A stretch of 64,000 nucleotides of DNA from an uncultured Acidobacteriota bacterium (lineage in GTDB: Bacteria; Acidobacteriota; Thermoanaerobaculia; Multivoradales; JBCCEF01), in contig CAVSQV010000003.1 in NCBI GenBank assembly GCA_963730155.1, positions 2,938,496 to 3,002,495 on the forward strand. The letters run 5' to 3'. The position numbers and the translations under genes are program-made. This document shows positions 1-64,000 of the stretch, piece after piece (the stretch's first letter is position 1; the number at the start of each line of letters is the position of its first letter). The notes under the pieces were generated by a model. That model had not been told where the DNA came from and ran no database searches. It saw nothing but the letters and a program-made list of their open reading frames with translations.

Positions 1-275
1 GCACCGCGGATCCTGAGCGAGGTCGAGGATGTCCTTCCGTGGCACTGTCTCACGATCATTGGAGAGGCGACGAAGAAGCTGCCGGCCGAGGTGACCGAGC
101 CCCATCCCGAGATAAGTGGCGGGCGATGGCCGGGATGCGCGACCGCCTGATCCACGACTACTTCCGCGTCGACTATGAGCTGGTGTGGGACGTAATCACT
201 ACGAAGATACCGGATCTTCGAGCTCCGATTCAGGAGCTTCTCGAAGGGCCTGAGTCCCGCGGACAGCCCTCGTAG
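1..275 (+). pseudogene. HepT-like HEPN/DUF86 toxin remnant (nucleotidyltransferase substrate-binding family), 5'-truncated by the window and frameshifted
   Basis: Frame 1 from nt 1 gives ...ILSEVEDVLPWHCLTIIGEATKKLPAEVTEPHPEIS then a stop. Frame 3 (track ORF 39..275) continues WRAMAGMRDRLIHDYFRVDYELVWDVITTKIPDL, which contains the HEPN Rx4HxY motif (R-DRLI-H-D-Y). The two halves join with a 1-nt indel near nt 115-120 (gagata-ag-tggcgg). The M start of the track ORF is an artefact. Confidence 0.55.
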
Positions 276-297
276 AGGAAGCCGGTGCCGATCTCGA

Positions 298-1287
298 ATG
301 GGGGGTTCTATGCAGCATGCCGATACGTTCTTCAGCTATTCGCGTGATGATAGCGAGTTCGTCCTGAAGCTGGCCAGCGGGCTCAGAGAGCAGGGCGTCA
401 ATCTGTGGCTGGACCAGTTGGACATCGAAGCCGGCGAGCGGTGGGACTCGGCGGTCGAGAAGGCCCTGGGATCCTGCCATACCCTGATCGTCGTGCTGTC
501 GCCTAGCTCGGTCGCCTCCGTCAACGTGATGGACGAGGTTTCATACGCCTTGCAGTCGGACAAGCGAGTGGTGCCCGTGCTGAGCCGTGCCTGCGCCGTC
601 CCATTTCGTCTCCGCCGCGTCCAGCACATCGACTTCGTGGACGACTACGATCGGGGCTTCAAGCGCCTCATCCAGGCACTGTCCGGCGCTCCTGGGGACG
701 CCGCAGTCTCACCGGCGGTGGCGCCGCTGGACCGGCTGCCCGCCCGTGTCGAGCCGGCAGCCGATCGCGCTTCCGGAGGTCCTTATCGTCACCCGGGGAA
801 ACGGCTGGCCGTCGGCATCGGTGTTGTGGCGGTCCTTGCCCTGGTCTCCTTCCTGGTGTTCCAGTTCGTCCCGAGAGGAACCGTCAACACGCCGCCCGAG
901 CAGGTCGATCCGTCGGCCGGGAGCGTCGGCACCGGCGAGATACTGGCGGTGGAAACGGACCAGACGGAGTCGAAGGCCGGCCCAGTTCAGGTAGAGCTGA
1001 CGCGCGCCAACGAGACGGATCTGGCGCTGGATGTCAACTGGATCGATTTCCAAGGGGTGGAGCGCTTCTCCGGAACGATAGAGCCAGGCGACAGCCGGGT
1101 CGCGGGAACTTCCAACAGCGGGGCTCTGTTCAGGGTGAGAATCCACGACCCTCAGTGCGCCGAGTTGAATCGAGTTGAGGTCGAGGTGTTCCAACTGGTG
1201 GACGCACCGAAGCAGACCCTGAAGATCAGCCCACACATGATCACGTCGGACATGAGACAGCGAGCGAAATCCCGGCTGGGCTGCTAA
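298..1287 (+). CDS. TIR-domain protein with a single transmembrane helix and a ~130 aa C-terminal extracytoplasmic domain
   Basis: The N-terminus FFSYSRDDSEFVLKLASGLREQGVNLWLDQLDIEAGERW...TLIVVLSPSSVASVNVMDEV has the bacterial TIR (TIR_2-like) pattern, including the conserved Glu in the S-x-x-x-x-(D)E context. A hydrophobic helix LAVGIGVVAVLALVSFLVFQFV follows, then an unassigned C-terminal domain. A G-rich RBS (gaatgggggg) precedes the alternative ATG at 310. Confidence 0.75.
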   Translation: MGGSMQHADTFFSYSRDDSEFVLKLASGLREQGVNLWLDQLDIEAGERWDSAVEKALGSCHTLIVVLSPSSVASVNVMDEVSYALQSDKRVVPVLSRACAVPFRLRRVQHIDFVDDYDRGFKRLIQALSGAPGDAAVSPAVAPLDRLPARVEPAADRASGGPYRHPGKRLAVGIGVVAVLALVSFLVFQFVPRGTVNTPPEQVDPSAGSVGTGEILAVETDQTESKAGPVQVELTRANETDLALDVNWIDFQGVERFSGTIEPGDSRVAGTSNSGALFRVRIHDPQCAELNRVEVEVFQLVDAPKQTLKISPHMITSDMRQRAKSRLGC

Positions 1288-1338
1288 AACTCCGGGTGCG
1301 ATCATCGGGACAAACCGGGCCAATCAGAGCAAGTCGGA

Positions 1339-2637
1339 TCAGAGCGGCTCGAACCGGTAGCCGAGCCGCTCCTTCACCTCCTCCAACCGCTGGAGCAGGG
1401 TCGCGCGGTCGGGGGCGCCGAGGTTGACGATCCCGTAGCGGTAGCTCTTGCCGTCCTCCCACCAGTCGAAGTCGACCAGCTCCTCACCCTCCTCGCATTC
1501 GGTCCAGATGCGCGTGCCGGGATGGAGAGCCTCGGCGGCGGCTACGTCGTCGAGGTTCGGGGCGTGGACGACGCGCACCGGCTCGAAGACGCGCAGCGGC
1601 ACGCTGGCGGCGGCGGCGAACCTCCCCTCGCGCCGGGCGCGGCGCGGGGATTCGCCGGCGGCCAGGGCGAGCGCGATCTCGTAGCCGGCGACGCCGTCGA
1701 CCTTGGCGTAGAGGTCGGAGAACTGGCCGCACATCCGCGGGTTGATCTCGATGATCGCGAGCCGCCCGGTCGCCGGGTCCCGGATCATCTCGAGGTTGAA
1801 GAGCGTCGATTCGAGCCCCGAAGCGCGGATCGCCCGCGCCGCGATCGCCGCCATCTCCTCCTGCACCGCCGCCGGCAGGTCCGAGGGGTAGTCGAAGCGG
1901 ACGAAGCTTCCGGTCGCCGGGTCGGTCACCGAGTCGACCACGCCCAGGATCTCGACCTCGCCGCCGGCGACGTACCCCTCGACCGTGGCCAGCCGTCCGG
2001 TGAGGAGCTCCTCGGCGAGGAAGTAGCGGCCGCCGACCGGCGTCGGCAGGTAGCGGCCGAGCAGGCGGTCGAAGGCCTGCATGTACCGGGCGGCGAAGGT
2101 CTGCACCGCCTCGGTCGAGAGGAACTCGACCAGCTCGCCAGGCGAGTCGATCCGGCCGGCGTGGATCGAGTACGCGCCCTTGACCGGCTTGACGAAGCAC
2201 GGGTACGTGAGCGCCGCCGCGGCCGCCGCCAGGTCTCGCGAGGGAATCGGCGGCGAGGAAAACGGCGCCGAGTCGACCAGCGCGAAGCCGGGGACCGCCT
2301 CCGGCACCGCGGCGACCTGGCTCCGGCGCGACAGGTACTTGTGGGCGACGCCGAGGACCGCCTCGGGCCGCGAGCCGGGCAGGCCGAGCTCGGTGGCGAG
2401 GGCGGCGGCGACGGGGGCGCCGGGGTAGTCGCTCGAGCTGGCGACCCCGTCGATCCGGCCGCGCCACTCCGCGGCCGTCCGATCGATGAAGTCGAGGACG
2501 TCGAAGTCGTAGCTCACCGCGTCGGCGGAGGGCTCGGCGAAGAGCGGCTCGAAGCGGTCGCCCCAGCCGTGCCGGCAGGCTTCGAGCTGCCGGCGGTCCC
2601 AGCCGGTGGGAAAGACGAACAGGATTCGCTTCTTCAC
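1339..2637 (-). CDS. ATP-grasp domain protein (carboxylate-amine ligase superfamily)
   Basis: 432 aa with protein-like composition. The central and C-terminal region shows the ATP-grasp pattern (..YPCFVKPVKGAYSIHAGRIDSPGELVEF.. and ..GRLAIIEINPRMCGQFSDLY..). The gene converges on the TIR gene. Confidence 0.8.
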   Translation of the reverse strand: MKKRILFVFPTGWDRRQLEACRHGWGDRFEPLFAEPSADAVSYDFDVLDFIDRTAAEWRGRIDGVASSSDYPGAPVAAALATELGLPGSRPEAVLGVAHKYLSRRSQVAAVPEAVPGFALVDSAPFSSPPIPSRDLAAAAAALTYPCFVKPVKGAYSIHAGRIDSPGELVEFLSTEAVQTFAARYMQAFDRLLGRYLPTPVGGRYFLAEELLTGRLATVEGYVAGGEVEILGVVDSVTDPATGSFVRFDYPSDLPAAVQEEMAAIAARAIRASGLESTLFNLEMIRDPATGRLAIIEINPRMCGQFSDLYAKVDGVAGYEIALALAAGESPRRARREGRFAAAASVPLRVFEPVRVVHAPNLDDVAAAEALHPGTRIWTECEEGEELVDFDWWEDGKSYRYGIVNLGAPDRATLLQRLEEVKERLGYRFEPL

Positions 2638-3025
2638 CGGACGGGGACTATACCCGCGTGAGAACCGCCGCGGCCGGTCGTCACGCCGCTCGCACGGCTT
2701 ATGAGCTTACGGGCATAGAATCACCGGGCTCGACCTCACCGGGACTCCGGGCTCTCCGCTCGCCTCCGGGGCGAAGTCGTTGACCTCGCGTTGCTTGGCG
2801 GCGGAGATCGGCGATCGGCCGGCGCTGGCACGCGGCGTGCCGGAGGCAGTCCGATCCGATCCGGCGCACTGGTGGCGTCTCGCGACACTGGAAGTGAGGA
2901 GCAGTGCGCCCATGAATCCCTGATTCCCGGGACCCCGGGCACGGGCCATCCGGTCCGCGGGCCGTTCCGTCCCCGGACGAGCGCCGACGAGTAGACCCGA
3001 CCCACGATCCAAGGAGAAGGAAGCG

Positions 3026-4630
3026 ATGAGGATCCGACCGCTGACGCTGGCCCTGGCCGCGGCTCTCGCCTGCGGCGTCGTCTCCGGCGCCGCCGCCGAC
3101 ACCGTGACCGACTGGAACGCCGCCATCCTCGACGCCATCCGCGTCGATCGCACCAACCCGCCGCGGGCGACCCGCAACATGGCCCTGATGAACACTTCGA
3201 TCTTCGACGCGGTCAACGGCATCGCTCCCGCCTATCACCACTACCACGTCGCCCCCGCGGCGCCCGCCGGCGCCTCGCCCGAGGCGGCGGCCGCGGCCGC
3301 GGCGCACCGCGTGCTGTCGGCGGTCTACCCGGCGCAGCAAGCGGCCTTCGACGCCCAGCTCGCCGACTCGCTCGCCGCGGTGCCCGACGGCGCCGCCGAG
3401 GACGACGGCGTGGCCTGGGGCGAGCAGGTGGCCGACGCGATCCTCGCCCTGCGCGCGGACGATGGCAGCACCTCGGTGGTCGACTACCTCTCGCCCACCG
3501 GCGCCAACTGGTGGGTGCCGACGCCGCCGGCGTTCGCGCCCGCGCTGCTCCCGCAGTGGGGATCGGTCGCTCCCTGGTGCCTGTCGAAGTCGAGCCAGCT
3601 CCGCCAGGCGGCGCCGCCGCCGCTCTCGAGCTCGGAGTACGCCGCCGCCTACAACGAGGTGCGCGTCCTGGGTGACGCCGACAGCGCCGTCCGCACCGCC
3701 GACCAGTCCCAGATCGCCCTGTTCTGGAACGACGGCGCGGGCACCCACACCCCGCCCGGCCACTGGAACGAGATCACCCAGAGCCTGTCCGTGCAGGAGG
3801 GGCTGTCGCTGCTCGAGAATGCGCGCCTCTTCGCGCTCCAGGGGCTGACCGTGGCCGACGCCGCGATCGTCTCCTGGGAGAACAAGTACCACTGGAACCA
3901 CTGGCGGCCGTACACCGGGATCCTGCACTCCGACATCGACGGCAACGACCAGACCGGGCCCGATCCGGGCTGGTCGAGCTTCATCACCACGCCGCCGTTC
4001 CCGGCCTACACCTCCGGCCACAGCACCTTCAGCGGCAGCAGCAGCCGGCTCCTGGAGCTCTTCCTCGGCACCGACGACATCGCGTTCAGCGCGACCTCGG
4101 ACGGCCTGCCGGGAGTGACCCGCGCCTTCGCCAGCCTGTCGGAGGCGGCCGAGGAGGCCGGCCAGAGCCGGATCTACGGCGGCATCCACTGGCAGTACGA
4201 CAACTCCGGCGGCCTGGCCAGCGGCCGGGCGCTCGCCGAGCACGTCTTCTTCAACTTCCTGCGCCCGCTCGTCGCGCCTTCGACCTGCGCCGCCGACGGC
4301 GACACCCTCTGCCTCTCCGGCGGCCGCTTCGAGGTCGAGGCCGCGTGGCGCACCGAGGAGGGCGGCGGACCCGCGACCGCGATCGCCGACACGGACGAGT
4401 CCGGCCGGTTCTGGTTCTTCAACCCGAACAACACCGAGGTGGTGGTCAAGCTCCTCAATGGCTGCGGGCCGTTCGACCACTTCTGGGTCTTCGCCTCCGG
4501 CCTGACCGACGTCGAGGTGACGCTGACCGTCACCGACACCGAGACCGGCGCGCAGCGGATCTACTTCAACCCGCAGGGCAAGGACTTCGCGCCGGTGCTC
4601 GACACGGCGGCGTTCGCGACCTGCCCGTAG
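3026..4630 (+). CDS. Secreted PAP2/vanadium-dependent haloperoxidase-family protein with an extra C-terminal Cys-bracketed domain
   Basis: Signal peptide MRIRPLTLALAAALACGVVSGAAA. All three acid-phosphatase/vanadium-haloperoxidase signature motifs are present: KYHWNHWRP (Kx6RP), YTSGHST (PSGH) and SRIYGGIHWQYD (SRx5Hx3D). The C-terminal ~120 aa (CAADGDTLCLSGGRFEVEAAWR...FWFFNPNNTEVVVKLLNGCGPFDHFWVFASGLTDVEVTLTVTDTETGAQRIYFNPQG...FATCP) is a separate conserved-looking module. Confidence 0.8.
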   Translation: MRIRPLTLALAAALACGVVSGAAADTVTDWNAAILDAIRVDRTNPPRATRNMALMNTSIFDAVNGIAPAYHHYHVAPAAPAGASPEAAAAAAAHRVLSAVYPAQQAAFDAQLADSLAAVPDGAAEDDGVAWGEQVADAILALRADDGSTSVVDYLSPTGANWWVPTPPAFAPALLPQWGSVAPWCLSKSSQLRQAAPPPLSSSEYAAAYNEVRVLGDADSAVRTADQSQIALFWNDGAGTHTPPGHWNEITQSLSVQEGLSLLENARLFALQGLTVADAAIVSWENKYHWNHWRPYTGILHSDIDGNDQTGPDPGWSSFITTPPFPAYTSGHSTFSGSSSRLLELFLGTDDIAFSATSDGLPGVTRAFASLSEAAEEAGQSRIYGGIHWQYDNSGGLASGRALAEHVFFNFLRPLVAPSTCAADGDTLCLSGGRFEVEAAWRTEEGGGPATAIADTDESGRFWFFNPNNTEVVVKLLNGCGPFDHFWVFASGLTDVEVTLTVTDTETGAQRIYFNPQGKDFAPVLDTAAFATCP

Positions 4631-4665
4631 TCCTCGTTGCGGGGGGCTGCTCGAGCCCCCCGCCT

Positions 4666-5922
4666 TCATCCCCCGATCCGGAACAACTCGCCCGCCGCCA
4701 GGCAGTCGCAGAGGCGGCGGTACGTGCGCTCGAGGGCGCGGCGGCCGGGGTCCGTGCCGAGCGCGCCGAGGATGCGGCGGGCGAGAGTCCCCTCGGCGAG
4801 GTAGAGGTCGAGGAAGCCGCCCCAGGGCCCGGGCTCGAGCAGGCCGGCCGCGGCGGCGGTCTCGGCGAGGTGCGCCCAGACCCGGCCGGCCGGGAGCGGC
4901 GAGGTGGGGAGGCCGAGGACGGCGAGGAGCGCCGGGTCGTCGACCAGCGCGCGCTCGCCGTCGCGGATCGCCCGTTTGAGGAGCGCCGCCAGCGGCGCCG
5001 TCGGCAGCGCCTGGAGCTCGGCGAGCAGCGCGAAGCGCTCGGCGTCGAGCAGCCGGAGCGCCGCCACCGCCAGCGCCGCCACCGAGAGGTCGGCGCCCGG
5101 CCCTTCCTGCGTGTCGATCACCCGGATCTCGATCGAGCCGCGGCCGAAGCGGGCGATCGCGCCGCGCGAGTTGAGGAACTCGTCGCGCAGGACCCCCTCG
5201 GGGTCGTGGGGCGCGATCTCGGCGAACATCGGCTGGAAGATCACCCGGTCGTAGTCGGCCCGGGTGAAGACCGGCTCGGGGATCACCTCGCCGGCCACCG
5301 ACGGCACCCGGCCGGCGTTGCCCCGGTAGGCCTCCATGCGGCTGTCGAGGAGGCCGGTGACCCGTCCTTCGACCACCGGCGAGGAGGCCGCGAGCGCCGG
5401 CAGGAGCGGCAGCACGGCGCGGATCGCCGCGTGGAGGCGGCCGAACTCGGCGTCGCCGTCGAACGGGAGGTTTAGATGCAGGCTCTGGAGGTTCGACCAG
5501 CCGTGCCCCTGGCAGCCGAAGATGCGGTCGAACGCCTCGTAGATCGCGCTGTTCTCGTGCGGCCAGAGCCGGGTCTCGCGCTCCGGGTCCATCCACGGGT
5601 GCATCGCGGTCGGCATCAGCCGGCCGCCCATCGGTCCGAGGATGCCGAGGATCCGCTCCACGCTCTCCTGGAAGCGCCCGGGGAGCGGCGCCAGCGCCGG
5701 CGCCGGGCCGGTGGTCTTGAGCTCGACGACGTGGAGCACCAGCTCGTTCGACCACGAGATGCCGCCGACGTCGATCTCCGACTCGTAGGAGCCGGCGACC
5801 GCCTTGATCAGCTCGTCGGTCGCCGGCAGCACGTCGAGGGTCGCGGCGTCGACCAGCATGAATTCGATCTCGACCCCGACCGCCTCCCACAGGCGCCAGC
5901 GGCGCGGGGCGGGCTCGCTCAC
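4666..5922 (-). CDS. Glutamate-cysteine ligase family 2 (GCS2/YbdK-like) carboxylate-amine ligase
   Basis: 418 aa. The N-terminus WRLWEAVGVEIEFMLVD and the overall length and pattern match GCS2-type ligases. It lies 14 nt downstream of the RimK-like gene on the same strand. Confidence 0.8.
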   Translation of the reverse strand: MSEPAPRRWRLWEAVGVEIEFMLVDAATLDVLPATDELIKAVAGSYESEIDVGGISWSNELVLHVVELKTTGPAPALAPLPGRFQESVERILGILGPMGGRLMPTAMHPWMDPERETRLWPHENSAIYEAFDRIFGCQGHGWSNLQSLHLNLPFDGDAEFGRLHAAIRAVLPLLPALAASSPVVEGRVTGLLDSRMEAYRGNAGRVPSVAGEVIPEPVFTRADYDRVIFQPMFAEIAPHDPEGVLRDEFLNSRGAIARFGRGSIEIRVIDTQEGPGADLSVAALAVAALRLLDAERFALLAELQALPTAPLAALLKRAIRDGERALVDDPALLAVLGLPTSPLPAGRVWAHLAETAAAAGLLEPGPWGGFLDLYLAEGTLARRILGALGTDPGRRALERTYRRLCDCLAAGELFRIGG

Positions 5923-5935
5923 CGCTTTGCCTTTC

Positions 5936-7414
5936 TCACCGCTGCGGCTCCGGCGCCTTGCGCTTCTCGACGCGCTCCATGAACACCTCCATCACCCGCC
6001 GGTAGAGCGCGTCGCCGACCACCTCGTCCTCGAAGCCGCCGTCGACGTTGGGGTTGTCGTTGACCTCGATCACCCAGCAGTCGTCGCCGCGCTGCTTCAA
6101 GTCGACGCCGTAGAAGCCGTCGCCCATCAGGCGCGCCGCGGCGGTGGCACGCTCGATCACCTTCGGCGGCACCTGGTCGATCGCGAAGCCGCGCACGATG
6201 CCGTAGTCGGCGACCTTCCCTTCGGCGTCGCGCTGGATGATCTGCCAGTGCCCCTCGGCCATGTGGTACTGGGCGGCGAAGAGCGGCTGGCCGGCGATCA
6301 CGCCGACCCGCCAGTCGAAGTCGGTGGGCAGGAACTCCTGGGCGATCAGGAGCTCGGAGTCCTCGAGGAAGGCGCGGCCGACCTCGAGCATCTGGGCCGG
6401 GCCGTCGATGCGCTTGACCCCTTTCGAGAAGTAGCTGTCCGGCTGCTTCAAGATGCACGGATAGCCGGTCTCGCGCGCCACCGCCTCGAGGCTCTCGGCG
6501 TCGAGGATCCGGGTCGCCGGCATCGGGATGCGCGCCCGCGCCAGCGCCTCGGCGAGGAACACCTTGTTCGAGCAGCGGAGAATCGACTCGGGATCGTCGA
6601 TCACCACCAGCCCCTCGGCGGTGGCGCGGCGGGCGAAGCGGTAGGTCGGATGGTCGACCGCGGTGGTCCAGCGGATGAACAGGGCGTCGAACTCGGCCAG
6701 CCGGCCGTAGTCCTCGGGGCCGATCAGCTCGGGGCGGAAGCCGACGTGGTGGGCGGCGCGCAGGAAGCGCCGGATCGCCTTCTTGTTCGACGGCGGTTCG
6801 GTCTCGGCGGGATCGACCAGGATCGCGAGGTCGAAGCGGCCGGCGGCGACCCGGTTGGCCGCCGGGTAGCGGCGGGCGAAGTGCTGGCGCGCCGACTCGA
6901 TCACGAAGTCGCGGTGGCTGGGCGGGATCTCGCGGGCGGCGATCGGGCGCAGGCTCTCGAGCCGCCAGGCGCCCTCGTCGTCGTGCCCGAACGCCGCGCG
7001 CAGCATCGGCGCCGGGAAGTGGTTGAAGAGCTTGGTCGCCAGCCGCTGGTGGCGGTGCGCCAGGTTGCGGCCGAAGTAGACCGAGAGGGTGAACTCCTCG
7101 GCGGCGATCGGGGCGAGGCTGCGCTGGATCTCGGCCTCGAGGTCGTCCGAGATCAGGTTCAACCGGGTACGGTGACGCAGGTCCTGGATCGTCGTCACGC
7201 TCGGCACCGGCCGGTGGCCGCGCGCCTGGGCGAGGAGCGAGACGTAGTAGCCGAGGCTCTGATAGCGGTAGCGCCGGCAGAGGTTGAAGACCTTGACGCC
7301 GCGGCCGACCGAGTATTCCGGATCGGTCAGGTAGCGCCGTGCCGGCACCACCGAGACGCCGGGCACGTCCAGCGGCCAGTCCTCGGGCTTTTCGACCACG
7401 AACAGGATGGGCAT
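5936..7414 (-). CDS. RimK-family ATP-grasp ligase with an N-terminal RLAN-like domain
   Basis: 492 aa. The C-terminal half has the RimK-type ATP-grasp pattern (..GYPCILKQPDSYFSKGVKRI..LIAQEFLPTDFDWRVGVIAG..CWVIEVNDNPNVD..). The N-terminal ~230 aa resembles the RimK-like ATP-grasp N-terminal domain that is found with GCS2 partners. Confidence 0.8.
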   Translation of the reverse strand: MPILFVVEKPEDWPLDVPGVSVVPARRYLTDPEYSVGRGVKVFNLCRRYRYQSLGYYVSLLAQARGHRPVPSVTTIQDLRHRTRLNLISDDLEAEIQRSLAPIAAEEFTLSVYFGRNLAHRHQRLATKLFNHFPAPMLRAAFGHDDEGAWRLESLRPIAAREIPPSHRDFVIESARQHFARRYPAANRVAAGRFDLAILVDPAETEPPSNKKAIRRFLRAAHHVGFRPELIGPEDYGRLAEFDALFIRWTTAVDHPTYRFARRATAEGLVVIDDPESILRCSNKVFLAEALARARIPMPATRILDAESLEAVARETGYPCILKQPDSYFSKGVKRIDGPAQMLEVGRAFLEDSELLIAQEFLPTDFDWRVGVIAGQPLFAAQYHMAEGHWQIIQRDAEGKVADYGIVRGFAIDQVPPKVIERATAAARLMGDGFYGVDLKQRGDDCWVIEVNDNPNVDGGFEDEVVGDALYRRVMEVFMERVEKRKAPEPQR

Positions 7415-7565
7415 GGTTCCCTGGCCTTTCGGCTTCCATCAATTGCCGGCATCGTAGCTCAGCACACCCCCGGGATCGCAGGGCCAAGTGGAAACCTCGG
7501 CGGCTCCACCCGGTGAACCTTTCGGCCTAGCGAAGTGTCTAAGCAATAAACAGGGGGGTGCGATC

Positions 7566-8264
7566 ATGACCTGCAGCAAGTACGCGTTTCTCGTTCCGGT
7601 GTTCGGGGCCGCGCTCGCCGCGGCCTTCACCGCTCCGGCCGCGGCCGACGGCGACTGGCGGCTCGAGCTCTCCGGCGTCTACACCGAGGCGACCTCCGGG
7701 GGCGCCCCCGACGGCTCGTTCGGCGGCGGCCTGGCGGTCGGGTACCGGCTCACGCCGCGCCTCGGCATCGAGTTGGGCGCGTTGACCGCCGAGCTCTCGG
7801 ACGAGACGCGCGTCGACTTCTTCGACGTCTTCGAGGTGACCGTCGAGACCTCGCTCGGCTACACCCCGGTCCTCGCCCGCCTCGACTTCCACCTGACGCC
7901 CGACCGCCGCGCCGACGTCTACGTAGGACCGGTGGCCGGGTACGTCTTCTTTGACGACCTCACCCTGCGCACCTCGATCGAGTTCCCGGGCCTGCCGGGG
8001 CCGGGGCCGGTGCCGGTGACCGAGATCCGGCTCCGCGCCGACGACCAGTTCACCTGGGGCGCCCACGCCGGCGTCGACGTCCGCGTCGGCTCCGCCGGCA
8101 GCCGCGCGTTCATGAGCGCCGGCCTCACCTACCTCGACCTGCCGGTCGAGGTCGAGGTGCCGGCGGGCGGCGAGATCGAGGGCGGCGGCGAGATCGACTT
8201 CGACGCGGAGCGCGGCGACCTCGACCCGCTGATCCTCCACCTCGGCTTCGGCGTCCGCTTCTAG
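7566..8264 (+). CDS. Outer-membrane beta-barrel protein (OmpW/OmpA-like)
   Basis: RBS caggggggtgcgatc then ATG. The signal peptide is MTCSKYAFLVPVFGAALAAAFTAPAAA. Alternating amphipathic strands end in ...LHLGFGVRF with a C-terminal Phe. The track ORF starts earlier at 7488 but has no RBS there. Confidence 0.6.
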   Translation: MTCSKYAFLVPVFGAALAAAFTAPAAADGDWRLELSGVYTEATSGGAPDGSFGGGLAVGYRLTPRLGIELGALTAELSDETRVDFFDVFEVTVETSLGYTPVLARLDFHLTPDRRADVYVGPVAGYVFFDDLTLRTSIEFPGLPGPGPVPVTEIRLRADDQFTWGAHAGVDVRVGSAGSRAFMSAGLTYLDLPVEVEVPAGGEIEGGGEIDFDAERGDLDPLILHLGFGVRF

Positions 8265-8279
8265 CTCCGCTCTCCGGCG

Positions 8280-8708
8280 TTACCGCCGGCGCAGCAGCGC
8301 GTCGGCGCTGTAGCGGCCGGCGCCGGCGAGGAGGAAGGCGAGCGCGACGACGCCGTAGAGCATCGCCATCTCCTTGGTCTGGAACGGATCCGCGCCGTGG
8401 ACGACGAAGAACGCCGTGCCCATGGTGCAGAGGATGAAGACGGCGGCCGGGCGGGTCAGCAGGCCGATCGCGAGGAGCGCGCCGCCGACCGCCTCGGAGA
8501 GCGCCGCGGCCCAGGCGAAGACGGCCGGGGCCGGGAACCCCATCTGGGCGACTCCGTCGACGAACTGATCGGAGACCGGGAGCTTGCCCAGGCCGTGGCC
8601 GAGGGCGAGGCTGGCGCCGGCGGCGGCGCGCAGCAGGAGCAGGGCGAAGTCGAGCAGCGCGGAACGGCCGTCCGCGCCGCCGACCAGGAGGTTCCGGATA
8701 CTTGGCAT
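8280..8708 (-). CDS. DoxX-family membrane protein
   Basis: The internal start MPSIRNLL follows a good context. The protein is 142 aa with four predicted TM helices (FALLLLRAAAGASLALGHGLGKL...AAVFILCTMGTAFFVVHG...), typical of DoxX. The upstream part of the track ORF is Arg/Gly-rich artefact. Confidence 0.7.
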   Translation of the reverse strand: MPSIRNLLVGGADGRSALLDFALLLLRAAAGASLALGHGLGKLPVSDQFVDGVAQMGFPAPAVFAWAAALSEAVGGALLAIGLLTRPAAVFILCTMGTAFFVVHGADPFQTKEMAMLYGVVALAFLLAGAGRYSADALLRRR

Positions 8709-8767
8709 GCGGGCTTCAACCCGAGCCGGAACGGGTGCCTTCCCGCTCCGGCCCGGGCCGGACCGAA

Positions 8768-11221
8768 TCAGCGCTGGAACGAGAACCGCGTGCCGACGAA
8801 GGCCGACAGCGGCGAGCCTGGATACAGCGCCTGGGCACCCGGGGCGGCCACGTTGAACACGTTGACGGCGGCGATGTACTCCTCGTCGAACAGGTTGCGC
8901 ACCTCTCCGAACAGCTCCCACTGCCGGGCAGCGAAGCCGCCGCGCAGGCCCATCAGGGCGTAGCCGTCGACGGTGTAGGTGTTGGCGAAGTCCGCGTAGC
9001 GCTCGCCGAGGAAGTCGAAGGTCGGGCCGGCGTAGAAGCCCGTCCGATGCCGGTAGAGCGCCTCGCCGCGCACGACATAGTCGGGCGCTGCGGGGAGGTC
9101 GTTGTCACCGTAGACCGGATCGCCGTCGAAGTGGAACCGGTTGAGCGTAACGCTGACCTGCGGGTCGAGGCGATGCCCGCCGCCGCCGAGCTCGAAGCTC
9201 GCGGCCACCAGCGCCTCGATGCCGGCGTGAACGGTCTCGTCGATGTTGGTCGTCAGACTGTTCCCCGGCGCGTTCGGATCGTCCAGCGACAGGATCTCGT
9301 CGCTGATGCTCGCGTAGTACGCGCTGATGTCCCACGTCCAGCTCGTTCCGGCCGCTCGCCGCGACGTGGAACGCCAGCCGACCTCCGCCACGGTGCCGCT
9401 CATCGGATCGAGGGTGGCGTTGCCGCCGCGCACGTTGTCCTCCATCTGGAACGTGGTCGGCGCCTCGAACAGGCGGCTGAGGTTGCCGTACAGCTCCCCG
9501 GCATCGTTCAGCGCGGCGATCACGCCCACGCGCGGATTGACGGAGGAGTAGTCGGCCTTGGGGTTGCTCACCGCCCCGGTGTCCGCGTTGATCGTGCGCA
9601 CGTCGCGCGCCGCATCGACGTACTGGGCGCCGAGGACGACCGAGACGCGGTCGGAGGCGCGCCAGCGGTCGACGAAGAACGCCTCCACGCTGTCGGCGCT
9701 GTTGTCGACGAACTCGGAGATCCCGTTCGGCCGTCCCCCGTCGTTGCGGAAGTTCCCGCCCTCGACCGACCCCTCGCCGTAGTTGAGACCGACCTGGAGG
9801 TCGTGCGCACCCACGGTCTGGTCGTAGCGGACCACGGCGCCGAGATCGGCGTGATCGGTGTCGACCAGGAGGCTGAACACCTCCACCGGCGGGGCCGGTC
9901 CGGGCCCGTCGAAGTCGACCAGGATCCGGTCGACGATCGGGTGGAACAGCGACTGCTCCTCGTACGACAGTCCGGCCGTGAACGACCGGTCGCCGTCGAG
10001 GGTCCAGATCGCCTTGGCCGCCAAGCGCGCGGTCTCGACCTCCTTCCCATAGTCGCCGCCGAGCGCGGCTGCGCTCGCCTGATCCGGGTCGGCGTCCGCC
10101 TGGGCGCGCGTCAGCGCACCCGGCAGCGCCAGCGCGTTGTCGATGTACGTCGCGTAGGCGCGGACGCTCACCGAGTCCGAAGGCTGCCAGCCGGCGTTGG
10201 CGTACACGCTCCAGCGGTCCTGGTCGCTGTGATCGCGATAGCCGTCCCATTGCTTGGTTTCCGCCGTCAGGATCCCGTCCAGCGAGTCGCCGGCCGCGCC
10301 GACCGTGGCGCGGCCGTCCAGTGCGCCGTAGCTGCCGCCGCTCAGGGAGGCGGCGACCGGGGCGCTGTTGCGCGCCGTGGGCGACACGAGATCGATGGCG
10401 CCGCCCAGCGTGCTCGCGCCGTAGGTGAGCGCGTTGGCGCCCCGCGCCACGCTGGCGTAGCGCGCGCTCAAGGGATCGGACACGCGATTGTGGCCGTTGC
10501 CGTCGGCGGTCGTGACCGGCAATCCGTCCTGGAGCAGCTTGATGCCGTTCTTGTCGTAGGCCACGGAATCGAGGTTGGAGCCGCGGCTCGAGAAGAACAG
10601 CTCGTCGCCGCCGTAGGCGCTCTCGGACCACATGCCGGGCACGTAGCGCAGCATGTCCGGCAGCCCGGCGACGTGCTGGGTCTGGAGATCCTCGATGTCC
10701 ACGACCGTGACGCCGCCCGGCGTCGCCGCGCGCTGCTCCTCGACCTCGGCCCGCGCCAGGTCCTCGGTCACGGTGATGCTCTCCCTGAGCGGCTCGACGA
10801 CCAGCCGGAAATCGGCCACCGCCGATCCCGTCGAGGCGACGCTCACTCGTCGTTCCATCGCCTGGAAGCCCGGAGCCGTGACCCGGAGCGTGTACTCGCC
10901 CGGCTCGAGTCCCTCGAACCGATAGCGGCCTCGGCCGTCGGTGGCGGCGGAACGGGTGGCGGCGACGCCGCTCACGAGCTCCACCGTGGCTCCGGGGACG
11001 GAAGCACCCGTCGGGTCCGAGACCTGTCCGGTGACGGCGGCCGTCGCGCGCTCGGGGACCGGGGTCGCCGGGGCGGGCGGACTTGCATAGAGCGGGGCCG
11101 CGGCCAGCGCCGCGGCCAGGGCGAACGGCACGAGCGCCCGGAGGGCGCTCGGGGTCGATACGGTTCGCTGCGGGGCCGGCCGCTTCCGGGCCGGCCGGCG
11201 GTTCGTGATCAGGCAGGTCAT
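8768..11221 (-). CDS. TonB-dependent receptor with an N-terminal carboxypeptidase-regulatory-like domain
   Basis: 817 aa. It has a signal peptide and a CarbD-reg-like segment (VTGQVSDPTGASVPGATVELVSGVAATRSAATDGRGRYRFEGLEPGEYTLRVTAPGFQ). A plug and 22-strand barrel-type sequence follows, ending FVGTRFSFQR. Confidence 0.85.
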   Translation of the reverse strand: MTCLITNRRPARKRPAPQRTVSTPSALRALVPFALAAALAAAPLYASPPAPATPVPERATAAVTGQVSDPTGASVPGATVELVSGVAATRSAATDGRGRYRFEGLEPGEYTLRVTAPGFQAMERRVSVASTGSAVADFRLVVEPLRESITVTEDLARAEVEEQRAATPGGVTVVDIEDLQTQHVAGLPDMLRYVPGMWSESAYGGDELFFSSRGSNLDSVAYDKNGIKLLQDGLPVTTADGNGHNRVSDPLSARYASVARGANALTYGASTLGGAIDLVSPTARNSAPVAASLSGGSYGALDGRATVGAAGDSLDGILTAETKQWDGYRDHSDQDRWSVYANAGWQPSDSVSVRAYATYIDNALALPGALTRAQADADPDQASAAALGGDYGKEVETARLAAKAIWTLDGDRSFTAGLSYEEQSLFHPIVDRILVDFDGPGPAPPVEVFSLLVDTDHADLGAVVRYDQTVGAHDLQVGLNYGEGSVEGGNFRNDGGRPNGISEFVDNSADSVEAFFVDRWRASDRVSVVLGAQYVDAARDVRTINADTGAVSNPKADYSSVNPRVGVIAALNDAGELYGNLSRLFEAPTTFQMEDNVRGGNATLDPMSGTVAEVGWRSTSRRAAGTSWTWDISAYYASISDEILSLDDPNAPGNSLTTNIDETVHAGIEALVAASFELGGGGHRLDPQVSVTLNRFHFDGDPVYGDNDLPAAPDYVVRGEALYRHRTGFYAGPTFDFLGERYADFANTYTVDGYALMGLRGGFAARQWELFGEVRNLFDEEYIAAVNVFNVAAPGAQALYPGSPLSAFVGTRFSFQR

Positions 11222-11529
11222 CTTCTGATTCCTCTCTCACCCGCCGGGCGGGGACGCGGATGCGCCGCCGGTCCCGGCGTGAGGGCCCCGTTTCCGATGG
11301 AGCGCCTCTCCTGTCGTCCTGGCGACTCCGCGATGCGGCGGCGTCGCCTCGGGAGCATCGAGCCGCCGGCGCCGGATGCGGCGGGGCGGCTCGCCGGCCG
11401 GCGGGGACGCGAGGCCCTCCTCCGGCGGTCAGCGGGGTGGGATGGACCCGGCCGCCGCGGCTCGCCCGGCGCAGGGGCGACGCGCCGCGGCCGGCCGCCC
11501 GCGCGGGCGGCTCCGGGTCCGGCTGAGGC

Positions 11530-11892
11530 TCAGGACGATCGGGGTGGCGGGGTCTCGGGCACGCGCGGGACCGAGGGGAGGGCGCGGGCGGCGGCGGCGG
11601 CGGCGAGGTCGGCGGCCCCCGGCGGCAGCAGCGCCGCCGCGGCCGCGAGGACCGCCGGCTGCAGCGTGTCGCGCGCGTGTGTCGGGGAGCCGGGCGCCTT
11701 CGGAGTGCGCTCGAGCGAGCAGCCCGAGCCGTCGGCCATCGAGCACTGGAGGCCGGTCTTGGCCATTGCCGACTTGAGCGGGCAGACGCCGTCGCAGCAG
11801 CAGCCCGGACCGCGCGCGAGCGCGGTGCCCGACGCCGTGGCCAGCGCCACGAGGACGGCGAGCAGGCAGCAGAGGGATCGGCTCCGTTTCAC
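11530..11892 (-). CDS. Small secreted Cys-rich protein (GTG start)
   Basis: GGAG lies 9 nt upstream of the GTG. The N-terminus VKRSRSLCCLLAVLVALATASGTALA is signal-like. The mature part contains GPGCCCDGVCPLKSAMAKTGLQCSMADGSGCSLE. The gene is ~300 bp upstream of the TonB receptor on the same strand. The C-terminal half is low complexity. Confidence 0.35.
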   Translation of the reverse strand: MKRSRSLCCLLAVLVALATASGTALARGPGCCCDGVCPLKSAMAKTGLQCSMADGSGCSLERTPKAPGSPTHARDTLQPAVLAAAAALLPPGAADLAAAAAARALPSVPRVPETPPPRSS

Positions 11893-11997
11893 GTGTGCCG
11901 CACTCCAGCAAGAAGCAAACAAAGAATCTTGGCCGAGTCTACACCAATACTCCTGTCCGCAACATGACAGGCCTCGGCACGGACCAGGCGACCTCGC

Positions 11998-12342
11998 TCA
12001 CCGCGAACGCTCCTCGCGCCCGTCCGGGGCGGGCAGGTCGGGGAAGAGGAGCGGCAGGTCGGCGACCCGGCGCCACCCCTCGCCCGGCGCCACCGGCTCG
12101 ACTTCGATGCCGTCGAAGTAGCGGTCGAGCACGGCGTCGCACTCCTGGGCCAGCGGCGGCGAGCAGTAATCCTCCTCCTCCCACACCGCCACCCCTGGCT
12201 CTTCGACCCGGGCGCCGATCAGGCTGGCGGTGAGGGCGCGGCCGAACGGCTCGAGGTCGAGGAAGGCGTCCGACTCGAGCTGCTCGGCGAGCTGGTCGAG
12301 CCGGTCGGGGCGGATCTGCGCGCGGACGAGATAGTGGGCCAT
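11998..12342 (-). CDS. Hypothetical protein (114 aa)
   Basis: The internal ATG is preceded by gaggagg. The sequence MAHYLVRAQIRPDRLDQLAEQLESDAFLDLEPFG...DYCSPPLAQECDAVLDRYFDGIEV has protein-like composition. The upstream part of the track ORF is artefact. Confidence 0.45.
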   Translation of the reverse strand: MAHYLVRAQIRPDRLDQLAEQLESDAFLDLEPFGRALTASLIGARVEEPGVAVWEEEDYCSPPLAQECDAVLDRYFDGIEVEPVAPGEGWRRVADLPLLFPDLPAPDGREERSR

Positions 12343-12394
12343 CGAACGGACCTCCTCGGCTGGGAGTGCCGAGGCTATCCCACGCGGCCGGTCC

Positions 12395-13021
12395 TCAGTG
12401 GACGGTGAGGGCGTAGAGGGAGCCGCCGGCCGGGAACTCGACGTCGCCGAAGGCGCCGTCCTCGGGGCGCACCGCCAGGATCGAGAACCCCAGCCGCCAC
12501 TCGCCGCGGCCGAACCTCGCCTTGGCGAGCTGCAGCTCGCGCGCCGGCGCGCTCTCGAACTGCGCCTGCGCGGGCTCTTCCGTCCGATCGACGCCACGGA
12601 ACCGGAGGGGGTTCGCGGTCCAACCCTCGACCTTCCACCACCGCTCGTCCAGAGCGTTCGCGGGCGCCGCCTCGGGTCGATCCGCGGGCCACTCGCCGAG
12701 CTGGGCCGACACGTGCAGGTTCAGCGCCTCGGCGAGCGCCGGCGCCTCGATCCGCAGGTCGAGGATGCCGAAACCTCCGCGCGGGACGGTGAAGCAGAGC
12801 CAGACGTGGTGAGGGTCCTGGTAGGCGTAGAGGTCGACCCCGGGCGCGACGGCGACGGCTCCGGCTCCGAGCGCGGCGTACTCGCCGCAGTCGCCGTCGA
12901 CGAGAGGTGCGGCCAGCGGGGCGCCGGGGGCCGGCGCGGGCGGCGGCGCGGCGCAGCCGAGCGCGGCGAGGAGCAGGGCCGCCGGCGCGGTCCGCGCGGC
13001 GATGGAGCGGGTCGGGCGCAT
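12395..13021 (-). CDS. Hypothetical secreted protein or lipoprotein
   Basis: The start MRPTRSIAARTAPAALLLAALGCAAPP is a signal peptide with a lipobox-like ALGC. The protein is 208 aa with balanced composition (...HHVWLCFTVPRGGFGILDLRIEAP...). Confidence 0.5.
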   Translation of the reverse strand: MRPTRSIAARTAPAALLLAALGCAAPPPAPAPGAPLAAPLVDGDCGEYAALGAGAVAVAPGVDLYAYQDPHHVWLCFTVPRGGFGILDLRIEAPALAEALNLHVSAQLGEWPADRPEAAPANALDERWWKVEGWTANPLRFRGVDRTEEPAQAQFESAPARELQLAKARFGRGEWRLGFSILAVRPEDGAFGDVEFPAGGSLYALTVH

Positions 13022-13100
13022 ATTCGCGGAGGTTATCCCAGCCGGCGGCTCGAATCGGCTTAGAATCGGTGCAACCATTCGAGGCCAGGAGGGGAGCACC

Positions 13101-13340
13101 ATGATCAAGCTGTACGACAGCGAGACCGGCGCCGCGCTCGGGCGGATCACCGACGAACAGTTCACCTTCCTCGAGGACCACCTCGAGGAGGAGTCCGAGG
13201 ACGACCAGGACTACTACTTGAGCGCGGCGACGATCGACGTCCTCGCCGAAGACGGGGCGGACGCCGAGCTGGTGGCGCTGCTGCGGAAGGCGCTCGGCGA
13301 CCGCGACGGCGTCGAGCTGCGCTGGGAGCGGGCGGACTGA
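13101..13340 (+). CDS. Small acidic hypothetical protein (79 aa)
   Basis: RBS aggagggg then ATG. The sequence is MIKLYDSETGAALGRITDEQFTFLEDHLEEESEDDQDYYLSAATIDVLAEDGADAELVALLRKALGD. Confidence 0.45.
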   Translation: MIKLYDSETGAALGRITDEQFTFLEDHLEEESEDDQDYYLSAATIDVLAEDGADAELVALLRKALGDRDGVELRWERAD

Positions 13341-13449
13341 TTTGTAAAGGGGGGCGGCTACGCCGCCGCGAGCCCTGGCGGGCTCGGCCGCATCGGAACC
13401 AGTTTCGGCTTTCCAGGCTCTCTGGGGATGGAACGAAGGAGGGACCTCC

Positions 13450-13884
13450 ATGGAGCAGCACCACTACCCCGTCGACGTCACCTGGGAGAGCGGCAAGGAG
13501 GGGCGTGCCAGCAGCTCGGACGGCCTGCCCGCGATCACGGTCGCCTCGCCGCCGGAGTTCGGCGGCCCGGGCGGCCTGTGGAGCCCCGAGCACCTGTTCG
13601 TCGGCGCGCTCGCCTCCTGCTACATGACCACCTATCTGGCGATCGCCGAGCGCTCGCGGCTCGAGGTCGCCGGCCTCGCGGTGCCGGCCGAGGGACGGCT
13701 GGTCCAGGGCGAGGACCGGCGCTTCTCGATCGACCGCGTGGTGCTCCGGCCGGTGATCCGGATCCGCGTCGAGGCGGACCGCGAGAAGGCCGAGCGGATC
13801 GCCCACAAGAGCGAGGAGGTCTGCCTGATCACCCGCTCGGTGCGCTCCGAGGTGGTGCTCGAGGCGACGATCGAGGTCGGGTAG
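13450..13884 (+). CDS. OsmC/Ohr-family peroxiredoxin-like protein
   Basis: 144 aa. The segment ...GGLWSPEHLFVGALASCYMTTYLAIAERSRLEV...VVLRPVIRIRVEADREKAERIAHKSEEVCLITRSV shows the OsmC fold pattern with its paired Cys residues. Confidence 0.8.
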   Translation: MEQHHYPVDVTWESGKEGRASSSDGLPAITVASPPEFGGPGGLWSPEHLFVGALASCYMTTYLAIAERSRLEVAGLAVPAEGRLVQGEDRRFSIDRVVLRPVIRIRVEADREKAERIAHKSEEVCLITRSVRSEVVLEATIEVG

Positions 13885-14827
13885 AGAGCGGCCAGACCGC
13901 CATCGCCAGGCCGGCCAGCGCCAGCCCGCCGCCCAGCCACTCGGCGGCGTTCATCCGCCAGACGAAGACCGCCGGGAAGAGCAGCGAGAGGGCGAGCTTC
14001 GAGACCGTGGTCAGCGGCGGGTTGAGGAAGACGGTGAAGCCGACCGTCGACGCCGGCAGGTGTCGCAGCAGCCAGACCCAGACCGCGTAGCCGAGGAGCG
14101 TGCAGAGGAGCGAGAGATAGAGCAGCGCCGCCCAGCCGGCGGCCGGCAGCTCCAGGAGCTCTGCTCCGCCGACCCAGGGGAGGATCGCAAGGAGCGGCAG
14201 GCTGCCCAAGCCGACCGTCAGGTAGGTCCAGACGAGCGGCGAGCCGGCGGCGGTGACCGGCTTGCTGACGATCGAGTAGAGCGACCACGACAGCGGCGCC
14301 AGCGCGGTCACCCCGAGCACCAGCCCGTACTCGGCGATCGCCCCGGGCTCGCCCTTGCCGGCGGCGATCACCACCAGCCCGGCCACCGACACCAGGAAGG
14401 CGACGATCCGCCGCCGGGTCAGCCGCTCGCCGAGGAACGCCGCGGCCAGCAGCATGACGAAGAGCGGCAGCAGCGCGCTGGTCAGCGACGCCACCGGCGG
14501 CGGCACGCCGTGCTGCTGCCCGTAACCCAGCGCGAGGTTGTAGCCGGGGACGGCGAGCAGCCCCCCGAACGCCGTCCGCCACGGATGCCGGCGCACCAGC
14601 TCGAAGCTCTCCCGGCGGCGGAAGAGCAGGCAGTAGGCGAGGCAGACCGGCCCGACCGGCACGAACCGCCCGACCGCCAGGCTCACCCAGTCCAGGCTCG
14701 CCGCCGCCCCCTCGCCGCCCAGGAGGTAGGAGATGGCGACGAAGCTGTTGCTCCAGATCAGGAACAGGCCGAGCGCGACGGCGAGGTAGAGGCCGGTGCG
14801 GCGCGTCGTCGCCTCGCCGGTGTCCAT
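13829..14827 (-). CDS. EamA/DMT-family transporter
   Basis: 332 aa with ~10 TM helices in two EamA-like repeats. Its 3' end overlaps OsmC convergently by 56 nt. Confidence 0.75.
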   Translation of the reverse strand: MDTGEATTRRTGLYLAVALGLFLIWSNSFVAISYLLGGEGAAASLDWVSLAVGRFVPVGPVCLAYCLLFRRRESFELVRRHPWRTAFGGLLAVPGYNLALGYGQQHGVPPPVASLTSALLPLFVMLLAAAFLGERLTRRRIVAFLVSVAGLVVIAAGKGEPGAIAEYGLVLGVTALAPLSWSLYSIVSKPVTAAGSPLVWTYLTVGLGSLPLLAILPWVGGAELLELPAAGWAALLYLSLLCTLLGYAVWVWLLRHLPASTVGFTVFLNPPLTTVSKLALSLLFPAVFVWRMNAAEWLGGGLALAGLAMAVWPLSTRPRSSPRAPPRSAPSG

Positions 14828-14846
14828 GGTCTCCGCCGGCGAACCG

Positions 14847-17048
14847 CTAGGCCGAGGCCGGCGGCTGGGGTGGCGGCGTGGGAGCCGGCGGCCCCGCCCC
14901 GCGCCGCCGCCGGCGGTAGAGCACCAGCAACAGGAACGCCGCTCCGATCGAGAGACCCACGAAGAGCACCAGCAACAGGGCGCAGGCGAACGGCACCCAG
15001 GGGAACATGGCGTCGCCGAGCTCGCCGCCGGTTTCCGCCGCGGCGCCGTCGGAGCCGCCGCCGGCCGTCCCCTCGAGGGTCAGGGTGTAGCCGGTCGAGT
15101 CGATCACCTCGCGCAGCGCCTCGGCGTAGCGGCCGACCTCGCCGGGCTCGACCTGGCGGCCCTTGGTCCGCAGCTCGTAGACCAGCTCCACGCTGTCGTC
15201 GCCGGGGGTCGAGGTGACGGCGAAGTCGAACCAGGGGACCTCCAGCTCCTCCTCGACCGGCTGGAACTCCCACGGGGTCGAGGCGCGGATCGAGACCGTC
15301 TCGCGGTTCACGAGGTCGCGCGGCAGGTCGAGCGGGGCGCGGCGGTCGGTGTCGTCCGGATCGATCAGGTCGCCGGCCAGGGTCAGCGGCAGGAGGTCGC
15401 AGGCCAGCCCGGGGTCGCGCGCCTCCCAGCAGCCGACCACCCGGTAGCGCTCGGTGATCACCAGCCGGTTGGCGTCGCGGTCGTCGGCGATCTCGAGCGG
15501 CCCGAGCGGCTCGACGGTGCGCTCGCCGTCGGTGTAGTAGTCGACGTAGCCGTCGAGCAGCTCCTCGGCGGTGGTCGCCGCCAGCGACCGGCGCAGCCGC
15601 TCGGCGCCGGAGCGCACGTGGGTGGTCTCGATCGTCACCTCGAACGCCTCGCCGGCCGCCGTGAGGCGGTAGTCGTAGTGCGTCGAGGTCGTCCCGGGGA
15701 GGCTCGGCTCGGGCGGGATCGCGGTCAGCGAGTCCACACCCGGCAGTAGTTCCAGGGCGTAGCCGTAGGCCGGGAACCAGAGGTCGAGAGCGCTCCCGCC
15801 CTGGAGCTCGAGGGTGGGGTCGATCCACACCCGCTCCCCGTCCAGGCGCGCCACCACCACCACGTGGTCGAAGGCGAACGGCGAGGGCTGCCACTCGGCC
15901 ACCCGGTAGGCCGTGTCGACGTCGACGAACGCCGGCCAGGCCTCGATGCCGAGGGCGGCGAGGAGACCGACCAGCAGGCGCGATTTGTCCTTGCAGTCGC
16001 CGTAGCGCCGGCGCGCGATGGTCGCGAGGTCGTGCGGCTCGTGCGAGTGGGGGCCGAGCGCGATCGCGTAGTAGCGGATCTCGTCCTGCACCCAGCGCGC
16101 GGCGGCGACCAGGCGGGCGCCGGGGTTGTCGGGGTGGGCGGCGGCGATCTCGGCCGCCGCCGCGGCGACCTCCGGGGGCGGCGGCTGGGGCGGGTAGAGC
16201 GCGCGCCCCCACTCGACGACCTCGGCCCAGTCGGCGAACTGGCTGAGCTGGACCCAAGGGTGGGTGAACCAGCCGGGGGGCGCGTTCGGCTCCACTTCGA
16301 TCGCAGGCAGGTCGCGCAGGTGCCAGGTCAGGAGTTCGCGATCGCCGTCGCGCGAGCGTTCGGGCGGCGGCGCGTCCTCGCCGTGCAACCGGTAGTGGAG
16401 CGGGCGGCCGGCCGGCGCCGCCACGCGCACCCGCTGCTCGGCCACCGGCACGCCCCAGCCGAGCGTGAAGCCGCCGGCGTAGCGCCCGCCGAGGATCGGG
16501 TTGAGCCCCTCGACGGTGTAGGCGATGCGCACCACGTCGCCGACCCGCACGTCCTCGGCGACCAGGAGCAGGGTCAGGCGTTCGTCGTAGACCTGGCGGC
16601 CGAGCTCCGGCTCGCGCTGGAGCACCGAGCTCTGGGCGGTGGCCAGGCGGTCGTGCCAGGCGCCGTCGCGGCGGACCTCGAGGGCGTGGACGCGCAGCCG
16701 CTGCGAGGCCGGGTCGAAGGTGATCTCCCACTGCGCCGCGTGGTCCCGCCCCTGCTGCGACAGCACCTCGACCACCCGCTCGGCGTAGGTCGCGGTGGCG
16801 GCGCCGCCGGCCAGGAGCTGGTCGTCGACCCGCAGGTAGGCGAACGCCGACGCGGCCGCCGGTGCCGGGGCCGGCTCGCCGGCCGGCACCACCCAGGCCG
16901 GCGCCGGCCCGCGGAGGATCGCCGGGTGCTCGGGGAGGTCGGCGGACGCCGCGGGCGCCGCGAGCGCCAGCGCGGCGGCGAGCGCCGCGCACCGTCCTCG
17001 GTCCGCTGTCGTGGTGGTCACGCGCATGTCGTCCGCCGGGTCGCGACG
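14847..17048 (-). CDS. DUF3857 and transglutaminase-like domain protein with a C-terminal membrane anchor
   Basis: Start at MRVTTTTADRGRCAALAAALALAAPAASA (signal peptide). A transglutaminase-like Cys motif (RRRYGDCKDKSRLLVGLLAALGIEAWPAFV) is present. A C-terminal TM helix is followed by a poly-Arg stop-transfer. Track residues upstream of this start are artefact. Confidence 0.75.
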   Translation of the reverse strand, partial: RRDPADDMRVTTTTADRGRCAALAAALALAAPAASADLPEHPAILRGPAPAWVVPAGEPAPAPAAASAFAYLRVDDQLLAGGAATATYAERVVEVLSQQGRDHAAQWEITFDPASQRLRVHALEVRRDGAWHDRLATAQSSVLQREPELGRQVYDERLTLLLVAEDVRVGDVVRIAYTVEGLNPILGGRYAGGFTLGWGVPVAEQRVRVAAPAGRPLHYRLHGEDAPPPERSRDGDRELLTWHLRDLPAIEVEPNAPPGWFTHPWVQLSQFADWAEVVEWGRALYPPQPPPPEVAAAAAEIAAAHPDNPGARLVAAARWVQDEIRYYAIALGPHSHEPHDLATIARRRYGDCKDKSRLLVGLLAALGIEAWPAFVDVDTAYRVAEWQPSPFAFDHVVVVARLDGERVWIDPTLELQGGSALDLWFPAYGYALELLPGVDSLTAIPPEPSLPGTTSTHYDYRLTAAGEAFEVTIETTHVRSGAERLRRSLAATTAEELLDGYVDYYTDGERTVEPLGPLEIADDRDANRLVITERYRVVGCWEARDPGLACDLLPLTLAGDLIDPDDTDRRAPLDLPRDLVNRETVSIRASTPWEFQPVEEELEVPWFDFAVTSTPGDDSVELVYELRTKGRQVEPGEVGRYAEALREVIDSTGYTLTLEGTAGGGSDGAAAETGGELGDAMFPWVPFACALLLVLFVGLSIGAAFLLLVLYRRRRRGAGPPAPTPPPQPPASA

Positions 17049-17205
17049 GAGGATAGCGCGAGGGCCCGCGCCCACCCGCCACCGGATTGCCATCTCCGAG
17101 ATTCCCGCCGGAATGGGAAACTGACGCGCTCCGTGCGGTAGGCTCGCTCGCCATCCAGTCCGCCCGCGCCGCGGAAGGCGCGCCCGCTCCCCGACCGGGA
17201 GGTCC

Positions 17206-19926
17206 GTGCCGCCGATGGCCGAAGCGCCCGCAAGATCCCAGAGCGCTCCACCCGGCACGCGCCCCCGCGCGGGCCGCCGCCTTGCCCTCCTCTTGGCCAT
17301 CCTTGCGCTCGGCGCCTGCTCGGCCGAGCCGCCACCGGCGGACAACTCGCCGGCCCGCCGCCTGCAGCTCGCCGACGGCTGGCGGATCCGGGCCGCGGCC
17401 GAGGTTACGGCGGGCGGCGAGACGGTCTCGAGCGCCGGCTTCGACGACGCCGGCTGGCACGCGGCGCGGGTGCCGTCGACCGTGCTCGGCGCGCTGGTCG
17501 ACGGCGGCCTCTACGGCGATCCCTACTTCGGCGACAACCTAGAGCGGATCCCGAAGGAGCAGTTCGCGGGGGCGTGGTGGTACCGGCGTGAGATCGAGAT
17601 CGCGCCGCCGGCGCCCGGGACGCGCCACCGGCTCGAGCTCGACGGCGTCAACCAGCGGGCGAACGTCTGGCTCAACGGTGAGCTGGTGGCGGGAGCCGGC
17701 GAGGTCGTGGGCGCCTTCCGGCGCTTCCGCTTCGACGTCACCGGCCGCCTGACCGCGGGCGTCAACGCGCTCGCGATCGAGGTCCTGCCGCCGCGGCCGG
17801 GCGACTTCACGATCGGCTTCGTCGACTGGAACCCGGTGCCGCCCGACCGCAACATGGGGCTCTGGCGCGGAGTGGCGCTGGCGGCGACCGGGGCGGTCGA
17901 GATCGACGACGTCTTCGTCCGCACCGATCTCGATCTCGGCGGCGCGGGCGGCGGCGCCCGCGAGGGCCGCGTGACGGTCTCGGCCCTCCTCGCCAACGGC
18001 TCACCGGAGCCGGTCGCGGGGGAGCTGCGCGGCGAAATCGAGGGCCGCCGCTTCCGCCTCCCCTACGTGCTCGCCGCCGGCGAGGAGCAGCGGGTCGAGC
18101 TGTCGCCGGAGCGGCTCCCCGAGCTGACTTTCGAGCGGCCGCGGCTCTGGTGGCCGCACGACCTCGGCGAGCCGGCGCTCTACGAGCTGCGGCTCGAGGC
18201 GGCGGTCGGTGACGGCGGCGGCGAGGTCTCGGACGCCGAGCGGGTCACCTTCGGCATGCGCGAGGTGTCGGACTACCGGAACGCCGAGGGTCACCGCGGC
18301 TACCGGATCAACGGCCGCGAGGTGCTGATCCGCGGCGGCGGCTGGGTCGACGAGCTGCTCCTGCGCGAGGACCCGCGGAAGGTCGAGGATCAGGTGCTCC
18401 TCGCCAAGCACGCCAACCTCAACGCCCTGCGGCTCGAGGGTTTCTGGGGCTCGAGCGAGACGATCTACGAGCTCGCCGACCGCCACGGCCTCTTGGTCCT
18501 CGTCGGCTGGAGCTGCCAGTGGGAGTGGGAGGAGTACCTCGGCGGGCCGGTCGACGAGTTCGGCGGCATCGACACCGAGGAGGAGATCGAGCTGGTCGCG
18601 GCCTCGTGGGCCGACCAGGTCGCCTGGCTGCGCAACCACCCGAGCGTCCTGGTCTGGGTGCTGGCGAGCGACATGCTGCCGCGGCCCGCGCTCGAGCGGC
18701 GCTACCGCGACGAGCTGGCGGCGCTCGACCCGTCGCGCCCGGCGCTCGCCGCCTGCTCGGTGCGCACCAGCGAGGTCAGCGGGCCGACCGGGGTCAAGAT
18801 GAACGGCCCCTACGACTGGGTGCCGCCGGTCTACTGGTATCTCGACCGCGAGCGCGGCGGCGCCTACGGCTTCAACACCGAGACCGGCCCCGGGCCGCAG
18901 CCGCCGCCGCTCGAGAGCGTCCGGCGGATGATCCCGCCCGAGCACCTCTGGCCGATCGACGAGATGTGGGACTACCACTGCGGCCGCCACGAGTTCAACA
19001 CCCTCGACCGCTACAACCTCGCGCTCGACCGCCGCTACGGCCCGTCGGACGGCGTCGAGGAGTATCTGGTCAAGGCCCAGGCCGCGAGCTACGAGGCGGT
19101 CCGCGCCATGTTCGAGGCGTTCGCGGTGAACCGGCCGTCGACCACCGGCGTCGTCCAGTGGATGCTCAACTCGGCGTGGCCGGAGATGTACTGGCAGCTC
19201 TACGACTACTACCTGATGCCCAACGGCGCCTTCTACGGCACGCGCATGGCCGGGCAGCCGCTGAGCCTGGTCTACGACTACGGCGACGGCACCGTCCGGG
19301 CGGTCAACGCCACCCTCGAGCCGGCCGCCGGGCTGGAGGCGACGGTGCGCGTCCTCGGCCTCGACTCGCGGGTGATCCACGAGGAGACCGTCGCGGTCGA
19401 CGTCCCGCCCGGCCGCGCGGCGGCGGTCGCCGAGATCGCGGCGCCGCCGGGCGAGCCGGTCTGGTTCCTCGACCTGCGGCTCCGGCGGCCAGGCGGCGCG
19501 GAGGCGGGCCGCAACTTCTACTGGCTGTCGGCGAAGCCGGACGTCCTCGACTGGGAGGCCTCGACCTGGTTCTACACCCCGGCGCGCGAGTTCGCCGACT
19601 TCACCGCCCTCGACCGCCTGCCCCCGGCCCGGCTCGCCGCGAGCGTGACGGTCGAGGAGGCCGGGGACGACGGCGAGCGCCTCCTGCGCGCACGGCTGCG
19701 CAACGAGGGCGATTCGCTCGCCTTCTTCGTCGAGCTGCGCGCGGTCGACGCCGCGACCGGCGCGACCCTGCTGCCGGTGCGCTGGGACGACAACTACGTC
19801 TCGCTCCTGCCGGGCGAGGAGCGCGAGCTGACCGCCCGGTTTCGCGCCGGTGACGGTCCGGCCGGCGGCGGCGTCCGGCTCGACTGGTCGGGTTGGAACG
19901 TCGCCCCCGGTTCGGCGGCGCCGTGA
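17206..19926 (+). CDS. Glycoside hydrolase family 2 lipoprotein (exo-beta-D-glucosaminidase or beta-mannosidase-like)
   Basis: 906 aa. Lipoprotein signal LLLAILALGACS. The N-terminal sugar-binding, central TIM-barrel (..NALRLEGFWGSSETIYELADRHGLLVLVGWSCQWEWEEY..WMLNSAWPEMYWQLYDYY..) and C-terminal beta-sandwich regions are typical of GH2. Confidence 0.85.
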   Translation: MPPMAEAPARSQSAPPGTRPRAGRRLALLLAILALGACSAEPPPADNSPARRLQLADGWRIRAAAEVTAGGETVSSAGFDDAGWHAARVPSTVLGALVDGGLYGDPYFGDNLERIPKEQFAGAWWYRREIEIAPPAPGTRHRLELDGVNQRANVWLNGELVAGAGEVVGAFRRFRFDVTGRLTAGVNALAIEVLPPRPGDFTIGFVDWNPVPPDRNMGLWRGVALAATGAVEIDDVFVRTDLDLGGAGGGAREGRVTVSALLANGSPEPVAGELRGEIEGRRFRLPYVLAAGEEQRVELSPERLPELTFERPRLWWPHDLGEPALYELRLEAAVGDGGGEVSDAERVTFGMREVSDYRNAEGHRGYRINGREVLIRGGGWVDELLLREDPRKVEDQVLLAKHANLNALRLEGFWGSSETIYELADRHGLLVLVGWSCQWEWEEYLGGPVDEFGGIDTEEEIELVAASWADQVAWLRNHPSVLVWVLASDMLPRPALERRYRDELAALDPSRPALAACSVRTSEVSGPTGVKMNGPYDWVPPVYWYLDRERGGAYGFNTETGPGPQPPPLESVRRMIPPEHLWPIDEMWDYHCGRHEFNTLDRYNLALDRRYGPSDGVEEYLVKAQAASYEAVRAMFEAFAVNRPSTTGVVQWMLNSAWPEMYWQLYDYYLMPNGAFYGTRMAGQPLSLVYDYGDGTVRAVNATLEPAAGLEATVRVLGLDSRVIHEETVAVDVPPGRAAAVAEIAAPPGEPVWFLDLRLRRPGGAEAGRNFYWLSAKPDVLDWEASTWFYTPAREFADFTALDRLPPARLAASVTVEEAGDDGERLLRARLRNEGDSLAFFVELRAVDAATGATLLPVRWDDNYVSLLPGEERELTARFRAGDGPAGGGVRLDWSGWNVAPGSAAP

Positions 19927-20984
19927 GTCTGCGCGGCGAGATCCTCGAGCAGCCGGCGGTGCTCCGGCGTCTCCTCGCCGCGCAGTCCGGCGCCGCGGCC
20001 GCGATCGCCGCCGAGGTCGCGCGCACCGGGATCGACTACGTCTACCTTGCGGCGCGCGGCACCTCGGACAACGCCGGCCGCTACGCCCAGTACGCCTGGG
20101 GCGCCCTCGGCGGCGTGCCGGTGGCGCTCGCGGCGCCGTCGCTGTTCAGCGTCTACCGGCGGCCGCCGCGGCTCGGCCGGGCGCTCGCGGTCGGCGTCTC
20201 GCAGTCGGGGCAGTCGCCGGACATCGTCGCGGTGATCGAGGAGGCGGCGCGCCAGGGCGCCCCGACGCTGGCGATCACCAACGACCCGGCGTCGCCCCTG
20301 GCGCGCGCGGCGCGCTTCGTCCTCGACACCGCGACCGGCCCGGAGGACGCGGTGGCGGCGACCAAGACCTACACCGCGCAGCTCCTCGCGATCGCGCTCC
20401 TGGCCGCGGCGATGGCGCCCGCGGGCGGGCTCGGCGGTGATCTCGCGGGTGAGCTGGCCGGCGATCTCGAGCGCGTCCCCGGCTGGATCGAGGAGATGCT
20501 CGGCCGGGAGGACGACGCGGCCGCCGCCGCCGGGCGCCACCGCGCGGTCGAGCGCGCGGTCGTCCTCGGCCGCGGCTACGACTACGCCACCGCCTGGGAG
20601 TGGTCGCTCAAGCTCAAGGAGCTGGCCTACGTGGCGGCCGAGCCGTACTCGCCGTCGGACTTCCAGCACGGGCCGGTGGCGATGATCGAGCCCGGCTTCC
20701 CGGTGCTGGCGATCGCGGCGCGCGGCGCCGCGCTCGACGGCACCCGCGATCTCCTGGCGCGTCTCGCCGGCGAGCGCGGCGCCGAGCTGACCGTGCTCTC
20801 GAACGACGAGCGGACCCTCGCGCTCGCCGCGACCCCGCTGCCGCTGCCGGCCGACCTGCCCGACTGGCTGAGCCCGCTGGTCGCGATCGTCCCCGCCCAG
20901 CTCTACTGCCTGCACCTGGCCCGCGCCCGCGGCTGCGACGTCGAGGCGCCCAGAGGGCTCCGCAAGGTCACGCGCACGCTCTGA
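19923..20984 (+). CDS. Tandem-SIS-domain sugar-phosphate isomerase or deaminase (GlmS C-terminal/AgaS/NagB-II-like)
   Basis: GTG start with a 4-nt GTGA overlap on the GH2 stop. Two SIS domains are present (..VYLAARGTSDNAGRYAQY.., ..VGVSQSGQSPDIVAV.., ..VVLGRGYDYATAWEWSLKLKELAYV..). Confidence 0.75.
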   Translation: MSLRGEILEQPAVLRRLLAAQSGAAAAIAAEVARTGIDYVYLAARGTSDNAGRYAQYAWGALGGVPVALAAPSLFSVYRRPPRLGRALAVGVSQSGQSPDIVAVIEEAARQGAPTLAITNDPASPLARAARFVLDTATGPEDAVAATKTYTAQLLAIALLAAAMAPAGGLGGDLAGELAGDLERVPGWIEEMLGREDDAAAAAGRHRAVERAVVLGRGYDYATAWEWSLKLKELAYVAAEPYSPSDFQHGPVAMIEPGFPVLAIAARGAALDGTRDLLARLAGERGAELTVLSNDERTLALAATPLPLPADLPDWLSPLVAIVPAQLYCLHLARARGCDVEAPRGLRKVTRTL

Positions 20985-20987
20985 CCG

Positions 20988-22557
20988 CTACCGGTGAAGG
21001 GCCCAGAAGCCCGGCGCCGGCGCCTCGCGGTGGACGTAGAGGCTGGCGCCGTCGCGGGAGACCGTGCCGTGCCAGCTCTCGGCATCGACCGTCAGGCGGA
21101 GGCCGCAGCCCGCGGAACGCTCGGCGGCGATCGGCTCGGAGCTCTCGCCGCCCTCGGGCAGCGGCCAGCTCAGCCGGCCCTCGAAGCCGCCGGCGGCGGC
21201 GGCCAGCGTCAGCCGCAGGCGGCTCTCGATCAGCTCGCCCCCTTCGCCGACCGCGGCGCCGCCGCCGACCCACTCGCCGGCCGGGTCGCAGGCGGCGCCG
21301 GCCGCGGTATCGGCAGGCGGGCGCGCCGCGGCCGGATCGGAGAGCGCGAAGGCCTCGGTCGAGCGCACGAACGAGGTCAGGTAGCCGTTGCAGTCGACGA
21401 TCCCGGCCAGGTGCGCCGGCGGCTCGCCCGCCGGAGGCGGCACCCCCGGGATTCCGCGCCAGGGTCCCGAGCTGCGACCGGTAGGCCTCGACGGCCCGGA
21501 GCTTCTCCGCCTCGGGGCCGCGGTACATCCGCTCCGGCAGGCAGAGGTGGAGCGGCTCGCCGTACGGGGCGTCGTCGGGGAAGGCGTCCGGCCACTCGGG
21601 GCGGAAGCGGTGCGCGCGCAAGGCGGCGATCCATCCCGGGTCGGCCTCGGCGCAGCGCTCGTCGGGGCAGGCGCAGGCGACCGCCTCGGGACCCGGATAC
21701 CAGCAGTCCGGCGCCGGCGCGTGCTTCGGCGTGTGGGCGTGGATGACCGCGTAGGCCACCGGCCGCGGGCGCTCGAAGCCGTCGTTGATCGACTTGACGA
21801 AGTTGCCCAAACCGGCGTGGTCGCCGTGGCCGTCGAGCGGGTGGGTGGTCGCGAGCAGCGTGCGCTCGGAGGTGGCGGCGATCCGCGCCGAGAGCGCCGC
21901 CGCCAGGGTCCCGGCGGTCAGCTCGGTCACCGGGCCCTCGCCGTAGCCGCCGGCGCAGCTCTCGCAGTCGGCGCAGGCGCCGAAGTCCGAGCGCCGGAGC
22001 GGGGTCGACGGCCGGCCCAGGCGGGCCTCGCGCCAGGCCGCGGCGAGGCCGGTGTCGGGGTAGCCGAGGAAGGCCGGCGCCGGGCGGCCGAGGAGCGCCG
22101 CCGCCGCGGTGCTCTCGCCCCGGCGCACCCGCGCGAACTCCGCGAGGTCGGCGGCGTCGCAGGTGGCGCCGCGCACCGAGCCGCTGCTCCAGAAGCGGCA
22201 CGCCTCGCAGTAGGCGTCGCCCTCGGTGACGACGACCACCTCGACCGGCTTGCCCTGCTCGAGGTAGGCCGCGGTCAGGCCGGCGAAGCCGAGCACCTCG
22301 TCGTCGGGATGGGGCGCGAGCACCAGGAGGCCGTCATAGCCGGTGAGCGCGGCGTCGTCGCACGCCGGAGCCGGCGGAGCGGCTAGTTCGCCCTCGGGCA
22401 CCGCGGCGCAGACCGGCGGACCGGCGGGCGGGGCGCCGGGAGCGCCGGCCTCCCGCCGCGCGGCGCCGGCGCAGGCGAAGAGGAGAAGCAGGGGGATCGC
22501 GACGGCGAGCCGCGGCCGCGCCGGGCGGCCCTCGGCTCGATGGTCAGTTGCCCTCAT
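20988..22557 (-). CDS. PIG-L/LmbE-family deacetylase with a possible appended C-terminal domain (frameshift near 21443-21450)
   Basis: RBS ggagg then the second ATG (MRATDHRAEGRPARPRLAVAIPLLLLFACAGAA, signal-like). LmbE motifs are present: LVLAPHPDDEVLGFAGL, HPLDGHGDH and AVEAYRSQ. After ...RSQLGTLARNPGG the LmbE reading frame degenerates into Arg/Gly-rich sequence. A different frame (track ORF 20988..21443) encodes a protein-like 150 aa domain (GIVDCNGYLTSFVRSTEAF...SLYVHREAPAPGFWALHR). The junction sits at a C5G3 homopolymer (cacccccggg). Confidence 0.6.
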
Positions 22558-22694
22558 GGAACCTCCAGGCGGCCATTCTAGCGGCACGCTCTCTGGGCCC
22601 GCGGGCTCTTGCGACGCTCAAGGACTTTGCATACATTTCCTCGCCGATCGAGGACAGTGATCCCAGCCCCGAGAATACGGAGGGAGCGACTGCG

Positions 22695-23954
22695 ATGAGA
22701 GTCGAGACGCGATTCGTTCGGGTCCTGAGGCTCGCGGCCGCGGCGATCGCGGCCTGGCTGCTGCTGCCGGCCGCGGCGGGCGCGATCAACGTCTGCGGCG
22801 ACGGCGTCTGCCAGAAGACCGGCATCCCGATCGAGACCGCCACCAACTGCCCCCAGGACTGCGGCGGCGGATCGACGGAGCCGCGCCTGCCGTCCGACCT
22901 GCGCGGCCTGACGAGCTGCGCCTGGGGCGCCGCCGACTGCAACCCGCCGCTGACCGGCTTCAGCGCGATCCACCAGGTCAACAACCTGTTCACCGGCCAG
23001 GGCCAGGCCAAGCGCTCGCACCTCCTGGAGAAGACCGGCACCCAGAGCGTGCTCAACATGTCCTGGCACTGGCAGTCGATTCAGCGCGCGGTCGCGGGAA
23101 CGAACGGCCGCTTCCTCGCCGCGACCGCCTCGATCGACAACGCCCCCGGCCGCCTCTACGTCTTCGAGGTCGGCGAGGAGCCGGCGAACGGCGATCCGTT
23201 CGGCGCCGGCAGCGGCCAGGTCGGCGCCAACCGCTCGCTGATCATGCTCACCGCCGACAACCGCAGCTCGGGCGACGGCAAGCGCCGCAACCACGCCGGC
23301 GGCTCGCAGCTCCTGGGCCGGATCCTCGGCGTCGGCGTCGAGTGCCACAAGAACCAGAGCGTCTGCTCGGGGTTGAACGCCGCGGTCGCCTTCCACGACC
23401 TCTCGACGCCCGCGACGCCCGCCGCGCGGGGCAACTTCGAGCTCCCCTACACCAACGCCGGCACGGTGTCGCTGGCCAAGCTCGCGACCGGCGAGTACCT
23501 GATGATCGTCGGCGAGGGCGACGCCAACAAGCTCAACTTCTATACCTCGACCAGCCCGACCTCGGGGTGGACCTTCCGCGAGTCCTGGAGCAAGTCGACC
23601 GACACCGTGTTCACCTCGATCGGCGACAGCAACTACGGCGCCTACCAGAACCTCCACCTGGTCACCGACGCCACCGACGGCGGCCGGCTCTACCTGGTCG
23701 CGACGCACAACGACAGCGCCCTCGCCAACGGCGACGACTGGGTCGACCTCTACCGGGTCGAGAGCGTCGCCGGGCAGGCGCGGCTGACCAAGGTCGCCAA
23801 GCGGCACATCTGGTGCGACTCGTTCTGCAACCTCGACGCCGGCGGCGGCGCCTACGTCACCCCGGCCGGCCGCCTGGTGGTCTACGGCATCGAGCACTAC
23901 CCGGACGGCTGCGGCCAGACCTGCACGCGGACCGCGGAGTACGCGTTCCCGTGA
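22695..23954 (+). CDS. Hypothetical secreted protein (419 aa)
   Basis: RBS ggagggagcgac then ATG. The signal peptide is MRVETRFVRVLRLAAAAIAAWLLLPAAAGA. It is followed by a small Cys-rich module (INVCGDGVCQKTGIPIETATNCPQDCGG) and a beta-rich Ser/Thr/Asn-rich domain. No family could be assigned. Confidence 0.55.
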   Translation: MRVETRFVRVLRLAAAAIAAWLLLPAAAGAINVCGDGVCQKTGIPIETATNCPQDCGGGSTEPRLPSDLRGLTSCAWGAADCNPPLTGFSAIHQVNNLFTGQGQAKRSHLLEKTGTQSVLNMSWHWQSIQRAVAGTNGRFLAATASIDNAPGRLYVFEVGEEPANGDPFGAGSGQVGANRSLIMLTADNRSSGDGKRRNHAGGSQLLGRILGVGVECHKNQSVCSGLNAAVAFHDLSTPATPAARGNFELPYTNAGTVSLAKLATGEYLMIVGEGDANKLNFYTSTSPTSGWTFRESWSKSTDTVFTSIGDSNYGAYQNLHLVTDATDGGRLYLVATHNDSALANGDDWVDLYRVESVAGQARLTKVAKRHIWCDSFCNLDAGGGAYVTPAGRLVVYGIEHYPDGCGQTCTRTAEYAFP

Positions 23955-23960
23955 CGCCGG

Positions 23961-24827
23961 TCACACCGGCCGGTTGACCCCCAACCGCCAGCGGTCGTTC
24001 CAGCGCGCCCGGTCGCGCTGGCGGCGGGGCGACAGCGGCGCCCACTCGGGGGCGGCGGCGGAGACCCAGGCGGCGAGCAGCTCGGCGCGGTCGCCGTGGC
24101 CGACGCGGTCGAGCAGGAAGCCGAGGCGCTGGCTCCAGGGGACCGGCGACAGCTCCGCCGCGGCGCGCAGGCGCTCCGGGTCGAGGACCGGTGCCAGCTC
24201 GGCGAGGACGCTCGTCACCTCGTCGAGACCGCCGCAGTGGCGGGGGTAGCCGATGAGGTCGAACGCGGTCGCCTCCGGGGTCGAGAACCGCAGCGGGCCG
24301 CGCGGCGTCGCCACCTCCTCGACCGGCACCTCGGCGGCGTTGTGGCGGGCGACGAACCCGACCCGCACCGGACCGCAGCGGATCCGCGGGCGGTTGCCCG
24401 GCACCACGACCTGGAACTCCGCCGGCGCGGCCGCCCCGACGTGATGGGCGGCGGCGGTCAGCAGGCCGGCGTAGTAGGGGGTCCCGAGGTGCGCCATGAG
24501 CTGGGGCACGAGCTCCTCGACGGGCGGGGCGCCGAGCCGGCGGTGCTCGGGGGCGAGCACGACGTGGAAGCCGCGGTAGGGAACCGCGACCCGGCCGCTG
24601 GTCTTGAGCCGGCCGAGGATCCAGCGCGCGTTGGCGAGGGAGCCGCCGAGCGCTCTCACCGCCTCTTCGGTCGAGAAGGCCAGGCGGTCGCGGGCGATCA
24701 TCTCGTGGAGGAAGGCGGCCGCGGGTCCGGGCCGTTCGGCCTCCGGCGCGGGTCCGTCCCCCCGCCTCCTCCCGTCGTTCCCGCTCGTCTTCGACCCCGA
24801 TTCGTCACTGATGTGACGACGGTCCAT
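23961..24827 (-). CDS. AbiEi-like (COG5340-type) antitoxin-family transcriptional regulator, with no AbiEii partner in the window
   Basis: Start MDRRHISDES. An N-terminal wHTH-like segment (FSTEEAVRALGGSLANARWILGRLKTSGRVAVPYRGFHVV) is followed by a C-terminal region (VPQLMAHLGTPYYAGLLTAAAHHVGAAAPAEFQVVVPGNRPRIRCGPVRVGFVARHN) resembling AbiEi/COG5340 proteins. No COG2253/DUF1814 nucleotidyltransferase lies adjacent. The assignment is from memory of the family pattern. Confidence 0.5.
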   Translation of the reverse strand: MDRRHISDESGSKTSGNDGRRRGDGPAPEAERPGPAAAFLHEMIARDRLAFSTEEAVRALGGSLANARWILGRLKTSGRVAVPYRGFHVVLAPEHRRLGAPPVEELVPQLMAHLGTPYYAGLLTAAAHHVGAAAPAEFQVVVPGNRPRIRCGPVRVGFVARHNAAEVPVEEVATPRGPLRFSTPEATAFDLIGYPRHCGGLDEVTSVLAELAPVLDPERLRAAAELSPVPWSQRLGFLLDRVGHGDRAELLAAWVSAAAPEWAPLSPRRQRDRARWNDRWRLGVNRPV

Positions 24828-24873
24828 GCCGGTAGGTCCGGCCGGGAGCCGGGGCGGTTCAGCGCCGCCGGAA

Positions 24874-26124
24874 TCAGCGCTTTTTCTCGGCGCTCTTGAA
24901 GAAGTCGCCGAGGGTGCCGAGGCCGCCGCCGGCGCGGCCGCCCTGGCCGGCCGGCGATCCCGGCGCGGCGGCGGCCTCGTCGCGCGCCTCGTCCTCACCG
25001 TCGGCGCCGGCGTCGCCGGGCCGGGCCATCGACAGCGAGATGCGGCGCCGCTCGGGATCGACCGCGAGCACCGTGACCGTGACTTCCTGGCCGACCTCGA
25101 CCACCCGGCGCGGATGGTCGATCCGGCGGCCGGCGCCGAGCTCGCTGACGTGGACCAGGCCGTCGATCCCGGGGGCCAGCTCGACGAAGGCGCCGAACGT
25201 CTCGAGGCGGGCGATCCGGCCGCGCACCTCGGAGCCCTGGGCGAAGCGCGCGGCCGCGTCGCGCCAGGGATCGGGCGCGAGCGCGCGGCTCGAGAGCGAG
25301 ACGCGGCCGGGTGCGCCGGGCTTCCTCGGCTCCTCGATCTTCCTCACCTCGACGTCGATCTCCTGGCCTACGGCCAGCACCTCGGCGGGATCGGCGACCC
25401 GCGCGTGGCTGATCTCGCTGACGTGGAGGAGCCCCTCGATGCCGCCGAGGTCGACGAAGGCGCCGTAGGAGGTCAGCGAGGTGACCTTGCCGCGGACGAC
25501 CTTGCCGACCGCGAGCCGGGCGAGCGCCTCGGCGGCGCGCGCGGCCGCCTCCTCGGCCAGCAGATCGCGGCGCGACAGCACGACGTCGGGGCGGCGGCCG
25601 CGGCCGCTCTCGAGCTTGGTGACGCGGAAGGTCAGGCGCCGGCCGACGAACTCCGAGGGGTCGGCGACGAAGCCGAGGTCGAGCTGCGACACCGGGCAGA
25701 AGGCGCGCACGCCGGCGACCTCGACATCGACGCCCCCCTTGTTGACGCCGGTGACCCGCCCTTCGACCGGGATGCGGTGGCGCGCCGCCTGCTCCAGCTC
25801 GGCCCAGGCCGCCTCGCCGCCGGCGCCGGTGCGCCCCGGCCGGACCCGCAGCACCAGCCCGCCGGTCTCGCGGTCGAGCGCGGCGACCACCGCCTCGACC
25901 CGGTCGCCGACCGCGACCGTCAGCCCGCCCTCCGCATCGCGCAGCTCGTCGAGGGCGATCATCCCCTCCGACTTGCCGCCGAGGGCGACGAAGGCGGTGT
26001 CCTCCCCGAGCGAGACGATCTCCCCCTCGACCCGGTCCCCGATCTTCGGCGCCGCCGCCGGCGCCGCCTGCTCGGCCTCGAAGCGGGCGAGGAGGGTGGC
26101 GAAGTCTTCCTGGTCCACGATCAC
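24874..26124 (-). CDS. RNA-binding protein with four S1 domains (ribosomal protein S1-like)
   Basis: 416 aa. S1/OB repeats appear as IGDRVEGEIVSLGEDTAFVALGG.., ..VEGRVTGVNKGGVDVEVAGVRAFCP.., ..VVRGKVTSLTSYGAFVDLGGIEGLLHVSEI.. and ..VRGRIARLETFGAFVELAPGIDGLVHVSEL... The protein is too short and too divergent to be canonical rpsA. Confidence 0.8.
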   Translation of the reverse strand: MIVDQEDFATLLARFEAEQAAPAAAPKIGDRVEGEIVSLGEDTAFVALGGKSEGMIALDELRDAEGGLTVAVGDRVEAVVAALDRETGGLVLRVRPGRTGAGGEAAWAELEQAARHRIPVEGRVTGVNKGGVDVEVAGVRAFCPVSQLDLGFVADPSEFVGRRLTFRVTKLESGRGRRPDVVLSRRDLLAEEAAARAAEALARLAVGKVVRGKVTSLTSYGAFVDLGGIEGLLHVSEISHARVADPAEVLAVGQEIDVEVRKIEEPRKPGAPGRVSLSSRALAPDPWRDAAARFAQGSEVRGRIARLETFGAFVELAPGIDGLVHVSELGAGRRIDHPRRVVEVGQEVTVTVLAVDPERRRISLSMARPGDAGADGEDEARDEAAAAPGSPAGQGGRAGGGLGTLGDFFKSAEKKR

Positions 26125-26366
26125 CGCCGCATCCGCTCGAGCGTGACACGGACGATCTCGTCGGTCAGCGGCGGCAGCTCCTCCGCCGGAACCGCGACCG
26201 GCCCGTCGGCGGTCGTCTCGAGCGCCATCGGGGTCGTTGGCGGCTCGATCTCGATCAGCCCCTCGCGCTCCCGGATCTCGATCGCCTGACCGCCGGTCAG
26301 GTTGAGCCGTTCCCGCAGGCTCTCGGGGATGACGACGCGGCCGGCGGCGTCAATGGTCGTGACCAT
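26121..26366 (-). CDS. AbrB/MazE/SpoVT-family DNA-binding protein (antitoxin-like)
   Basis: 81 aa. The N-terminus MVTTIDAAGRVVIPESLRERLNLTGGQAIEIRER has the swapped-hairpin AbrB-type motif typical of VapB/MazE antitoxins. Its stop overlaps the S1-protein start by 4 nt (ATGA). Confidence 0.7.
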   Translation of the reverse strand: MVTTIDAAGRVVIPESLRERLNLTGGQAIEIREREGLIEIEPPTTPMALETTADGPVAVPAEELPPLTDEIVRVTLERMRR

Positions 26367-26545
26367 GGCACGACGATACCATCGGCGCGGGGAGCATCTC
26401 GCGTGGGCTCCTTTCCCGCCACCCCCTCATCCGACATCGATCACGGCTCCGTAGTCCGCTCTCGACCGCGGCTTTCCTGACCGCGGTCCTGCGGAGCAGC
26501 GCATGGAGCGCTCGCTCCTTACCCTTTCGTTGGGAGAGTCGAACC

Positions 26546-27300
26546 ATGAGGATGGTAATCAAGCACTGCAGATGGGTCGCGGCCGCCGGGGCGCTCGGGC
26601 TTGCCCTTCTGACCACGAGCGCGACCGCACAAGAGCCTGGAGCGCCCTACCCTCCGGCGGGATCCGAGGAGGTCGTCCCGCGCTCCGCCCCGCGGCCGCA
26701 GGGGGGCACCGGGGCGGCGGGTGGAGCCAACCCCGTCGTCTCGGTCACTGCCAACCAGTGTGCCGCCAGGGGCGGAAGCTGCGATGCCGCCAACGACTGT
26801 GTGGTGTTCCGGAACGATCCCGAGCTCGGCTTGGTCCCGGTGATCGAAGGGACCTGTTCGGGCGGCGGCGACGGGGGCGGCCCGATCGGCGGCGGTTCAC
26901 AGGGCGGCGGCCCGGTCAACAACTGCACCGACGGGATCAACTCCGTGAGCTACAACGGCTTCTCTGTCGACTGCGGCAAGGAGGGCGAACGCTGCACCGC
27001 CGCCTGCCAGGAACGCCTCGACCCTCGCCATCCGCAGGCTCTGCAGCGATGCCTGCATTCGGGTCAACCTCAACTGCTGCACCGGCGAGGACCCGATCCG
27101 GCAGCAGTGCACCGCGCCGATCGGCGGCGACCGGCGCCGGCGCTGCGCTACCGATCGGGAGAGGCGCGATGTCGTCTGCGGTACCGACCCGGGCACGATC
27201 AACGGCCTGCCGCGCTCGATCCAGGACTGCCTGCAGGCGAGCCGGCTGCGGGAGGAACTGCTGCTCCGGGCTGGTCGAGCCCGAGAGCTGAGGACTGCCG
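26546..27300 (+). CDS. Secreted Cys-rich, Gly-rich protein, probably frameshifted near 27045
   Basis: RBS gggagag then ATG. The signal peptide is MRMVIKHCRWVAAAGALGLALLTTSATAQEP. It is followed by Cys-spaced modules (NQCAARGGSCDAANDCVV..GTCSGGGDGGGPIGGGSQGGGPVNNCTDG..SVDCGKEGERCTAACQERL). After ...RCLHS the frame turns into Arg-rich sequence. The +1 frame continues as Cys-rich sequence (ACIRVNLNCCTGEDPIRQQCTAPIGG...CGTDPGTINGLPRSIQDCLQ). The 3' end is uncertain. Confidence 0.4.
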
Positions 27301-27364
27301 GTCTGGACGAGAATCGGGCCGCCGTCCCCGCGGGCGGCGGCCCGATCGCCCGCTCACGCCGTCT

Positions 27365-30300
27365 TCAGACCGCCGCCGGGAGCCCCTCGTCCAGGGTGTC
27401 CTCGCCGATCTCGCCCACCGGCTCGCCCTCGCCCGACTCGGCCTCGGCGGTGCGGGTCTTGGCGACCAGCACGTAGATCGACGGCACGACGAAGAGCGTG
27501 AAGACCGTGCCGATGATCATGCCGGTGACCAGCATGATGCCGATGCGTTGCGCGCGCCGGCGCCCGGGCCGGTGGCGAAGACCAGCGGCAAGTGGCCGAC
27601 CACGGTGGCGGCGGTGGTCATCAGGATCGGCCGCAGCCGGGTGCGTCGACGGCCTCGATGACCGCCTGCGAGCTTGTCCCGCCCCTGCTCCTGCAGGTGG
27701 TTGGCGAACTCGACGATCAGGATGCCGTTCTTCGCCACCAGGCCGACCAGCGTGATCAGTCCCACCTGGCTGTAGATGTTGAGCGTGGTGAAGCCCAGGA
27801 ACGAGAAGAGCAGCGCGCCCGGAGAGCGCCAGCGGCACCGAGCCGGCGAGGATGATGAACGGATCGCGGAAGCTCTCGAACTGCGCGGCCAGCACGAGGT
27901 AGATCAGGATCGCCGAGAGCAGGAAGGTGCCGAGGAACTTGCTCGCCCTCGATGCGCAGCTGGCGCGACTCGCCGGCGTAGTCGACGGTGAAGCCCGGCG
28001 GCAGGATCTTCGCCGCCTCCTCCTCGAGGAAGCCGAGCGCCTGGTCGAGCGAGACGCCCGGCGGGATCGCGCCCTGGATGCGCACCGCGTTGAGCTGCTG
28101 GAAGCGCTTGAGCTCGCGCGGCTCGGTCGTGGTCTCGAGCGTGGCGAAGGTCGAGAGCGGCACCAGCTTGCCGTCGGGCCCGGTGACGTAGATGTCCTCG
28201 AGCTGGTCGGCGGTCAGCCGCTCGCTGCGCTTGACCTGCGGGATCACCTTGTAGCTGCGGCCCTGGATGCTGAAGCGGTTGACGTAGTTGCCGCCCAGCA
28301 GCGTCGAGAGGTCGCGGCCGGCCTGGCGCGAGGTCGACGCCCAGCGAGCGCACCTTGTCGCGGTCGAAGACCACCTCGGCCTGCGGCTGGTCGAACTTGA
28401 GGTCGGTGTCGGCGAACATGAAGAGGCCGCTCTGCGAACGCCTTGCCGACGAGCTGGTTGGCGAACTCGATGAGCTCGCTCGGGCTCGGCCGTCGAGGCG
28501 ATCACGAAGTCGACCGGGAAGTCGCCGCCGCCGGGCAGCGGCGGGCGGCGTGATCGGGATGACCCGCACGCCCGGGATCTGCGACAGCTTCGCCGACGCC
28601 TCGATCTGGAGCTCGGCCGACGGTGCTGCTCGCGCTCGCTCCACGGCTTGGTCACCATGCCGCCGAAGCCGCCGGTCGGGAAGGTGATCTGGAAGGTGGC
28701 GTCGGTCTCCGGGAACGACTCGAAGACCTCGTCGATCTCGTCGGCGAAGAGCGTGGTCTGGTCGATCGTCGCGTTGGCGCGCGGCCTGGACGATGCCGAA
28801 GACGACGCCCTGGTCCTCGGCCGGCGCCAGCTCGCTGCTGCGAGAACATGTAGAACGGCACGATCAGCAGCGACGACGATCACCCACAGCGTGAGCACCA
28901 CCGGCCGGTAGTCGAGCGTCCCCGACGAGCAGCCGCGCGTAGCGCTCGCGGACGCTCTCGAAGCGGCGGTTGACCAAGCCGGCGAAGCCGCGCTCGGTGT
29001 CGCCGGCGCGCAGCAGCTTCGAGCCCATCATCGGCGACAGCGTCAGCGCCACGACGCCGGAGACGATCACCGCGCCGGCCAGGGTGAAGGCGAACTCGCG
29101 GAAGAGCGAGCCGGTCAGGCCGCCCTGGATGGCGACCGGCGTGTAGACCGCGGCCAGGGTGATGGTCATGGCGATGATCGGACCGACCAGCTCGCGGGCC
29201 GCGTGCGATGCGCCGCCTGCGAACGGCGTCTTGCCCACGTGCAGGTGGCGCTCGACGTTCTCGACCATGACGATCGCGTCGTCGACCACGAGGCCGACCG
29301 AGAGCACGATGGCGAGCAGCGTCAGCAGGTTGATGGTGAAGCCCGCCGGCCAGCATGAGGAAGACCGCGCCGATCAGCGAGATCGGGATCGCCACCACCG
29401 GAATGATCACCGAGCGCACCGAGCCGAGGAAGAGGAAGATCACCAGGATCGACGATCAGCAGCGTCTCGCTCGAGGGTCTTGAGCACCTCGTCGATCGCG
29501 TCCTGGATGTAGTCGGTCGAGTCGTAGGGGATGCCGGCCTTCATCCCGGCCGGGAGCTGCGCCTGGATCTCCGGCATCGCCTCGCGCACCTGCGCCGATC
29601 ACGTCGAGCGTGTTGGCGGTCGGCAGCACCCAGATGCCCATGAAGGTCGCGGTCTCGCCGTTGAAGCGCACCTCCTGGTCGTAGTTCTCGGCGCCGAGCA
29701 CCACGTCGGCGATCTCGCCCAGCCGCACGACGCACGCCGTCCTCCTCCTTGACCACGAGCTGGCGGAACTCCTCGGCGGTCTGCAGGTCGGTGTTGGCGA
29801 TCAGGTTGACCGACATCATCGAGCCCTTGGTCCGGCCGAGCGCGGAGAGGTAGTTGTTCGCCGCCAGCGCGTCGCTGCGACCTCGGACGGCGAGATGCCG
29901 AGCGCCGCCATCCGCTCGGGCTTCGAGCCAGATCGCGCATGGCGAAGGTGCGGTCGCCGAGGATGTCGGCGCGCTGCACGCCGCTGATCGCCGACAGCCG
30001 CGGCTGCACGACGCGGGTCAGGTAGTCGGTGATCTGGTTCTGGTCGAGATCGTCGGAGGAGAAGCCGAGGTACATCGCCGCGAACTGGCTGTCCGCCGTC
30101 TCGAGCTCGATGATCGGCGCCTCGGCCTCGGGCGGCAGGTCGTTGCGCACCTGCGCCACCTTGGCCTGGATCTGGGTCAGCGCGGCGTTGGTGTCGTAGT
30201 TGAGCTTCAGGTGCACGGTGATCGTGCGACACGCCCTGCGCGCTCGACGACTCCATGTAGTCGATGCCGTCGGCGCTGGCGATCACCCGCTCGAGCGGCG

Positions 30301-30495
30301 TGGTGATGAAGCCGCGCACCAGGTCGGCGTTGGCGCCGATGTAGGCGGTGGTCACCCTGATCACCGCGATGTCGCTGCGCGGGTACTGCCGCACGGTGAG
30401 CGAGCGGATCGCCTGCAGCGCCGGCGATCAGGATCACCAGGTTGACGACGATCGCCAGCACCGGGCCGGCGGATGAAGAGGTCGGTGATCTTCAT
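27365..30495 (-). pseudogene. RND (HAE1/AcrB-like) inner-membrane efflux transporter, disrupted by multiple frameshifts
   Basis: The start MKITDLFIRRP and the end ...VVPSIYVLVAKTRTAEAE...DEGLPAAV are recognisable. AcrB-like segments are spread over at least 9 track ORFs in all three minus frames ([86 protein letters not shown] and others). The span length is not a multiple of 3. Confidence 0.75.
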
Positions 30496-30499
30496 CGAG

Positions 30500-31647
30500 C
30501 TGTCCTCCGGGCGTTCGTGGGCTTGGCGTCGGCGCTCGTTGCCGGGCTGGATCTCGTTGTTGACCTGGACCGCGGCGCCGTTGCGCAGCTTGAAGACGCC
30601 CGAGGTCACGACCTCCTCGCCCGGCTTGACGCCGGAGAGGACCGCGACCTGGTCGCCGCGCGCGCCGCCCAGCTTCACGAACTGCTGGCGCACGCCGCGG
30701 TAGGTCTTGCCGTCCGGCCCCTTGCATCGTCCTCGACGATGAAGACCGAGTCGCCGTAGGGCGCGTAGCTGATCGCCGAGGCCGGCAGCGCGACCACCGC
30801 CTGCCGCCGCGCCGAGCGCCGACCTGCGCCTCGACGAACATGCCGGGGCGCAGCGCGGCCGTCGGGGTTGGCGAAGGTCGCCTGCACCTGGACGTTGCGG
30901 GTCGCCTCGTCGACGACCGAGTCGACGGCGGTGATCTTGCCCGCGGCCGAGGCGCCGGCGGTGCCCTCGGCGGTCACCTGGACCTCGGTGCCCGGCCGCA
31001 GGCTGCGCCGACCTGCTGCTGCGGCACCGCGAAGTTGACGTAGATCGGGTCGAGCGACTGCAGCGGCACGACCGGGTCGCCGGCGTTCAGGTACTGGCCG
31101 AGGTTGACCTGGCGGATGCCGAGGACGCCGGCGAACGGCGCCCGGATCGTCTTGCGCTCGATGGTGGCGCGGATCTCGCCCACCCGCGCCTCGGCCTGCG
31201 TGCGGCTCGGCCTCGGCCCGGTCGAACTCGGCCTGCGAGATCACCCCCTTCTCGCGCAGCCCGCGGCATCCGCTCGAGGTTGAGCCGGGCCAGCTCGCGC
31301 TGCGACTCGGCGGCGGCGAGCTGCGCCTCCTCCTGGCTGGTGTCGAGCTCGACCAGCACCTCGCCCTTGCCGCACCGCGCGCCCGGAGTCGAAGGCGATC
31401 CGCTCGACGATGCCCGGCAGGTCGGCGCTGACGGTGACGCCCTGGACGGCGGCCACCGTGCCGATGGCGGAGAGCGTCGCCGGCCACTCGCTCCTGCTGG
31501 GCGACCACCGTGGTCACCGCCTCGGGCGGCGGCTGGAACGACGAGCCCTGGGCGATGGCCGTCTGGATCTGCCGGAACTTGAACATGCCGAGCGCCGATC
31601 AGCAGGACCGCGACGACGACCAGCATCAGGATCATGCGCTTTGCCAT
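30500..31647 (-). pseudogene. Membrane fusion protein (HlyD/AcrA-like periplasmic adaptor), frameshifted
   Basis: RBS ggagga then ATG (MAKRMILMLVVVAVLLIGA). Adaptor-like pieces (GEIRATIERKTIRAPFAGVLGIRQVNLGQYLNAGDPVVPLQSLDPIYVNF; ..VTSGVFKLRNGAAVQVNNEIQP) lie in different frames. No stop separates this gene from the RND start in the C-terminal frame. Confidence 0.6.
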
Positions 31648-31664
31648 GGTGGGATCCTCCGGTG

Positions 31665-33294
31665 TCTACTGCGCTTCTTGGGACGCTTCTTGGGGCGCTT
31701 CTTGCCGAGTTTCCGACTTCGATGCCGCGTTGCTGCGAGCAGCGACGCCGGTGGCGCGCGCCAGCTCGGTCGCGCGCGTCGGTAGTCGGTCTGACCGCCT
31801 CGATCTCGTCGAGCCGGGCGCTCGAGAGGTCGTTCTGGCGCGTCAGCACCAGGAAGTTGGTCGACATGCCCGACCGCGAAGCGCTCGCGCTCGGCGCCGA
31901 GCTGGACCTCGGCCGCCTCGCGGGCGGCGCGCGCCGCCTCGATGCGCCGTCCGCGGTCTCGAGCGCCGCGGCGGCGTCGAGCACCTCGGCGCGCACCGCC
32001 TTGCGCAGGATCGCGAGGTCGGCCTCGGCCTGCCGCTCGACGCTCTCGGCGATCGCCGCCGCCGCCCGCGCCTCGCGGTTGCCGATCGGCAGTTCGAGAC
32101 GCGAAGCCGATCCGCGCCTCGTCGAAGTCGCCGTCGACGAGCAGCTCGAGCGAGTCGCCGAAGTCGCCCTCGAGACCGCCCGGCACGCCGACCGGGAAGC
32201 CCGGGATCGGCTCGTTGCGCGGATTGCGCGAGCCGGCGAGACCGAAGCGGTCGTAGGAGACCACCGCGTCGAGCGCCGGCTTGACCGCGTCGCGGGCGAA
32301 GCCGGTCTCTGCGCGCCGCTGCTCGATCACCGCCTCGGCGGCGTCCAGCTCGGCGCGCAGCGCCAGCGCTTCGCCGATCGCCGCGCCGAGATCGACCTCG
32401 ACCGGCGTCACCTCGACCGGCTCGACCGGCACCACCGGCGCCAGCCAGAGATCGGCGTCGGCGTCCGACAGGATCAGGAGCTTCAGGTTGTTCTCGGCCC
32501 GGGCGACCAATTCGCGGGTCTCCAAGAGCTCGCCCCGCCGCCGCTCCAGCTCGGCGCGCGGCTGAGCGATCTCGGTCTCGGGCGAGGCCCCGTTCTCGAT
32601 ACGGATCTCGGTCTCGGAGAGTTGCTCCTCGGCGAGCGCGCACCGCCTCCTCGCGAACCTCGACGGCGCGGCGGAAGGCGAGCAGGATCCAGTAGGCCCG
32701 CTCGACCTCGGCGACCGTCTCGATCACCTCGCGCTCGAGCGAGGCGGCGGCGCGGTCGCGATCGGCGGCGGCGACCCGGAGGCGCAGCCGGGCGGCGTCG
32801 ATCCCGCGGTCGCGCAGGAGCGGCTGGCGCAGCTCGACGCCGAGGCCCGACCCGTACGATGGCGACAACAGGTCGAACGAGGCGTCCGATTCCGTGCGCG
32901 CGCCGTCGGCGGAGACCAGCACCTGGCCGCCGGTGGGGAGGAGCTGGCGCACGCCGGCGCCGGCGTCGAAGCCCTCGAGCGTGGGCGCCAGCTCGCCCTC
33001 GGGCGCCCCGGAGAACGCCGAGTTGACCGGCGAGGTGCTGCGGAACCAGCCGGCGTCCACCCCGAGCACCGGGTCGTAGGCGCCCTCGGCGCCGGTGATC
33101 GCCGCCTCGGCGGAGTCGAGCGACAGCCGCTCGATCAGGATGGTCTCGTTCTTCTCGAGGGCGCGCGCGATCGCCTCCTCGAGGGTCAGCGCGGAGAGGT
33201 CCGTAGTTTGTGCGCCAGCCGCGGGCGCGAAGGCGGCGACGAGCGCCAGCGCGGCCAGCCGCCGCGGCGCCCGGGTTCGGAGGATCGATCTCAC
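31665..33294 (-). pseudogene. TolC-like outer membrane factor, frameshifted
   Basis: GTG start with a signal peptide (MRSILRTRAPRRLAALALVAAFAPAAGAQ). The N-terminal ~215 aa are OMF-like (LTLEEAIARALEKNETILIERLSLDSAEAAITGAEGAYDPVLGV...). Continuation pieces in two other frames (ETRELVARAENNLKLLILSDADADL..., ...STNFLVLTRQNDLSSARLDEIEAV) end ...QEAPQEASQEAQ. Confidence 0.65.
31671..31710 (-). repeat. 12-nt tandem repeat, about 3 copies, at the 3' end of the OMF gene
   Basis: The plus strand reads gcgcttcttggg acgcttcttgggg cgcttcttgcc. On the minus strand this encodes the (Q-E-A-x)3 tail ..RQEAPQEASQEAQ-stop of the TolC-like protein. Confidence 0.4.
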
Positions 33295-33533
33295 GTCTTG
33301 TCTCCCACCAGCTCGACCTTCTGGATGCAGGGATCGATCCCCGCGGCGAAGCTCTCGAAGCGCGCGGCGTCGAGTGCGACCAGAGCCCGCACCTCGCAGA
33401 CGTTGAAGTGCAGCCCGCTCTCGATCAGCTCCTGGATCGCGGCCTGCGGACCGGCGCCGAAGCGGCGGCGGAACCCCTCGTCCGTCACCAGCTTCCCGAT
33501 CACCGTCTCGACGTTGCGTTGGCTCATGGTCAC
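33291..33533 (-). CDS. Small Nif11/NHLP-leader-like domain protein (80 aa)
   Basis: The sequence is MTMSQRNVETVIGKLVTDEGFRRRFGAGPQAAIQELIESGLHFNVCEVRALVALDAARFESFAAGIDPCIQKVELVGDKT. The x-L-V-T-D-x-x-F-R-x-R-F...P-x-A-A-[IL]-x-E-L pattern followed by an amphipathic helix resembles Nif11/NHLP-type leader-like domains. Its TGA overlaps the GTG start of the downstream OMF gene (GTGA). Confidence 0.55.
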   Translation of the reverse strand: MTMSQRNVETVIGKLVTDEGFRRRFGAGPQAAIQELIESGLHFNVCEVRALVALDAARFESFAAGIDPCIQKVELVGDKT

Positions 33534-33781
33534 CTCCCCGGCGGGGGCGTCTACTCCAAGGCGCGTGCCAGGCCCCCCGGGGAGCGGCCCCCCGAGCCGA
33601 AAGTCCCTGACCTCATCAGGCTTCGGCGAGCGAGACCCGTGGCCCGGCGCGTCGCGAACCGGTCGGCCGCGAGTGTCGATAACTCTACACTCTGTCGGAA
33701 TGCGGGCACCTGGCGGCTGTCCCGATCCACCGACGGGCGCCGCACTGGGGGGATGAGGAAGACCTGCACAGGAGGACCGCC

Positions 33782-35458
33782 ATGCCCCGGAGCCCGCTCG
33801 CGCCAGCCGTCGCCGCCGTCGTCGCCCTCGCCCTCGCGCTGCTCGCCCTGCCCGCCGGCGCCGCCGCGGCCGGCCCGGCGCCGGACCTCGTGCTCTTCAA
33901 CGGCAAGGTGTTCACCGCGGACCCCGGACGGCCGTGGGCCTCGGCGGTGGCGGTGCGCGGCGCGCGCATCGCCGCGGTGGGCGAGGATGCGCCGGTGCGC
34001 TCGCTCGCCGGACCGGGGACGGTGTCGATCGACCTCGGCGGGCGCGTCCTGGTGCCCGGCTTCAACGACGCCCACGGCCACCTCGGAGTCGGCTTCCCGC
34101 GCCTGACCCTGCCGCCGATCGCCATCCCCGGCCCGGGTCCGACCCTCGCCCAGGCGCTCGACCAGGTGGCCGGGGCGGTGGCGGTCGCCGCGCCGGGCGA
34201 GGTGATCCTGGCGATCGTCGGCGAGGCGGTGATCCTCGACCCGGCGGCCGACCGCACGGCGATCGACGCGGTGGCGCCCGACAACCCGGTGATGCTCCTC
34301 ACCTGGTCGTCGCACAGCGCGGTGGTCAACAGCGCGATGCTGGCGCTCGGCGGCGTCGGCGAGGAGGAGCCCGACCCGTTCGGCGGCTCCTACGACCGCT
34401 TCCCGGGCACGGACGTGGTCAACGGCGTGGTCCACGAGTACGCGCTGTTCCGGCTCATCGGCGCGGTCCGCGCGACCGTGCCCGACGCGGTGCTGCGCGC
34501 CGAGTTCGAGGCCCTGACCGCGCTCGCCGCCCGGGCCGGCGTGACCACCGTCCAGGAGATGACCATCGGCGTCTCCCGCGCGCGCAGCGTCGCGATCCTC
34601 GCCGGCGCCGATCTCGCGGTGCGGGTGCGCTCGATGTGCGTGCCGCTGGCGCTCGACGAGCCGTGCGCGCCGGGGCCGGTGACGCCGCTCGACCGGCTGA
34701 CCTGGTCCGGGATCAAGTGGCTGGTCGACGGCACGCCGATCGAGCGCAGCGCCGCGCTGCGCGAGCCCTACGCCGACCACCCGGGGACCGGCCGGATCAA
34801 CGTCGGCGGCGCCGACCTCCGGGCGGCGGTCCGGCGGAGCCTCCTCCACCCGCTGACCGGCCAGCTCTTGACCCACGCGGTCGGCGACCGCGCCCTCGAC
34901 CAGGTCCTGGGCGAGCTCGACCGCTCGGCGCCCGACCTGGTCTGGCGCCTGCTCCGCCCGCGCATCGAGCACGGCGACCTGCTACACCCCGAGCAGATCG
35001 CCGCCGCGCGCCGGCTCGGTGCGATCGTGGTCCAGAACCCGACTCACCTGGCGGTCGACTTCGAGCCCTCGCTCGGTCCGGTGCGGGCGGCGGCGATGCA
35101 GCCGTTGCGCACCCTGCTCGAGGAGGGCGTCCGCCTCGCCCTGGGCTCCGACGCCGCCCTCCCCAACCCGTTCCTCGACGTCTTCCTCGCCGTGGTCCAC
35201 CCGTTCCACCCGGACGAGGCGCTGACCGTCGAGCAAGCAGTCACCGCCTACACCCGAGGCTCCGCCTACGCCGAGCACCAGGAGTGGCAGAAAGGGGCGA
35301 TCCGGCCCGGCTACCTGGCCGACCTCGCGGTGCTCTCCCAGGACGTCTTCGCGATCCCGCCCGCGGCGATCCCGGCGACGGTGAGCGTGCTGACGCTCGT
35401 CGGCGGCGACGTGGTGTGGGACGCGGGCGTCCTCACACCTGCCGCTCCTGGGTCTTGA
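33782..35458 (+). CDS. Secreted amidohydrolase-family metal-dependent hydrolase
   Basis: 558 aa. The signal peptide is MPRSPLAPAVAAVVALALALLALPAGAAAA. The metal-binding HxH motif is (VPGFNDAHGHLGVG). The C-terminal region ...LGSDAALPNPFLD... is typical of amidohydrolase_3-like enzymes. Confidence 0.8.
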   Translation: MPRSPLAPAVAAVVALALALLALPAGAAAAGPAPDLVLFNGKVFTADPGRPWASAVAVRGARIAAVGEDAPVRSLAGPGTVSIDLGGRVLVPGFNDAHGHLGVGFPRLTLPPIAIPGPGPTLAQALDQVAGAVAVAAPGEVILAIVGEAVILDPAADRTAIDAVAPDNPVMLLTWSSHSAVVNSAMLALGGVGEEEPDPFGGSYDRFPGTDVVNGVVHEYALFRLIGAVRATVPDAVLRAEFEALTALAARAGVTTVQEMTIGVSRARSVAILAGADLAVRVRSMCVPLALDEPCAPGPVTPLDRLTWSGIKWLVDGTPIERSAALREPYADHPGTGRINVGGADLRAAVRRSLLHPLTGQLLTHAVGDRALDQVLGELDRSAPDLVWRLLRPRIEHGDLLHPEQIAAARRLGAIVVQNPTHLAVDFEPSLGPVRAAAMQPLRTLLEEGVRLALGSDAALPNPFLDVFLAVVHPFHPDEALTVEQAVTAYTRGSAYAEHQEWQKGAIRPGYLADLAVLSQDVFAIPPAAIPATVSVLTLVGGDVVWDAGVLTPAAPGS

Positions 35459-36533
35459 GCGAGACGTAGGTCCCCGAGCTGAGGCCCAGGAGGACGAGGA
35501 GCTGGTCGCTGAAGGTGGGCATCGTCAGCCGGGTCACGACCGCGTAGACGAAGTAGCCGCCGAGGACCAGCGTCCAGAGGACGAACTGGAGGCGGTAGAC
35601 GCTGTAGCCGTTCTCGTCTTGGAGCAGGTCGGAGAAGAAGGTCTTCGCCGACTGGCGCTTGATCGCCGTGGTCTGCGCCAGCTCGGCCGCCACCTTGCGC
35701 TGCTGTTCGAGCACCGCCTGGTCGCTCACCTTCGCCACCGTCTGCGGGTCGTTCAGCCTGGCCTGCTCGCTCTCGAGCGCCTCCCGCCGCCGGACCTGTG
35801 CCTCCTTGCCGCCGTCGACCACCGCGCTGCCCAACCCGGTCGCGGCGCTGATGCCGAGGAGCGCCAGGACGTCGCCGTTGAGGTTGGCGGCGGCGCCGGT
35901 CGAGATCAGGATCAGCAGGAAGGCGCCGAGCGCCAGGACGGTCCAGAACGCGATCTGCGTGCGGCCGAGGCTGTAGGGACCGGCGGCCCCGCCCTCGCGC
36001 AGGAGCGGCGTCGTCCGCGCGAGCCAGACGGTGAGCCCGGCGATCAGCAGCATGATGCCGATCCAGGTCCACCTCCAGAACGGCGTCAGCACCGAAAGGG
36101 TCAGTGCGACCTCGTTCGTGCGCGGCCAGGCGACCCCGGGGCACGACTCGTAGCCGAGGCTCGCCTTCACCCGCCGGGTCCCGGGACCGAAGAGCGAGCC
36201 CGAGGCGAGGTGCGCCCACGGGTTGTGCCCGGAGTCCGCCGCCGCACCCTGCATCCAGCTCGGCTCGAGGTCGAAGCGCACGCGGTCGGGCCCGAGATGC
36301 TGGGGCACGATCCCGGGCATCGCGAAGCCGTCGAGGAAGAGGCGCAGCTCCTGGTCCGGCCCGCGGTCGGGACAGAGGCGCTCGAGGTTCGCGACCGTGA
36401 ACGTCACCTCGTCGCCGAGCGCGAAGCGGTCCGGCGTCACCGACCGGATGGCGGCGCCGCCCTGGGCCTCGGCTCCTGTGAAGGCGATCCCGGTGATCGC
36501 TACGCCGAGAAGAACACGACCGATGGCATTCAT
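35433..36533 (-). CDS. Hypothetical membrane protein with an N-terminal signal, a periplasmic domain and a C-terminal 4-TM region
   Basis: RBS ggtaagaggaaaagggggggacc then ATG (MNAIGRVLLGVAITGIAFTGAEAQ). The protein is 366 aa. A coiled-coil-like segment (RREALESEQARLNDPQTVAKVSDQAVLEQQRKVAAELAQT) lies between TM helices. It overlaps the amidohydrolase 3' end convergently. Confidence 0.55.
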   Translation of the reverse strand: MNAIGRVLLGVAITGIAFTGAEAQGGAAIRSVTPDRFALGDEVTFTVANLERLCPDRGPDQELRLFLDGFAMPGIVPQHLGPDRVRFDLEPSWMQGAAADSGHNPWAHLASGSLFGPGTRRVKASLGYESCPGVAWPRTNEVALTLSVLTPFWRWTWIGIMLLIAGLTVWLARTTPLLREGGAAGPYSLGRTQIAFWTVLALGAFLLILISTGAAANLNGDVLALLGISAATGLGSAVVDGGKEAQVRRREALESEQARLNDPQTVAKVSDQAVLEQQRKVAAELAQTTAIKRQSAKTFFSDLLQDENGYSVYRLQFVLWTLVLGGYFVYAVVTRLTMPTFSDQLLVLLGLSSGTYVSLKTQERQV

Positions 36534-36629
36534 GGTCCCCCCCCTTTTCCTCTTACCGTCTGACTCGGGTATCTCCCTTGAGGGTAGCATCGCACTGCTA
36601 GAGTCGGGGAACGTCGAGAGGGGCTACTC

Positions 36630-36896
36630 ATGAAAGAAGCAGTCCTGACCTACCCTGACGGCCTTCCTCAGTCCCTCAAGCTCTCGGACCGGGAGTTCGC
36701 CGAGGAGCTGCGCTTCCTCGCAGCGGCCAAGCTCTTCGAGCTGGGCCGGCTGTCTTCGGGTAAGGCCGCCGAGCTCGCGGATCTCGATCGGCTCACCTTC
36801 CTGGGCCGCCTGGCTTCGATCGGCGTCGCGGCGATCAACCTGCGAGAGGAAGAGGTGACCGCCGAGCTGGACATGGCCCGCGGTCTGGCTGGATGA
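36630..36896 (+). CDS. UPF0175-family antitoxin
   Basis: 88 aa. The sequence MKEAVLTYPDGLPQSLKLSDREFAEELRFLAAAKLFELGRLSSGKAAELADLDRLTFLGRLASIGVAA matches the UPF0175 pattern (..EEF..E.R.L.A.KLYE.G.LS.G.AAELAG..R.EFL..L...GV...). RBS gagagggg. Its stop overlaps the next gene's start (ATGA). Confidence 0.8.
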   Translation: MKEAVLTYPDGLPQSLKLSDREFAEELRFLAAAKLFELGRLSSGKAAELADLDRLTFLGRLASIGVAAINLREEEVTAELDMARGLAG

Positions 36897-37387
36897 GCCC
36901 GTGGATCGTCGACGCCGGACCCTTCGTCTTCCTCGCGAAGCTTGACCGTCTGTCCGTCCTGAGAGGACCCGCTCCATCGGTCCTGATGCCGGCGGCAGCG
37001 GCCCGCGAGGTCCTGGCGCACCCGGATCGCGCGACACAGGCGCTCCAGCGTGCGTCGAGCGACTGGCTGGAGATCGTCGAGGTCGAAGATCGCCTCGCCG
37101 CCGGCCTCCTCCTCCCCTCCCTTGGACCCGGCGAAGCCGAGGTGATCGCCCTGGCGAGGGAACGATCTGCGACGACCGTGGTCCTGGACGACCTCGATGC
37201 CCGGCGATTCGCCCGCCGGGTCGGCCTTCGACCGGTCGGCACGCTCGGCCTGCTGCTCGCCGCCCGCTTGCGCAACGAGCTGCCGTCGCTCCGCGCCGAG
37301 ATCCTCCGACTGGAGGAGGCGGGGTTCTACGCCAGCGACGCGCTGACCGCTGCCGTTCTGGAGGCGGCCGGCGAAGCGCCGCCGTGA
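36893..37387 (+). CDS. DUF3368-family PIN-like nuclease (toxin partner of UPF0175)
   Basis: 164 aa. The sequence MSPWIVDAGPFVFLAKLDRLSVL...GPGEAEVIALARERSATTVVLDDLDARRFARRVGLRPVGTLGLLLAA has the DUF3368 pattern (VVDTSPLI.LA.IGRLDLL ... GEAEAIALA.E...DLLLIDD..AR..A...GL...GTLG.L). Confidence 0.75.
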   Translation: MSPWIVDAGPFVFLAKLDRLSVLRGPAPSVLMPAAAAREVLAHPDRATQALQRASSDWLEIVEVEDRLAAGLLLPSLGPGEAEVIALARERSATTVVLDDLDARRFARRVGLRPVGTLGLLLAARLRNELPSLRAEILRLEEAGFYASDALTAAVLEAAGEAPP

Positions 37388-37388
37388 C

Positions 37389-39477
<2,089 letters not shown>

Positions 39478-39602
39478 CGGACCGACGATGTTACTCCGCG
39501 GCCGCGGCGGCGCTCCGGAGGCGGCGCTTCGAGTTCGACCGCAAGCCGCGCATAGCGGGCCGGCCGCGGGAGGCCTATCCTCTCGGGTCAGGAGGCAGGG
39601 CG

Positions 39603-40721
39603 ATGACCATGATCCAGAGCCGACGGTTCGATCCCGAGGCCGACCCCGACGCCGCCTGGGCCGCGGTCGAGACGCGCGACCGCGGGAGCGACGGCCGCTT
39701 CGTCTTCGCGGTCACGACCACCGGCGTCTTCTGCCGGCCGTCGTGCCCGGCGCGCCGGCCGAAGCGCCGGAACGTCCGCTTCTTCGCCGCCCCCGAGGCG
39801 GCCGCCGCGGCGGGGTTCCGGGCCTGCCTGCGCTGCCGCCCGGCCGAGGCCGGCGGCGAGGCCGCGGCCGACCCGGCGCTCGCGCCGGTCCTCCAGGCGC
39901 GCGACTACCTCGAGGCGCACCTCGACGAGACGGTGACCCTCGATCGCCTGGCCGCCGAGGTCGGGCTCTCCCCCTGGCACCTGCAACGCAGCTTCAAGCG
40001 CCGGCTCGGCGTGAGCCCGCGCGACTACGTCAACCAGCGCCGCCTGGAACGCCTGCGCGGCCGTCTGAGAGATGGAGACGACGACGTGACCACCGCCCTC
40101 TACGACGCCGGGTTCGGCTCGGCGAGCCAGCTCTACACCCAGTCCGACGCCCGGCTCGGGATGACCCCGGGCCGCTACCGCGCCGGCGGCGCCGGCGAGC
40201 GCATCCGCTTCGCCACCGTGCCGACCGCGCTCGGCCGCCTCCTGGTCGCGGCCACCGACCGCGGGGTCTGCTCGGTCCAGCTCGGCGACCGCGACGAGGA
40301 CCTCGCGGCCGGCCTCGAGCGCGAGTTCCCGCGCGCCGCGATCGAGCCCGCGGACGACCGGCTCCAGCCGTGGATCGACGCCGTGCTCCGATTCGTCGAA
40401 GGGCACGTCGATGGAGACCTTGCGGGCGAGCCCGCCGCGCGGCCGCCGCTCGACCTCGCCGGCACTGCCTTCCAGCGCCGCGTCTGGCAGGCCCTGACCG
40501 AGATCCCGCCCGGTACCACCCGCACCTACGGCGAGGTCGCGGCCCGGCTCGGCCGCCCGACCGCCGCGCGCGCAGTGGCCCGCGCGTGCGCCACCAACCC
40601 GGCGGCGGTGGTGGTGCCCTGCCACCGGGTGGTGCCGGCGGGCGGCGGGACCGGCGGCTACCGCTGGGGCGCCGAGCGCAAGCGCGCGCTCCTGGCGCGC
40701 GAGCGGGCGGGCCGGGGCTAG
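39603..40721 (+). CDS. ada: Bifunctional Ada regulator: methylphosphotriester-DNA methyltransferase/AraC-type HTH fused to O6-methylguanine-DNA methyltransferase
   Basis: The N-terminal Zn-Cys4 Ada domain is FVFAVTTTGVFCRPSCPARRPKRRNVRFF...ACLRC. An AraC-type HTH lies in the middle (LDRLAAEVGLSPWHLQRSFKR). The C-terminal MGMT carries the PCHRV active site (VVPCHRVV). Confidence 0.85.
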   Translation: MTMIQSRRFDPEADPDAAWAAVETRDRGSDGRFVFAVTTTGVFCRPSCPARRPKRRNVRFFAAPEAAAAAGFRACLRCRPAEAGGEAAADPALAPVLQARDYLEAHLDETVTLDRLAAEVGLSPWHLQRSFKRRLGVSPRDYVNQRRLERLRGRLRDGDDDVTTALYDAGFGSASQLYTQSDARLGMTPGRYRAGGAGERIRFATVPTALGRLLVAATDRGVCSVQLGDRDEDLAAGLEREFPRAAIEPADDRLQPWIDAVLRFVEGHVDGDLAGEPAARPPLDLAGTAFQRRVWQALTEIPPGTTRTYGEVAARLGRPTAARAVARACATNPAAVVVPCHRVVPAGGGTGGYRWGAERKRALLARERAGRG

Positions 40722-40725
40722 GCCC

Positions 40726-43074
40726 TCACAGCTCCTTTCGCCGCAGCCGCAGCGCGTTGGCGATCACCGACACCGACGAGAAGCTCATCGCCGCGGCGGC
40801 GAGCATCGGGGAGAGGAGCCAGCCGGTCCAGGGGTAGAGGAGGCCGGCGGCGATCGGGATGCCGAGGGTGTTGTAACCGAACGCCCAGAGCAGGTTCTGG
40901 CGGATGTTGGCGAGGGTGGCGCGCGACAGGCGGCGGGCGGTGACGATGCCGCGGAGGTCGCCACGGACCAGGGTCACCGCCGCGCTCTCCATGGCGACGT
41001 CGGTGCCGGTGCCCATGGCGATGCCGACTTGCGCCCGGGCCAGCGCCGGGGCGTCGTTGATGCCGTCGCCGGCCATCGCGACGAAGCGGCCCTCGGCCTG
41101 GAGGCGCTCGATCTCGGCCAGCTTCTCCTCGGGGCGGACCTCGGCGAGGAAGCGGCCAATGCCCAGCTCGCGCGCCACCGCCTCGGCGGTCGGCCGGGCG
41201 TCGCCGGTGAGCATGACGATCTCGACCCCCTCCTCGCGCAGCGCGGCGATCGCGGCCGGGGTCGACTCCTTGATCCGGTCGGCGACGGCGAGGAGGCCGG
41301 CGGCGCGGCCGTCGATCGCCAGCATCACCACCGTGCGGCCGGCCTGGCCTAGCTCGGCAGCGGCGGCCGCGAGCGGTGACGGGTCGATCCCGGACCCCTC
41401 GAGCAGCCGGCGGTTGCCGAGCGCGGCGGCCCGCCCTTCGACCTCGCCGCGCACCCCCTGGCCGGTGACCGACTCGAAGCCTTGGGTCTTCGGCGTCTCG
41501 ACGCCGCGCTCCGCGGCGCCGGCCAGGATCGCGGCCGCCAGCGGGTGCTCGCTGCCGCGCTCGAGCGCCGCGGCGACGCGCAGCACCTCGTCCTCGGTGA
41601 AGCCGGGGGCGGCGCGCACCGCGACCAGGCGCGGCTTGCCCTCGGTCAGGGTGCCGGTCTTGTCGACCACCAGGGTGTCGACCCGGCTCAAGGTCTGGAT
41701 CGCCTCGGCGTCGCGGAAGAGGACTCCGTGCTCGGCGCCGCGGCCGGTGGCGACCATCACCGACATCGGCGTCGCCAGGCCGAGCGCGCACGGGCAGGCG
41801 ATGATCAGGACCGCGACGGCGTTGACCAGCGCGTGGGCGAGCCGCGGCTCGGGGCCGAGGATCGCCCAGGCGGCGAAGGTGATCGCCGCCACCGCCAGCA
41901 CCGCGAGCACGAACCAGCCCGAGATGACGTCGACCAGGCGCTGGATCGGCGCCCGGCTGCGCTGCGCCTTCGCCACCAGCTCGACGATCCGCGCCAGCAG
42001 CGTCTCCGAGCCGACCCGTTCGGCGCGCACGACCAGCGAGCCGGTGCCGTTGACGGTGGCGCCGACGACGGCGTCGCCCGGGCCCTTTTCGGCCGGCATC
42101 GGTTCGCCGGTGATCATCGACTCGTCGACCGCGCTCGCGCCCTCGACCACCGTGCCGTCGACCGGCACCTTCTCGCCCGGGCGGACGCGGAGCAGATCGC
42201 CGGGCGCGATCTCGGCGAGCGGCACGTCCTCCTCGCGGCCGTCGTCGCCGATCCGCCGCGCCGTCGCCGGCGCCAGGCCGAGGAGGCGCCGGATCGCCGC
42301 TCCGGTCTCGCCGCGCGCCTTGAGCTCGAGCACCTGGCCGAGGAGCACCAGGGCGGTGATCACCGCCGCGGCCTCGAAGTAGACCGGCACGCGGCCGCCG
42401 TGGCCGCGGAAGGCGGGCGGGAAGATCCCGGGCGCGATCACCGCCGCCAGGCTGAAGCCGTAGGCGACGCCGACGCCCAGGCCGATCAGCGTGAACATGT
42501 TGAGACTGCGGTTTTTGACCGACGCGACCGCGCGGACGTAGAACGGCCACGCCGCCCAGGTCGCGACCGGCGTCGCGAAGAGGAGCTGGAGCAGCACCTG
42601 GACGCGCGGCGAGAGGAGGCGCCCGATCGGGTCGCCCGGGATCATCTCGCCCATCGCCAGCGCCAGGGTCGCGAGCGCCAGCGGCACCGAGATCCGGAAG
42701 CGCCGCAGCATGTCGAGGTACTCGGGGTTCGGACCCTCCTCGGCGGTCACCGTCCGCGGCTCGAGCGCCATGCCGCAGATCGGGCAGCTCCCGGGCCGGT
42801 CGCGCACCACCTGCGGGTGCATCGGGCAGGTCCACTCGGTCTTGATGGCGGCGGCGGCCGGGGTCGCCGGCTCGAGCGCCATGCCGCACTTCGGGCAGGC
42901 GCCGGAGCCGGCGGCCTCGACCTCGGGGTGCATCGGGCAGGTCCAGACGGCGCCCGGGGGCGCCTCGGCCGGGAGTGCCTCGGCCGCCCCGGCGCAGCAG
43001 TCGTGTCCGGCCGGCGCAACGGGCTCGGCGCCCGCGTCGTGGCAGCAGGCGTGCTCGTGCTTCGGCTCGGGCAT
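40726..43074 (-). CDS. copA: Copper-translocating P1B-type ATPase with duplicated N-terminal heavy-metal-binding domains
   Basis: Start [13 protein letters not shown]. Two CPMHPE...CPxCGM(A)LEP metal-binding repeats are followed by a TM domain with the CPC motif ([13 protein letters not shown]), the DKTGT phosphorylation site ([11 protein letters not shown]), [10 protein letters not shown] and [10 protein letters not shown]. Everything upstream of this start in the 1295-aa track ORF is antisense artefact. Confidence 0.85.
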
Positions 43075-43116
43075 CGAAGGAAGTGTAACGCCCGCCGACC
43101 GCGCTACACTTCCACC

Positions 43117-43617
43117 ATGCCCGCGCGCGAAGACTCGGTCCTGAAGAGCCCCTGGTTCTGGGGCGTCGGCGGCTGCTGCCTCGGTTGCGTCGGCATCCCG
43201 CTGGCGCTGGTGGCGATCTTCGGCGCCGGCATCTTCGGCGCCCTGGGCGCGATGTCGCACAGCGACGTCATCGACCTGGCGATCACGCGCGCCGAGGCCG
43301 ACCCGCGGGTCGCCGAGACGCTCGGCACGCCGCTCGAGCGCGGCTTCATGTTCCAGGGCTCGATCCAGATCGAGAACGACCGCGGCTCGGCCGACGTCGT
43401 CGTGCCGGTCACCGGCCCGCTCGGCAAGGGCGAGCTGTGGGTGGTCGGCAGCCGCGAGGGGGGCGAGTGGCGCCTCGAGCGCCTCGAGGCCGAGATCGTG
43501 GCGACCGGCGAGCGGATCCCGATCGACCTCGGCGGCCTGCCGCCGGCCGCCGCGCCGGCGACGCCGCTGGAAGCGCCCGATCCGGCCGCTTCGACGGACG
43601 GCGATCCGGTCATCTGA
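43117..43617 (+). CDS. Membrane-anchored hypothetical protein (possible Coa1/DUF1783-like fold)
   Basis: ATG in frame with track ORF 41482..43617. The N-terminal TM is [41 protein letters not shown]. The soluble domain is ...[79 protein letters not shown]. The family assignment is tentative. Confidence 0.4.
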
Positions 43618-43644
43618 CCACGGCCGCCCCCGAGCCTGCTCCCG

Positions 43645-44727
43645 ATGTCCACCCTCCTCCTCTTCGTCCTCGGCGGCGCTCTGCTCGTGGCGGGCGCCGA
43701 GCTCCTGGTGCGCGGCGCCTCGCGGCTGGCGGTGGCGGCGGGGATCTCGCCGCTGGTCGTCGGCCTGACCGTGGTCGCCTTCGGCACCAGCGCGCCGGAG
43801 CTGGCGGTGACGGTGGGCGCGGCGGTGACCGGCCAGGCCGACGTCGCGCTCGGCAACGTCGTCGGCAGCAACATCGGCAACGTCCTCCTGATCCTCGGCC
43901 TCTCCGCCGCGGTGGCGCCGCTGGTGGTGGCGCAGCGGCTGGTCTGGATCGAGGTGCCGCTGATGATCGGCGTCTCGGTCGTCACGCTGCTCTTCGCGCT
44001 CGACGGCCGGATCGGCCGGATCGAGGGGCTCCTCCTCTTCGCCGGCATCGTCGCCTACACCGTCTTCGCGGTCCGCCGCAGCCGGCGCGAGAGCGCGGCC
44101 GTGCGCGCGGAGTACCGCGAGGAGTTCGGGCGCGCCGGCCGGAGCCGTTGGGCCTGGGCGGTCGACTGCGCGATGGTGCTCGCCGGGCTGGCGCTCCTGG
44201 TCCTCGGCGCCCACTGGCTGGTCGAGGGCGCGGTCGCCGTGGCCGAGGCGCTCGGGGTCAGCGAGCTGGTGATCGGCCTGACCGTGGTCGCGATCGGCAC
44301 CTCGCTCCCGGAGCTCGCGACCTCGGTACTCGCCTCGCTCCGCGGCGAGCGCGACATCGCGGTCGGCAACGTCGTCGGCAGCAACCTCTTCAACCTCCTG
44401 GCGGTGCTCGGCCTGGGGAGCGCGCTCGCGCCGGACGGCATCGCGGTGCCGCGCGCGGCGCTGACCTTCGACCTGCCGGTGATGATCGCGGTCGCCGTCG
44501 CCTGCCTGCCGATCTTCTTCACCGGCCACGCCATCTCGCGCTGGGAGGGGTGGCTGTTCATCGCCTACTACGGCGCCTACACCGCCTTCCTGATCCTCGA
44601 CTCCGCGAGCCACGACGCGCTGCCGGCGTTCTCCGCCATGCTCGCCTGGTTCGCGCTGCCGCTGACCGCGGTGACCCTGGCGATGCTGACCTGGCGCGCC
44701 GCGCGGGCCGGCCGCGGCGGCGATTAG
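43645..44727 (+). CDS. Ca2+/cation antiporter (CaCA family, YrbG-like)
   Basis: 360 aa. Two alpha-repeat regions carry GTSAPELAV.. and [10 protein letters not shown].. motifs. About 10 TM helices are predicted. Confidence 0.8.
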
Positions 44728-44771
44728 CGATCGACCGGCGACGGCCTAGACCTCGCCCCGGAGGGTTCCCG

Positions 44772-45104
44772 ATGGAGCACACCGAGCCGCCGCCCCGAAC
44801 GCCGGGCCTGTCCGCCTCCCGCCGCGCCCGCGTGCTTCGCCACCCCACCACCGAGGCGCGCAGCGCGATCGCCCGCGGCGCGACCGCGGTCGGTGCCGCC
44901 GGCACCGGCGCCGCCGCGACCGGCGCCCTCGCCCTCGGCGCCCTCGCCGTCGGCGCGCTGGCGATCGGCTGGCTGGCGGTCCGCCGCCTGACCGTGCGCG
45001 AGGCGCGCTTCGGCAAGGTGACGATCGAGGAGCTGGAGGTCGGCCGGCTCAAGGTGCGCGAGATCGAGCGCGGCGGCGAGCTGCTCGGCGGCCCCGGGCG
45101 CTGA
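44772..45104 (+). CDS. Small hypothetical membrane protein
   Basis: GGAGGG lies ~8 nt upstream of ATG. The sequence is MEHTEPPPRTPGLSASRRARVLRHPTTEARSAIARGATAVGAAGTGAAATGALALGALAVGALAIGWLAVRRLTVREARFGKVTIEELEVGRLKVREIERGG. This is a weak call. Confidence 0.3.
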   Translation: MEHTEPPPRTPGLSASRRARVLRHPTTEARSAIARGATAVGAAGTGAAATGALALGALAVGALAIGWLAVRRLTVREARFGKVTIEELEVGRLKVREIERGGELLGGPGR

Positions 45105-45106
45105 CC

Positions 45107-45541
45107 TCACCGGCGCTCCGGCCAGTAGAGGGCGATCTCCCGCTCGGTCGGGATCGCGAGCGCGATCGGCCCCAGATCCCGGCGCTCCTCGGCGAGCCGC
45201 AGCTCGTCCAGGACGTCGACCATCGCGCCGTAGGGCGCGGCGGGCCGGGCATGGACGATCACCGGCTTCTCGGGCGCGGCAGCGAGGATGGGCGCGAGAT
45301 GTCCGACCAGCTCGCCGAGCGGCATGCCGCGGCCGTCGACGGAGAGCCCGCCGTCGGCGCCCACCTCCACGAACACCGATTCGAGCGGCTCGACCTCGCC
45401 CTCGATCTCGTCGGAGAACCGGAGATCGAGCCCGGCGGTCGTCGCGAAGGTCGCGGCGACCATGAAGAAGACCAGGAGCAGAAAGGCGACGTCCGACATC
45501 GAAGCGGTGGGGATGTCGATCGGGACTCGGAGTCTCGTCAT
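45107..45541 (-). CDS. ExbD/TolR-family biopolymer transport protein (no ExbB or TonB adjacent)
   Basis: RBS ggaggg then ATG (MTRLRVPIDIPTASMSDVAFLLLVFFMVAATF.. is the characteristic ExbD N-terminus and TM). The periplasmic domain is ...LSVDGRGMPLGELVGHL...PVIVHARPAAPYGAMVDVLDEL. Confidence 0.75.
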   Translation of the reverse strand: MTRLRVPIDIPTASMSDVAFLLLVFFMVAATFATTAGLDLRFSDEIEGEVEPLESVFVEVGADGGLSVDGRGMPLGELVGHLAPILAAAPEKPVIVHARPAAPYGAMVDVLDELRLAEERRDLGPIALAIPTEREIALYWPERR

Positions 45542-45609
45542 GGGGCCCTCCGTGGTTGGTCCTACCCGTTCGGACCCGCGGCGGGCCGTTCGAGTTCCGA
45601 GCGTGAGCC

Positions 45610-45638
45610 TTGACGGATCATCCTCGACCACCTACGAT
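45610..45638 (+). promoter_or_regulatory. Sigma70-like promoter candidate (TTGACG-N17-TACGAT) with flanking GATCATCC direct repeats
   Basis: TTGACG gatcatcctcgaccacc TACGAT lies in the 197-bp divergent intergenic region, ~100 bp upstream of the DUF433 gene. GATCATCC occurs twice about 31 bp apart and ACGATCA occurs twice. These repeats are a possible operator for autoregulation. Confidence 0.3.
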
Positions 45639-45738
45639 CACAGACGATCATCCCGGGGCCATTTGTCGGACGCCGGGGATCGCTCCGGAAAGCCGGCCCA
45701 ATCGCCACGCACCGTTTCCAGCGACCGGGAGCATGTAA

Positions 45739-46431
45739 GTGAACCGGCAGACTGTAAGGGCAACCGTCCTCGATTCGCCCCGCTATCGTCTGGCGGAGGC
45801 GGCCGGGTACATCCCGGGGCTGTCCGTTGCTACGTTGCGGAGCTGGGTTCTGGGTCGGACCTATCCGGTGCAGGGTGGAGAGGCCGTGTTCAAGCGGCTG
45901 ATCCAACTGCCCGCCAGCCTTGATCAGCGGCTTTCCTTCACGAACCTGATCGAGGCGCATGTGCTGTATGGCCTTCGCGTCAACCGCGGGATTTCGATTC
46001 GGGACCTGCGCACCGCCATCGACTATGCCGAGAAGGAGTTCGGCATCTCGCACCTGCTGGCCCACAAAGAGCTGCTGGTCCTCCCCGGGAATCTCTTCAT
46101 CGAGCGCTACGGTCAGCTCGTCAACCTCGGCAAGGCCGGCCAGCTAGGCATGAGAAAGGTCATCGAGGCCTACCTGGAGCGGGTACAGCACGACGATCTG
46201 GGCTTCGCCCGGAGCTTCTTCCCCATCGTTCCATGGGCTCCGGGAAGCCGTGACTACCTCATCGATCCCGAGGTGGCGTTCGGAAAGCCTATAGTCGTGA
46301 AACATGGGGTTCGGGTGGCCACCGTTGCCGATCGCTATGAGGGCGGGGAAGATCTAGAGACCCTGGCGCGCGACTATGGGCTCCAGACAGAAGAGATCGA
46401 AGCGGCGATCACGTACGCGCGAGCGGCCTGA
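45739..46431 (+). CDS. DUF433-domain protein (antitoxin-like) with an N-terminal extension
   Basis: 230 aa. The C-terminus ...RDYLIDPEVAFGKPIVVKHGVRVATVADRYEGGEDLETLARDYGLQTEEIEAAITYARAA matches the DUF433 pattern (G.P.I.GTRI.V..V...ag.S.eeIa.dYp.Lt.edI.aAL.YA). Confidence 0.65.
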   Translation: MNRQTVRATVLDSPRYRLAEAAGYIPGLSVATLRSWVLGRTYPVQGGEAVFKRLIQLPASLDQRLSFTNLIEAHVLYGLRVNRGISIRDLRTAIDYAEKEFGISHLLAHKELLVLPGNLFIERYGQLVNLGKAGQLGMRKVIEAYLERVQHDDLGFARSFFPIVPWAPGSRDYLIDPEVAFGKPIVVKHGVRVATVADRYEGGEDLETLARDYGLQTEEIEAAITYARAA

Positions 46432-46888
46432 TCCCGTCTTCTTCGCAGACCGCAATCTGGACTCTCCGTCTTTCGTCGAGCCCCTGCTGGGCGCCGGCAT
46501 TCGTGTCGAGCGTTTCTTCGCTCACTTCACGAAGGACGACACGCCGGATCAGGAGTGGGCTCGCCTGTGCGCTGGCAACGGCTGGCTCGCTCTTACCGGT
46601 GACAAGGACATCGCCTCGATTCCCGAGGAGATCGACGCCGTGATGATTCACGGCGCCTGTCTCTTCATTCTGACCTTCGGTCACGGCACGAATCACCCGC
46701 TTCTTGCCGAGAACCTGATTCGAACGGCTGGCCGAGTGCTGCGCTTTCATCGCCACAACCCGGCACCATTCATCGCCAAGGTGAACCGGCCGAACGCCAG
46801 GGACTGGGAGGCGGGTAAGCCGGGAACCGTTCGCATGTTCAGAAGCTACGAGAGCTGGACCGCCCGCCGGCGCTCTCACCCGAGGTAG
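46376..46888 (+). CDS. DUF5615/Mut7-C-like PIN-fold protein (toxin partner of DUF433)
   Basis: The protein-like core is VFFADRNLDSPSFVEPLLGAGIRVERF...GWLALTGDKDIASIPEEIDAVMIHGACLFIL. The only in-frame start is an ATG 56 nt inside the upstream gene, so the N-terminus MGSRQKRSKRRSRTRE is uncertain. Confidence 0.55.
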   Translation: MGSRQKRSKRRSRTRERPDPVFFADRNLDSPSFVEPLLGAGIRVERFFAHFTKDDTPDQEWARLCAGNGWLALTGDKDIASIPEEIDAVMIHGACLFILTFGHGTNHPLLAENLIRTAGRVLRFHRHNPAPFIAKVNRPNARDWEAGKPGTVRMFRSYESWTARRRSHPR

Positions 46889-47277
46889 ATCCGCTCCAGC
46901 GCCTCGGGGTTACGGCGGAAGATCACGCCGGCGAGGTGGGCCGAGAGCAGGACCGCGTAGAGGCTCACCGCTGCGGCGACGGCGCCGGCGGCGAACGAGA
47001 TCGGCACCAGCCGTTCACGAGGGCTGCATCTTGCCACGGGGGCCGCCGCCACAACCCTGCTCCGCGGCGCCCGTATCAACCCGGGTGGGCGCCGGGAAGG
47101 CTCGCGGGGGCACCCCTGTTGTGTCCCGTTTGATGCGTCGAGGGAGCACCGAACCGTCGAGACCGGGCGAGTTTCCGCCGCGCTAGGATCGGCGGCGCAC
47201 GCCGGCCGCGGCGCCCGGTCGCGGGGAGCGGCCGTGGCGGCGAGCCGCCGGCAGGGCCACCGGGAGAGGGAGAGTCG

Positions 47278-49608
47278 ATGAACCACGAGATCTCGCACCG
47301 AGCACCGCTCCGCCCGAGGACACCGTCCCCGGGAGCAGCGCGCAACCGCCGCGCGCGCCGCACGCCGGGCGGTTGGCCGCTCGCGGCCGCGGTCGCCGCC
47401 GCGCTGGCGGCGGTGGCGGTCGCCGCTCTCGGGGCGCCGCCGGGCTGCGACGCCGCCGGCTGGAGCCACTGGCGCGGGCCGGCGCGCAACGGCACCTCGC
47501 CCGAGACCGGGCTGGTGTCGAGCTGGTCGACGGAGGGCGAGAACCTGGTCTGGCGCCAGGACTTCGTCGGCCGCTCGACGCCGGTCGTCTTTGACGGCCG
47601 GGTCTGCGCCAACGGCCGGGTCGGCGAGGGGATCTCGCGCCAGGAGATGGTCGCCTGCTTCGACGCCGGCACCGGCAAGAAGCTCTGGGAGCAGCGCTGG
47701 ACGTCTACCACACGACGGTCCCGTTCAACCGCGTGGGCTGGGCCAGCCTGGTGGGCGACCCCGAGACCGGCAACCTCTACGCCCACGGCGTCGGGGGGCT
47801 CTTCTTCTGCTTCGACCGCGCGACGGCAAGGTCGTCTGGTCGCGCGCGCTGACCGAGGAGTTCGGCTTCATCGGGCTTCGGCGGCCGCACCCACACGCCG
47901 ATGATCGACGAGGACCGGCTGATCCTCTCCTTCGTCGAGCAACTGGGGCGAGCAGGCGCCGCCGCGCACCCGCACGTTCGCCTTCGACAAGCGACGGGCG
48001 AGCTGCTCTGGGTCTCGATCCCCGGCGGCCCCGATGGCCGACAACAACTCGCAGCGACGCCGCGGTGGCGGTGGTCAACGGCCAGCGTCTGCTCATCGAG
48101 GGCAACGCCGACGGCTGGATCTATGCCATCAAGGCGCGCACCGGCGAGAAGGTCTGGAGCTTCCAGCTCACGCAAGGGCGGGATCAACATCACGGTCGCG
48201 GTCGACGGCAACACCGTCTACGCCTCCCACAGCGAGGAGAACGTCGACGCGCCGATCATGGGCCGGGTGGTGGCGATCGACGCGACCGGCACGGGCGACG
48301 TGACCAAGACCCACGAGCGGTGGCGGGCGACCGCTGGGCGTCGGGCTTCTCCTCGCCGCGTTCGCACGACGGCGACGCTCTACGTCGTCGACAACTGGCG
48401 CCAACCTCTTCGCCCTCGACGCCAAGACCGGCCGCGAGCTCTGGAAGCACAAGCTGGGGACGGTGGGCAAGGGCTCGCCGGTGCTGGGCCGACGGCAAGC
48501 TCTACGTGACCGAGGTCAACGGCCGCTTCCACATCCTGAGGCCGGCCGCGACGGCGTCCGGCCGCTCGACATCGAGAAGCTGACCATGCCCGGGAGCGGC
48601 CGCTACGCCGAGATCTACGGCTCGCCGGCGATCGCCTACGGCCGGATCTACTTCACGACCGAGGCGGGGCTCTACTGCCTGGGCGACCAGAGCCAGCCGT
48701 TCAAGGTGACCAAGGACGAGCCGGTCGAGCCCGCCGGCGAGGAGCCCGGCCGCCCGGCGCCGCGGCCGCCACGCTGCTCCAGGTGGTCCCGGCCGAGGTC
48801 CTGATCGCGCCGGGCGAGACGGTCCGCTTCCCGGTCAAGGCCTTCGACGCCCAGGGCCGCCCGCTGGCGGCCCCGCGACGCCACCTGGGCGCTCGAGGGT
48901 CTGGCCGGCACCGCTCGCCGACGGCCGCTTCACCCCGGCGGCCGGCGCACCCGCCAGGCCGGCAAGGTGGCGGCGAAGGTCGGCGGGCTGGAGCGCGACG
49001 GCGCGGGTGCGGGTCAACCCGCCGCTGCCCTGGAGCGACGACTTCGAGGCGGCGTCGAGGCGCGGCAAGACCGCCCTGGTGGATCGGCGCGGCTGCCAAG
49101 TTCCCGGTCGCCGAAGTCGGACGGCGGCAAGGTGCTGTCGAAGCCGCCGCTGCCGCGGGCCGACCGCTCCGACGTCCTGCTCGGGCCGCCGGCGCTCTCC
49201 AACTACACCATCCAGGCCGACCTGCTGGGCACCGCGCAAGGGGCGGAAGCGCCCCGACCTCGGGCTGATCAACAGCGGCTACACCTGGACCTGATGGGCG
49301 CCCACCAGAAGATCCAGCTCCGCTCCTGGCCTCGGAGCTGCGCTGGAGAAGTCGGTGCCGTTCCCGTGGGAGCCGGACGTCTGGTACACGATGAAGTTCC
49401 GGGTCGACCAGCAGGGGGACAAGGCGCTCGTGCGCGGCAAGGTGTGGCGGCGCGGCGAGCCCGAGCCGCGAGGAGTGGACGATCACGGCCGAAGACCCGC
49501 AGCCGGTCCGCCAGGGCAGCCCCGGGCATCTACGGCTACTCGGCGGCGGAGATCTACTACGACAACCTGCAGGTGACGGTGAACTCCGAGAAGGATGCGA
49601 AGGAATGA
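47278..49608 (+). pseudogene. BamB-like PQQ-repeat beta-propeller protein with a C-terminal beta-sandwich-like domain, heavily frameshifted
   Basis: The signal and N-terminus are MNHEISHRAPLRPRTPSPGAARNRRARRTPGGWPLAAAVAAALAAVAVAALG...WSHWRGPARNGTSPETGL. Propeller blades and the C-terminal domain (..PFPWEPDVWYTMKFRVDQQGDKALVRGKVWRRGEPEP...GIYGYSAAEIYYDNLQVTVN) are spread across at least 7 overlapping track ORFs in three frames. Confidence 0.6.
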
Positions 49609-51230
49609 CGTCCGATCGATCTCCGCCGCCGCGGTGCTGGCGCTGGCGGCGCTGCCGGTGACCGTCGCTGCCGAGGAACCTGCGATCGCCATGTTCGGCG
49701 GGGACCCGAGCCGCCAGACCGCTGAGGCGCCGCAAGGCGCCGAGGCGGCCTCGCGGGAGGCGCATCCGCCATGTTCGGCGGCGGCCCTCGCGCAACATGG
49801 CCTCCGCCGAGAAGGGCCTGCCCGCGAAGTGGGACCCCGAGACCGGCGCCAACATGCTCGTGGATGCCGCCGCTCGGCTCGCAGAGCCTACGGCGGCCCG
49901 GTCGTCGCCGGCGGCAAGGTCTTCGTCGGCACCAACAACGAAGGCGCCGCGCAACCCGAAGCTCGACCGGCGACCGCGGCAGTCCTGATGTGCTTCGACG
50001 CCAACGACCGGCAAGTTCCTCTGGCAGTCGGCGCACGACAAGCTCCCGGCCGGCCGCGTCAACGACTGGCCGCTCGAGGGCATCTGCTCCGGCCCCGGCG
50101 TCGAGGGCGACCGCCTCTACTACGTCAGCAACCGCTGCGAGGTCGTCTGCGCCGACGCCGAGGGCTTCCGCGACGGCAAGAACGACGGCCCGTTGACCGA
50201 CGAGACCGACGACGACCGAGACCGACGAGGACGTGGTCTGGAAGCTCGACATGATCGGCGAGCTGGACGTCTTCCCGCACAACCTGGCCGCCGGCTCCCC
50301 GCTGATCGTCGGCGACCTGCTGTTCATCGTCACCGCCAACGGCGTCGACGAGGGGCACATCAACATCCCCGCGCCGCACGCGCCGAGCTTCATCGCGGTC
50401 GACAAGAAGACCGGCAAGCTGCTGTGGGAGGACAACTCGCCGCCGGCGAGAACATCCTGCACGGCCAGTGGTCGAACCCGGCCTACGCGCGTGATCAAGC
50501 GGCAAGCCGCAGGTGATCTTCCCCGGCGGCGACGGCTGGCTCTACTCCTTCGAGCCCAAGACCGGCAAGCTGCTCTGGAAGTTCGACTGCAACCCGAAGG
50601 ACGCCGTGTACGAGCTCGGCGGCACGCGGCACCCGCAACGACTTCATCGCCACGCCGGTCGTCTACGACGACAAGGTCTACATCGGCGTCGGCCAGGACC
50701 CCGAGCACGGCGAGGGCGTCGGCCACCTGTGGTGCATCGACGCCGGCGACGGCACGGCGACGTCACCGGCAAGGCGCGTGGTCTGGCACCGCGGCGGCGA
50801 GGACTTCCACCGCACGCTCTCGACCGTGGCGATCGCCGGACGGCATCGTCTACGCCTCCGACCTCTCGGGCCACCTCTACTGCCTCGACGCCAAGACCGG
50901 CCAGCACTTCTGGACGCTACGACGCCTTCGCCGCCATCTGGGGCTCGCCCTTCGTCGCCGACGGCAAGGTCTACCTCGGCGACGAGGACGGCGACGTCGT
51001 GGTGCTGCGGGCGGGCAAGAAGAAGGAGCTCCTGCACGAGATCAACCTGGGCAGCTCGGTCTACACCACGCCGGTGGCCACGGACGGGGTCCTCTACATC
51101 ATGACCCGCGCGACGCTCTTCGCGATCGAAGGAGGGCGCGACGTGGCAGCCGGCGGCGCCGCCGGCGCCGCCGGCCGAGGCGCCGGCGCGGTGATCACCG
51201 AGGCCGGCCGACCGGCGCCCGCCCCGGCGG
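49595..51230 (+). pseudogene. Second PQQ-repeat beta-propeller protein, frameshifted
   Basis: The signal peptide is MRRNDVRSISAAAVLALAALPVTVAAEEP. Propeller segments (..[54 protein letters not shown].. ; ..[36 protein letters not shown].. ; ..[81 protein letters not shown]) alternate between frames. Confidence 0.55.
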
Positions 51231-52332
51231 CCGCGGACGCGAGCGCCCTCGCCGACCGCGTCGCCGAGGCGCGCCGCGGCTCGACGCCCACGTGCGCGAG
51301 ACGTGGCCTGGCACTTCTCGACCCGAGACCGGCAGCCCGTTCTGGCTGGAGCGGGCGCGAGGCGCTCGGCTTCGATCCGCGCGAAGGAGGTCCACGGCTA
51401 CGACGACCTCGAAGCTCTTCGGCCACTTCGAGGACTCCTGGCTGCGCGGCGGTCCGGTGCGCCGCTGGATGCCCCGGGGGCTCGCCGGCCGGCCGGTCTA
51501 CGTCTTCGAGACCGGCGGCACGACCGGGGTGCCGAAGTCGCGGGTCAACATCGAGGACTTCCAGATCGACTACGAGCGAGTTCAGCGACGCGCTGCCCGA
51601 CGAGGGCTTCCCGCCCGGGCGCCGACTGGCTGATGCTCGGGCCGACCGGCCCGCGCCGGCTGCGGCTGGCGGTCGAGCACCTGGCGCAGCACCGCGGCGG
51701 CATCTGCTTCCACGTCGACCTCGACCCGCGCTGGGTCAACCGGCTGATCAAGGACGGCCGCCTCCGCGAGCTGGAGGAGTACAAGGCCCACGTCATCGAG
51801 CCAGGGGCTGACCGTGCTCCGGGCGCACGAGATCCGCTGCCTGTTCACGACGCCGAAGCTGCTGGACGCGCTCTGCGAGCGCAGGCTCGTCTCGCCAAGC
51901 TGGGCATCCGCGGCATCTTCTGCGGCGGCACCGAGATGAACGCCGCAGTTCCACCGCTTCGCCCGCGAGGAGCTGGTGCCGGGGATCGAGTTCGTGCCGA
52001 CCTACGGCAACACGCTGATGGGGCTCGCCTGCCCGAAGCCGTTCGACCCGGCGGCGCCCGACTACACGATCACCTACTACCCGCCCGCACCGCGCGCGGT
52101 CTTCGAGCTGGTCGACCCCGACGACCCGGAGCGCGCCGGTCGAGCTACGGCGAGACCGGGCGGGTGATGCTGACCACGCTCACCCGCGAGCTTCTTCATG
52201 CCGCGCTTCCTCGGAGCGCGACGAGGGCGAGCGGGCCGAGCCGATCGAGCGCTATCCCGTGGGACGGCGTGACGCAACCTGCGGCTCTTCTCGCGGCTGG
52301 CCGAGATTCGGTGGTCGGTCGGGGTGTATTAG
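51230..52332 (+). pseudogene. LuxE/PaaK-family adenylate-forming enzyme (acyl-protein synthetase or phenylacetate-CoA-ligase-like), frameshifted
   Basis: Segments in three frames: ..[54 protein letters not shown] (adenylation P-loop-like TGGTTG-PK); ..[74 protein letters not shown]; ..QFHRFAREELVPGIEFVPTYGNTLMGLACPKPFDPAAPDYTITYYPPAPRAVFELVDPDDPER. Confidence 0.55.
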
Positions 52333-52343
52333 ATGACGGTCCG

Positions 52344-53856
52344 ATGCTTCCCCTCCTGCTCCGCGGCGGACGCCCCTACCGCAGCCTGGAGGCGCGACCT
52401 CCTGCGCGACGCCGCGACGGGCGAGCCGGTGGCCGAGGTCGCCAGGCCGAACCCGGGGCTCATCGCGAAGCGATCTGCCCGAGCGATCGGCGCGGCGCGC
52501 CGGACGCTCGCCGCGCTCCCCGCCGCCGAGCTGCTCGCGATCTGCCGCCGGGCGGCCCGCCTCTTCGCCGAGGCCGAGCTGCCGCCGGCGACGGCGTCCA
52601 GGGCTCGGACGACTACGTCCGCCAGCTCTCGGCGACCTCCGGCCTGCCGGAGACCCTCTGCCGGCTCAACATGGAGAAGATCCGCACCGTGCTCGCCGGC
52701 ATGGAGGCGGTGCTCGCCGGGCTGACGCGGGGGCTCGACCTCTCGGTCCTCGACTCCGGCTGGGCGGAGGACGGACGGCCGGATCGTCTCCTTCCGCGCC
52801 GCAGACCGACGCCCTGGGCGCGGTCCTGCCCAGCAACTCGCCGGGCGTCCACAACCTCTGGCTGCCGGCGCCGGCGCTCAAGATCCCGGTGGCGCTCAAG
52901 CCCGGGCGCGAGGAGCCGTGGACGCCGTTCCGGATCGGCCAGGCGCTGATCGCCGCCGGCCTGCCCGCCCGGGCGCTCTCGGCTTCTACCCGGCCGACCA
53001 CGGCGGGCGCCGCCGAGATCCTGCTGCGCTGCGGCCGGTCGCTGCTCTTCGGCGACGAGTCCACGGTGCGCCCCTGGGAAGGCGATCCGCGGGTGCAGAT
53101 CCACGGCCCGGGCTGGAGCAAGGTGCTCTTCGGCGAGGACCAGGCTCGCCCACTGGGAGAGCCATCTCGACCTCCTCGTGCCGGTCGATCGCCGACAACG
53201 GCGGCCGCTCGTGCCTCAACGCCTCGGGCGTCTGGGTGCCGAAGCCGGCGGCGGCGGCAACGGCCTCGGCCGCAGGCTCGCCGAGGCGCTCGCGCGCCGG
53301 CTGGCCGCGATCGAGGCGCTGCCGCTCGACCATCCCGAGGCGCGGCTCGCCGCGTTCCCGCGATCCCGCAGGCGGCGCATCAGATCTCCGACACTGATCG
53401 ACCGCCAGCTCCGCCTCCGCGGCGCCGTCGATCTGACCGCGGCGATCCGCGGCCGCGCCGGGTGGCCGAGGCCGGCGGCTGCACGTTCCTGCTGCCGACG
53501 CTCATCTGGTGCGAGGACCCCGACCACCCGCTCGCCAACACCGAGCTGCTGTTCCCCTTCGCCTCGCGTCGTCGAGGTCCGCAGGACGAGATGCTCGCGC
53601 GGATCGGCCCGACGCTCGTCGGCCACCGCGCTCACCGACGGACCCCGCCTTCGAGCGCGAGCTGCTCGACTGCCCGCGCGATCGACCGGCTGAACCTGGG
53701 GCCGGTCCCGGCGCGGTGCCGACCTCCCGCGTGTCCTGGGACCAGCCGCACGAGGGGAACCTCTTCGAGCACCTCTACCGCCACCGCGCGCTCGGCGGGC
53801 CGGCGCTGACGGCGGGTGCGGCACGGCCGGCGGTTGCCGCGGGAGCGCCGGCATGA
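52344..53856 (+). pseudogene. LuxC-like acyl-CoA reductase (aldehyde-dehydrogenase-fold), frameshifted
   Basis: Segments: ..DYVRQLSATSGLPETLCRLNMEKIRTVLAGMEAVLAGLTRGLDLSVLDSGWAEDGR ; ..LGAVLPSNSPGVHNLWLPAPALKIPVALKPGREEPWTPFRIGQALIAAGLPARALSFYPADHGG ; ..AEILLRCGRSLLFGDESTVRPWEGDPRVQIHGPGWSKVLFGED ; ..SIADNGGRSCLNASGVWVP ; C-terminus ..NLGPVPTSRVSWDQPHEGNLFEHLYRHRALGGPA. Its stop overlaps the next gene's ATG (ATGA). Confidence 0.5.
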
Positions 53857-55121
53857 GCGCCGTCGCCCGGCTCACCTCCGGTCCGACCGGCGGGCACGAG
53901 CCGGCCTCGCTCCAGGCGGGGATGACCCCTTCCGGCACCGCGCGCTGGCGCGCCCGGTGGGCGCGATCGAGGTCTCGTTCGGCGCCGGCACGGCGGCCTC
54001 GCTCGGGGAGCTGGTGCGCGCCGTCGCACCGGACGCCTCCCGCGCGCTGGTGGTCACCGATCCCGGGGTGCGCGCCGCCGGCCACGCCGAGGCCGCCGCT
54101 CGCCGCGCTCGCCGAGGCCGGCTCGAGACCGCGATGTTCGACGGCGTCGGCGAGAACCCGACCACCGAGCGAGGTCGACGCCGGCGCCGCCTTCGCCGCG
54201 CCGTTCGCGCCCGACCTGCGTCGTCGGCCTCGGCGGCGGCAGCGCGATCGACTGCGCCAAGGGGATCAACTTCCTGCTCACCAACGGCGGCCGGATGGAG
54301 GACTACCGGGGCGCGGCAAGGCGCGGCTGCCGATGCTGCCGTCGATCGGCGTGCCGACCACCGCCGGCACCGGCAGCGAGGCCCAGTCCTACGCCCTGAT
54401 CTCGCACGCCGAGGACCCACCGAGAAGATGGCCTGCGGCGACGACAAGGCGCGCTTCCGCGCGGTGGTGCTCGACCCGCGCGCTCGCCGCGACCGCGCCG
54501 CGCCGGGTCGCGGCCGCGGCGGGGATCGACGCGGTGTCGCACGCGGTCGAGAGCCACGGTGACCACGGCGCGGCAACCCGGTGTCGCGGATGCTCTCGCG
54601 CGAGGCCTGGCGCCTGCTCGACGGCGCGCTGCCCGCGGCGCTCGCCTCGCGCGGCGAGGACCTCGGCGAGGATCTCGACGCGATCGGCCGCATGCTCTTG
54701 GGCGCCCACCTCGCCGGCGCCGCGATCGAGCACTCGATGCTCGGCGCCGCCCACGCCTGCGCCAATCCGCTGACCGCCCGCTTCGGCGTCGACGCACGGC
54801 GTGGCGGTCGGCCTGATGCTCCCCCACGTCGTCCGCTTCAACGCCGCCGTCGCGGCCGAGGGCTACGCCGAGCTGGCCGACGCGGCCGGCCTCGACGCCG
54901 GCGCCGAAGGCGCCGGCCCGGCGGCCGCGCTGGCGCGCCGGATCGAGGGGCTGCGCGCCGCCGCCGGCCTCCCCGGCCGGCTCGCCGAGGTCGGCGTTTC
55001 GGCGCGCGCGCTGGCGGAGCTGGCCGCCGACGCAGCCACGCCAGTGGACGCGGCAGGTTCAACCCGCGGCCGCGTCTCCGAGTGCCGACTTCCTGAGGCT
55101 GCTAGTGAATCCGCGCTCTAG
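53853..55121 (+). pseudogene. Iron-containing (group III) alcohol dehydrogenase, frameshifted
   Basis: Segments: ..[60 protein letters not shown] ; ..[31 protein letters not shown] ; ..[31 protein letters not shown] ; ..AAGIDAVSHAVESH ; C-terminus ..AHACANPLTARFGVDA..GVAVGLMLPHVVRFNA. Confidence 0.65.
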
Positions 55122-55129
55122 CTGCCTCG

Positions 55130-56249
55130 CCGCCGCTGCTCCTCACGCTCGCCGCCGCCCGCCGCGGCCGACTGGACCGCGCTTCCGCGGCGATGCCCGG
55201 ACATCGCCGGCCGCGCCGACTGCCGCGCTGCCGGCCGAAGCCCGAGCTGAAGCTGGACGCTTCGAGGCCGAAGCGGGCTTCGTCGTCGACCGCGGCGATC
55301 GTCGGACGGCACGGTCTACGCCGCCTCGCTCGACGGCCAGCTCTACGCCCTCGACCTCGCGACCGGCAAGCAGCGCTGGAAGCTACGAGGCCGGCGACGA
55401 GATCAAGTCGTCGCCCGGTCGTGTTGGCAGGACGGTGGCGGACGGTCTACTTCGGCGACGAGACGGGCAAGCTCCACGCCGTCGACGCCGCGACCGGCAA
55501 GGCGCGCTGGATCTTCACCGCCGACGGCCGGGATCATCTCCTCGGCCAACTTCGCGCCGGCGACTGCATCCTGTTCGGCTCCTACGACAACCGCCTCTAC
55601 TGCCTGCGGCCGGAGAGCGGCAAGGCCGTCTGGAAGGTCGAGACCGACGGCTACGTCCACGGCACGCCGGCGATCGCCGGCGGCGACACGCTGGTCGCCG
55701 GCTGCGACGGCTTCCTGCGCCGTGGTGCGCCTGGCCGACGGCAAGGAGGTCGCGACAGGTCGAGCTCGGCGGCTACGCCGCGGCGAGCCCGGCGGTCGCC
55801 GGCGGCCGCGCCTTCGTCGGCACCTTCGAGAACCAGGTCCTGGCGGTCGACCTCGAGACGGGCGCGCTCGCCTGGCGCTACGAGCACCCGGTGCGCAAGT
55901 TCCCGTTCTACGCCTCGGCGGCGATCGCGGCGAGGGGACGGGTCGCTGGAGGACGGTGCGTGGTCATCGTCGGCGGCCGCGACAAGATGGTCCACGCCCT
56001 CGACGCCGCCGACGGCGCCGAGCGCTGGACCTGGTCCGCCGGCGCGCGCGGTCGACGCCTCGCCGGTGGTCGCCGGCGGCCGGGTGCTGGCGGCGACCAC
56101 AGGGCGGGGTGCTCGTCGCGCTCGACCTCGCGACCGGCGAGCCGTCGTGGCGCTTCGACGCCGGCGCCCCGTTCGACGCCTCGCCGGCGGTCGCCGCCGG
56201 CCGGCTGGTGATCGGCGACGCGGACGGCATCCTCTACTGTTTCGGCTAG
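55130..56249 (+). pseudogene. Third PQQ-repeat beta-propeller protein (short, ~370 aa), frameshifted
   Basis: Segments: ..VYAASLDGQLYALDLATGKQRWK ; ..TVYFGDETGKLHAVDAATGKARWIFTADGRDHLLGQ..ILFGSYDNRLYCLRPESGKAVWKVETDGYVHGTPAIAGGDTLVAGCDGFLR ; ..AFVGTFENQVLAVDLETGALAWRYEHP..VVIVGGRDKMVHALDAADGAERWTW ; end ..VLVALDLATGEPSWRFDAGAPFDASPAVAAGRLVIGDADGILYCFG. Confidence 0.55.
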
Positions 56250-56339
56250 GGGCCCAACCACGCGGCCGCGAACCCCGTACCTCACACCGAGAACCCACCA
56301 CCCGGCGACGCGCCCGAACCACGACCCGCGAAAGGCCTC

Positions 56340-57738
56340 ATGAGCCGTACCGACACCGCGACCCTCGAACCGCACGCCGCCGCCCCCTCCCCGAGCCGGC
56401 CACCGCCGGCCAGAGCTCCGAGGACACCGAGGTCGGCAGCGTCTTCGTCTCCAACTACCCGCCGTACTCGGCGTGGAGCCCGGAGGCGGTGGCCGCGGTC
56501 GAGCGCCGGCTCGCCGCGCCGGCCCCGGATCCGGCGACGCCGCTCGGCCTCTACCTCCACATCCCGTTCTGCCGCAAGCGCTGCAAGTTCTGCTACTTCC
56601 GCGTCTACACCGACAAGAACTCGGGCGAGATCGGCCGCTACCTCGACGCCCTGGCGCGCGAGGTCGAGCTCTGGCGCCGAGCGGCCCGCGATCGCCGGCC
56701 GGCCGCTCCGCTTCGTCTACTTCGGCGGCGGCACGCCGTCTTACATCAGCGTCCGCCAGCTCGAGGAGCTGTTCGGCCGCGTGCGCGCCGCGTTCTCCTG
56801 GGACCGGCGCCGAGGAGGTCACCTTCGAGTGCGAGCCGGGGACCCTCACCGAGTCCAAGCTCGAGGCGATCCGCGAGCATCGGCGTCACCCGCCTGTCGC
56901 TCGGCATCGAGAGCTTCGACGACGAGATCCTGCGCGAGAACGGCCGCGCCCACGTCTCGACGGAGATCTACCGCGTGCCTGCCGTGGATCCGCGAGCTCG
57001 GCTTCGACCAGCTCAACGTCGACCTGATCGCCGGCATGGTCGGCGAGACCTGGGAGACCTGGAAGGCGACCGTCGAGCGGACGCTCGAGGTCGAGCCCGA
57101 CAGCGTCACCGTCTATCAGATGGAGCTGCCGTTCAACGACCGTCTACTCGAAGGACGTCCTGGCCGGGAGCTTCGAGCGCCCGCTCGCCACCTGGGCCGA
57201 CAAGCGCGCCTGGCACGACTAGGCCTTCGAGCGCTTCGAGGCGGCCGGCTACGAGGTGTCGAGCGCCTACACCGTGGTGAAGAGGAAGCCCGGCGACGCC
57301 GGCAGCCGCTTCGTCTACCGCGACGCGGTCTGGCACGGCAGCGACCTGCTGGGCACCGGGGTCGCCTCGTTCTCCCACTTCCGCGGCGTCCACTTCCAGA
57401 ACGAAGCGGGCTGGGTTCCGTATCTGGACTCCGTGGAAGCCGGCCGCCTGCCTCTAGCCCGCGCCTTCGAGGCCGCCCCCGAGGACCTGCTGCGCCGTGA
57501 GCTGATCCTCCAGATGAAGCTCGGCCGGGTCGAGGCGGCGCCGTTCGCGGAGAAGTTCGGCGTCGACGTGCTGGAGCGCTTCGCCCCCGCCCTCGAGCGG
57601 CTCGAGCGCCGCGGCATGCTCGCGCTCGACCGGACCGGCGGCGGCCGCATCGAGCTGTCTCGCGACGGGCTGCTGCAGGTCGACACCCTGCTGCCCGAGC
57701 TGTACGACGAGCGCTACCGCAAGGGGCGCTACACCTAG
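56340..57738 (+). pseudogene. HemN/HemW-like radical SAM enzyme (oxygen-independent coproporphyrinogen-III oxidase family), with frameshifts and an in-frame TAG
   Basis: The radical SAM CX3CX2C motif is LYLHIPFCRKRCKFCYF. Further segments: ..RFVYFGGGTPSYISVRQLEELFGRVRAAFSWDR ; ..[47 protein letters not shown] ; ..LNVDLIAGMVGETWETWKATVERTLEVEPDSVTVYQMELPFN ; ..WADKRAWHD-TAG-AFERFEAAGYEVSSAYTVV (in-frame TAG at 57220-57222) ; C-terminus ..LERFAPALERLERRGMLALDRTGGGRIELSRDGLLQVDTLLPELY. Confidence 0.7.
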
Positions 57739-57811
57739 GAGCCTCGCTGCCGAGATTTCCGCGCACCGGGCCCGAACCGCAACCGACCGATCTCCCCAGC
57801 CGAAGGAGAGG

Positions 57812-59116
57812 ATGATGACCGCGATCCGCCCAGCCCTCGCCTCCGCCAGCTTCAAGCCCGCCGCCCGCGCTCCGTTCGTCGCTGCCGCTGTCCTTCTCGC
57901 CGCCGCCGCGCTGGCGCTGCCGGCCGCCGCGCCGGCCGCCGACTGGCCGATGTTCCGCGGCCCGGGCGCCTCCGGCGTCTCCCCCGAGACCGGCCTCCTC
58001 GCCGCCTGGCCCGCGGCCGGCCCGTCCGAGGTCTGGCGCGTGCCGCTCGGCGAGGGCTACTCCGGGCTCTCGGTGGTCGGCGGCCGGATGTACACGCTCT
58101 ACGCCGACGCCCAGGACGAGCTGGTGGTCGCGCTCGACGCCGCCACCGGCAAGGAGCTGTGGCGCTACCGGCTCGACGCCAAGTACTTCGACGGCCAGGG
58201 CAACGGCCCGCGCTCGACGCCGACGGTCGAGGGCGGCACCGTCTTCGCCTACGGCGCGCGCGCCAAGCTCGCCGCGCTCGACGCCGAGAGCGGCCGGCTC
58301 TTGTGGAGCCAGGACCTGAAGAAGTCGTTCGGCGCCCGCCCGCCGCAGTGGGCGGTCTCGACCTCGCCGCGGGTCTGGGGCGACCTCCTCTTGGTCGACG
58401 CCGGCGGCCGCGAGGGCGCCTCGATCGTCGCCCTCGACAAGCGCAGCGGCGTGGTCAAGTGGACCGCCGGCACCGACGTCCAGGGCTACTCGACGCCGCT
58501 GGTGATCGCGGTCGGCGGCAAGGACGTCGCGGTCTTCTTCACCGGCAGCAAGATCGTCGGCCTCGATCCCGCCGGCGGCGAGATCCACTGGTCGCTCGGC
58601 TGGGAGACCAGCTACGACGTCAACGCCGCGACGCCGGTCTTCGTGCCGCCCGACCGGGTCTTCCTCTCCTCCGGCTACGGCGTCGGCGCGGTGATGCTGG
58701 AGGTGACCGCCAAGGGGGGCAAGACCGCGGCGACCGAGGTCTGGCGCAGCAAGGGGATGAAGAACCAGTTCTCGACCTCGGTCTACCACGCCGGCCACCT
58801 CTACGGCTTCGACGACTCGATCCTGAAGTGCCTCGACGCCGCGACCGGCGAGGAGAAGTGGAAGGCGCGCGGCTTCGGCCACGGCTCGCTGATGCTCGCC
58901 GACGGCCGGCTCTACGTCCTCTCCGACCGCGGCACGCTGGCGCTGGTCGAGGCGACGGCGGAGAGCTACAAGGAGGTCGCCCGCTTCGAGCCCCTCGACG
59001 GAAAATGCTGGACGATGCCGACGGTCGCCGGCGGCAAGCTCTTCGTGCGCAACGAGAAGGTGGTGGCGGCCTACGATGTCGCTGGGGGTGGGGAGGTGGA
59101 CCGTGCGTCGCGTTGA
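57812..59116 (+). CDS. BamB-like PQQ-repeat beta-propeller protein (intact)
   Basis: 434 aa. The signal peptide is MMTAIRPALASASFKPAARAPFVAAAVLLAAAALALPAAAPAA. The N-terminal motif is DWPMFRGPGASGVSPETGLLAAWP. Repeated blades follow (..GGRMYTLYADAQDELVVALDAATGKELWR.. ; ..VFAYGARAKLAALDAESGRLLWS.. ; ..HLYGFDDSILKCLDAATGEEKWK..DGRLYVLSDRGTLALVEA..KLFVRNEKVVAAYDV). Confidence 0.8.
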   Translation: MMTAIRPALASASFKPAARAPFVAAAVLLAAAALALPAAAPAADWPMFRGPGASGVSPETGLLAAWPAAGPSEVWRVPLGEGYSGLSVVGGRMYTLYADAQDELVVALDAATGKELWRYRLDAKYFDGQGNGPRSTPTVEGGTVFAYGARAKLAALDAESGRLLWSQDLKKSFGARPPQWAVSTSPRVWGDLLLVDAGGREGASIVALDKRSGVVKWTAGTDVQGYSTPLVIAVGGKDVAVFFTGSKIVGLDPAGGEIHWSLGWETSYDVNAATPVFVPPDRVFLSSGYGVGAVMLEVTAKGGKTAATEVWRSKGMKNQFSTSVYHAGHLYGFDDSILKCLDAATGEEKWKARGFGHGSLMLADGRLYVLSDRGTLALVEATAESYKEVARFEPLDGKCWTMPTVAGGKLFVRNEKVVAAYDVAGGGEVDRASR

Positions 59117-61301
59117 GACCCTGGCCTTCGGTTTCGGACTGCTGCTCTTCGCCGCCGCGCCCACGCTCGCCCAGGACGCGGAACCGCAGGAGGCGCCCGC
59201 GGCGACGCAGCCGGCCGGCCCCGAGGACGAGGCGGCCGATCCGACCTACCTCTTCGGCGACGAGGTCGAGGTGAAGGGCGAGCTGCCCTGGATCCCGTCG
59301 TCGAACACCGTCGCCGCCAAGCTCCCGCTGCCACTGCGCGAGACCCCGGCGAGCGTCTCGGTGATCCCGGGGCCGCTCCTCGCCGAGCAGGGGGCGAGGA
59401 TCCTCGGCGACGCGCTCGAGAACGTCTCCGGGCTCGGCGTCCACACCGGCAGCGGGGTGTTCGACTTCTTCGTCGTCCGCGGCCTCGACTCGGTGTCCTC
59501 CGGGCTGATTCTTTCCGACGGCGCACCCGAGCTCGAGACCACCTTCTACCAGCTCTACAACGTCGAGCGCGTCGAGGTCTTCAAGGGGCCGACCTCGTTC
59601 CTCTACGGCGGCGGCCCGCTCGCCGGCACCGTCAACCTGGTGCGCAAGCAGCCGTCGCCCGGCACCTTCGGCCGGGTCACCGCCGGCGCCGGCAGCTTCG
59701 ACACCTACGAGGCGACCGCGGACGTCAACGCCGGCTCGAAGGACGGCGCGCTGTCGTTCCGGGTCAACGGCCTCTGGCGGCAGTCCGACGGCTTCCGCGA
59801 CGGCCGCGAGAGCGACCTCGCGGCGCTCAACCCGGCGCTGACCTTCCGGCCGAGCGAGAGCTGGTCGCTCAACCTGAACGTCGAGCGGATCGACGCCGAG
59901 TACCTCTCGGACAACGGCCTGCCGCTCTTGTTCGACCAGCAGGGCGCGGCGACCATCGTCCCGGACGTGCCGCGCGAGCGCTCCTACCAGTCGCCGTTCG
60001 ACCTCTCCGACCAGGCGATCGACCGCGCCCAGCTCGACTGGGAGGCGATCGTGTCGCCGAACCTCCTGGTGCGCGACAAGGCCTACTGGCGGAGCATGGA
60101 GTGGGACTCGAAGGCGACCGCGTTCAGCGGCGTCGTGCCGATCCCGGTCCTCGGCGACCAGGTGATCCGCAACCTCCTGATGCTCGACGACGAGCAGGAG
60201 TTCCTGGGCAACCAGCTCGAGGCGATCGCGAGCCTGGGCGACGACTTCGTAACCCACGAGATCCTGTTCGGCGTCGAGGCGGTCCGCTACACCGACCGCT
60301 TCGGCTTCGATGTCGCCTTCCTCCCCCTGATCGGCCTCGACGACCCGGTCGAGACCGCGCCCGGCTCGATCGACCTCCTGCCGCGGATCCCCGGGCAGGC
60401 GCTCGGGGCCGACGCCGAGGTGACGACCATCGCCCCCTACGTGGTCGACCAGATCCGGATCGGCGAGCGCTTCACCGTCCTCGCCGGCGCGCGCTGGGAC
60501 ACGGTCGACTTCGAGGACGCCTTGGCCGGCACCCGGCGCGACGACGACGAGCTGTCGCCGATGCTCGGCGCGGTCTGGGCGCCGCGGGCGGAGACCTCGA
60601 TCTATGCCAACTACGCCGAAGCGTTCTCGCCGCCCTCGACCTTCACCCCGGCCGAGGACCGGGTGCCCGAGGACAGCGAACAGGCCGAGGCCGGGGTCAA
60701 GACCGCCCTCTTCGACGGCCGCGCCGAGGCGACCCTGGCGGCGTTCCGGATCGACCGCACCGGGGTCGCGATCCCCGATGCGACCGGCGTCGTACGCCAG
60801 ATCGGCGACCAGCGCTCGCAGGGGCTCGAGGCCGAGCTGCGCGGCACGGTCGGCGGCGACCGGCCGGCCTGGGTCTCGCGCCTGCGCTACCTGTTCGCCT
60901 ATGCCTACACCGACAGCGAGCTGACCGAGTACCGCGAGCAGCAGTTCCTCCTGGTGCCGCCGTTCGTGGTGGTGCGCGACTTCTCGGGCAACGACGCCCC
61001 GTTCACCCCGGCGCACACAGCGAGCCTCTGGCTCTCGACCACCCTGCCGCACGACGTCGGGCTCGGCGCCGGCGCGCGCTGGGTCTCCGACCAGTACATC
61101 GACGAGGACAACGCGTTCGCGATCGACGGCTACGCCACGCTCTCGGCGTCGGCGACCTGGGGCCGCGAACTCTGGCGCCTGCGCCTCAACCTCGACAACC
61201 TGACCGGCGAGGAGTACCTGACCCGCGGCTTCGGCGGCTTCTCGGTGATCCCGGCGCCGGGGTTCGCGGCGACGGCGCGGGTCGAGGTGGGGCTGTTTTG
61301 A
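59076..61301 (+). CDS. TonB-dependent receptor (siderophore or small-substrate type)
   Basis: 741 aa. Signal peptide and plug (..VSVIPGPLLAEQGARILGDALENVSGLGVHTG..VFKGPTSFLYGGGPLAGTVNLVRKQP). The barrel ends ..ARVEVGLF. An alternative GTG start at 59103 would reduce the overlap with the upstream gene to 14 nt. Confidence 0.85.
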   Translation: MSLGVGRWTVRRVETLAFGFGLLLFAAAPTLAQDAEPQEAPAATQPAGPEDEAADPTYLFGDEVEVKGELPWIPSSNTVAAKLPLPLRETPASVSVIPGPLLAEQGARILGDALENVSGLGVHTGSGVFDFFVVRGLDSVSSGLILSDGAPELETTFYQLYNVERVEVFKGPTSFLYGGGPLAGTVNLVRKQPSPGTFGRVTAGAGSFDTYEATADVNAGSKDGALSFRVNGLWRQSDGFRDGRESDLAALNPALTFRPSESWSLNLNVERIDAEYLSDNGLPLLFDQQGAATIVPDVPRERSYQSPFDLSDQAIDRAQLDWEAIVSPNLLVRDKAYWRSMEWDSKATAFSGVVPIPVLGDQVIRNLLMLDDEQEFLGNQLEAIASLGDDFVTHEILFGVEAVRYTDRFGFDVAFLPLIGLDDPVETAPGSIDLLPRIPGQALGADAEVTTIAPYVVDQIRIGERFTVLAGARWDTVDFEDALAGTRRDDDELSPMLGAVWAPRAETSIYANYAEAFSPPSTFTPAEDRVPEDSEQAEAGVKTALFDGRAEATLAAFRIDRTGVAIPDATGVVRQIGDQRSQGLEAELRGTVGGDRPAWVSRLRYLFAYAYTDSELTEYREQQFLLVPPFVVVRDFSGNDAPFTPAHTASLWLSTTLPHDVGLGAGARWVSDQYIDEDNAFAIDGYATLSASATWGRELWRLRLNLDNLTGEEYLTRGFGGFSVIPAPGFAATARVEVGLF

Positions 61302-62578
61302 GCGATCGCACCTGGGACGCGGTGGTGATCGGCGGCGGCCCGGCCGGCGCCACCGCGGCGACCCTGGTCGCCCTCCGCGGCCGCTCGGTGCTCCTGCTCG
61401 AGAAGGCGCCCGGGCCGCAGCTCAAGGTCGGTGAGTCGCTGATGCCGGCGACCTACTGGACCCTCGAGCGGCTGGGCATGCTCGAACGGATGCGGGCGAG
61501 CGACTTCCCGCGCAAGTACAGCGTCCAGTTCTACACCCGCGGCGGCCGCGCCTCGGCGCCGTTCTACTTCTTCGAGACCGACCCCGAGGAGTCCTCCCAG
61601 ACCTGGCAGGTGCTGCGGAGCGACTTCGACCGCCTGCTGCTCGAGAACGCCGCCGAGAAGGGGGTCGAGGTGCGCTTCGGCTCGGCGGTCGAGGCGGTGC
61701 GCTTCGAGCGCGGGGAGGAAGGCGAGGAGCCCCGCGCGGTCGGCGTGCGCGCCGCGATCGACGGCGGCGAGGTTCGCGACGTCGACGCCCGGGTGGTGAT
61801 CGACGCCAGCGGCCAGCGGGCGCTGATCTCCCGCTCGATGGGGCTCAAGGAGGACGACCCGCGGCTCCGCCACGCCGCCTACTGGAGCCACTTCAAGGGC
61901 GCCCGCCGCGATCCCGGGATCGACGAGGGGGCGACCCTGGTGCTGCGCACCGAGAGCCCGCGCAACTGGTTCTGGTTCATCCCGCTCCCGGGCGAGCGGA
62001 CCTCGATCGGGGTGGTCGGGCCGGTCGAGGACCTGGTTGACGGCGGCGACCCGGAGGCGGTCTTCGCGCGCGAGCTGGCGCGCTGCCCGGCGCTCGCCGA
62101 GCGGATGGCCGGGGCCGAGATGCTGATGCCGGTGCGGGTCGCCCGCGACTACTCGTACCTGAGCAGCCGGGTCGGCGGCAACGGCTGGGTGCTCGCCGGC
62201 GACGCCTTCGGCTTCCTCGACCCGCTCTACTCCTCGGGGGTGTTCCTGGCCCTGGAGTCGGGGGCGATGGCCGCCGACGCGGTGATCGACGCGCTCGACG
62301 CCGGCGACCTCTCGGCCGCGCGCCTCAACGCCCACGGCGAGCGCTACGCCGACGGCATCCGCGCGATCCGCCGGCTGGTCTACGCCTTCTACGACCCGGA
62401 GTTCAGCTTCGGCCGCTTCCTCGAGCGCTTCCCGGACCAGCGCCCCGGCATCGTCGACCTCCTGACCGGCAACGTCTTCCGCAAGCCCTACGAGGAGACC
62501 CTGGCGGCGCTCGACCTCTTCGCCGCCGAGCGCAGCGCCGCGGCGGTCGAGACCGCGGAGGCGGAGGCGCGCCGGTGA
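61298..62578 (+). CDS. Flavin-dependent halogenase-family protein (FAD-binding, WxWxIP motif)
   Basis: TTG start overlapping the TonB-receptor stop (TTGA). GxGxxG is WDAVVIGGGPAGATAA. The conserved Lys context is LKVGESLMP. The WxWxIP motif is SPRNWFWFIPLPGE. The second FAD motif is ..GWVLAGDAFGFLDPLYSSGV. Confidence 0.75.
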   Translation: MSDRTWDAVVIGGGPAGATAATLVALRGRSVLLLEKAPGPQLKVGESLMPATYWTLERLGMLERMRASDFPRKYSVQFYTRGGRASAPFYFFETDPEESSQTWQVLRSDFDRLLLENAAEKGVEVRFGSAVEAVRFERGEEGEEPRAVGVRAAIDGGEVRDVDARVVIDASGQRALISRSMGLKEDDPRLRHAAYWSHFKGARRDPGIDEGATLVLRTESPRNWFWFIPLPGERTSIGVVGPVEDLVDGGDPEAVFARELARCPALAERMAGAEMLMPVRVARDYSYLSSRVGGNGWVLAGDAFGFLDPLYSSGVFLALESGAMAADAVIDALDAGDLSAARLNAHGERYADGIRAIRRLVYAFYDPEFSFGRFLERFPDQRPGIVDLLTGNVFRKPYEETLAALDLFAAERSAAAVETAEAEARR

Positions 62579-62838
62579 GGGCGGCGCGGCAGGCGGCCGC
62601 GGCGGCGACCGCGGACGCGACGGCGCCGGCCCGGCACGGCGCGGCCTGGTTCTACCTCGGGCTCGGGCTGCTCTTCGCCCTTCATCACGACTTCTGGTTC
62701 TGGGACCGGCCGCGGCTGGTGCTCGGGCTCCCCGCCGGGCTCCTCTACCACGTCCTCTACTGCGTCGCCGCGGCGGGGCTGATGGCGTTCGCGGTGCGCC
62801 GCGCCTGGCCGCCGCCGGGCCTCGGCGACGGCGGCTGA
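62575..62838 (+). CDS. DUF3311-like small membrane protein (accessory to the sodium:solute symporter)
   Basis: GTG start overlapping the halogenase stop (GTGA). Two TM helices (WFYLGLGLLFALHHDFWFWDRPRLVLGLPAGLLYHVLYCVAAAGLMAFAV). Its position directly upstream of the symporter is typical. Confidence 0.6.
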   Translation: MRAARQAAAAATADATAPARHGAAWFYLGLGLLFALHHDFWFWDRPRLVLGLPAGLLYHVLYCVAAAGLMAFAVRRAWPPPGLGDGG

Positions 62839-62866
62839 TCCCACGAACGGGGCGGGGGGAGCAGCC

Positions 62867-64000
62867 GTGATCGAGGCCGTGGTCGGGGTCTATCTCGCGC
62901 TGGTGCTGGCGATCGGCTTCCTCGCCCGGCGCCGGCTCGCGGCCACCGGCGACGACTACTTCACCGCCAGCCGCACGATCGGGCCGGTGATCCTGCTCGC
63001 GACGCTCTTCGGCACCCACATGACCGCGTTCAGCCTGCTCGGCGCCTCGGGCGAGGCCTACCACCGCGGCGTCGGCGTCTTCAGCCTGATGGCGTCGTCC
63101 TCCGCCCTGGTGGTGCCGGCGGTCTTCTACTTCGTCGCCCCGCGCGTCTGGACGGTGTGCCGGCGCGGCGGCTTCCTGACCCAGGTCGAGCTGGTGGCCG
63201 CGCGCTGGGGCAGCCCGGCGCTGGCGCTGGCGGTGGGCGGGGCGCTGGTCGCGCTCCTCCTCCCCTACCTGGTGATCGGGATGATGGGCGGCGGCATCAC
63301 GATCACCGAGATCACCCGCGGCCGGGTGCCGGAGTGGGCCGGGGGGCTGGTGATCGCCGGCGTGGTGTTCGCCTACGTCGCCGCCGGCGGCGTGCGCGGC
63401 ACCTCGTGGGTCAACACCTTCCAGACCGTGGTCTTCGTCGTCCTCGGCGCGGTCACCGCCGGCGTGGTGATCGTGAAAGCCGGCGGCCTCGACGTGCTGG
63501 CCTCGCGGGTCGCCCCCGCGCTCCTGGTCCACGGCGACCGCGTGCCGCCGCTCGAGCTGCTCTCCTACGCGCTGATCCCGCTCTCGGCCGGCACCTTCCC
63601 GCACATCTTCACCCACTGGCTGAGCGCGCGCGGCCCCGAGACCTTCAAGCTGCCGATCGTCGCCTACCCGCTGTGCCTCGCCGCGGTGTGGCTGCCGAGC
63701 GTCCTGGTCGGCGTGCTGGCGAGCGCCGACCTCCCCGGCCTCGAGGGCCCGGCCGCCAACTCGGTGCTGATCCGGGCGATCGACCTCCACGCTCCCGGCG
63801 TCCTCACGGGCCTCCTGGCCGCCGGCATCTTCGCCGCGGTGATGAACTCGCTCGACAGCCAGGCCCTGGCGCTGTCGTCGATGGTCACCCGCGGCCTCGG
63901 AGCCCGCTCTCCCGCGGCCACGGCCTCCGCGGCCGCCGGCCGTCGCCAGCTCTTCGCCGGGCGCCTGTTCGTCGCCGCCGTCCTGGTCCTCACCTACGCC
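62867..64000 (+). CDS. Sodium:solute symporter (SSF) family transporter, 3'-truncated by the window end
   Basis: RBS ggcgggggga then GTG. The protein begins VIEAVVGVYLALVLAIGFLARRRLAATGDDYFTASRTIGPVILLATLFGTHMTAFSLLGASGEAY. The ORF is open to the window end at 64000. It is not in the track because it has no stop inside the window. Confidence 0.75.
   Translation, partial: MIEAVVGVYLALVLAIGFLARRRLAATGDDYFTASRTIGPVILLATLFGTHMTAFSLLGASGEAYHRGVGVFSLMASSSALVVPAVFYFVAPRVWTVCRRGGFLTQVELVAARWGSPALALAVGGALVALLLPYLVIGMMGGGITITEITRGRVPEWAGGLVIAGVVFAYVAAGGVRGTSWVNTFQTVVFVVLGAVTAGVVIVKAGGLDVLASRVAPALLVHGDRVPPLELLSYALIPLSAGTFPHIFTHWLSARGPETFKLPIVAYPLCLAAVWLPSVLVGVLASADLPGLEGPAANSVLIRAIDLHAPGVLTGLLAAGIFAAVMNSLDSQALALSSMVTRGLGARSPAATASAAAGRRQLFAGRLFVAAVLVLTYA

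Follow-up and report, generated by a model that had tools for sequence, protein, structure and literature searches.

A predicted membrane-spanning TIR protein with a VHL beta-like ectodomain, and its relatives with swapped ectodomains, at an Acidobacteriota locus

What might a TIR domain do when it is tied through the membrane to a second domain on the other side? The question is raised by a gene close to the start of a 64,000-nt stretch of an uncultured Acidobacteriota genome (the window), for which an initial annotation had proposed a TIR domain, a single transmembrane (TM) helix and an extracytoplasmic C-terminal domain. The layout belongs to a real gene, since the ORF is intact and an identical protein exists in the databases (P0001, 100% identity). 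If the first in-frame ATG (298) is used, the ORF spans 298..1287 on the plus strand and encodes 329 aa, while a start at ATG 310 gives 325 aa. An exact-sequence lookup of the 329-aa form returned no database record; P0001 has 325 aa and begins at the second Met, as do the orthologues P0002 and P0003, and ATG 310 is therefore the likely start, with ATG 298 also possible. Residue numbers throughout refer to the 329-aa frame, and the features of the locus are collected in Table 1. A promoter and terminator scan around the gene gave nothing useful.

Table 1. Features of the TIR locus, in window coordinates.
Feature	Coordinates	Strand	Evidence
3' end of a 139-aa ORF that begins, before the window, as an MntA-type nucleotidyltransferase	1..150	+	Frame-1 translation; Logan contig
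C-terminal remnant of HepT (HEPN RNase toxin), frame 3, Rx4H motif RDRLIH	108..275	+	PF01934
TIR-TM-VHLbeta-like gene (likely start)	310..1287	+	100% identity to P0001; orthologues share the Met start
TIR domain, predicted cytoplasmic, residues 11-125	328..672	+	PF13676, E 1.6e-28
Glu80 codon, at the catalytic-Glu position of NADase TIR domains	535..537	+	Alignment to SPARTA TIR-APAZ and Cat1
Ala/Pro-rich linker, predicted cytoplasmic, residues 126-169, ending with the basic cluster RHPGKR	673..804	+	Sequence
Single transmembrane helix, residues 170-191, predicted N-in/C-out	805..870	+	Kyte-Doolittle mean 2.86; K/R bias
Pro/Thr-rich stalk, predicted periplasmic, residues 192-218	871..951	+	Sequence; low pLDDT at model start
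VHL beta-domain-like sandwich (7 strands) and short C-terminal helix, residues 219-329	952..1284	+	phmmer, hhalign, AF2, Foldseek
Cys287 (in DPQC), subfamily-invariant	1156..1158	+	Alignment A4
Cys329, C-terminal residue, second subfamily-invariant Cys	1282..1284	+	Alignment A4
ATP-grasp gene, convergent with the TIR gene	1339..2637	-	Domain search

The identity of the N-terminal domain is clear. In a Pfam search it matched TIR_2 (PF13676) with 100.1 bits (cut-off 28), over essentially the full length of the profile (positions 2-122 of 122), and the same domain also matched PF01582 (E 7.9e-09). A profile of the clade of related TIR proteins, described below, matched the solved TIR structures of Hydra TRR-2 (1.5e-11), Cat1 (1.3e-09), SPARTA TIR-APAZ (3e-09), AbTIR (1.7e-07) and SARM1 (6e-05). 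PADLOC TIR models of short pAgo, SAVED-TIR and bSEFIR matched within the TIR domain only, the SAVED-TIR model over residues 8-86. The glutamate reported at the NADase catalytic position is indeed retained: E80, in the motif MDEV, aligns gap-free with two glutamates, the one at chain position 77 in SPARTA TIR-APAZ and the one in the Cat1 motif WCWDEL, and Glu is invariant at this position in 124 of 124 clade TIR domains. Four residues before it, the clade has an invariant Asn where Cat1 has a Trp, a residue also present in AbTir and SARM1, so that NADase competence is not guaranteed. We regard the domain as predicted to cleave NAD; the literature that we searched contained no enzymatic or genetic data for any clade member.

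The single TM helix claimed by the annotation corresponds to one strongly hydrophobic segment, LAVGIGVVAVLALVSFLVFQFV. The 15 residues that precede it contain four K/R, compared with one after it, and the same bias is found among 132 single-TM relatives, where the TIR side is richer in K/R in 97 and poorer in 15 (means of 3.6 on the TIR side and 1.9 on the other). The protein lacks an N-terminal signal peptide. Two proteins of other architecture have this ectodomain: P0127, in which it stands alone after a signal peptide, and P0123, in which a membrane anchor at the N-terminus precedes it. Cys287 and Cys329 are invariant in the subfamily (columns C79 and C121 of alignment A4) and may form a disulfide. 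Together, the charge bias, the signal-peptide-only homologue and the conserved Cys pair argue for a C-terminal domain outside the cytoplasm, as the annotation had it, and because the host is diderm, probably a member of the Thermoanaerobaculia as judged by the best matches of its CopA, this compartment would be the periplasm. The predicted product is thus a bitopic inner-membrane protein, with the TIR domain in the cytoplasm and the C-terminal domain held in the periplasm on a stalk that is longer and more Pro-rich in the orthologue P0003.

The C-terminal domain had been left without a family, and a Pfam search of the region after the TM helix (138 aa) alone indeed returned no match. The VHL family (PF01847) was not matched at E <= 10 by the domain or by any of five subfamily members, direct Pfam and PDB searches and searches with 3- and 5-member subfamily profiles gave no VHL match, and a comparison with human VHL made without bridging sequences did not detect the domain. 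A phmmer search with the domain retrieved proteins bearing 2-10 tandem PF01847 repeats, at E down to 2.7e-32, and hhalign aligned the subfamily to canonical bacterial VHL repeats over 103 columns with a probability of 99.1% (E 1.6e-18). Structure prediction and a fold search, which the annotation had proposed for this domain, led to the pVHL fold: the AF2 model, from an input alignment that included canonical VHL repeats, has pLDDT 95 and pTM 0.87, and pVHL accounts for every one of the top 50 Foldseek matches in the PDB (E 2e-06, TM 0.61-0.67, probability 1.00). A single-sequence AlphaFold model of the whole protein was unusable (pLDDT 38.7). Our first PDB match to pVHL is not counted as independent evidence, because the profile included P0013, which bears a Pfam-recognisable VHL domain.

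As judged from these profile comparisons and the modelled fold, the C-terminal domain is a divergent VHL beta-domain-like sandwich, homologous to bacterial PF01847 domains. It has the core motifs N..W..G..PG in common with pVHL and the bacterial homologues, to which it adds a 6-residue DPQC insert, the C-terminal helix and the Cys pair; unlike pVHL, it lacks an alpha domain and an Elongin-binding part and is predicted to be periplasmic rather than cytosolic. The hydroxyproline pocket of pVHL in its HIF complexes is formed by W88, S111, H115 and W117. In the alignment (TSNSGALF versus HSYRGHLW) the first Trp is kept, Ser is replaced by Thr, His by Ala and the second Trp by Phe, while canonical bacterial VHL repeats keep the pocket T, H and W. 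With Ala in place of the pocket His, pVHL offers no guide to the ligand. Elsewhere in bacteria, VHL beta domains serve as accessory parts of secreted proteins, both enzymes and toxins (astacin, PI-PLC, thiol-activated cytolysin, glyoxal oxidase with lectin, and CAP), and by analogy this use fits a binding-module role here.

The TIR protein belongs to a large clade, unstudied as far as our literature search showed, whose members share a very conserved TIR-TM module and exchange the binding domain that it carries outside the cytoplasm. Members are widespread among Acidobacteriota and Bacteroidota, with 325 genome matches. The TIR-TM-X architecture is found at 54 of 72 clade genome loci and in most of the best 120 TIR matches, so a membrane-spanning TIR protein, which the annotation had considered unusual, is in fact the common form here. 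The ectodomain X is Lcl_C in 12 of the 54, and otherwise FGE-sulfatase, PASTA, SPOR, TonB_C, BON, YfiO, ricin, the lectins jacalin and MVL, and others; in the close relative P0148, the same TM helix and stalk carry a ricin-type lectin. Orthologues of the window protein itself are very few among 15 billion proteins. Identity to two of them is 83% and 58% for the whole protein, 94% and 78% for the TIR domain, and 82% and 59% for the ectodomain, and tandem paralogues within the clade have TIR domains that are 74-84% identical beside ectodomains that are only 19-43% identical. This pattern, a more conserved TIR domain and swapped ectodomains, suggests that the ectodomain evolves like a sensor. A phage search found no relatives and a plasmid search no close ones, its 27 matches covering the TIR domain only, with 28-35% identity among the 15 matches listed.

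The surroundings of the gene point to a foreign origin. Its GC content is 64%, against a window mean of 73%, and its GC3 is 79%, against 96-97% in neighbouring genes; downstream lies an amidoligase cluster with native GC. The HepT remnant noted beforehand is present on the upstream side (PF01934, E 6.5e-16) and covers only profile positions 77-119 of 120. Upstream of the window, a region to be inspected for an MntA partner or other defence genes according to the annotation, a 6.2-kb Logan contig of the same locus contains a 139-aa gene that matches PF01909/PF18765 and has its end at window nt 150, preceded by an MFS transporter rather than a defence gene; on this contig no gene is called at the HepT remnant. 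By eye, the visible tail of the 139-aa ORF (LTIIGEATKKLPAEVTEPHPEI) resembles the middle of HepT, and a Pfam search of this 49-aa tail found no match. In three-frame translations the HepT remnant and the HepT-like stretch before it lie in different frames, with a 1-nt loss near nt 108-120. We considered an intact HepT toxin with a separate MntA and rejected it, because the frame is broken and the nucleotidyltransferase ORF runs into HepT-like sequence; the 139-aa ORF is probably an MntA-HepT deletion fusion.

The TIR gene and the decayed MntA/HepT pair form a small low-GC foreign islet with a composition like that of horizontally transferred DNA. The defence or signalling islet envisaged at the window edge stands to this extent, and the convergent ATP-grasp gene is where it was reported, but no other defence genes are adjacent to the TIR gene on either side. 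The TIR gene has no adjacent partner of the ThsA-like, cyclase or STAND NTPase kind, and no conserved partner was found across the 72 clade loci. PADLOC gave no clear defence-island signal for the 118 genes that directly flank clade members: in raw counts, there were few defence matches beyond TIR paralogues (8) and caspases (5). In some lineages (Flavobacteriaceae), the clade gene comes after a caspase-DUF676-TPR-S gene.

We propose that the protein is a one-component transmembrane sensor-effector, a ligand-clustered TIR NADase with a defence or conflict outcome, and we consider this reading, the likeliest of those weighed here, about evenly poised between right and wrong. The periplasmic VHL-like domain would bind a ligand (a peptide, a glycan, an envelope component or a component of an invader), and binding or clustering would draw the cytoplasmic TIR domains together. 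To our knowledge TIR active sites form only in oligomers, and cleavage of NAD+ would thus follow clustering, leading to depletion or to a signal nucleotide and, in turn, to growth arrest or abortive infection. Both the ligand-driven activation and the role in defence or conflict are plausible and remain our conjecture.

The proposed sensor-effector differs from well-described systems with which it shares parts. SPARTA TIR-APAZ, Cat1, AbTir and ThsB-type TIRs likewise have a TIR_2-type domain with Glu at the catalytic position, but they are soluble and under the control of a partner in the cytoplasm or of a nucleotide signal, whereas the window protein is predicted to span the membrane, has a putative periplasmic domain and lacks an adjacent partner. 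Thoeris was rejected, as PF08937 (ThsB_TIR) scores 16.3 bits, below its cut-off of 21.2, PADLOC ThsB models give E >= 0.0014, and no ThsA (SIR2/SLOG or Macro-TM) is found among the neighbours, which are the MFS transporter, the MntA/HepT relic and the ATP-grasp gene. A CBASS or Pycsar effector was rejected as well, with no cyclase in the visible neighbourhood and a SAVED-TIR match confined to the TIR part. The accessory protein of type X retrons combines an IHF-like domain, a TM segment and a VHL beta domain in a single-pass membrane protein with a defence-associated context, and its VHL domain is predicted to be cytoplasmic and coupled to the DNA-binding domain and the retron (PMC7736814); in the window protein the VHL-like domain is predicted to be periplasmic and is joined to a TIR domain, with no retron nearby. 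Predicted conflict systems of multicellular bacteria include some in which lectin-fold sensors (NPCBM, FGS) are fused to TIR effectors (PMC8195603, PMC10907252). These also pair a TIR effector with a variable binding or 'antigen-sensor' domain, and FGE-sulfatase-type ectodomains occur in our clade too, but they are mostly cytoplasmic and NTPase-regulated (STAND, MoxR-vWA), in contrast to a stand-alone TM protein with a VHL-like sensor and no NTPase.

How the ectodomains are used bears directly on whether immunity is involved at all. PASTA, SPOR, TonB_C and BON domains bind the cell's own envelope, and their presence in many sister architectures, together with YfiO, would suit monitoring of the envelope or anchoring to it as well as the sensing of invaders. 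The ectodomain may then tether the protein to peptidoglycan, the outer membrane or a periplasmic protein. The TIR domain would have a physiological role comparable to that of PASTA-domain kinases, such as entry into dormancy or a link between wall growth and NAD/nucleotide signalling. The clade is chromosomal and mostly flanked by ordinary genes without a universal defence partner, phages have no members and plasmids no close ones, and in three Acidobacteriota loci an amidase_3 gene lies 3' of the TIR gene, all of which is in keeping with such a role. We nonetheless think it rather improbable, because the rapid swaps, which include lectins and lectin-like modules (ricin, jacalin, MVL, Lcl_C, FGE-sulfatase), and the divergent ectodomains of tandem paralogues resemble the diversification of a repertoire, and because the window gene has a foreign composition beside a toxin-antitoxin relic and clade members in Flavobacteriaceae have caspase/TPR-S neighbours.

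Two other accounts question the enzyme rather than the setting. The TIR domain might be a non-catalytic scaffold, like those of animal TLR signalling, that brings a cytoplasmic partner encoded elsewhere to the membrane: the best match among solved structures, Hydra TRR-2, looks non-catalytic and lacks the Glu, the Asn replaces the Cat1 Trp, and two surface motifs that are extremely conserved across phyla in the clade TIR alignment (WLDQLDI and C.IPFRLRR.Q.IDF) could mark a partner interface. An invariant Glu is, however, hard to explain without catalysis, the 72 loci offer no conserved partner, and among 32 E. coli TIR systems tested, the 12 that protect from phage all require TIR active-site residues (PMC11350192); we judge an adaptor quite unlikely. 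That the gene is a functionless passenger, decaying like the frameshifted or fused toxin-antitoxin module alongside it, would agree with its foreign composition and the scarcity of its orthologues. It strikes us as very improbable, given an intact ORF that keeps all clade-invariant TIR residues and both subfamily cysteines, and orthologues whose TIR domains are more conserved than their ectodomains, as expected under purifying selection.

A wider reading may be offered tentatively, and with more doubt than conviction: this protein and several hundred relatives may be a bacterial counterpart of Toll-like receptors, inner-membrane pattern-recognition receptors with swappable ectodomains. Their periplasmic or surface binding domains would detect molecules of invaders or of damage before or during passage across the envelope, and clustering would switch on the cytoplasmic TIR NADase. 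Like animal Toll-like receptors and the Hydra Toll-receptor-related proteins, the window protein is predicted to combine a binding domain outside the cytoplasm, a single TM helix and a TIR domain inside it, and the closest solved TIR structure is that of TRR-2, although TRR-2 is without the catalytic-type Glu retained in the window TIR. Membership in the Toll-like receptor family was rejected, because the order is reversed (an N-terminal TIR in a type II protein), there are no LRRs and the ectodomain is VHL-like; the likeness is one of layout and probably convergent, and we claim no descent.

In known bacterial TIR immunity, infection is sensed inside the cell, and we know of no demonstration in bacteria that one-protein immune sensors detect phage or other attack from the outside in. 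If our wider reading is true, proteins of this clade would be such sensors. For bacterial VHL beta-like domains, whose function was stated to be unknown in 2020 (PMC7736814), the window protein provides a concrete and testable context as a putative periplasmic ligand-binding module. A TIR-TM module with swappable periplasmic domains would couple TIR enzymes to events beyond the cytoplasmic membrane, which is the logic of animal Toll-like receptors.

The open reading frame at window positions 298 to 1287 on the plus strand encodes 329 residues, as the initial annotation described, and the true start of the gene is probably the ATG at 310, because the database protein P0001 (100% identical over 325 residues, on a 3.48-Mb contig) and the full-length orthologues P0002 (83% identity) and P0003 (58%) all begin at the second methionine. 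At 73% GC the window abounds in long spurious reading frames; here, a strong Pfam match and conserved orthologues mark a real gene. In a Pfam scan, residues 11-125 match PF13676 (TIR_2) end to end (E 1.6e-28, 100 bits, cut-off 28), bearing out the TIR domain first proposed and placing the protein in the TIR domain family; PF01582 matches as well. Matches to PADLOC models are confined to its TIR part, and no second TIR domain was found elsewhere in the window.

A profile built from 14 TIR domains of the clade to which the protein belongs was run against solved structures. The top match is Hydra Toll-receptor-related 2 (1.5e-11; 4w8g/4w8h); the bacterial structures include Cat1 (1.3e-09), the SPARTA TIR-APAZ (~3e-09) and AbTIR (1.7e-07), and SARM1 lies at ~6e-05. 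The Hydra TIR outranks every bacterial NADase TIR, and it has the region of the 'C.(I/V)P' motif in common with the clade. In the structure-profile alignments, the Glu of '…NVMDEV…' (E80) aligns with the SPARTA TIR-APAZ Glu at chain position 77, by the author's count, and with the Glu of the Cat1 'WCWDEL' motif. In TIR-APAZ this Glu is the residue whose mutation abolishes NADase activity. In a MAFFT alignment of the 124 TIR domains from the best matches E80 is invariant throughout, along with about 30 other positions that are invariant or nearly so, and the catalytic-position Glu noted at the outset is thus indeed retained. The Trp four residues before the Cat1 Glu, found also in AbTir and SARM1, is replaced in the clade by an invariant Asn, which calls for caution in any reading based on the Glu.

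The TIR fold starts at residue 11, leaving no N-terminal signal peptide, and is followed by a single strongly hydrophobic segment (residues 170-191, Kyte-Doolittle 2.86) with RHPGKR just before it. Within 15 residues of this helix there are four K/R on the TIR side against one on the far side. The same bias appears in 132 single-TM relatives, which average 3.6 K/R on the TIR side and 1.9 on the far side; 97 of them have their excess of K/R on the TIR side and 15 on the far side. Homologues of the C-terminal domain occur after a signal peptide as the sole domain (P0127, 145 aa) or behind an N-terminal membrane anchor and a helical region (P0123, 234 aa), architectures that, read from sequence, also place the domain outside the cytoplasm. 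All five members of the subfamily with this type of C-terminal domain keep two cysteines, C287 (within DPQC) and C329 at the C-terminus, a pattern compatible with a predicted extracytoplasmic disulfide. The window encodes TonB-dependent receptors, an outer-membrane beta-barrel protein, ExbD and a CopA whose best named relatives come from Thermoanaerobaculia/Acidobacteriota MAGs; the host is therefore a diderm, by these signs an acidobacterial one, and 'outside' is the periplasm. The TIR-TM-extracytoplasmic layout of the initial annotation stands, and we regard as well supported both a cytoplasmic TIR domain with a catalytic-type Glu, joined to a single N-in/C-out helix, and a periplasmic VHL-like binding-type domain carried on a flexible stalk.

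The C-terminal domain had been assigned to no known family, and a Pfam scan of the region gave no match. An exhaustive phmmer search with the 138-aa region against 1.8 billion representatives returned 39 matches at E <= 0.001. Once the protein's orthologue cluster and P0123/P0127 are set aside, the matches include many large proteins with several copies of the matched domain, and PF01847, the VHL beta domain, is present in 13 of the 18 matches scanned against Pfam (10 copies in P0121, E 1e-105; nine in P0122). Iterated local searching finds the domain in the TIR-TM proteins P0013, P0017, P0018, P0030 and P0038, in the first of which Pfam itself calls VHL (E 3.6e-12). With hhalign, the five-member subfamily profile matches a profile of 21 canonical bacterial VHL repeats with a probability of 99.1% (E 1.6e-18, 103 columns). 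AlphaFold, supplied with a 46-sequence alignment, predicts seven strands and a short C-terminal helix (pLDDT 95, pTM 0.87), and the top 50 Foldseek matches in the PDB are all pVHL chains (E from 2e-06, probability 1.00, TM 0.61-0.67), a fold match that depends on the sequence link, since the model's alignment contained canonical VHL repeats. Without bridging sequences, neither the Pfam VHL model nor human pVHL was detected for the domain. On these sequence and model comparisons it is VHL beta-like, a new divergent branch of the VHL beta-domain family.

Three features set the subfamily apart from canonical VHL repeats: a DPQC insert, a C-terminal helix ending in Cys, and an altered 'H.W' motif. 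This motif of pVHL forms the hydroxyproline pocket in pVHL-HIF structures; it is kept in canonical bacterial repeats, whereas in the subfamily it has become 'A.F', so the ligand cannot be read from pVHL. Among P0121-P0158, the canonical repeats keep the pocket residues W, T/S, H and W and reach 10-12 tandem copies in proteins of ~2000 aa. In other bacteria, secreted enzymes and toxins carry VHL beta domains (astacin with discoidin, PI-PLC, thiol-activated cytolysin, glyoxal oxidase with legume lectin, CAP, PD40/DPPIV), a distribution that would be expected of a targeting or binding module. The sole literature statement we found on prokaryotic VHL beta domains calls their function unknown; it reports, in association with type X retrons, a protein of IHF-TM-VHL layout (PMC7736814).

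A membrane-spanning TIR protein had seemed unusual; it is instead a feature of the clade. In most of the 120 best TIR matches one hydrophobic helix, usually near residue 150-210, comes after the TIR domain and leads into a varied set of domains: PASTA, FGE-sulfatase, ricin, jacalin, BON, SPOR, PA14, TonB_C, DUF1566/Lcl_C, PKD, MVL and VHL. A scan for this TIR type in one genome per species gave 325 loci. Acidobacteriota and Bacteroidota account for most of them; Proteobacteria, Ignavibacteria, Calditrichota and a few archaeal MAGs are minor carriers. In 54 of 72 parsable loci a single TM helix precedes a sizeable C-terminal region, in which Pfam finds Lcl_C most often (12 loci) and, less often, FGE-sulfatase, Fib_succ_major, TonB_C, BON, SPOR, PASTA, WG repeats and others. 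Conservation of the TIR module across phyla is unusually high (55-65% identity), and the outer domain is freely exchanged; the fragment P0148 has the window protein's TM helix and stalk (61% identity) but then runs on into a ricin-type lectin. Relative to its two orthologues, the window protein is 94% and 78% identical in the TIR domain and 82% and 59% in the ectodomain. Two or three clade genes lie close together, mostly in tandem, at 12 loci, and in the five examined, adjacent paralogues are mostly 74-84% identical in TIR, with ectodomains at 19-43% or unalignable. These comparisons of sequence support well a pattern in which the effector is conserved and the outer domain diversifies and can be swapped.

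Coordinates of features in the window and at related loci
Feature	Location	Position	Strand
ATP-grasp gene, convergent with the TIR gene	window	1339-2637	-
Secreted PAP2/DUF6851 protein	window	3026-4630	+
GCS2 carboxylate-amine ligase	window	4666-5922	-
RLAN+RimK-like ATP-grasp gene	window	5936-7414	-
Outer-membrane beta-barrel protein	window	7488-8264	+
TonB-dependent receptor	window	8768-11221	-
CopA P-type ATPase	window	40729-43074	-
ExbD, adjoining the DUF433/HTH gene	window	45107-45631	-
DUF433/HTH protein, a kind often seen as antitoxin, in low-GC patch	window	45739-46431	+
TonB-dependent receptor	window	59076-61301	+
Flavobacteriaceae caspase loci	L032, L035, L039, L041, L045, L054, L064, L070, L073	~2200-5900 in each

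Upstream of the TIR gene, the HEPN/HepT toxin remnant noted initially is confirmed as such: only the last third of the HepT profile is matched, in frame 3, and a preceding HepT-like stretch (…IIGEA…HPEI) lies in frame 1; one missing base near nt 108-120 would connect the two. The suspected MntA partner appears in a Logan assembly of the locus, which may share reads with the window assembly, as a 139-aa MntA-type nucleotidyltransferase ORF that extends into HepT-like sequence and ends at the equivalent of window nt 150; on this evidence the toxin-antitoxin pair seems to be both fused and frameshifted. The assembly has no called gene separating this ORF from the TIR gene; further upstream comes an MFS transporter. 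On the downstream side, the convergent ATP-grasp gene is present as described and, with the PAP2, GCS2 and RLAN/RimK-like genes, makes up an amidoligase-type cluster (1339-7414) of native GC, unrelated to the TIR gene. GC content is 64% in the TIR gene and relic, where the window averages 73% (SD 3%, 1-kb windows), and GC3 in the TIR gene is 79% against 96-97% in neighbouring genes. Of the proposed defence or signalling islet, a small foreign low-GC islet remains, holding only the relic and the TIR gene. The only other strongly low-GC patch (~45200-47000, 62-65% against 73%) may be a second small foreign insertion, and a 164-aa ORF at 36893-37387 (+) with a DUF3368 (PIN-like) match is possibly a toxin-antitoxin component.

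Among the loci compared elsewhere, no universal partner gene was found; TIR paralogues (12 loci) and lineage-specific synteny recur. In nine Flavobacteriaceae loci a caspase (Peptidase_C14)-DUF676-TPR-S gene lies upstream of the TIR-TM gene(s), together with a TPR gene, a conflict-system-like setting without counterpart in the window. A TrkA_N protein is upstream in Saprospiraceae, and an amidase_3 gene follows the TIR gene in three Acidobacteriota loci. PADLOC matches among 118 immediate neighbours, as raw counts with no background rate, comprise eight proteins for TIR models, five for caspase, and isolated MkoA, PD-T4-6-type kinase and mad6 matches, which is not a strong defence-island signal. 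Plasmid and phage searches found no close relatives of the TIR-TM protein. At L001, the locus of P0003, a second TIR gene (4889-5899, -), 4 kb away from the orthologue, immediately precedes an nSTAND1-WD40 NTPase gene (1338-4892, -), a known conflict-system type.

TIR NADase active sites are built across subunits and activated by oligomerisation (SARM1, TIR-STING, SPARTA, Thoeris), and ligand-driven clustering is therefore the simplest model. We suggest that a ligand outside the cytoplasm would cluster the protein through its outer domain, that clustering would activate NAD+ cleavage by the cytoplasmic TIR domain, and that cleavage could lead to growth arrest or abortive infection; each of these elements, from the clustering-to-NADase step to the ligand and the biological trigger, is inferred. 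A rival reading, in which the protein monitors or is anchored to the cell's own envelope and has a physiological role, is somewhat unlikely, and the present data do not separate it from the immune reading. A non-catalytic adaptor TIR is less probable again, as the invariant Glu speaks against it, and a dead relic would be hard to reconcile with the retained invariant residues and a selection-like conservation pattern, leaving it a very slim chance.

The window protein resembles TLRs in layout but is not one of them, and we rejected Thoeris, CBASS and Pycsar as assignments for it. From the Aravind group come descriptions of NTPase-regulated conflict systems whose TIR effectors are fused to sensors of lectin fold (NPCBM, FGS; PMC8195603), and periplasmic sensor domains are discussed in a study of DGRs (PMC10907252). 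An E. coli screen of 32 TIR systems found anti-phage defence in 12, and one of the nine new systems has a TM domain (PMC11350192). Within our incomplete coverage of the literature we found no description of a TIR-TM-variable-ectodomain clade or of a TIR-VHL fusion. Taken alone this gene is unremarkable, but it brings into view a class of proteins that is large and coherent.

What the first reader, a model, noticed from the sequence alone, without database searches (positions are those of the whole stretch)
33291..33533. Nif11/NHLP-leader-like small protein translationally coupled to an efflux operon
The protein MTMSQRNVETVIGKLVTDEGFRRRFGAGPQAAIQELIESGLHFNVCEVRALVALDAARFESFAAGIDPCIQKVELVGDKT has the helix-rich, LVTDxxFRxRF..P.AAIxEL signature that I associate with Nif11 and nitrile-hydratase-leader-peptide domains, the leader families of many RiPP precursors. 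Here there is no obvious GG cleavage motif and only a ~15-aa tail (GIDPCIQKVELVGDKT). The gene is fused by a GTGA overlap to an RND-type efflux operon rather than to the ABC/C39 exporters usual for such RiPPs. It may be a small regulator or an exported or modified peptide specific to this pump.
Basis: partly seen in the sequence, partly recalled or inferred. Interest (0 to 1): 0.55.

Follow-up and report, generated by a model that had tools for sequence, protein, structure and literature searches.

The report
Leader-like small protein heading efflux operon
A real 78-residue helical protein, related to the leader part of some modified-peptide precursors but with no peptide cargo, is the first gene of a sigma-54-controlled drug-efflux operon conserved in Acidobacteriota; its role is unknown, and a regulatory one is my best guess.

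Summary
The ORF is real. Its true start is ATG 33527, giving 78 aa (MSQRN…). Its stop overlaps the GTG start of a TolC-like gene (GTGA), followed by adaptor and RND pump genes.

It passes NCBIfam NF038399, "Os1348 family NHLP clan protein" (65 bits, cutoff 40). Its AlphaFold model matches only the Os1348 crystal structure 6LK7 (TM 0.62-0.71). It does not hit Nif11 or the NHLP/Nif11 leader models, and it is below the Pfam PF14407 threshold.

It is a whole folded domain with no core peptide. The C-terminal "GD/GG" is the ribosome-binding site of the next gene, not a cleavage motif. No RiPP-modifying enzymes are nearby.

In about 40 related loci (mostly Thermoanaerobaculia MAGs) the small gene is the first cistron behind a conserved sigma-54 promoter (TGGCACG-N4-TTGG) and a NifA-type upstream site. 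A GAF-type sigma-54 activator usually lies nearby. The downstream cargo varies, and 52 very similar adaptor-RND operons lack both the small gene and (39 of 40 checked) the promoter.

So it tracks the regulatory module, not this pump. My inferred best guess is a cytoplasmic modulator of the activator.

The pump and activator genes in this window carry many single-base insertions, which are probably assembly errors.

The parts
33291..33527 (-). Small gene: 78 aa plus stop. Os1348-family NHLP-clan protein (MSQRNVETVIGKLVTDEGFRRRF...DPCIQKVELVGDKT).
   Evidence: ORF and translation. NF038399 65.2 bits, cutoff 40. PF14407 40.1 bits, below the gathering score of 48. AF2 model pLDDT 86.8 with five helices. 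Foldseek match to 6LK7, TM 0.62-0.71. Synonymous codon variation at invariant residues.
33533..33537 (-). Shine-Dalgarno GGAGG of the small gene, 5 nt before ATG 33527.
   Evidence: Read directly from the sequence. Homologues all start at MSQRN.
33556..33570 (-). Sigma-54 type -24/-12 promoter TGGCACGCGCCTTGG.
   Evidence: Only match to TGGCAC-N5-TTGS in the 64 kb window, with 0.09 expected by chance. The same element lies upstream of the small gene in nearly all related loci. The exact motif occurs once per locus in 17 loci, always at that place.
33600..33624 (-). Conserved inverted-repeat element (GAAGCC-N13-GACTTT on the minus strand) between the upstream site and the promoter. It may be a bending-protein or regulator site.
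   Evidence: Seen at the same offset in many loci when they are anchored on the -24 element. Its function is not tested.
33674..33698 (.). Putative activator binding site (UAS): TGTCGA-N4-TCTACA-N3-TGTCGG. This is a tandem TGT-N10-ACA (NifA-type) palindrome about 104-128 nt upstream of the -24 element.
   Evidence: The motif CGACA-N3-TGTCGA-N4-TCGACA lies at a fixed distance from the promoter across loci.
31632..33294 (-). TolC/OEP-family outer-membrane channel gene. Its GTG start overlaps the small gene's stop. It is split over three frames in this assembly, and its 3' end is approximate.
   Evidence: Pfam OEP. tblastn hits in frames -2, -3 and -1. An intact 540-aa version lies on an independent contig.
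30500..31647 (-). RND periplasmic adaptor (MFP) gene, frameshifted in this assembly. Coordinates are approximate.
   Evidence: tblastn with the L001 and L006 MFPs. The relative's MFP matches TIGR01730.
27365..30495 (-). HAE1-type RND permease gene, split by many frameshifts in this assembly.
   Evidence: tblastn with the L001 RND, with segments up to 89% identical in alternating frames. The relative's RND matches multidrug RND_permease_2.
37395..39486 (-). GAF / AAA+ / HTH sigma-54 enhancer-binding protein (EBP) gene on the same strand, about 3.9 kb upstream of the small gene. It is frameshifted in this assembly.
   Evidence: tblastn with the L001 and L006 EBPs. The relatives' domain architecture is GAF, Sigma54_activat, HTH_8. 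The best NCBIfam match is NifA, below its cutoff.

Best explanation
Shown by the analysis: the gene encodes a 78-residue, all-helical protein with no signal peptide or membrane helix. It belongs to the Os1348 family (NHLP clan, LigA-like fold). It is a leader-like domain with no core peptide attached. It is the first, translationally coupled cistron of an operon encoding a TolC-like channel, an adaptor and an HAE1-type RND pump. That operon sits behind a conserved sigma-54 promoter with a NifA-type upstream site, and a GAF-type enhancer-binding protein (EBP) gene is usually nearby.

Inferred: because the small gene travels with the activator and promoter while the downstream cargo changes, its most likely role is as a cytoplasmic partner of that regulatory module. 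One concrete possibility is a feedback modulator of the activator, as PspA is for PspF. It is unlikely to be a secreted or modified peptide, or an obligatory pump subunit.
For: Family and fold:
- NF038399 is above its cutoff.
- 6LK7 is the only meaningful structural match.
- The model is a confident five-helix domain covering residues 3-63, with conservation extending to about residue 72.

No core peptide:
- Short homologues end 4-6 residues after DPCIQKVEL.
- The 'GG/GD' is encoded by GGA GGN or GGA GAC, 7-8 nt before the overlapping RTGA start of the next gene. It is absent where the next gene is not overlapped.
- Long homologues carry a variable acidic insert, not a Cys/Ser/Thr-rich core.

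No maturases:
- Pfam annotation of the window and of six clean related loci shows no YcaO, RiPP-type radical SAM, lanthionine synthetase, SagB, HEXXH peptidase or C39-ABC gene next to the small gene.

Operon and regulation:
- The order small gene, then OEP-MFP-RND or MFP-RND, holds in about 26 of 33 informative genome loci.
- The promoter, upstream site and EBP are conserved.

The small gene tracks the regulator, not the pump:
- 52 operons with an RND 76-85% identical to that of L001 lack the small gene. Of the 40 I checked, 39 lack the sigma-54 motif, and some have MarR-like genes or NodT-type outer-membrane factors instead.
- The small gene with an EBP precedes a 31%-identical RND family, a HlyD+ABC exporter or a DedA-rhodanese protein elsewhere.

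Cytoplasmic role:
- Distant homologues are fused to universal-stress-protein domains.
- Strong protein-level selection acts on the N-terminus MSQRNVE...TDEGFRRRF.
Against: - No experiment or interaction prediction links the small protein to the activator. The regulatory role rests only on co-occurrence.
- Three loci with 10 kb of flank show no EBP (L014, L019, L030).
- The only studied relative, Os1348, was linked to antibiotic activity, putative modification genes and higher cellular levels in an RND mutant (PMC7726476). That points towards a product or export role.
- Being first in an operon is also compatible with any accessory function.
- In this window the pump and activator genes are frameshifted, so function in this particular genome copy depends on those being errors.
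Confidence: 0.45

Rival explanations
1. It is a precursor or product of a RiPP-like or bacteriocin-like system, as proposed for Os1348. The protein, or a fragment of it, would be modified or processed by enzymes encoded elsewhere and leave the cell with the help of the co-encoded tripartite pump.
For: - NHLP-clan membership.
- The founder, Os1348, contributes to antibiotic activity and accumulates in an RND (Os1353) mutant (PMC7726476).
- About half of the 37 close homologues carry a hypervariable C-terminal extension.
- One variant locus has a HlyD-type adaptor with a weak hit to the NHLP bacteriocin secretion model TIGR03794, together with ABC ATPases.
Against: - There is no core peptide or cleavage motif in the 76-78-aa forms. 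The C-terminal GG/GD is explained by the downstream ribosome-binding site.
- No modification enzymes are conserved in any of the annotated loci.
- There is no signal peptide. RND pumps are not known to export folded cytoplasmic proteins (established knowledge of RND transporters).
- Conservation is highest across the folded domain, not leader-like only.
- Fusions to cytoplasmic USP domains occur.
Confidence: 0.15
2. It is a cytoplasmic accessory of the efflux response itself. It could be a binder or buffer of the toxic inducer or substrate, or an assembly or stability factor for the channel or pump. In that case it would be co-expressed stoichiometrically through translational coupling with the OEP gene.
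For: - Tight 4-nt coupling to the OEP gene occurs in most loci.
- All six RND loci with a TolC-type OEP upstream and enough flank have the small gene.
- Read-through fusions of the small domain to the OEP occur in databases (P0151 and P0178).
- Two cysteines are near-invariant in this subfamily.
Against: - The small gene also occurs directly before the MFP-RND genes without an OEP (L004, L021, L027, L028), and before a DedA-rhodanese protein.
- The cysteines are absent from the wider family, which has DPRLQK and TxxE instead.
- The OEP is periplasmic or outer-membrane, whereas the small protein has no export signal.
- Most very similar pumps work without it.
Confidence: 0.25
3. The locus is a decaying, non-functional operon in this genome, and the small ORF is a remnant.
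For: The OEP, MFP, RND and EBP genes are each broken by multiple frameshifts in the window.
Against: - The breaks are almost all single-base insertions relative to a relative, about 30 in 4 kb, with high amino-acid identity retained within each frame segment.
- They are patchy across the window.
- Contigs from what look like long-read assemblies show the same pattern in other genomes (L019, L038, L126).
- An independent short-read contig with the identical small protein carries an intact 540-aa OEP.
Confidence: 0.05

Closest known systems
Os1348 of Pseudomonas sp. Os17 (PDB 6LK7; NCBIfam NF038399 'Os1348 family NHLP clan protein')
   Same: - Small size (78 vs 85 aa), all-helical, with no signal peptide.
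- The HMM is above its cutoff.
- Profile-to-sequence match over nearly the full length, E 0.018.
- Structural match at TM 0.62-0.71, rmsd 2.2 A, 25% identity.
- Both lie next to a tripartite RND efflux system.
   Different: - Os1348 is followed by GNAT, HEXXH-peptidase-like and SagB-like genes and is under GacA control. Its neighbouring emhABC pump is convergent and is conserved in strains that lack Os1348.
- Here there are no such enzymes. The small gene is in the same operon as the pump, overlaps the OEP gene by 4 nt, and is behind a sigma-54 promoter with a GAF-type activator.
NHLP / Nif11-type RiPP leader peptides (TIGR03793, TIGR03798, PF07862) with C39-ABC/HlyD export
   Same: - Helical N-terminal domain with the ...xxVxxLxTDxxFRxxF..P... 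signature.
- Sub-threshold hit to TIGR04509.
- Non-significant N-terminal similarity to nitrile hydratase alpha chains, E about 1.
- The literature places PF14407, Nif11 and the nitrile hydratase alpha chain in one LigA-like fold group (PMC12353581).
   Different: - No hit to the Nif11 Pfam model or to the leader models.
- No Gly-Gly cleavage site followed by a core peptide.
- No maturase genes.
- The transporter is an RND pump, not a C39-peptidase ABC exporter.
Pfam PF14407 Frankia_peptide (ATP-grasp-associated predicted peptides)
   Same: It is the only Pfam family hit. The match covers profile positions 2-62 of 63, E 4.7e-10.
   Different: The score of 40.1 is below the gathering score of 48. 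No ATP-grasp gene is adjacent; the ATP-grasp genes in the window are 26 kb away.
PspA/PspF-type circuits, in which the first gene of a sigma-54 operon encodes a protein modulator of its own enhancer-binding protein
   Same: By analogy only. The gene is the first cistron of a sigma-54 operon, an EBP without a receiver domain is encoded nearby, and the small gene co-occurs with the EBP rather than with a particular cargo.
   Different: There is no sequence or fold relationship to PspA, and no evidence of interaction. This comparison concerns how the system might work, not family membership.

Membership tests
Os1348 family NHLP clan protein (NCBIfam NF038399) | Score above the curated HMM cutoff over the full model | tested here: met
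   65.2 bits against a cutoff of 40, E 4.1e-18, model positions 1-63 of 63. NCBI gives the same name to homologues P0032 and P0243.
Os1348 family NHLP clan protein (NCBIfam NF038399) | Fold like the founder's crystal structure (6LK7) | tested here: met
   AF2 model pLDDT 86.8. Foldseek top three hits are 6LK7 chains, probability 1.00, TM 0.61-0.71, rmsd 2.2-2.3 A. The next hit has E 2.5.
Os1348 family NHLP clan protein (NCBIfam NF038399) | Founder-like gene cluster (GNAT, HEXXH peptidase-like, SagB-like). This is a feature of the founder locus, not of the HMM family. | tested here: not met
   None of these genes is next to the small gene in the window or in L001, L004, L006, L126-L128.
Pfam PF14407 Frankia_peptide | Score at or above the gathering threshold | tested here: not met
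   40.1 bits against a gathering score of 48. The database's precomputed tables list PF14407 for the homologues, in several cases flagged 'weak'.
Pfam PF14407 Frankia_peptide | Association with an ATP-grasp peptide ligase | tested here: not met
   No ATP-grasp gene lies within 10 kb in the annotated loci. The window's ATP-grasp, GCS2 and RLAN genes lie at 1.3-7.4 kb, 26 kb away.
NHLP / Nif11 RiPP precursor (TIGR03793, TIGR03798, PF07862) | Match to the leader HMMs | tested here: not met
   No Nif11 hit at E<=1 in Pfam. At E<=10 NCBIfam returns only NF038399 and a sub-threshold TIGR04509 hit of 23.8 bits against a cutoff of 34.
NHLP / Nif11 RiPP precursor (TIGR03793, TIGR03798, PF07862) | Gly-Gly type cleavage site followed by a core peptide | tested here: not met
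   The protein ends 6 residues after the conserved domain. The GG/GD codons are the Shine-Dalgarno of the overlapping next gene and vanish when there is no overlap.
NHLP / Nif11 RiPP precursor (TIGR03793, TIGR03798, PF07862) | Neighbouring maturase (YcaO, radical SAM, LanM etc.) and C39-peptidase ABC exporter | tested here: not met
   None was found in the window or related loci. The only radical SAM in the window is of the HemN/HemW type, 23 kb away.
Sigma-54-dependent operon | -24/-12 promoter (GG-N10-GC class) upstream of the first gene | tested here: met
   TGGCACGCGCCTTGG lies at 33556-33570(-) and is unique in the window, with 0.09 expected. It is conserved and unique in related loci. 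The -12 element reads TTGG rather than the textbook TTGC. The evidence is in silico only.
Sigma-54-dependent operon | Cognate enhancer-binding protein and upstream binding site | tested here: met
   A GAF-AAA+-HTH EBP gene lies within about 2.5-7 kb in most loci. A tandem TGT-N10-ACA site sits at a fixed distance from the promoter. Binding itself was not testable here.
Tripartite RND efflux system | OMF (TolC/OEP), MFP adaptor and RND permease genes in one operon | tested here: met
   All three are present downstream and intact in relatives. In this window they are interrupted by probable assembly frameshifts.

The most novel reading that the evidence does not exclude
Leader-only NHLP-clan proteins of this subfamily could be a new class of protein modulators (anti-activator or co-sensor) of GAF-type sigma-54 enhancer-binding proteins that control envelope and efflux stress operons in Acidobacteriota. 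This would mean a RiPP-leader-like fold has been recruited for transcriptional feedback rather than for peptide maturation.
Probability: 0.25. Interest if true: 0.7.

Novelty: new variant of a known kind. Interest (0 to 1): 0.45.

Why it matters
Small NHLP, Nif11 or Frankia_peptide-like ORFs are routinely flagged by genome-mining tools as RiPP precursors. This case shows a sizeable subfamily that has the leader-like fold but no core peptide and no maturases. The subfamily comprises more than 1,300 clusters at 90% identity and occurs mostly in uncultured Thermoanaerobaculia and other Acidobacteriota. It is instead tied to a sigma-54 promoter, an activator and an efflux operon.

Three consequences follow:
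- It warns against annotating such ORFs as "modified peptide".
- It gives a concrete, testable regulatory circuit for multidrug-type efflux in a poorly studied phylum.
- It adds independent genomic support to the unexplained link between Os1348 and an RND pump reported in Pseudomonas.

Tried and rejected
- **Nif11 / NHLP leader membership:** no HMM hits. Only clan-level kinship is retained.
- **C-terminal GD/GG as a double-glycine protease site:** rejected. The codons are GGA GGN or GGA GAC, 7-8 nt before the overlapping start, and they disappear in loci without overlap.
- **Conserved cysteines as a redox or metal sensor for the whole family:** rejected as a general mechanism, because the wider family lacks both.
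- **Obligatory pump subunit:** rejected, because 52 closely similar MFP-RND operons lack it.
- **Pseudogenised operon:** considered unlikely.
- **Paralogous copies in one genome:** not demonstrated. L011 and L012 are 90-97% identical contigs, more likely strain variants or a recent duplication, and L017 and L036 are overlapping contig ends.
- **RiPP-type radical SAM in the window:** the only radical SAM signal is HemN/HemW-like.
- **ATP-grasp/GCS2/RLAN genes at 1.3-7.4 kb as partners:** they are 26 kb away and absent from related loci.
- **Literature:** only one experimental paper on the family was found (PMC7726476). Nothing turned up on NHLP-like proteins with sigma-54 or RND.
- **Context of very distant members:** look-ups returned only short contigs.
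- **Not attempted:** a mirror-tree style co-evolution test, because shared phylogeny would dominate the signal.
Full report
**Observation**

The window has an 80-codon ORF at 33291..33533 on the minus strand with exactly the translation quoted. Every homologue starts MSQRN, and a GGAGG lies 5 nt upstream of ATG 33527. The real product is therefore 78 aa (33291..33527).

Its TGA stop overlaps the GTG start (33294) of an ORF that matches Pfam OEP. tblastn with proteins from clean relatives shows an adaptor (MFP) gene and an RND permease gene further downstream.

The ORF is a true gene for three reasons. It has the coding-phase GC3 signal. It has 37 homologues in the first search and 1,316 clusters at 90% identity with a profile. 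Its invariant residues are encoded by many synonymous codons, including both serine codon families and both arginine families.

**Family**

- NCBIfam places it above the curated cutoff in NF038399, "Os1348 family NHLP clan protein" (65.2 bits against 40).
- TIGR04509 "NHLP-related RiPP peptide" is hit below its cutoff.
- Pfam gives only PF14407 Frankia_peptide, below its gathering score (40.1 against 48). There is no Nif11 hit.
- A family profile finds the Os1348 chain 6LK7 over nearly its full length, at E 0.018.
- The AlphaFold model (pLDDT 86.8, five helices) matches 6LK7 and nothing else in the PDB (TM 0.62-0.71, rmsd 2.2 A, probability 1.0).

Os1348 is an 85-aa dimeric helical protein of Pseudomonas sp. 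Os17. It contributes to antibiotic activity and sits beside putative modification genes (GNAT, HEXXH, SagB-like) and the emhABC RND pump. It accumulates in an RND mutant, and its mechanism is unknown (PMC7726476). A 2025 ECOD curation paper groups Frankia_peptide, Nif11, the nitrile hydratase alpha chain and LigA in one fold group.

**Not a canonical precursor**

The alignment shows conservation along the whole domain up to ...DPCIQKVEL (about residue 72). The N-terminus is invariant (MSQRNVE, then TDEGFRRRF). Short forms end 4-6 residues later. Longer forms insert a variable acidic stretch before the same last four residues.

Those last residues (G-D/G-x-x) are encoded by GGA GGN or GGA GAC, 7-8 nt before the overlapping ATGA/GTGA/TTGA start of the next gene. 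That makes them its Shine-Dalgarno sequence. Loci where the next gene does not overlap lack them. So there is neither a double-glycine cleavage site nor a core peptide.

No YcaO, RiPP-type radical SAM, lanthionine synthetase, SagB, HEXXH or C39-ABC genes occur near the gene in the window or in six annotated clean loci.

**Conserved context**

A pattern scan of representative genomes returned 37 loci, almost all Thermoanaerobaculia or other Acidobacteriota MAGs.

In about 26 of 33 informative loci the small gene is immediately followed by OEP-MFP-RND, or by MFP-RND. The RND is HAE1-type, 74-91% identical between loci. A GAF-AAA+-HTH sigma-54 enhancer-binding protein gene usually lies 2.5-7 kb upstream. 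In the window it is at 37395-39486(-).

Upstream of the small gene almost every locus has TGGCACG-N4-TTGG.
- In the window this is at 33556-33570(-). It is the only match in 64 kb, with 0.09 expected by chance.
- The exact motif occurs once per locus in 17 loci, always at that place.
- About 100-128 nt further upstream lies a tandem palindrome, CGACA-N3-TGTCGA-N4-TCGACA (TGT-N10-ACA, the NifA-type site). In the window it is at 33674-33698.
- Another conserved inverted repeat lies between the two, at 33600-33624 in the window.

On sequence evidence, this is a complete sigma-54 promoter architecture.

**Which partner does the small gene follow?**

Eighty metagenome loci were retrieved with an RND 76-85% identical to the reference RND of relative L001.
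- 52 with enough upstream sequence have MFP-RND but no small gene and no TolC-type OEP upstream.
- Of the 40 of these that I checked, 39 have no sigma-54 motif.
- Some instead carry what look like MarR-type regulator genes (recognised by eye) or NodT-type outer-membrane factors.
- All six with a TolC-type OEP upstream and enough flank have the small gene.

Conversely, the small gene, with an EBP and/or the promoter motif, also heads other operons:
- an unrelated RND family, about 30% identical (L029, L083, L105);
- a HlyD-adaptor plus ABC exporter (L042);
- a DedA-rhodanese membrane protein (L031, L039).

Distant homologues are fused to universal-stress-protein domains. The two cysteines that are conserved in this subfamily are absent from the wider family.

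The constant companions are therefore the activator and its promoter. The small gene is not tied to a particular pump.

**Explanation**

Shown: this is an Os1348-family, leader-only helical protein with no export signal. It is the translationally coupled first cistron of an EBP-controlled efflux operon with a predicted sigma-54 promoter.

Inferred (about 0.45 for the whole statement): it works in the cytoplasm as part of the regulatory module. One possibility is feedback modulation of the GAF-type activator, by analogy with PspA-PspF. That analogy is functional only, not one of family membership.

Rivals:
- an accessory or ligand-binding factor of the efflux response (0.25);
- a RiPP-like exported product, as suggested for Os1348 (0.15);
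- a decaying operon (0.05).

**Assembly caveat**

In the window the OEP, MFP, RND and EBP genes are each split over several frames. Alignment to a relative shows about 30 single-base insertions in 4 kb, not in homopolymers. The affected regions are patchy: 26.4-33.2, 36.6-39.5 and 45-57 kb.

Contigs named like Microflora Danica or other long-read assemblies show the same fragmentation (L019, L038, L126). A short-read Logan contig (ERR12035939) encodes the identical 78-aa protein followed by an intact 540-aa OEP with the 4-nt overlap. I therefore treat the frameshifts as technical.

**Novelty and score**

The protein family is already named in NCBIfam, and its founder has a crystal structure. 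What I could not find in the searchable literature is this variant: no maturases, operonic with a tripartite pump, behind a sigma-54/EBP module, and widespread in Acidobacteriota.

I rate it a new variant of a known kind, interest 0.45. It gives a clear, testable circuit and a useful annotation warning, but the function is still inferred.

Noticed in passing
window 26400-33200, 36600-39500, 45000-57000: Patches where genes switch reading frame every 100-400 bp, while neighbouring genes stay intact (for example the amidohydrolase at 33782-35458 and genes at 14.8-19.9 kb and 57.7-64 kb). In the efflux operon the breaks are mostly single-base insertions relative to a relative, not in homopolymers. 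They are probably unpolished long-read errors.
   Followed up: partly
window 1342-7438 (-): A cluster of an ATP-grasp_4 protein, a GCS2 glutamate-cysteine-ligase-like protein and an RLAN+RimK-like ATP-grasp protein. This is a peptide-ligase type neighbourhood. It lies 26 kb from the small gene and is not found next to its homologues.
   Followed up: no
window 33600-33624: A conserved inverted repeat (GAAGyC-N13-GACTTy on the operon strand) between the activator site and the -24/-12 promoter, at the same offset in many related loci. It could be a bending-protein site or a second regulator's site.
   Followed up: partly
P0085, P0098 (distant homologues, not in the window): The small Os1348-like domain occurs fused to one or two universal-stress-protein (Usp) domains. 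P0151 and P0178 show it fused in frame to the OEP protein, probably read-through of the 4-nt overlap or an assembly error.
   Followed up: partly
window 36630-37387 (+): A UPF0175 / DUF3368 gene pair, probably an antitoxin plus PIN-like toxin module, inserted between the small-gene locus and the activator gene.
   Followed up: no
window 39243-44745: An Ada-like regulator (Ada_Zn_binding, AraC HTH and methyltransferase DNA-binding domains) at 39243-40718(+). Next to it is a heavy-metal P-type ATPase with HMBD motifs on the minus strand. The ATPase's long upstream ORF extension overlaps a Na/Ca-exchanger family gene at 43618-44724(+), so that extension is probably spurious.
   Followed up: no
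window 47500-57700 (+): Several paralogous PQQ_2/BamB-like beta-propeller ORF fragments, followed by a HemN/HemW-type radical SAM gene (Radical_SAM fragment at about 56.5 kb, HemN_C at 57223-57735). This is not a RiPP maturase.
   Followed up: partly
window 35433-36590 (-): A 385-aa ORF with strong coding signal between the amidohydrolase and the toxin-antitoxin pair has no Pfam family.
   Followed up: no
L001 8875-9642, also L004, L016, L019, L020, L023, L038: In about eight related loci a 255-260-aa gene lies divergently just upstream of the small gene, with at most a faint LpxR-like Pfam signal and no NCBIfam hit. In the window that position is occupied by an amidohydrolase instead.
   Followed up: no

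Follow-up and report, generated by a model that had tools for sequence, protein, structure and literature searches.

What unites twelve genes crowded onto one strand at the right-hand end of a 64,000-nucleotide stretch of DNA from an uncultured Acidobacteriota bacterium (the window, meaning the whole of that stretch), and what might they do together? A sequence-only reading had described them as a co-directional functional cluster. Both a GC3 frame plot and Viterbi frame segmentation agree with the first part of this, with plus-strand coding throughout 47.3–64 kb; all twelve array genes, which run from 47,278 to the end of the window, lie on that strand. The features are listed below, with Pfam scores in brackets unless otherwise named.

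46889–47277, no strand: stretch upstream of the array, with strong minus-strand GC3 periodicity in its first ~140 nt
47278–49608, plus: G1, predicted exported ~740-aa PQQ_2/BamB-like eight-bladed propeller (PQQ_A), frameshifted; stop at 49606–49608, exact start uncertain (PQQ_2 98.9 bits)
49605–51194, plus: G2, predicted exported ~517-aa PQQ_2 propeller (PQQ_B), frameshifted (PQQ_2 90 bits)
51191–52332, plus: G3, EhpF-like adenylating enzyme (~362 aa), frameshifted (AMP-binding 32 bits)
52344–53856, plus: G4, EhpG-like ALDH-superfamily thioester reductase (~480–505 aa), frameshifted (Aldedh 19–28 bits only)
53853–55096, plus: G5, iron-containing alcohol dehydrogenase, frameshifted; 3′ end approximate (Fe-ADH 139 bits, ADH_Fe_C 90 bits)
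55100–56249, plus: G6, predicted exported ~374-aa propeller (PQQ_C), frameshifted; stop at 56247–56249, 5′ end approximate (Beta-prop_ACSF4 157.6 bits, cut-off 133; PQQ_2 156 bits)
56340–57738, plus: G7, HemN-like radical SAM enzyme, reading frame damaged (Radical_SAM 85.7 bits, HemN_C 34.5 bits)
57812–59116, plus: G8, predicted exported 434-aa PQQ_2 propeller (PQQ_D), intact (PQQ_2 146 bits)
59076–61301, plus: G9, TonB-dependent receptor of siderophore/catecholate type, intact (plug and barrel domains)
61298–62578, plus: G10, flavin-dependent halogenase of CndH/PltA/Bmp2 type, intact, TTG start (Trp_halogenase 80 bits, cut-off 21)
62575–62838, plus: G11, small membrane protein of the DUF3311 family (87 aa), whose GTG start shares bases with the G10 stop (DUF3311 29.2 bits, cut-off 30)
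62867–64000, plus: G12, sodium:solute symporter, truncated at the end of the window (SSF 74.8 bits; TIGR00813 81.8 bits)
47385–57220, no strand: probable error-laden assembly stretch, with 110 frame shifts and one TGG-to-TAG change

The genes are closely packed. Read from the sequence, start and stop codons overlap as ATGA at G1/G2 (49605–49608) and G4/G5 (53853–53856), as GTGA at G2/G3 (51191–51194) and G10/G11 (62575–62578), and as TTGA at G9/G10 (61298–61301); G8 and G9 overlap by 41 nt if G9 begins at ATG 59076, or by 14 nt if it begins instead at GTG 59103. The G4/G5, G9/G10 and G10/G11 overlaps and the 14–41 nt range at G8/G9 had all been given correctly in the earlier reading. The symporter gene starts without overlap at GTG 62867, 28 nt past the DUF3311 stop and preceded by a GGGGGGAG ribosome-binding stretch. 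Because of the start-stop overlaps at six junctions, and because no terminator-like site lies in any intergenic gap of the array, we predict that the twelve genes are one real operon. The 46889–47277 stretch, proposed as a 390-bp leader, does precede the array; however, the minus-strand periodicity at its beginning suggests that a small minus-strand ORF (about 46,876–47,030) may have its 3′ end there, and the stretch has no match to an Rfam family, a sigma-70-like promoter or a terminator. The genes upstream of the array are unrelated to it (a DUF433 plus PIN toxin-antitoxin pair, ExbD and a Na/Ca exchanger).

Genes 1–7 are not intact open reading frames in the window. Frameshift-aware alignment to intact orthologues places 110 frame shifts between 47,385 and 57,138 (76 of +1 nt and 34 of −1 nt), with all seven genes affected and an in-frame TAG at 57,220 inside G7, and finds none in 57.2–64 kb. 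These are most likely assembly or sequencing errors rather than gene decay. First, the shifts are biased towards insertions. Second, their sequence contexts are random. Third, similar error zones with unrelated genes are present at 27.4–31.6 kb and 37.4–39.5 kb. Finally, the shifts are absent from a relative, L087, that is 91–93% identical; in DNA alignment to it, each of the five events checked is a single-base insertion outside homopolymers, and the damage to G7 amounts to five 1-nt insertions and the TGG to TAG change.

On an independent contig (L001) all twelve genes are intact and in the same order, separated by gaps of 0–46 nt. The full order is also present in L002/L005, L018, L036 and L075, and, slightly altered, in Latescibacterota, Gemmatimonadota and 'Acidobacteria bacterium Mor1'. 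Within Acidobacteriota it is intact; large parts of it are present in Latescibacterota, Gemmatimonadota, Poribacteria, Planctomycetota and Armatimonadota, and dozens of species-level genomes from several phyla retain most of it intact. At least 599 species-level genomes carry the EhpG-like gene, and in 49 loci whose flanks extend at least 8 kb each way its neighbors include the EhpF-like gene (38), a propeller (37), the Fe-ADH (34) and the radical SAM enzyme (25); the figures for the receptor (12) and the halogenase (13) are undercounts, both genes being near the flank limit. Some lineages have a PaaK-like aryl-acid ligase beside the halogenase, or an inserted 4HBT thioesterase. The full gene set is not obligatory, since the EhpG-like gene of Verrucomicrobiota, some Planctomycetota, Blastocatellia and KSB1 is accompanied by only EhpF or only Fe-ADH, without propellers or transporters. 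Nonetheless, the predicted operon order is conserved across at least eight bacterial phyla, more widely than a chance arrangement would be, and the proposal of a single functional cluster is upheld by this comparison.

As to the proteins themselves, ten of the twelve family assignments in the sequence-only reading have matching domain families, and the radical SAM enzyme, halogenase, TonB receptor, DUF3311 protein and symporter were recovered by profile searches. The exceptions are LuxE and LuxC, which we reject for G3 and G4: neither PF04443 nor PF05893 is matched, even at E≤10, by the stitched window proteins or by intact orthologues. G3 is a member of the ANL superfamily (acyl-CoA synthetase/NRPS adenylation/luciferase) without the C-terminal domain; it is 84% identical to its L001 counterpart, with 18 frame shifts, and an intact orthologue matches the EhpF structures 3L2K/3HGU over the full length (E 5e-49), the type being 33% identical end to end to Pantoea EhpF (E 6e-52). 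G4, with more than 7,700 homologues, shares 79% identity with L001 and carries 16 frame shifts; its type has 26% identity to Pantoea EhpG (E 5e-30), and the invariant Cys of its GGRSC motif aligns with that of GGAAC in EhpG. Both are very divergent ANL and aldehyde dehydrogenase (ALDH) superfamily members of EhpF/EhpG type, distantly homologous to the Pantoea proteins. EhpF and EhpG are a phenazine-pathway pair with a proposed role in reducing a carboxylate to an aldehyde; in the 2010 work of Bera et al., which PMC3175449 lists by title, their substrate is said to be a phenazine dicarboxylate. In Pantoea phenazine clusters ehpF and ehpG adjoin and overlap (PMC11278526). For the G5 orthologue, matches to Fe-ADH structures score about 170 bits, and an EhpG-like domain and Fe-ADH are joined in single chains with an AdhE-like layout (P0363, P0379 and P0362). 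From the EhpF/EhpG homology and these natural fusions we infer that G3–G5 would reduce a carboxylic acid via an aldehyde to an alcohol, in keeping with the adenylation, aldehyde and alcohol chemistry suggested earlier.

The two putative modifying enzymes are G7 and G10. G7 contains CxxxCxxC (CRKRCKFC) and GGGTP motifs, and its PDB matches are HemN (1OLT, 140 bits) and NocN (112 bits). It is HemN-like, yet HemN itself is rejected, as it falls under all NCBIfam equivalog cut-offs (hemN 189–193 versus 325, HutW 167–178 versus 400, HemW 135–157 versus 205). NocN-type radical SAM enzymes methylate aromatic carbons. G10 matches 8ZOP (224 bits), CndH (186 bits) and PltA (160 bits), and the halogenases nearest to it act on pyrrole or phenol rings. 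It retains all flavin-dependent-halogenase motifs: GxGxxG, WxWxIP, GDAxxFxDPxxSxG and K[YHE]SVQF are present in G10 and in all 16 orthologues checked, and its K73 aligns with the catalytic lysine of CndH (K76) and PltA (K73). No flavin reductase partner is encoded in the cluster.

The remaining genes point to the cell envelope. Intact orthologues of all four propellers (G1, G2, G6 and G8) have signal peptides, consistent with the periplasmic location proposed for them, and the translation of G8, whose frame is clean, shows a signal sequence at its N-terminus. Frame-corrected G1 and G2 are each 74% identical to L001 (25 and 19 frame shifts, respectively). G1 has two C-terminal beta-sandwich domains besides its propeller, and the top PDB fold matches of its AlphaFold2 model (pLDDT 87) are BamB and tetrathionate hydrolase. 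We regard the four as exported proteins, judging from their sequences, and not as true PQQ enzymes. G9 ends in ...GLF, scores 247 bits against TIGR01783 (cut-off 223.5), and has as its nearest solved structures the siderophore receptors 5NEC and 5FP1, which we take to be PiuA/PirA, and the catecholate receptor Fiu, at about 120 bits. Orthologues of G11 in L001 and L087 carry PF11755, and the G12 relative in L087 is ~497 aa.

We tentatively propose, with rather less than even confidence, that the array takes up a carboxylate, probably an aromatic one, by TonB-dependent and sodium-coupled transport and then tailors it reductively. The receptor would import a scarce or bulky compound through the outer membrane. 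In the periplasm the BamB/tetrathionate-hydrolase-like propellers would bind this compound or process it, and the carboxylate so formed, which is probably aromatic or heteroaromatic, would enter the cytoplasm through the DUF3311–symporter pair. There the EhpF-like enzyme would adenylate the carboxyl group, the acyl group would pass to the conserved cysteine of the EhpG-like ALDH-fold enzyme and be reduced to an aldehyde, and the iron alcohol dehydrogenase would yield the alcohol; the class-C-type radical SAM enzyme and the halogenase would modify the same scaffold. We infer the direction (uptake, not export), the aromatic substrate and every catalytic step. The aromatic character is hinted at by the phenazine substrate of EhpF/EhpG, the pyrrole and phenol halogenases, the NocN and Fiu matches and the PaaK-like and 4HBT insertions.

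The rival is natural-product biosynthesis or tailoring. A halogenase, a class-C-like radical SAM enzyme and a carboxylate reductase are a typical tailoring set, and catabolism would not usually turn an imported acid into an alcohol; both points weigh against the proposal. However, the receptor and symporter are the sole transporters of the cluster, and neither an efflux pump nor a scaffold-building synthase is in any locus inspected, which argues for import rather than export. An August 2026 preprint does treat related clusters as biosynthetic: it catalogues halogenase-plus-AMP-binding ("Halo_AMP") clusters from sponge Acidobacteriota, Latescibacterota and Poribacteria symbionts, similar to the array in halogenase and adenylating enzyme and often with PQQ-like, TonB and radical SAM genes. 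The earlier view that the array looks undescribed thus calls for some qualification, although the preprint shows no function for these clusters and calls them orphan. The predicted operon may also combine modules of separate histories, for which the far greater divergence of G8–G12 from L001/L002 than of the left-hand genes leaves room.

What the locus presents is a predicted, conserved operon joining outer- and inner-membrane importers and secreted propellers with putative carboxylate-reducing, radical SAM and halogenase enzymes.

Because the G+C content of the window is 69–77%, a plain list of open reading frames is uninformative, and the operon was traced with a GC3 frame plot and Viterbi frame segmentation. 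These bear out the sequence-only reading that all of its genes lie on the plus strand, with coding unbroken from approximately 47.3 kb to the window end. The twelve genes encode, in order, two propellers (PQQ_A and PQQ_B), an EhpF-like protein, an EhpG-like protein, an iron alcohol dehydrogenase (Fe-ADH), a third propeller (PQQ_C), a HemN-like radical SAM enzyme, a fourth propeller (PQQ_D), a TonB receptor, a halogenase, a DUF3311 protein and a sodium:solute symporter. The start–stop overlaps previously claimed are all present in the sequence (ATGA at 53853–53856, TTGA at 61298–61301 and GTGA at 62575–62578), as is the overlap of 14 or 41 nt between the fourth propeller and receptor genes, and there are two further overlaps, ATGA at 49605–49608 and GTGA at 51191–51194. 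The gap between genes 7 and 8 is 73 nt, the symporter starts with the GTG at 62867, 28 nt past the DUF3311 stop codon, and no terminator-like site is present in any intergenic gap of the cluster. The upstream genes (Ada, a P-type ATPase, a Na/Ca exchanger, ExbD, and a DUF433 and PIN toxin–antitoxin pair) are unrelated, and we therefore place the left border at gene 1, in agreement with the left-hand neighbors of the related loci, which vary from one locus to another.

The DUF433 and PIN-like toxin–antitoxin pair (45,739–46,888) lies directly upstream of the cluster and has a lower GC3 than its surroundings; toxin–antitoxin genes near halogenase clusters are remarked on in the available text of a 2026 preprint (bioRxiv 10.64898/2026.08.03.742642). 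The segment that follows (46889–47277) had been described as a 390-bp leader. Inside this supposed leader, the minus strand of window 46,876–47,030 has strong GC3 periodicity and the end of its translation is hydrophobic and membrane-like; this may be a small open reading frame, in which case the true non-coding leader would be about 250 nt long. An Rfam search at the gathering score finds no known RNA or riboswitch in the leader, the window or six related loci, with the exception of L018, which has an Acido-Lenti-1 match (12,682–12,727; 39.2 bits, gathering score 37) between its Fe-ADH and third propeller genes; Acido-Lenti-1 is absent from the window and the five other loci. To the right, a family-4 glycosyltransferase gene follows the symporter in two Thermoanaerobaculia relatives, L087 (7,835–12,769) and L021 (12,131–13,432), and in L087 there is a 4-nt overlap between the symporter stop and the start of this gene, which is followed by one for a protein of at least 1,156 aa without a Pfam domain. 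The cluster may continue beyond the window end at 64,000.

Pfam, NCBIfam and PDB sequences were searched with frame-stitched translations of genes 1–7 (whose frame shifts are considered below), with direct translations of genes 8–12, and with intact orthologues. Genes 3 and 4 had been read as LuxE-like and LuxC-like, and neither name survives. Neither the stitched gene 3 product nor, at E≤10, its orthologue in L001, the intact reference locus, matches the LuxE profile PF04443, and the sole match is to AMP-binding, at 32 bits; the gene 4 product lacks a match to the LuxC profile PF05893 both as stitched (E≤0.01) and as the intact orthologue P0016 (E≤10), and matches Aldedh only, at 19–28 bits. 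No NCBIfam model matches either protein of the pair, in the window or as intact orthologues, and we found no curated model that names EhpF-like, EhpG-like or DUF3311 proteins. The general likeness to LuxE/LuxC is that of an ATP-dependent acyl-activating enzyme of about 370 aa paired with an ALDH-fold reductase of about 480 aa to yield an aldehyde, but luxD and luxAB genes are absent here, as are the two Pfam domains.

The closer likeness is to EhpF and EhpG of the D-alanylgriseoluteic acid phenazine pathway of Pantoea agglomerans. First, the gene 3 product matches the EhpF structures 3L2K/3HGU over residues 22–362 of 362 (E 4.9e-49), and is 33% identical to Pantoea EhpF from end to end (E 6e-52; 362 and 366 aa). 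Second, both alignments reach a shared C-terminal GVY and the Pfam AMP-binding_C domain is absent; having the same short length as EhpF, the protein thus lacks the usual ANL C-terminal domain. Third, the gene 4 product, which has an ALDH fold, is 26% identical (E 5e-30) to the Pantoea protein encoded directly after ehpF on phenazine plasmids, and its GGRSC aligns with the GGAAC of EhpG, the cysteine (C298) being invariant in 15 orthologues. Fourth, the EhpF-like gene is immediately upstream of the EhpG-like gene in the window, in L001, in 38 of the 49 related loci tabulated below and in Pantoea pASB05p2, and the Pantoea genes are adjacent and overlapping, as they are here. The name ehpG has been given to the gene after ehpF (PMC11278526), and EhpF is termed an atypical ANL adenylating enzyme in a title cited in PMC3175449. 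The two systems differ in that the window cluster has no phenazine (phz) genes, identity is low, the family has no curated model, and the pair is accompanied here by an Fe-ADH, propellers, importers, a radical SAM enzyme and a halogenase. Bera et al. in 2010 reportedly proposed that EhpF and EhpG turn phenazine-1,6-dicarboxylate into the 6-formyl compound by way of an adenylate, and this is said to be a proposal from structure and genetics, not a reconstituted activity. Genes 3 and 4 are thus of EhpF type and EhpG type by similarity, and their proposed shared chemistry, reduction of a carboxylate to an aldehyde through an acyl-adenylate, is predicted.

Gene 5 clearly encodes an iron alcohol dehydrogenase, and in three proteins of the representative library (P0363, P0379 and P0362; 856–872 aa) an EhpG-like domain is fused to an Fe-ADH in a single chain. 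This arrangement recalls AdhE, in which an ALDH-fold reductase turns a thioester into an aldehyde and the Fe-ADH that follows it makes the alcohol. It differs from AdhE in that the genes are separate in the window and the ALDH part is of EhpG type, and would be fed by an adenylating enzyme and not by acyl-CoA. The acid-to-aldehyde-to-alcohol chemistry proposed in the sequence-only reading is retained as a prediction because of the homology to EhpF/EhpG and these AdhE-like fusions, and no longer on the basis of LuxE and LuxC.

The remaining assignments held up under profile searches. Gene 7 encodes a HemN-like radical SAM enzyme with a CRKRCKFC (CxxxCxxC) motif (Radical_SAM 85.7 bits, HemN_C 34.5 bits), although it is not HemN proper (TIGR00538; 189–193 bits, cut-off 325) and also falls under the cut-offs for HemW, HemZ and the STM4012 family. 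Among proteins of solved structure it is related to HemN and to the methyltransferase NocN; NocN-type enzymes methylate aromatic carbons. Gene 10 encodes a flavin-dependent halogenase of the CndH/PltA/Bmp2 type (Trp_halogenase 80.3 bits, Pfam cut-off 21) with a GxGxxG FAD motif, and its halogenating activity is predicted from intact catalytic motifs. The FAD motif GGGPAG is kept in the window and in all 16 orthologues checked, WxWxIP is WFWFIP in the window and W[FV]W[YF]IP in 17 of 17 sequences, and a K[YHE]SVQF motif containing the catalytic lysine is present in the window protein and in all nine orthologues for which N-terminal sequence is available. This lysine, window K73, aligns with those that we take to be K76 of CndH and K73 of PltA, in agreement with the chain numbering. 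A lysine preceding IGES was considered for the catalytic residue and discarded, as it is variable (K/Q/R/C/H) and the CndH/PltA alignment points to the later, invariant lysine. With the variant-B halogenases (CndH, PltA, Bmp2 and CmlS) the protein shares its fold, FAD motif, catalytic lysine and WxWxIP, but it differs from them in having no carrier protein nearby and in belonging to an importer-containing operon of many phyla and not to a lineage-specific natural-product cluster. There is likewise no flavin reductase gene in the cluster, in either the window or L001; the partner reductases of halogenases are often encoded elsewhere.

The transport genes also retain their names. The TonB receptor has a plug (71 bits) and a barrel (169 bits) in Pfam as well as the C-terminal phenylalanine, scores 247.3 bits against the TonB-dependent siderophore receptor model TIGR01783 (cut-off 223.5), and has as its closest solved structures the siderophore receptors 5NEC and 5FP1, which are presumably PiuA/PirA, and the catecholate receptor Fiu. 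The DUF3311 gene is directly upstream of that for the SSF permease (74.8 bits), as had been described; the window DUF3311 protein itself scores 29.2 bits, just below the cut-off of 30, and PF11755 is recorded for its orthologues in L001 and in the close relative L087. The notion that the symporter is an iodide-symporter-like halide importer serving the halogenase is not supported, the score being 25 bits for the sodium/iodide cotransporter against 56 for vSGLT, all of them weak.

All four propellers are of the PQQ_2/BamB type in profile searches (gene 6 also passes the Beta-prop_ACSF4 model), and orthologues of all four have signal peptides. We considered and rejected true PQQ quinoproteins, since all four score only 37–85 bits against the PQQ dehydrogenase models TIGR03075 and TIGR03074 (cut-offs 480 and 833), and the fold matches BamB and tetrathionate hydrolase. 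Modeled with AlphaFold2 (pLDDT 87), the first propeller protein (743 aa) has an eight-bladed propeller and two beta-sandwich domains, and among solved structures its fold is closest to those of BamB and the cofactor-less tetrathionate hydrolase.

A word-indexed search gives more than 7,700 homologues of the EhpG-like protein, and a search of 1.84 billion representative proteins yields 303 clusters at E≤1e-30, the Fe-ADH fusions among them. The EhpG-like gene is present in at least 599 species-representative genomes of at least eight phyla, including Acidobacteriota (Thermoanaerobaculia, Blastocatellia, Pyrinomonadaceae, Bryobacteraceae and 'Acidobacteria bacterium Mor1'), Poribacteria, Latescibacterota, Gemmatimonadota, Planctomycetota, Verrucomicrobiota, Armatimonadota and one KSB1 genome. 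All twelve genes are intact, in the same order and nearly gapless in L001, and likewise in a 5.9-Mb Thermoanaerobaculaceae genome. The twelve L001 proteins were mapped onto 80 loci, and neighbors were counted in the 49 of these with at least 8 kb on either side of the EhpG-like gene; the receptor and halogenase counts are too low because both genes sit near this flank limit.

Genes neighboring the EhpG-like gene, counted in 49 loci
EhpF-like gene: 38 of 49
Any propeller: 37 of 49
Fe-ADH: 34 of 49
Radical SAM enzyme: 25 of 49
Halogenase: 13 of 49
TonB receptor: 12 of 49

Several variants of the cluster are apparent. In Latescibacterota and Gemmatimonadota a gene for a PaaK-like aryl-acid ligase, for which the window has no counterpart, lies between the receptor and the halogenase. 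This phenylacetate-CoA-ligase-family gene (422–425 aa) was identified with Pfam in two loci (L014, 17,175–18,443; L031, 18,657–19,934), and we infer it in L028 and L069 from a gap of equal size. One Phycisphaeraceae locus has an extra 4HBT thioesterase. Verrucomicrobiota and some Planctomycetota have only the EhpG-like and Fe-ADH genes, and Blastocatellia and KSB1 have only the EhpF-like and EhpG-like genes. The two sides of the operon are also conserved to different extents: the left-hand genes of the window (47,300–57,700, frame-corrected) encode proteins 62–84% identical to those of L001 and L002, whereas the right-hand genes (57,800–64,000; fourth propeller, receptor, halogenase and symporter) are 45–60% identical to those of every other locus. 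Between L001 and L002 the right-hand genes are 66–83% identical. The divergence of the right-hand genes in the window may reflect module exchange or faster evolution.

We tentatively propose, at somewhat less than even confidence, that the operon encodes an uptake-and-transformation route, in which we infer both the substrate and the flux. The receptor would take a compound in at the outer membrane, the secreted propellers would bind or process it, and the symporter would bring a carboxylate in; the EhpF-like, EhpG-like and Fe-ADH enzymes would then convert acid to alcohol, and the radical SAM enzyme and halogenase would modify the same scaffold. We favor this reading because both transporters are of importer type, there is neither an exporter nor a scaffold-building synthase, and the cluster is widely distributed and highly conserved. 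There are five hints that the substrate is aromatic or heteroaromatic: EhpF/EhpG have a phenazine substrate, the closest halogenases act on pyrroles and phenols, NocN-type enzymes methylate aromatic carbons, the closest receptor structures include the catecholate receptor Fiu, and some variants have the PaaK-like ligase. TonB-dependent utilization loci, such as those of siderophore piracy and the carbohydrate TBDRs, similarly combine a receptor, periplasmic proteins, an inner-membrane importer and cytoplasmic enzymes in one operon. The window cluster differs from them in having no glycoside hydrolases, SusD, ABC transporter or periplasmic binding protein, and in having four BamB-like periplasmic propellers together with putative reductive and radical cytoplasmic chemistry. 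We rate it as a probable TonB-receptor-linked locus for utilization or tailoring, its enzymology being unusual. All of the proteins come from known superfamilies, and no named system unites these parts; a literature search by combinations of gene names found nothing on the architecture besides the 2026 preprint.

The main rival, which we regard as unlikely and yet the strongest of the alternatives, is that this is an orphan biosynthetic cluster whose enzymes build or tailor a small halogenated metabolite, the TonB receptor either reclaiming the product in the manner of a metallophore receptor or conferring resistance. The preprint defines a 'Halo_AMP' pseudoclass by the occurrence of Trp_halogenase and AMP-binding in one neighborhood (Loureiro et al., bioRxiv 10.64898/2026.08.03.742642). 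The window falls within this rule, with Trp_halogenase at 80 bits and AMP-binding at 32.1 bits (cut-off 29.9) approximately 9 kb apart, and according to the available text PQQ-like, TonB and radical SAM genes are frequent in such clusters of Acidobacteriota, Latescibacterota and Poribacteria, hosts shared with the operon described here. In addition, all of the catalytic motifs of the halogenase are kept, and EhpF and EhpG are themselves biosynthetic enzymes. However, the distribution of the cluster is wider, and its sequences more conserved, than is usual for specialized-metabolite clusters: it spans the at least 599 species and eight phyla noted for its EhpG-like gene, and PQQ_A is 57–87% identical among its best 120 matches. 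Moreover, no NRPS, PKS, cyclodipeptide synthase, precursor peptide or exporter gene is present in any locus inspected, and both transporters come from importer families. The likeness to the Halo_AMP clusters rests on their description in the text, in which the focus cluster, CC A, has cytochrome P450s, whereas the window cluster has none. The preprint deals with sponges only, and in its available text the EhpF/EhpG/Fe-ADH acid-to-alcohol module is not identified and no function is given for the related Halo_AMP clusters.

A second alternative, which seems less probable again, is that two or three distinct modules are kept in conserved synteny without serving one common pathway: the secreted propellers with the acid-to-alcohol reductase set, and the receptor–halogenase–symporter set. 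The reduced loci of several phyla in which the EhpG-like gene is accompanied only by the EhpF-like or only by the Fe-ADH gene are consistent with this, as are L004 and L006, which have the left-hand module without a receptor or halogenase within 10 kb, and the greater divergence of the right-hand genes. TonB receptor–halogenase pairs are also a recurring neighborhood in Proteobacteria, which counts in the same direction. Nonetheless, the two halves are linked by the overlap of genes 8 and 9 and by the short gap between genes 7 and 8, with no terminator between them. The complete order recurs across phyla, and even in L021 and L051, which lack the receptor and PQQ_D, the radical SAM gene has the halogenase and symporter beside it.

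We think it improbable, slightly more so than separate modules, that the cluster is a near-housekeeping pathway widespread in Acidobacteriota and allied phyla, employing, outside secondary metabolism, a true flavin-dependent halogenase along with a class-C-like radical SAM enzyme and a two-protein carboxylate reductase, either on an imported aromatic acid by way of cryptic halogenation or to make a new small-molecule cofactor for the four propellers. More doubtful still is a maturation or cofactor system, by analogy with QhpD/QhpG maturation of quinohemoprotein amine dehydrogenase, in which the four secreted, cofactor-less propellers would need a cofactor, either a small molecule or derived from a protein, that is made by the cytoplasmic enzymes. 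The propellers are strongly conserved and tightly linked with the cytoplasmic enzymes across phyla, they score far under the cut-offs for true PQQ dehydrogenases, and the halogenase-like protein scores 130 bits against the QhpG model and also matches the tryptophan-modifying maturases LodB and GoxB. Its QhpG score is nonetheless below the cut-off of 240, it scores higher against true halogenases, and both WxWxIP and the catalytic lysine are retained in it; the radical SAM enzyme resembles HemN and is not of SPASM type, there is no cofactor exporter, and EhpF/EhpG-like pairs occur without propellers in several phyla. Heme or tetrapyrrole acquisition, with TonB-dependent uptake and a ring-opening enzyme like ChuW/HutW, is highly improbable, for although a receptor gene lies beside a radical SAM gene whose product matches the ChuW/HutW model (TIGR04107) over its full length, the score of 167–178 bits is far below the cut-off of 400 and equals those against the HemN and STM4012 family models, the receptor agrees with the siderophore model and not with the heme-receptor models (87 bits against a cut-off of 317), and there are no heme-binding or heme-shuttle genes.

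In genes 1–7 the coding frame switches every 60–200 nt over 47.4–57.1 kb and is clean from 57.2 kb on, and two other zones of the window are similarly dense in frame shifts, the remainder being clean:

47,385–57,138, plus strand: genes 1–7 of the cluster
27,368–31,640, minus strand: an RND efflux pair (membrane fusion protein and AcrB-like pump)
37,390–39,491, minus strand: a sigma-54-dependent activator with GAF domains

Frameshift-aware alignment to the L001 proteins identifies 110 shifts in the first of these, 76 of which add one base and 34 of which amount to the loss of one, and none in the last five genes. We found no enrichment of homopolymers at the shift positions, as placed, imprecisely, by dynamic programming. 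The two other zones are depleted in homopolymers of 5 nt or more.

It is highly improbable that the shifts are real mutations in a decaying pseudogene array, notwithstanding their number and a nonsense codon across seven consecutive genes. First, GC3 periodicity between shifts is 0.85–1.0, the seven corrected proteins are 62–84% identical to their L001 orthologues, and only one extra stop is present after correction. Second, insertions outnumber deletions 2:1, the opposite of decay in bacteria, which is deletion-biased. Third, the affected zone ends within gene 7 and not at a gene border, and the two other zones strike unrelated genes. Fourth, the contig of L087, whose halogenase is 93% identical to that of the window, overlaps the final 0.6 kb of the affected zone and is intact across the shared 1.16 kb. 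Compared with L087, the window has five single-base insertions, all outside homopolymers, and a change of TGG to TAG. This in-frame TAG (57,220–57,222) lies within the radical SAM gene, 80 nt beyond the final shift, where L087 encodes Trp and L001 His; it probably arose as a substitution error, in which case the error zone would reach at least to 57,222. The excess of insertions, random contexts, sharp borders (one inside a gene), kept periodicity and involvement of unrelated genes are better explained by insufficient polishing of parts of a long-read or hybrid assembly than by decay. Identity to L001 drops from 62–84% to 52–57% at about 57.14 kb, and we considered a chimeric join there. This is ruled out by L087, which is about equally close on both sides (90.9% DNA identity on the affected side, 93.0% on the clean side), so the divergence between left and right is not an assembly chimera; moreover, in every pair compared the radical SAM proteins are less conserved in their C-terminal halves.

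Annotation of this stretch by profiles fails mainly through assembly indels of about 1% in discrete zones, and the interest lies in the widespread orphan operon of which the window carries an error-damaged copy. It is a tightly packed, twelve-gene operon with no assigned function, found in hundreds of mostly uncultured species of at least eight phyla that are abundant in soils, sediments and sponges, and it places a halogenase, a HemN-like radical SAM enzyme and an EhpF/EhpG-type reductase beside importers, an unusual context for such enzymes. If solved, it could reveal a new route of nutrient or xenobiotic transformation or a source of natural organohalogens, provide a two-protein carboxylic acid reductase of practical use, or explain what the very common BamB-like 'PQQ' propellers do.
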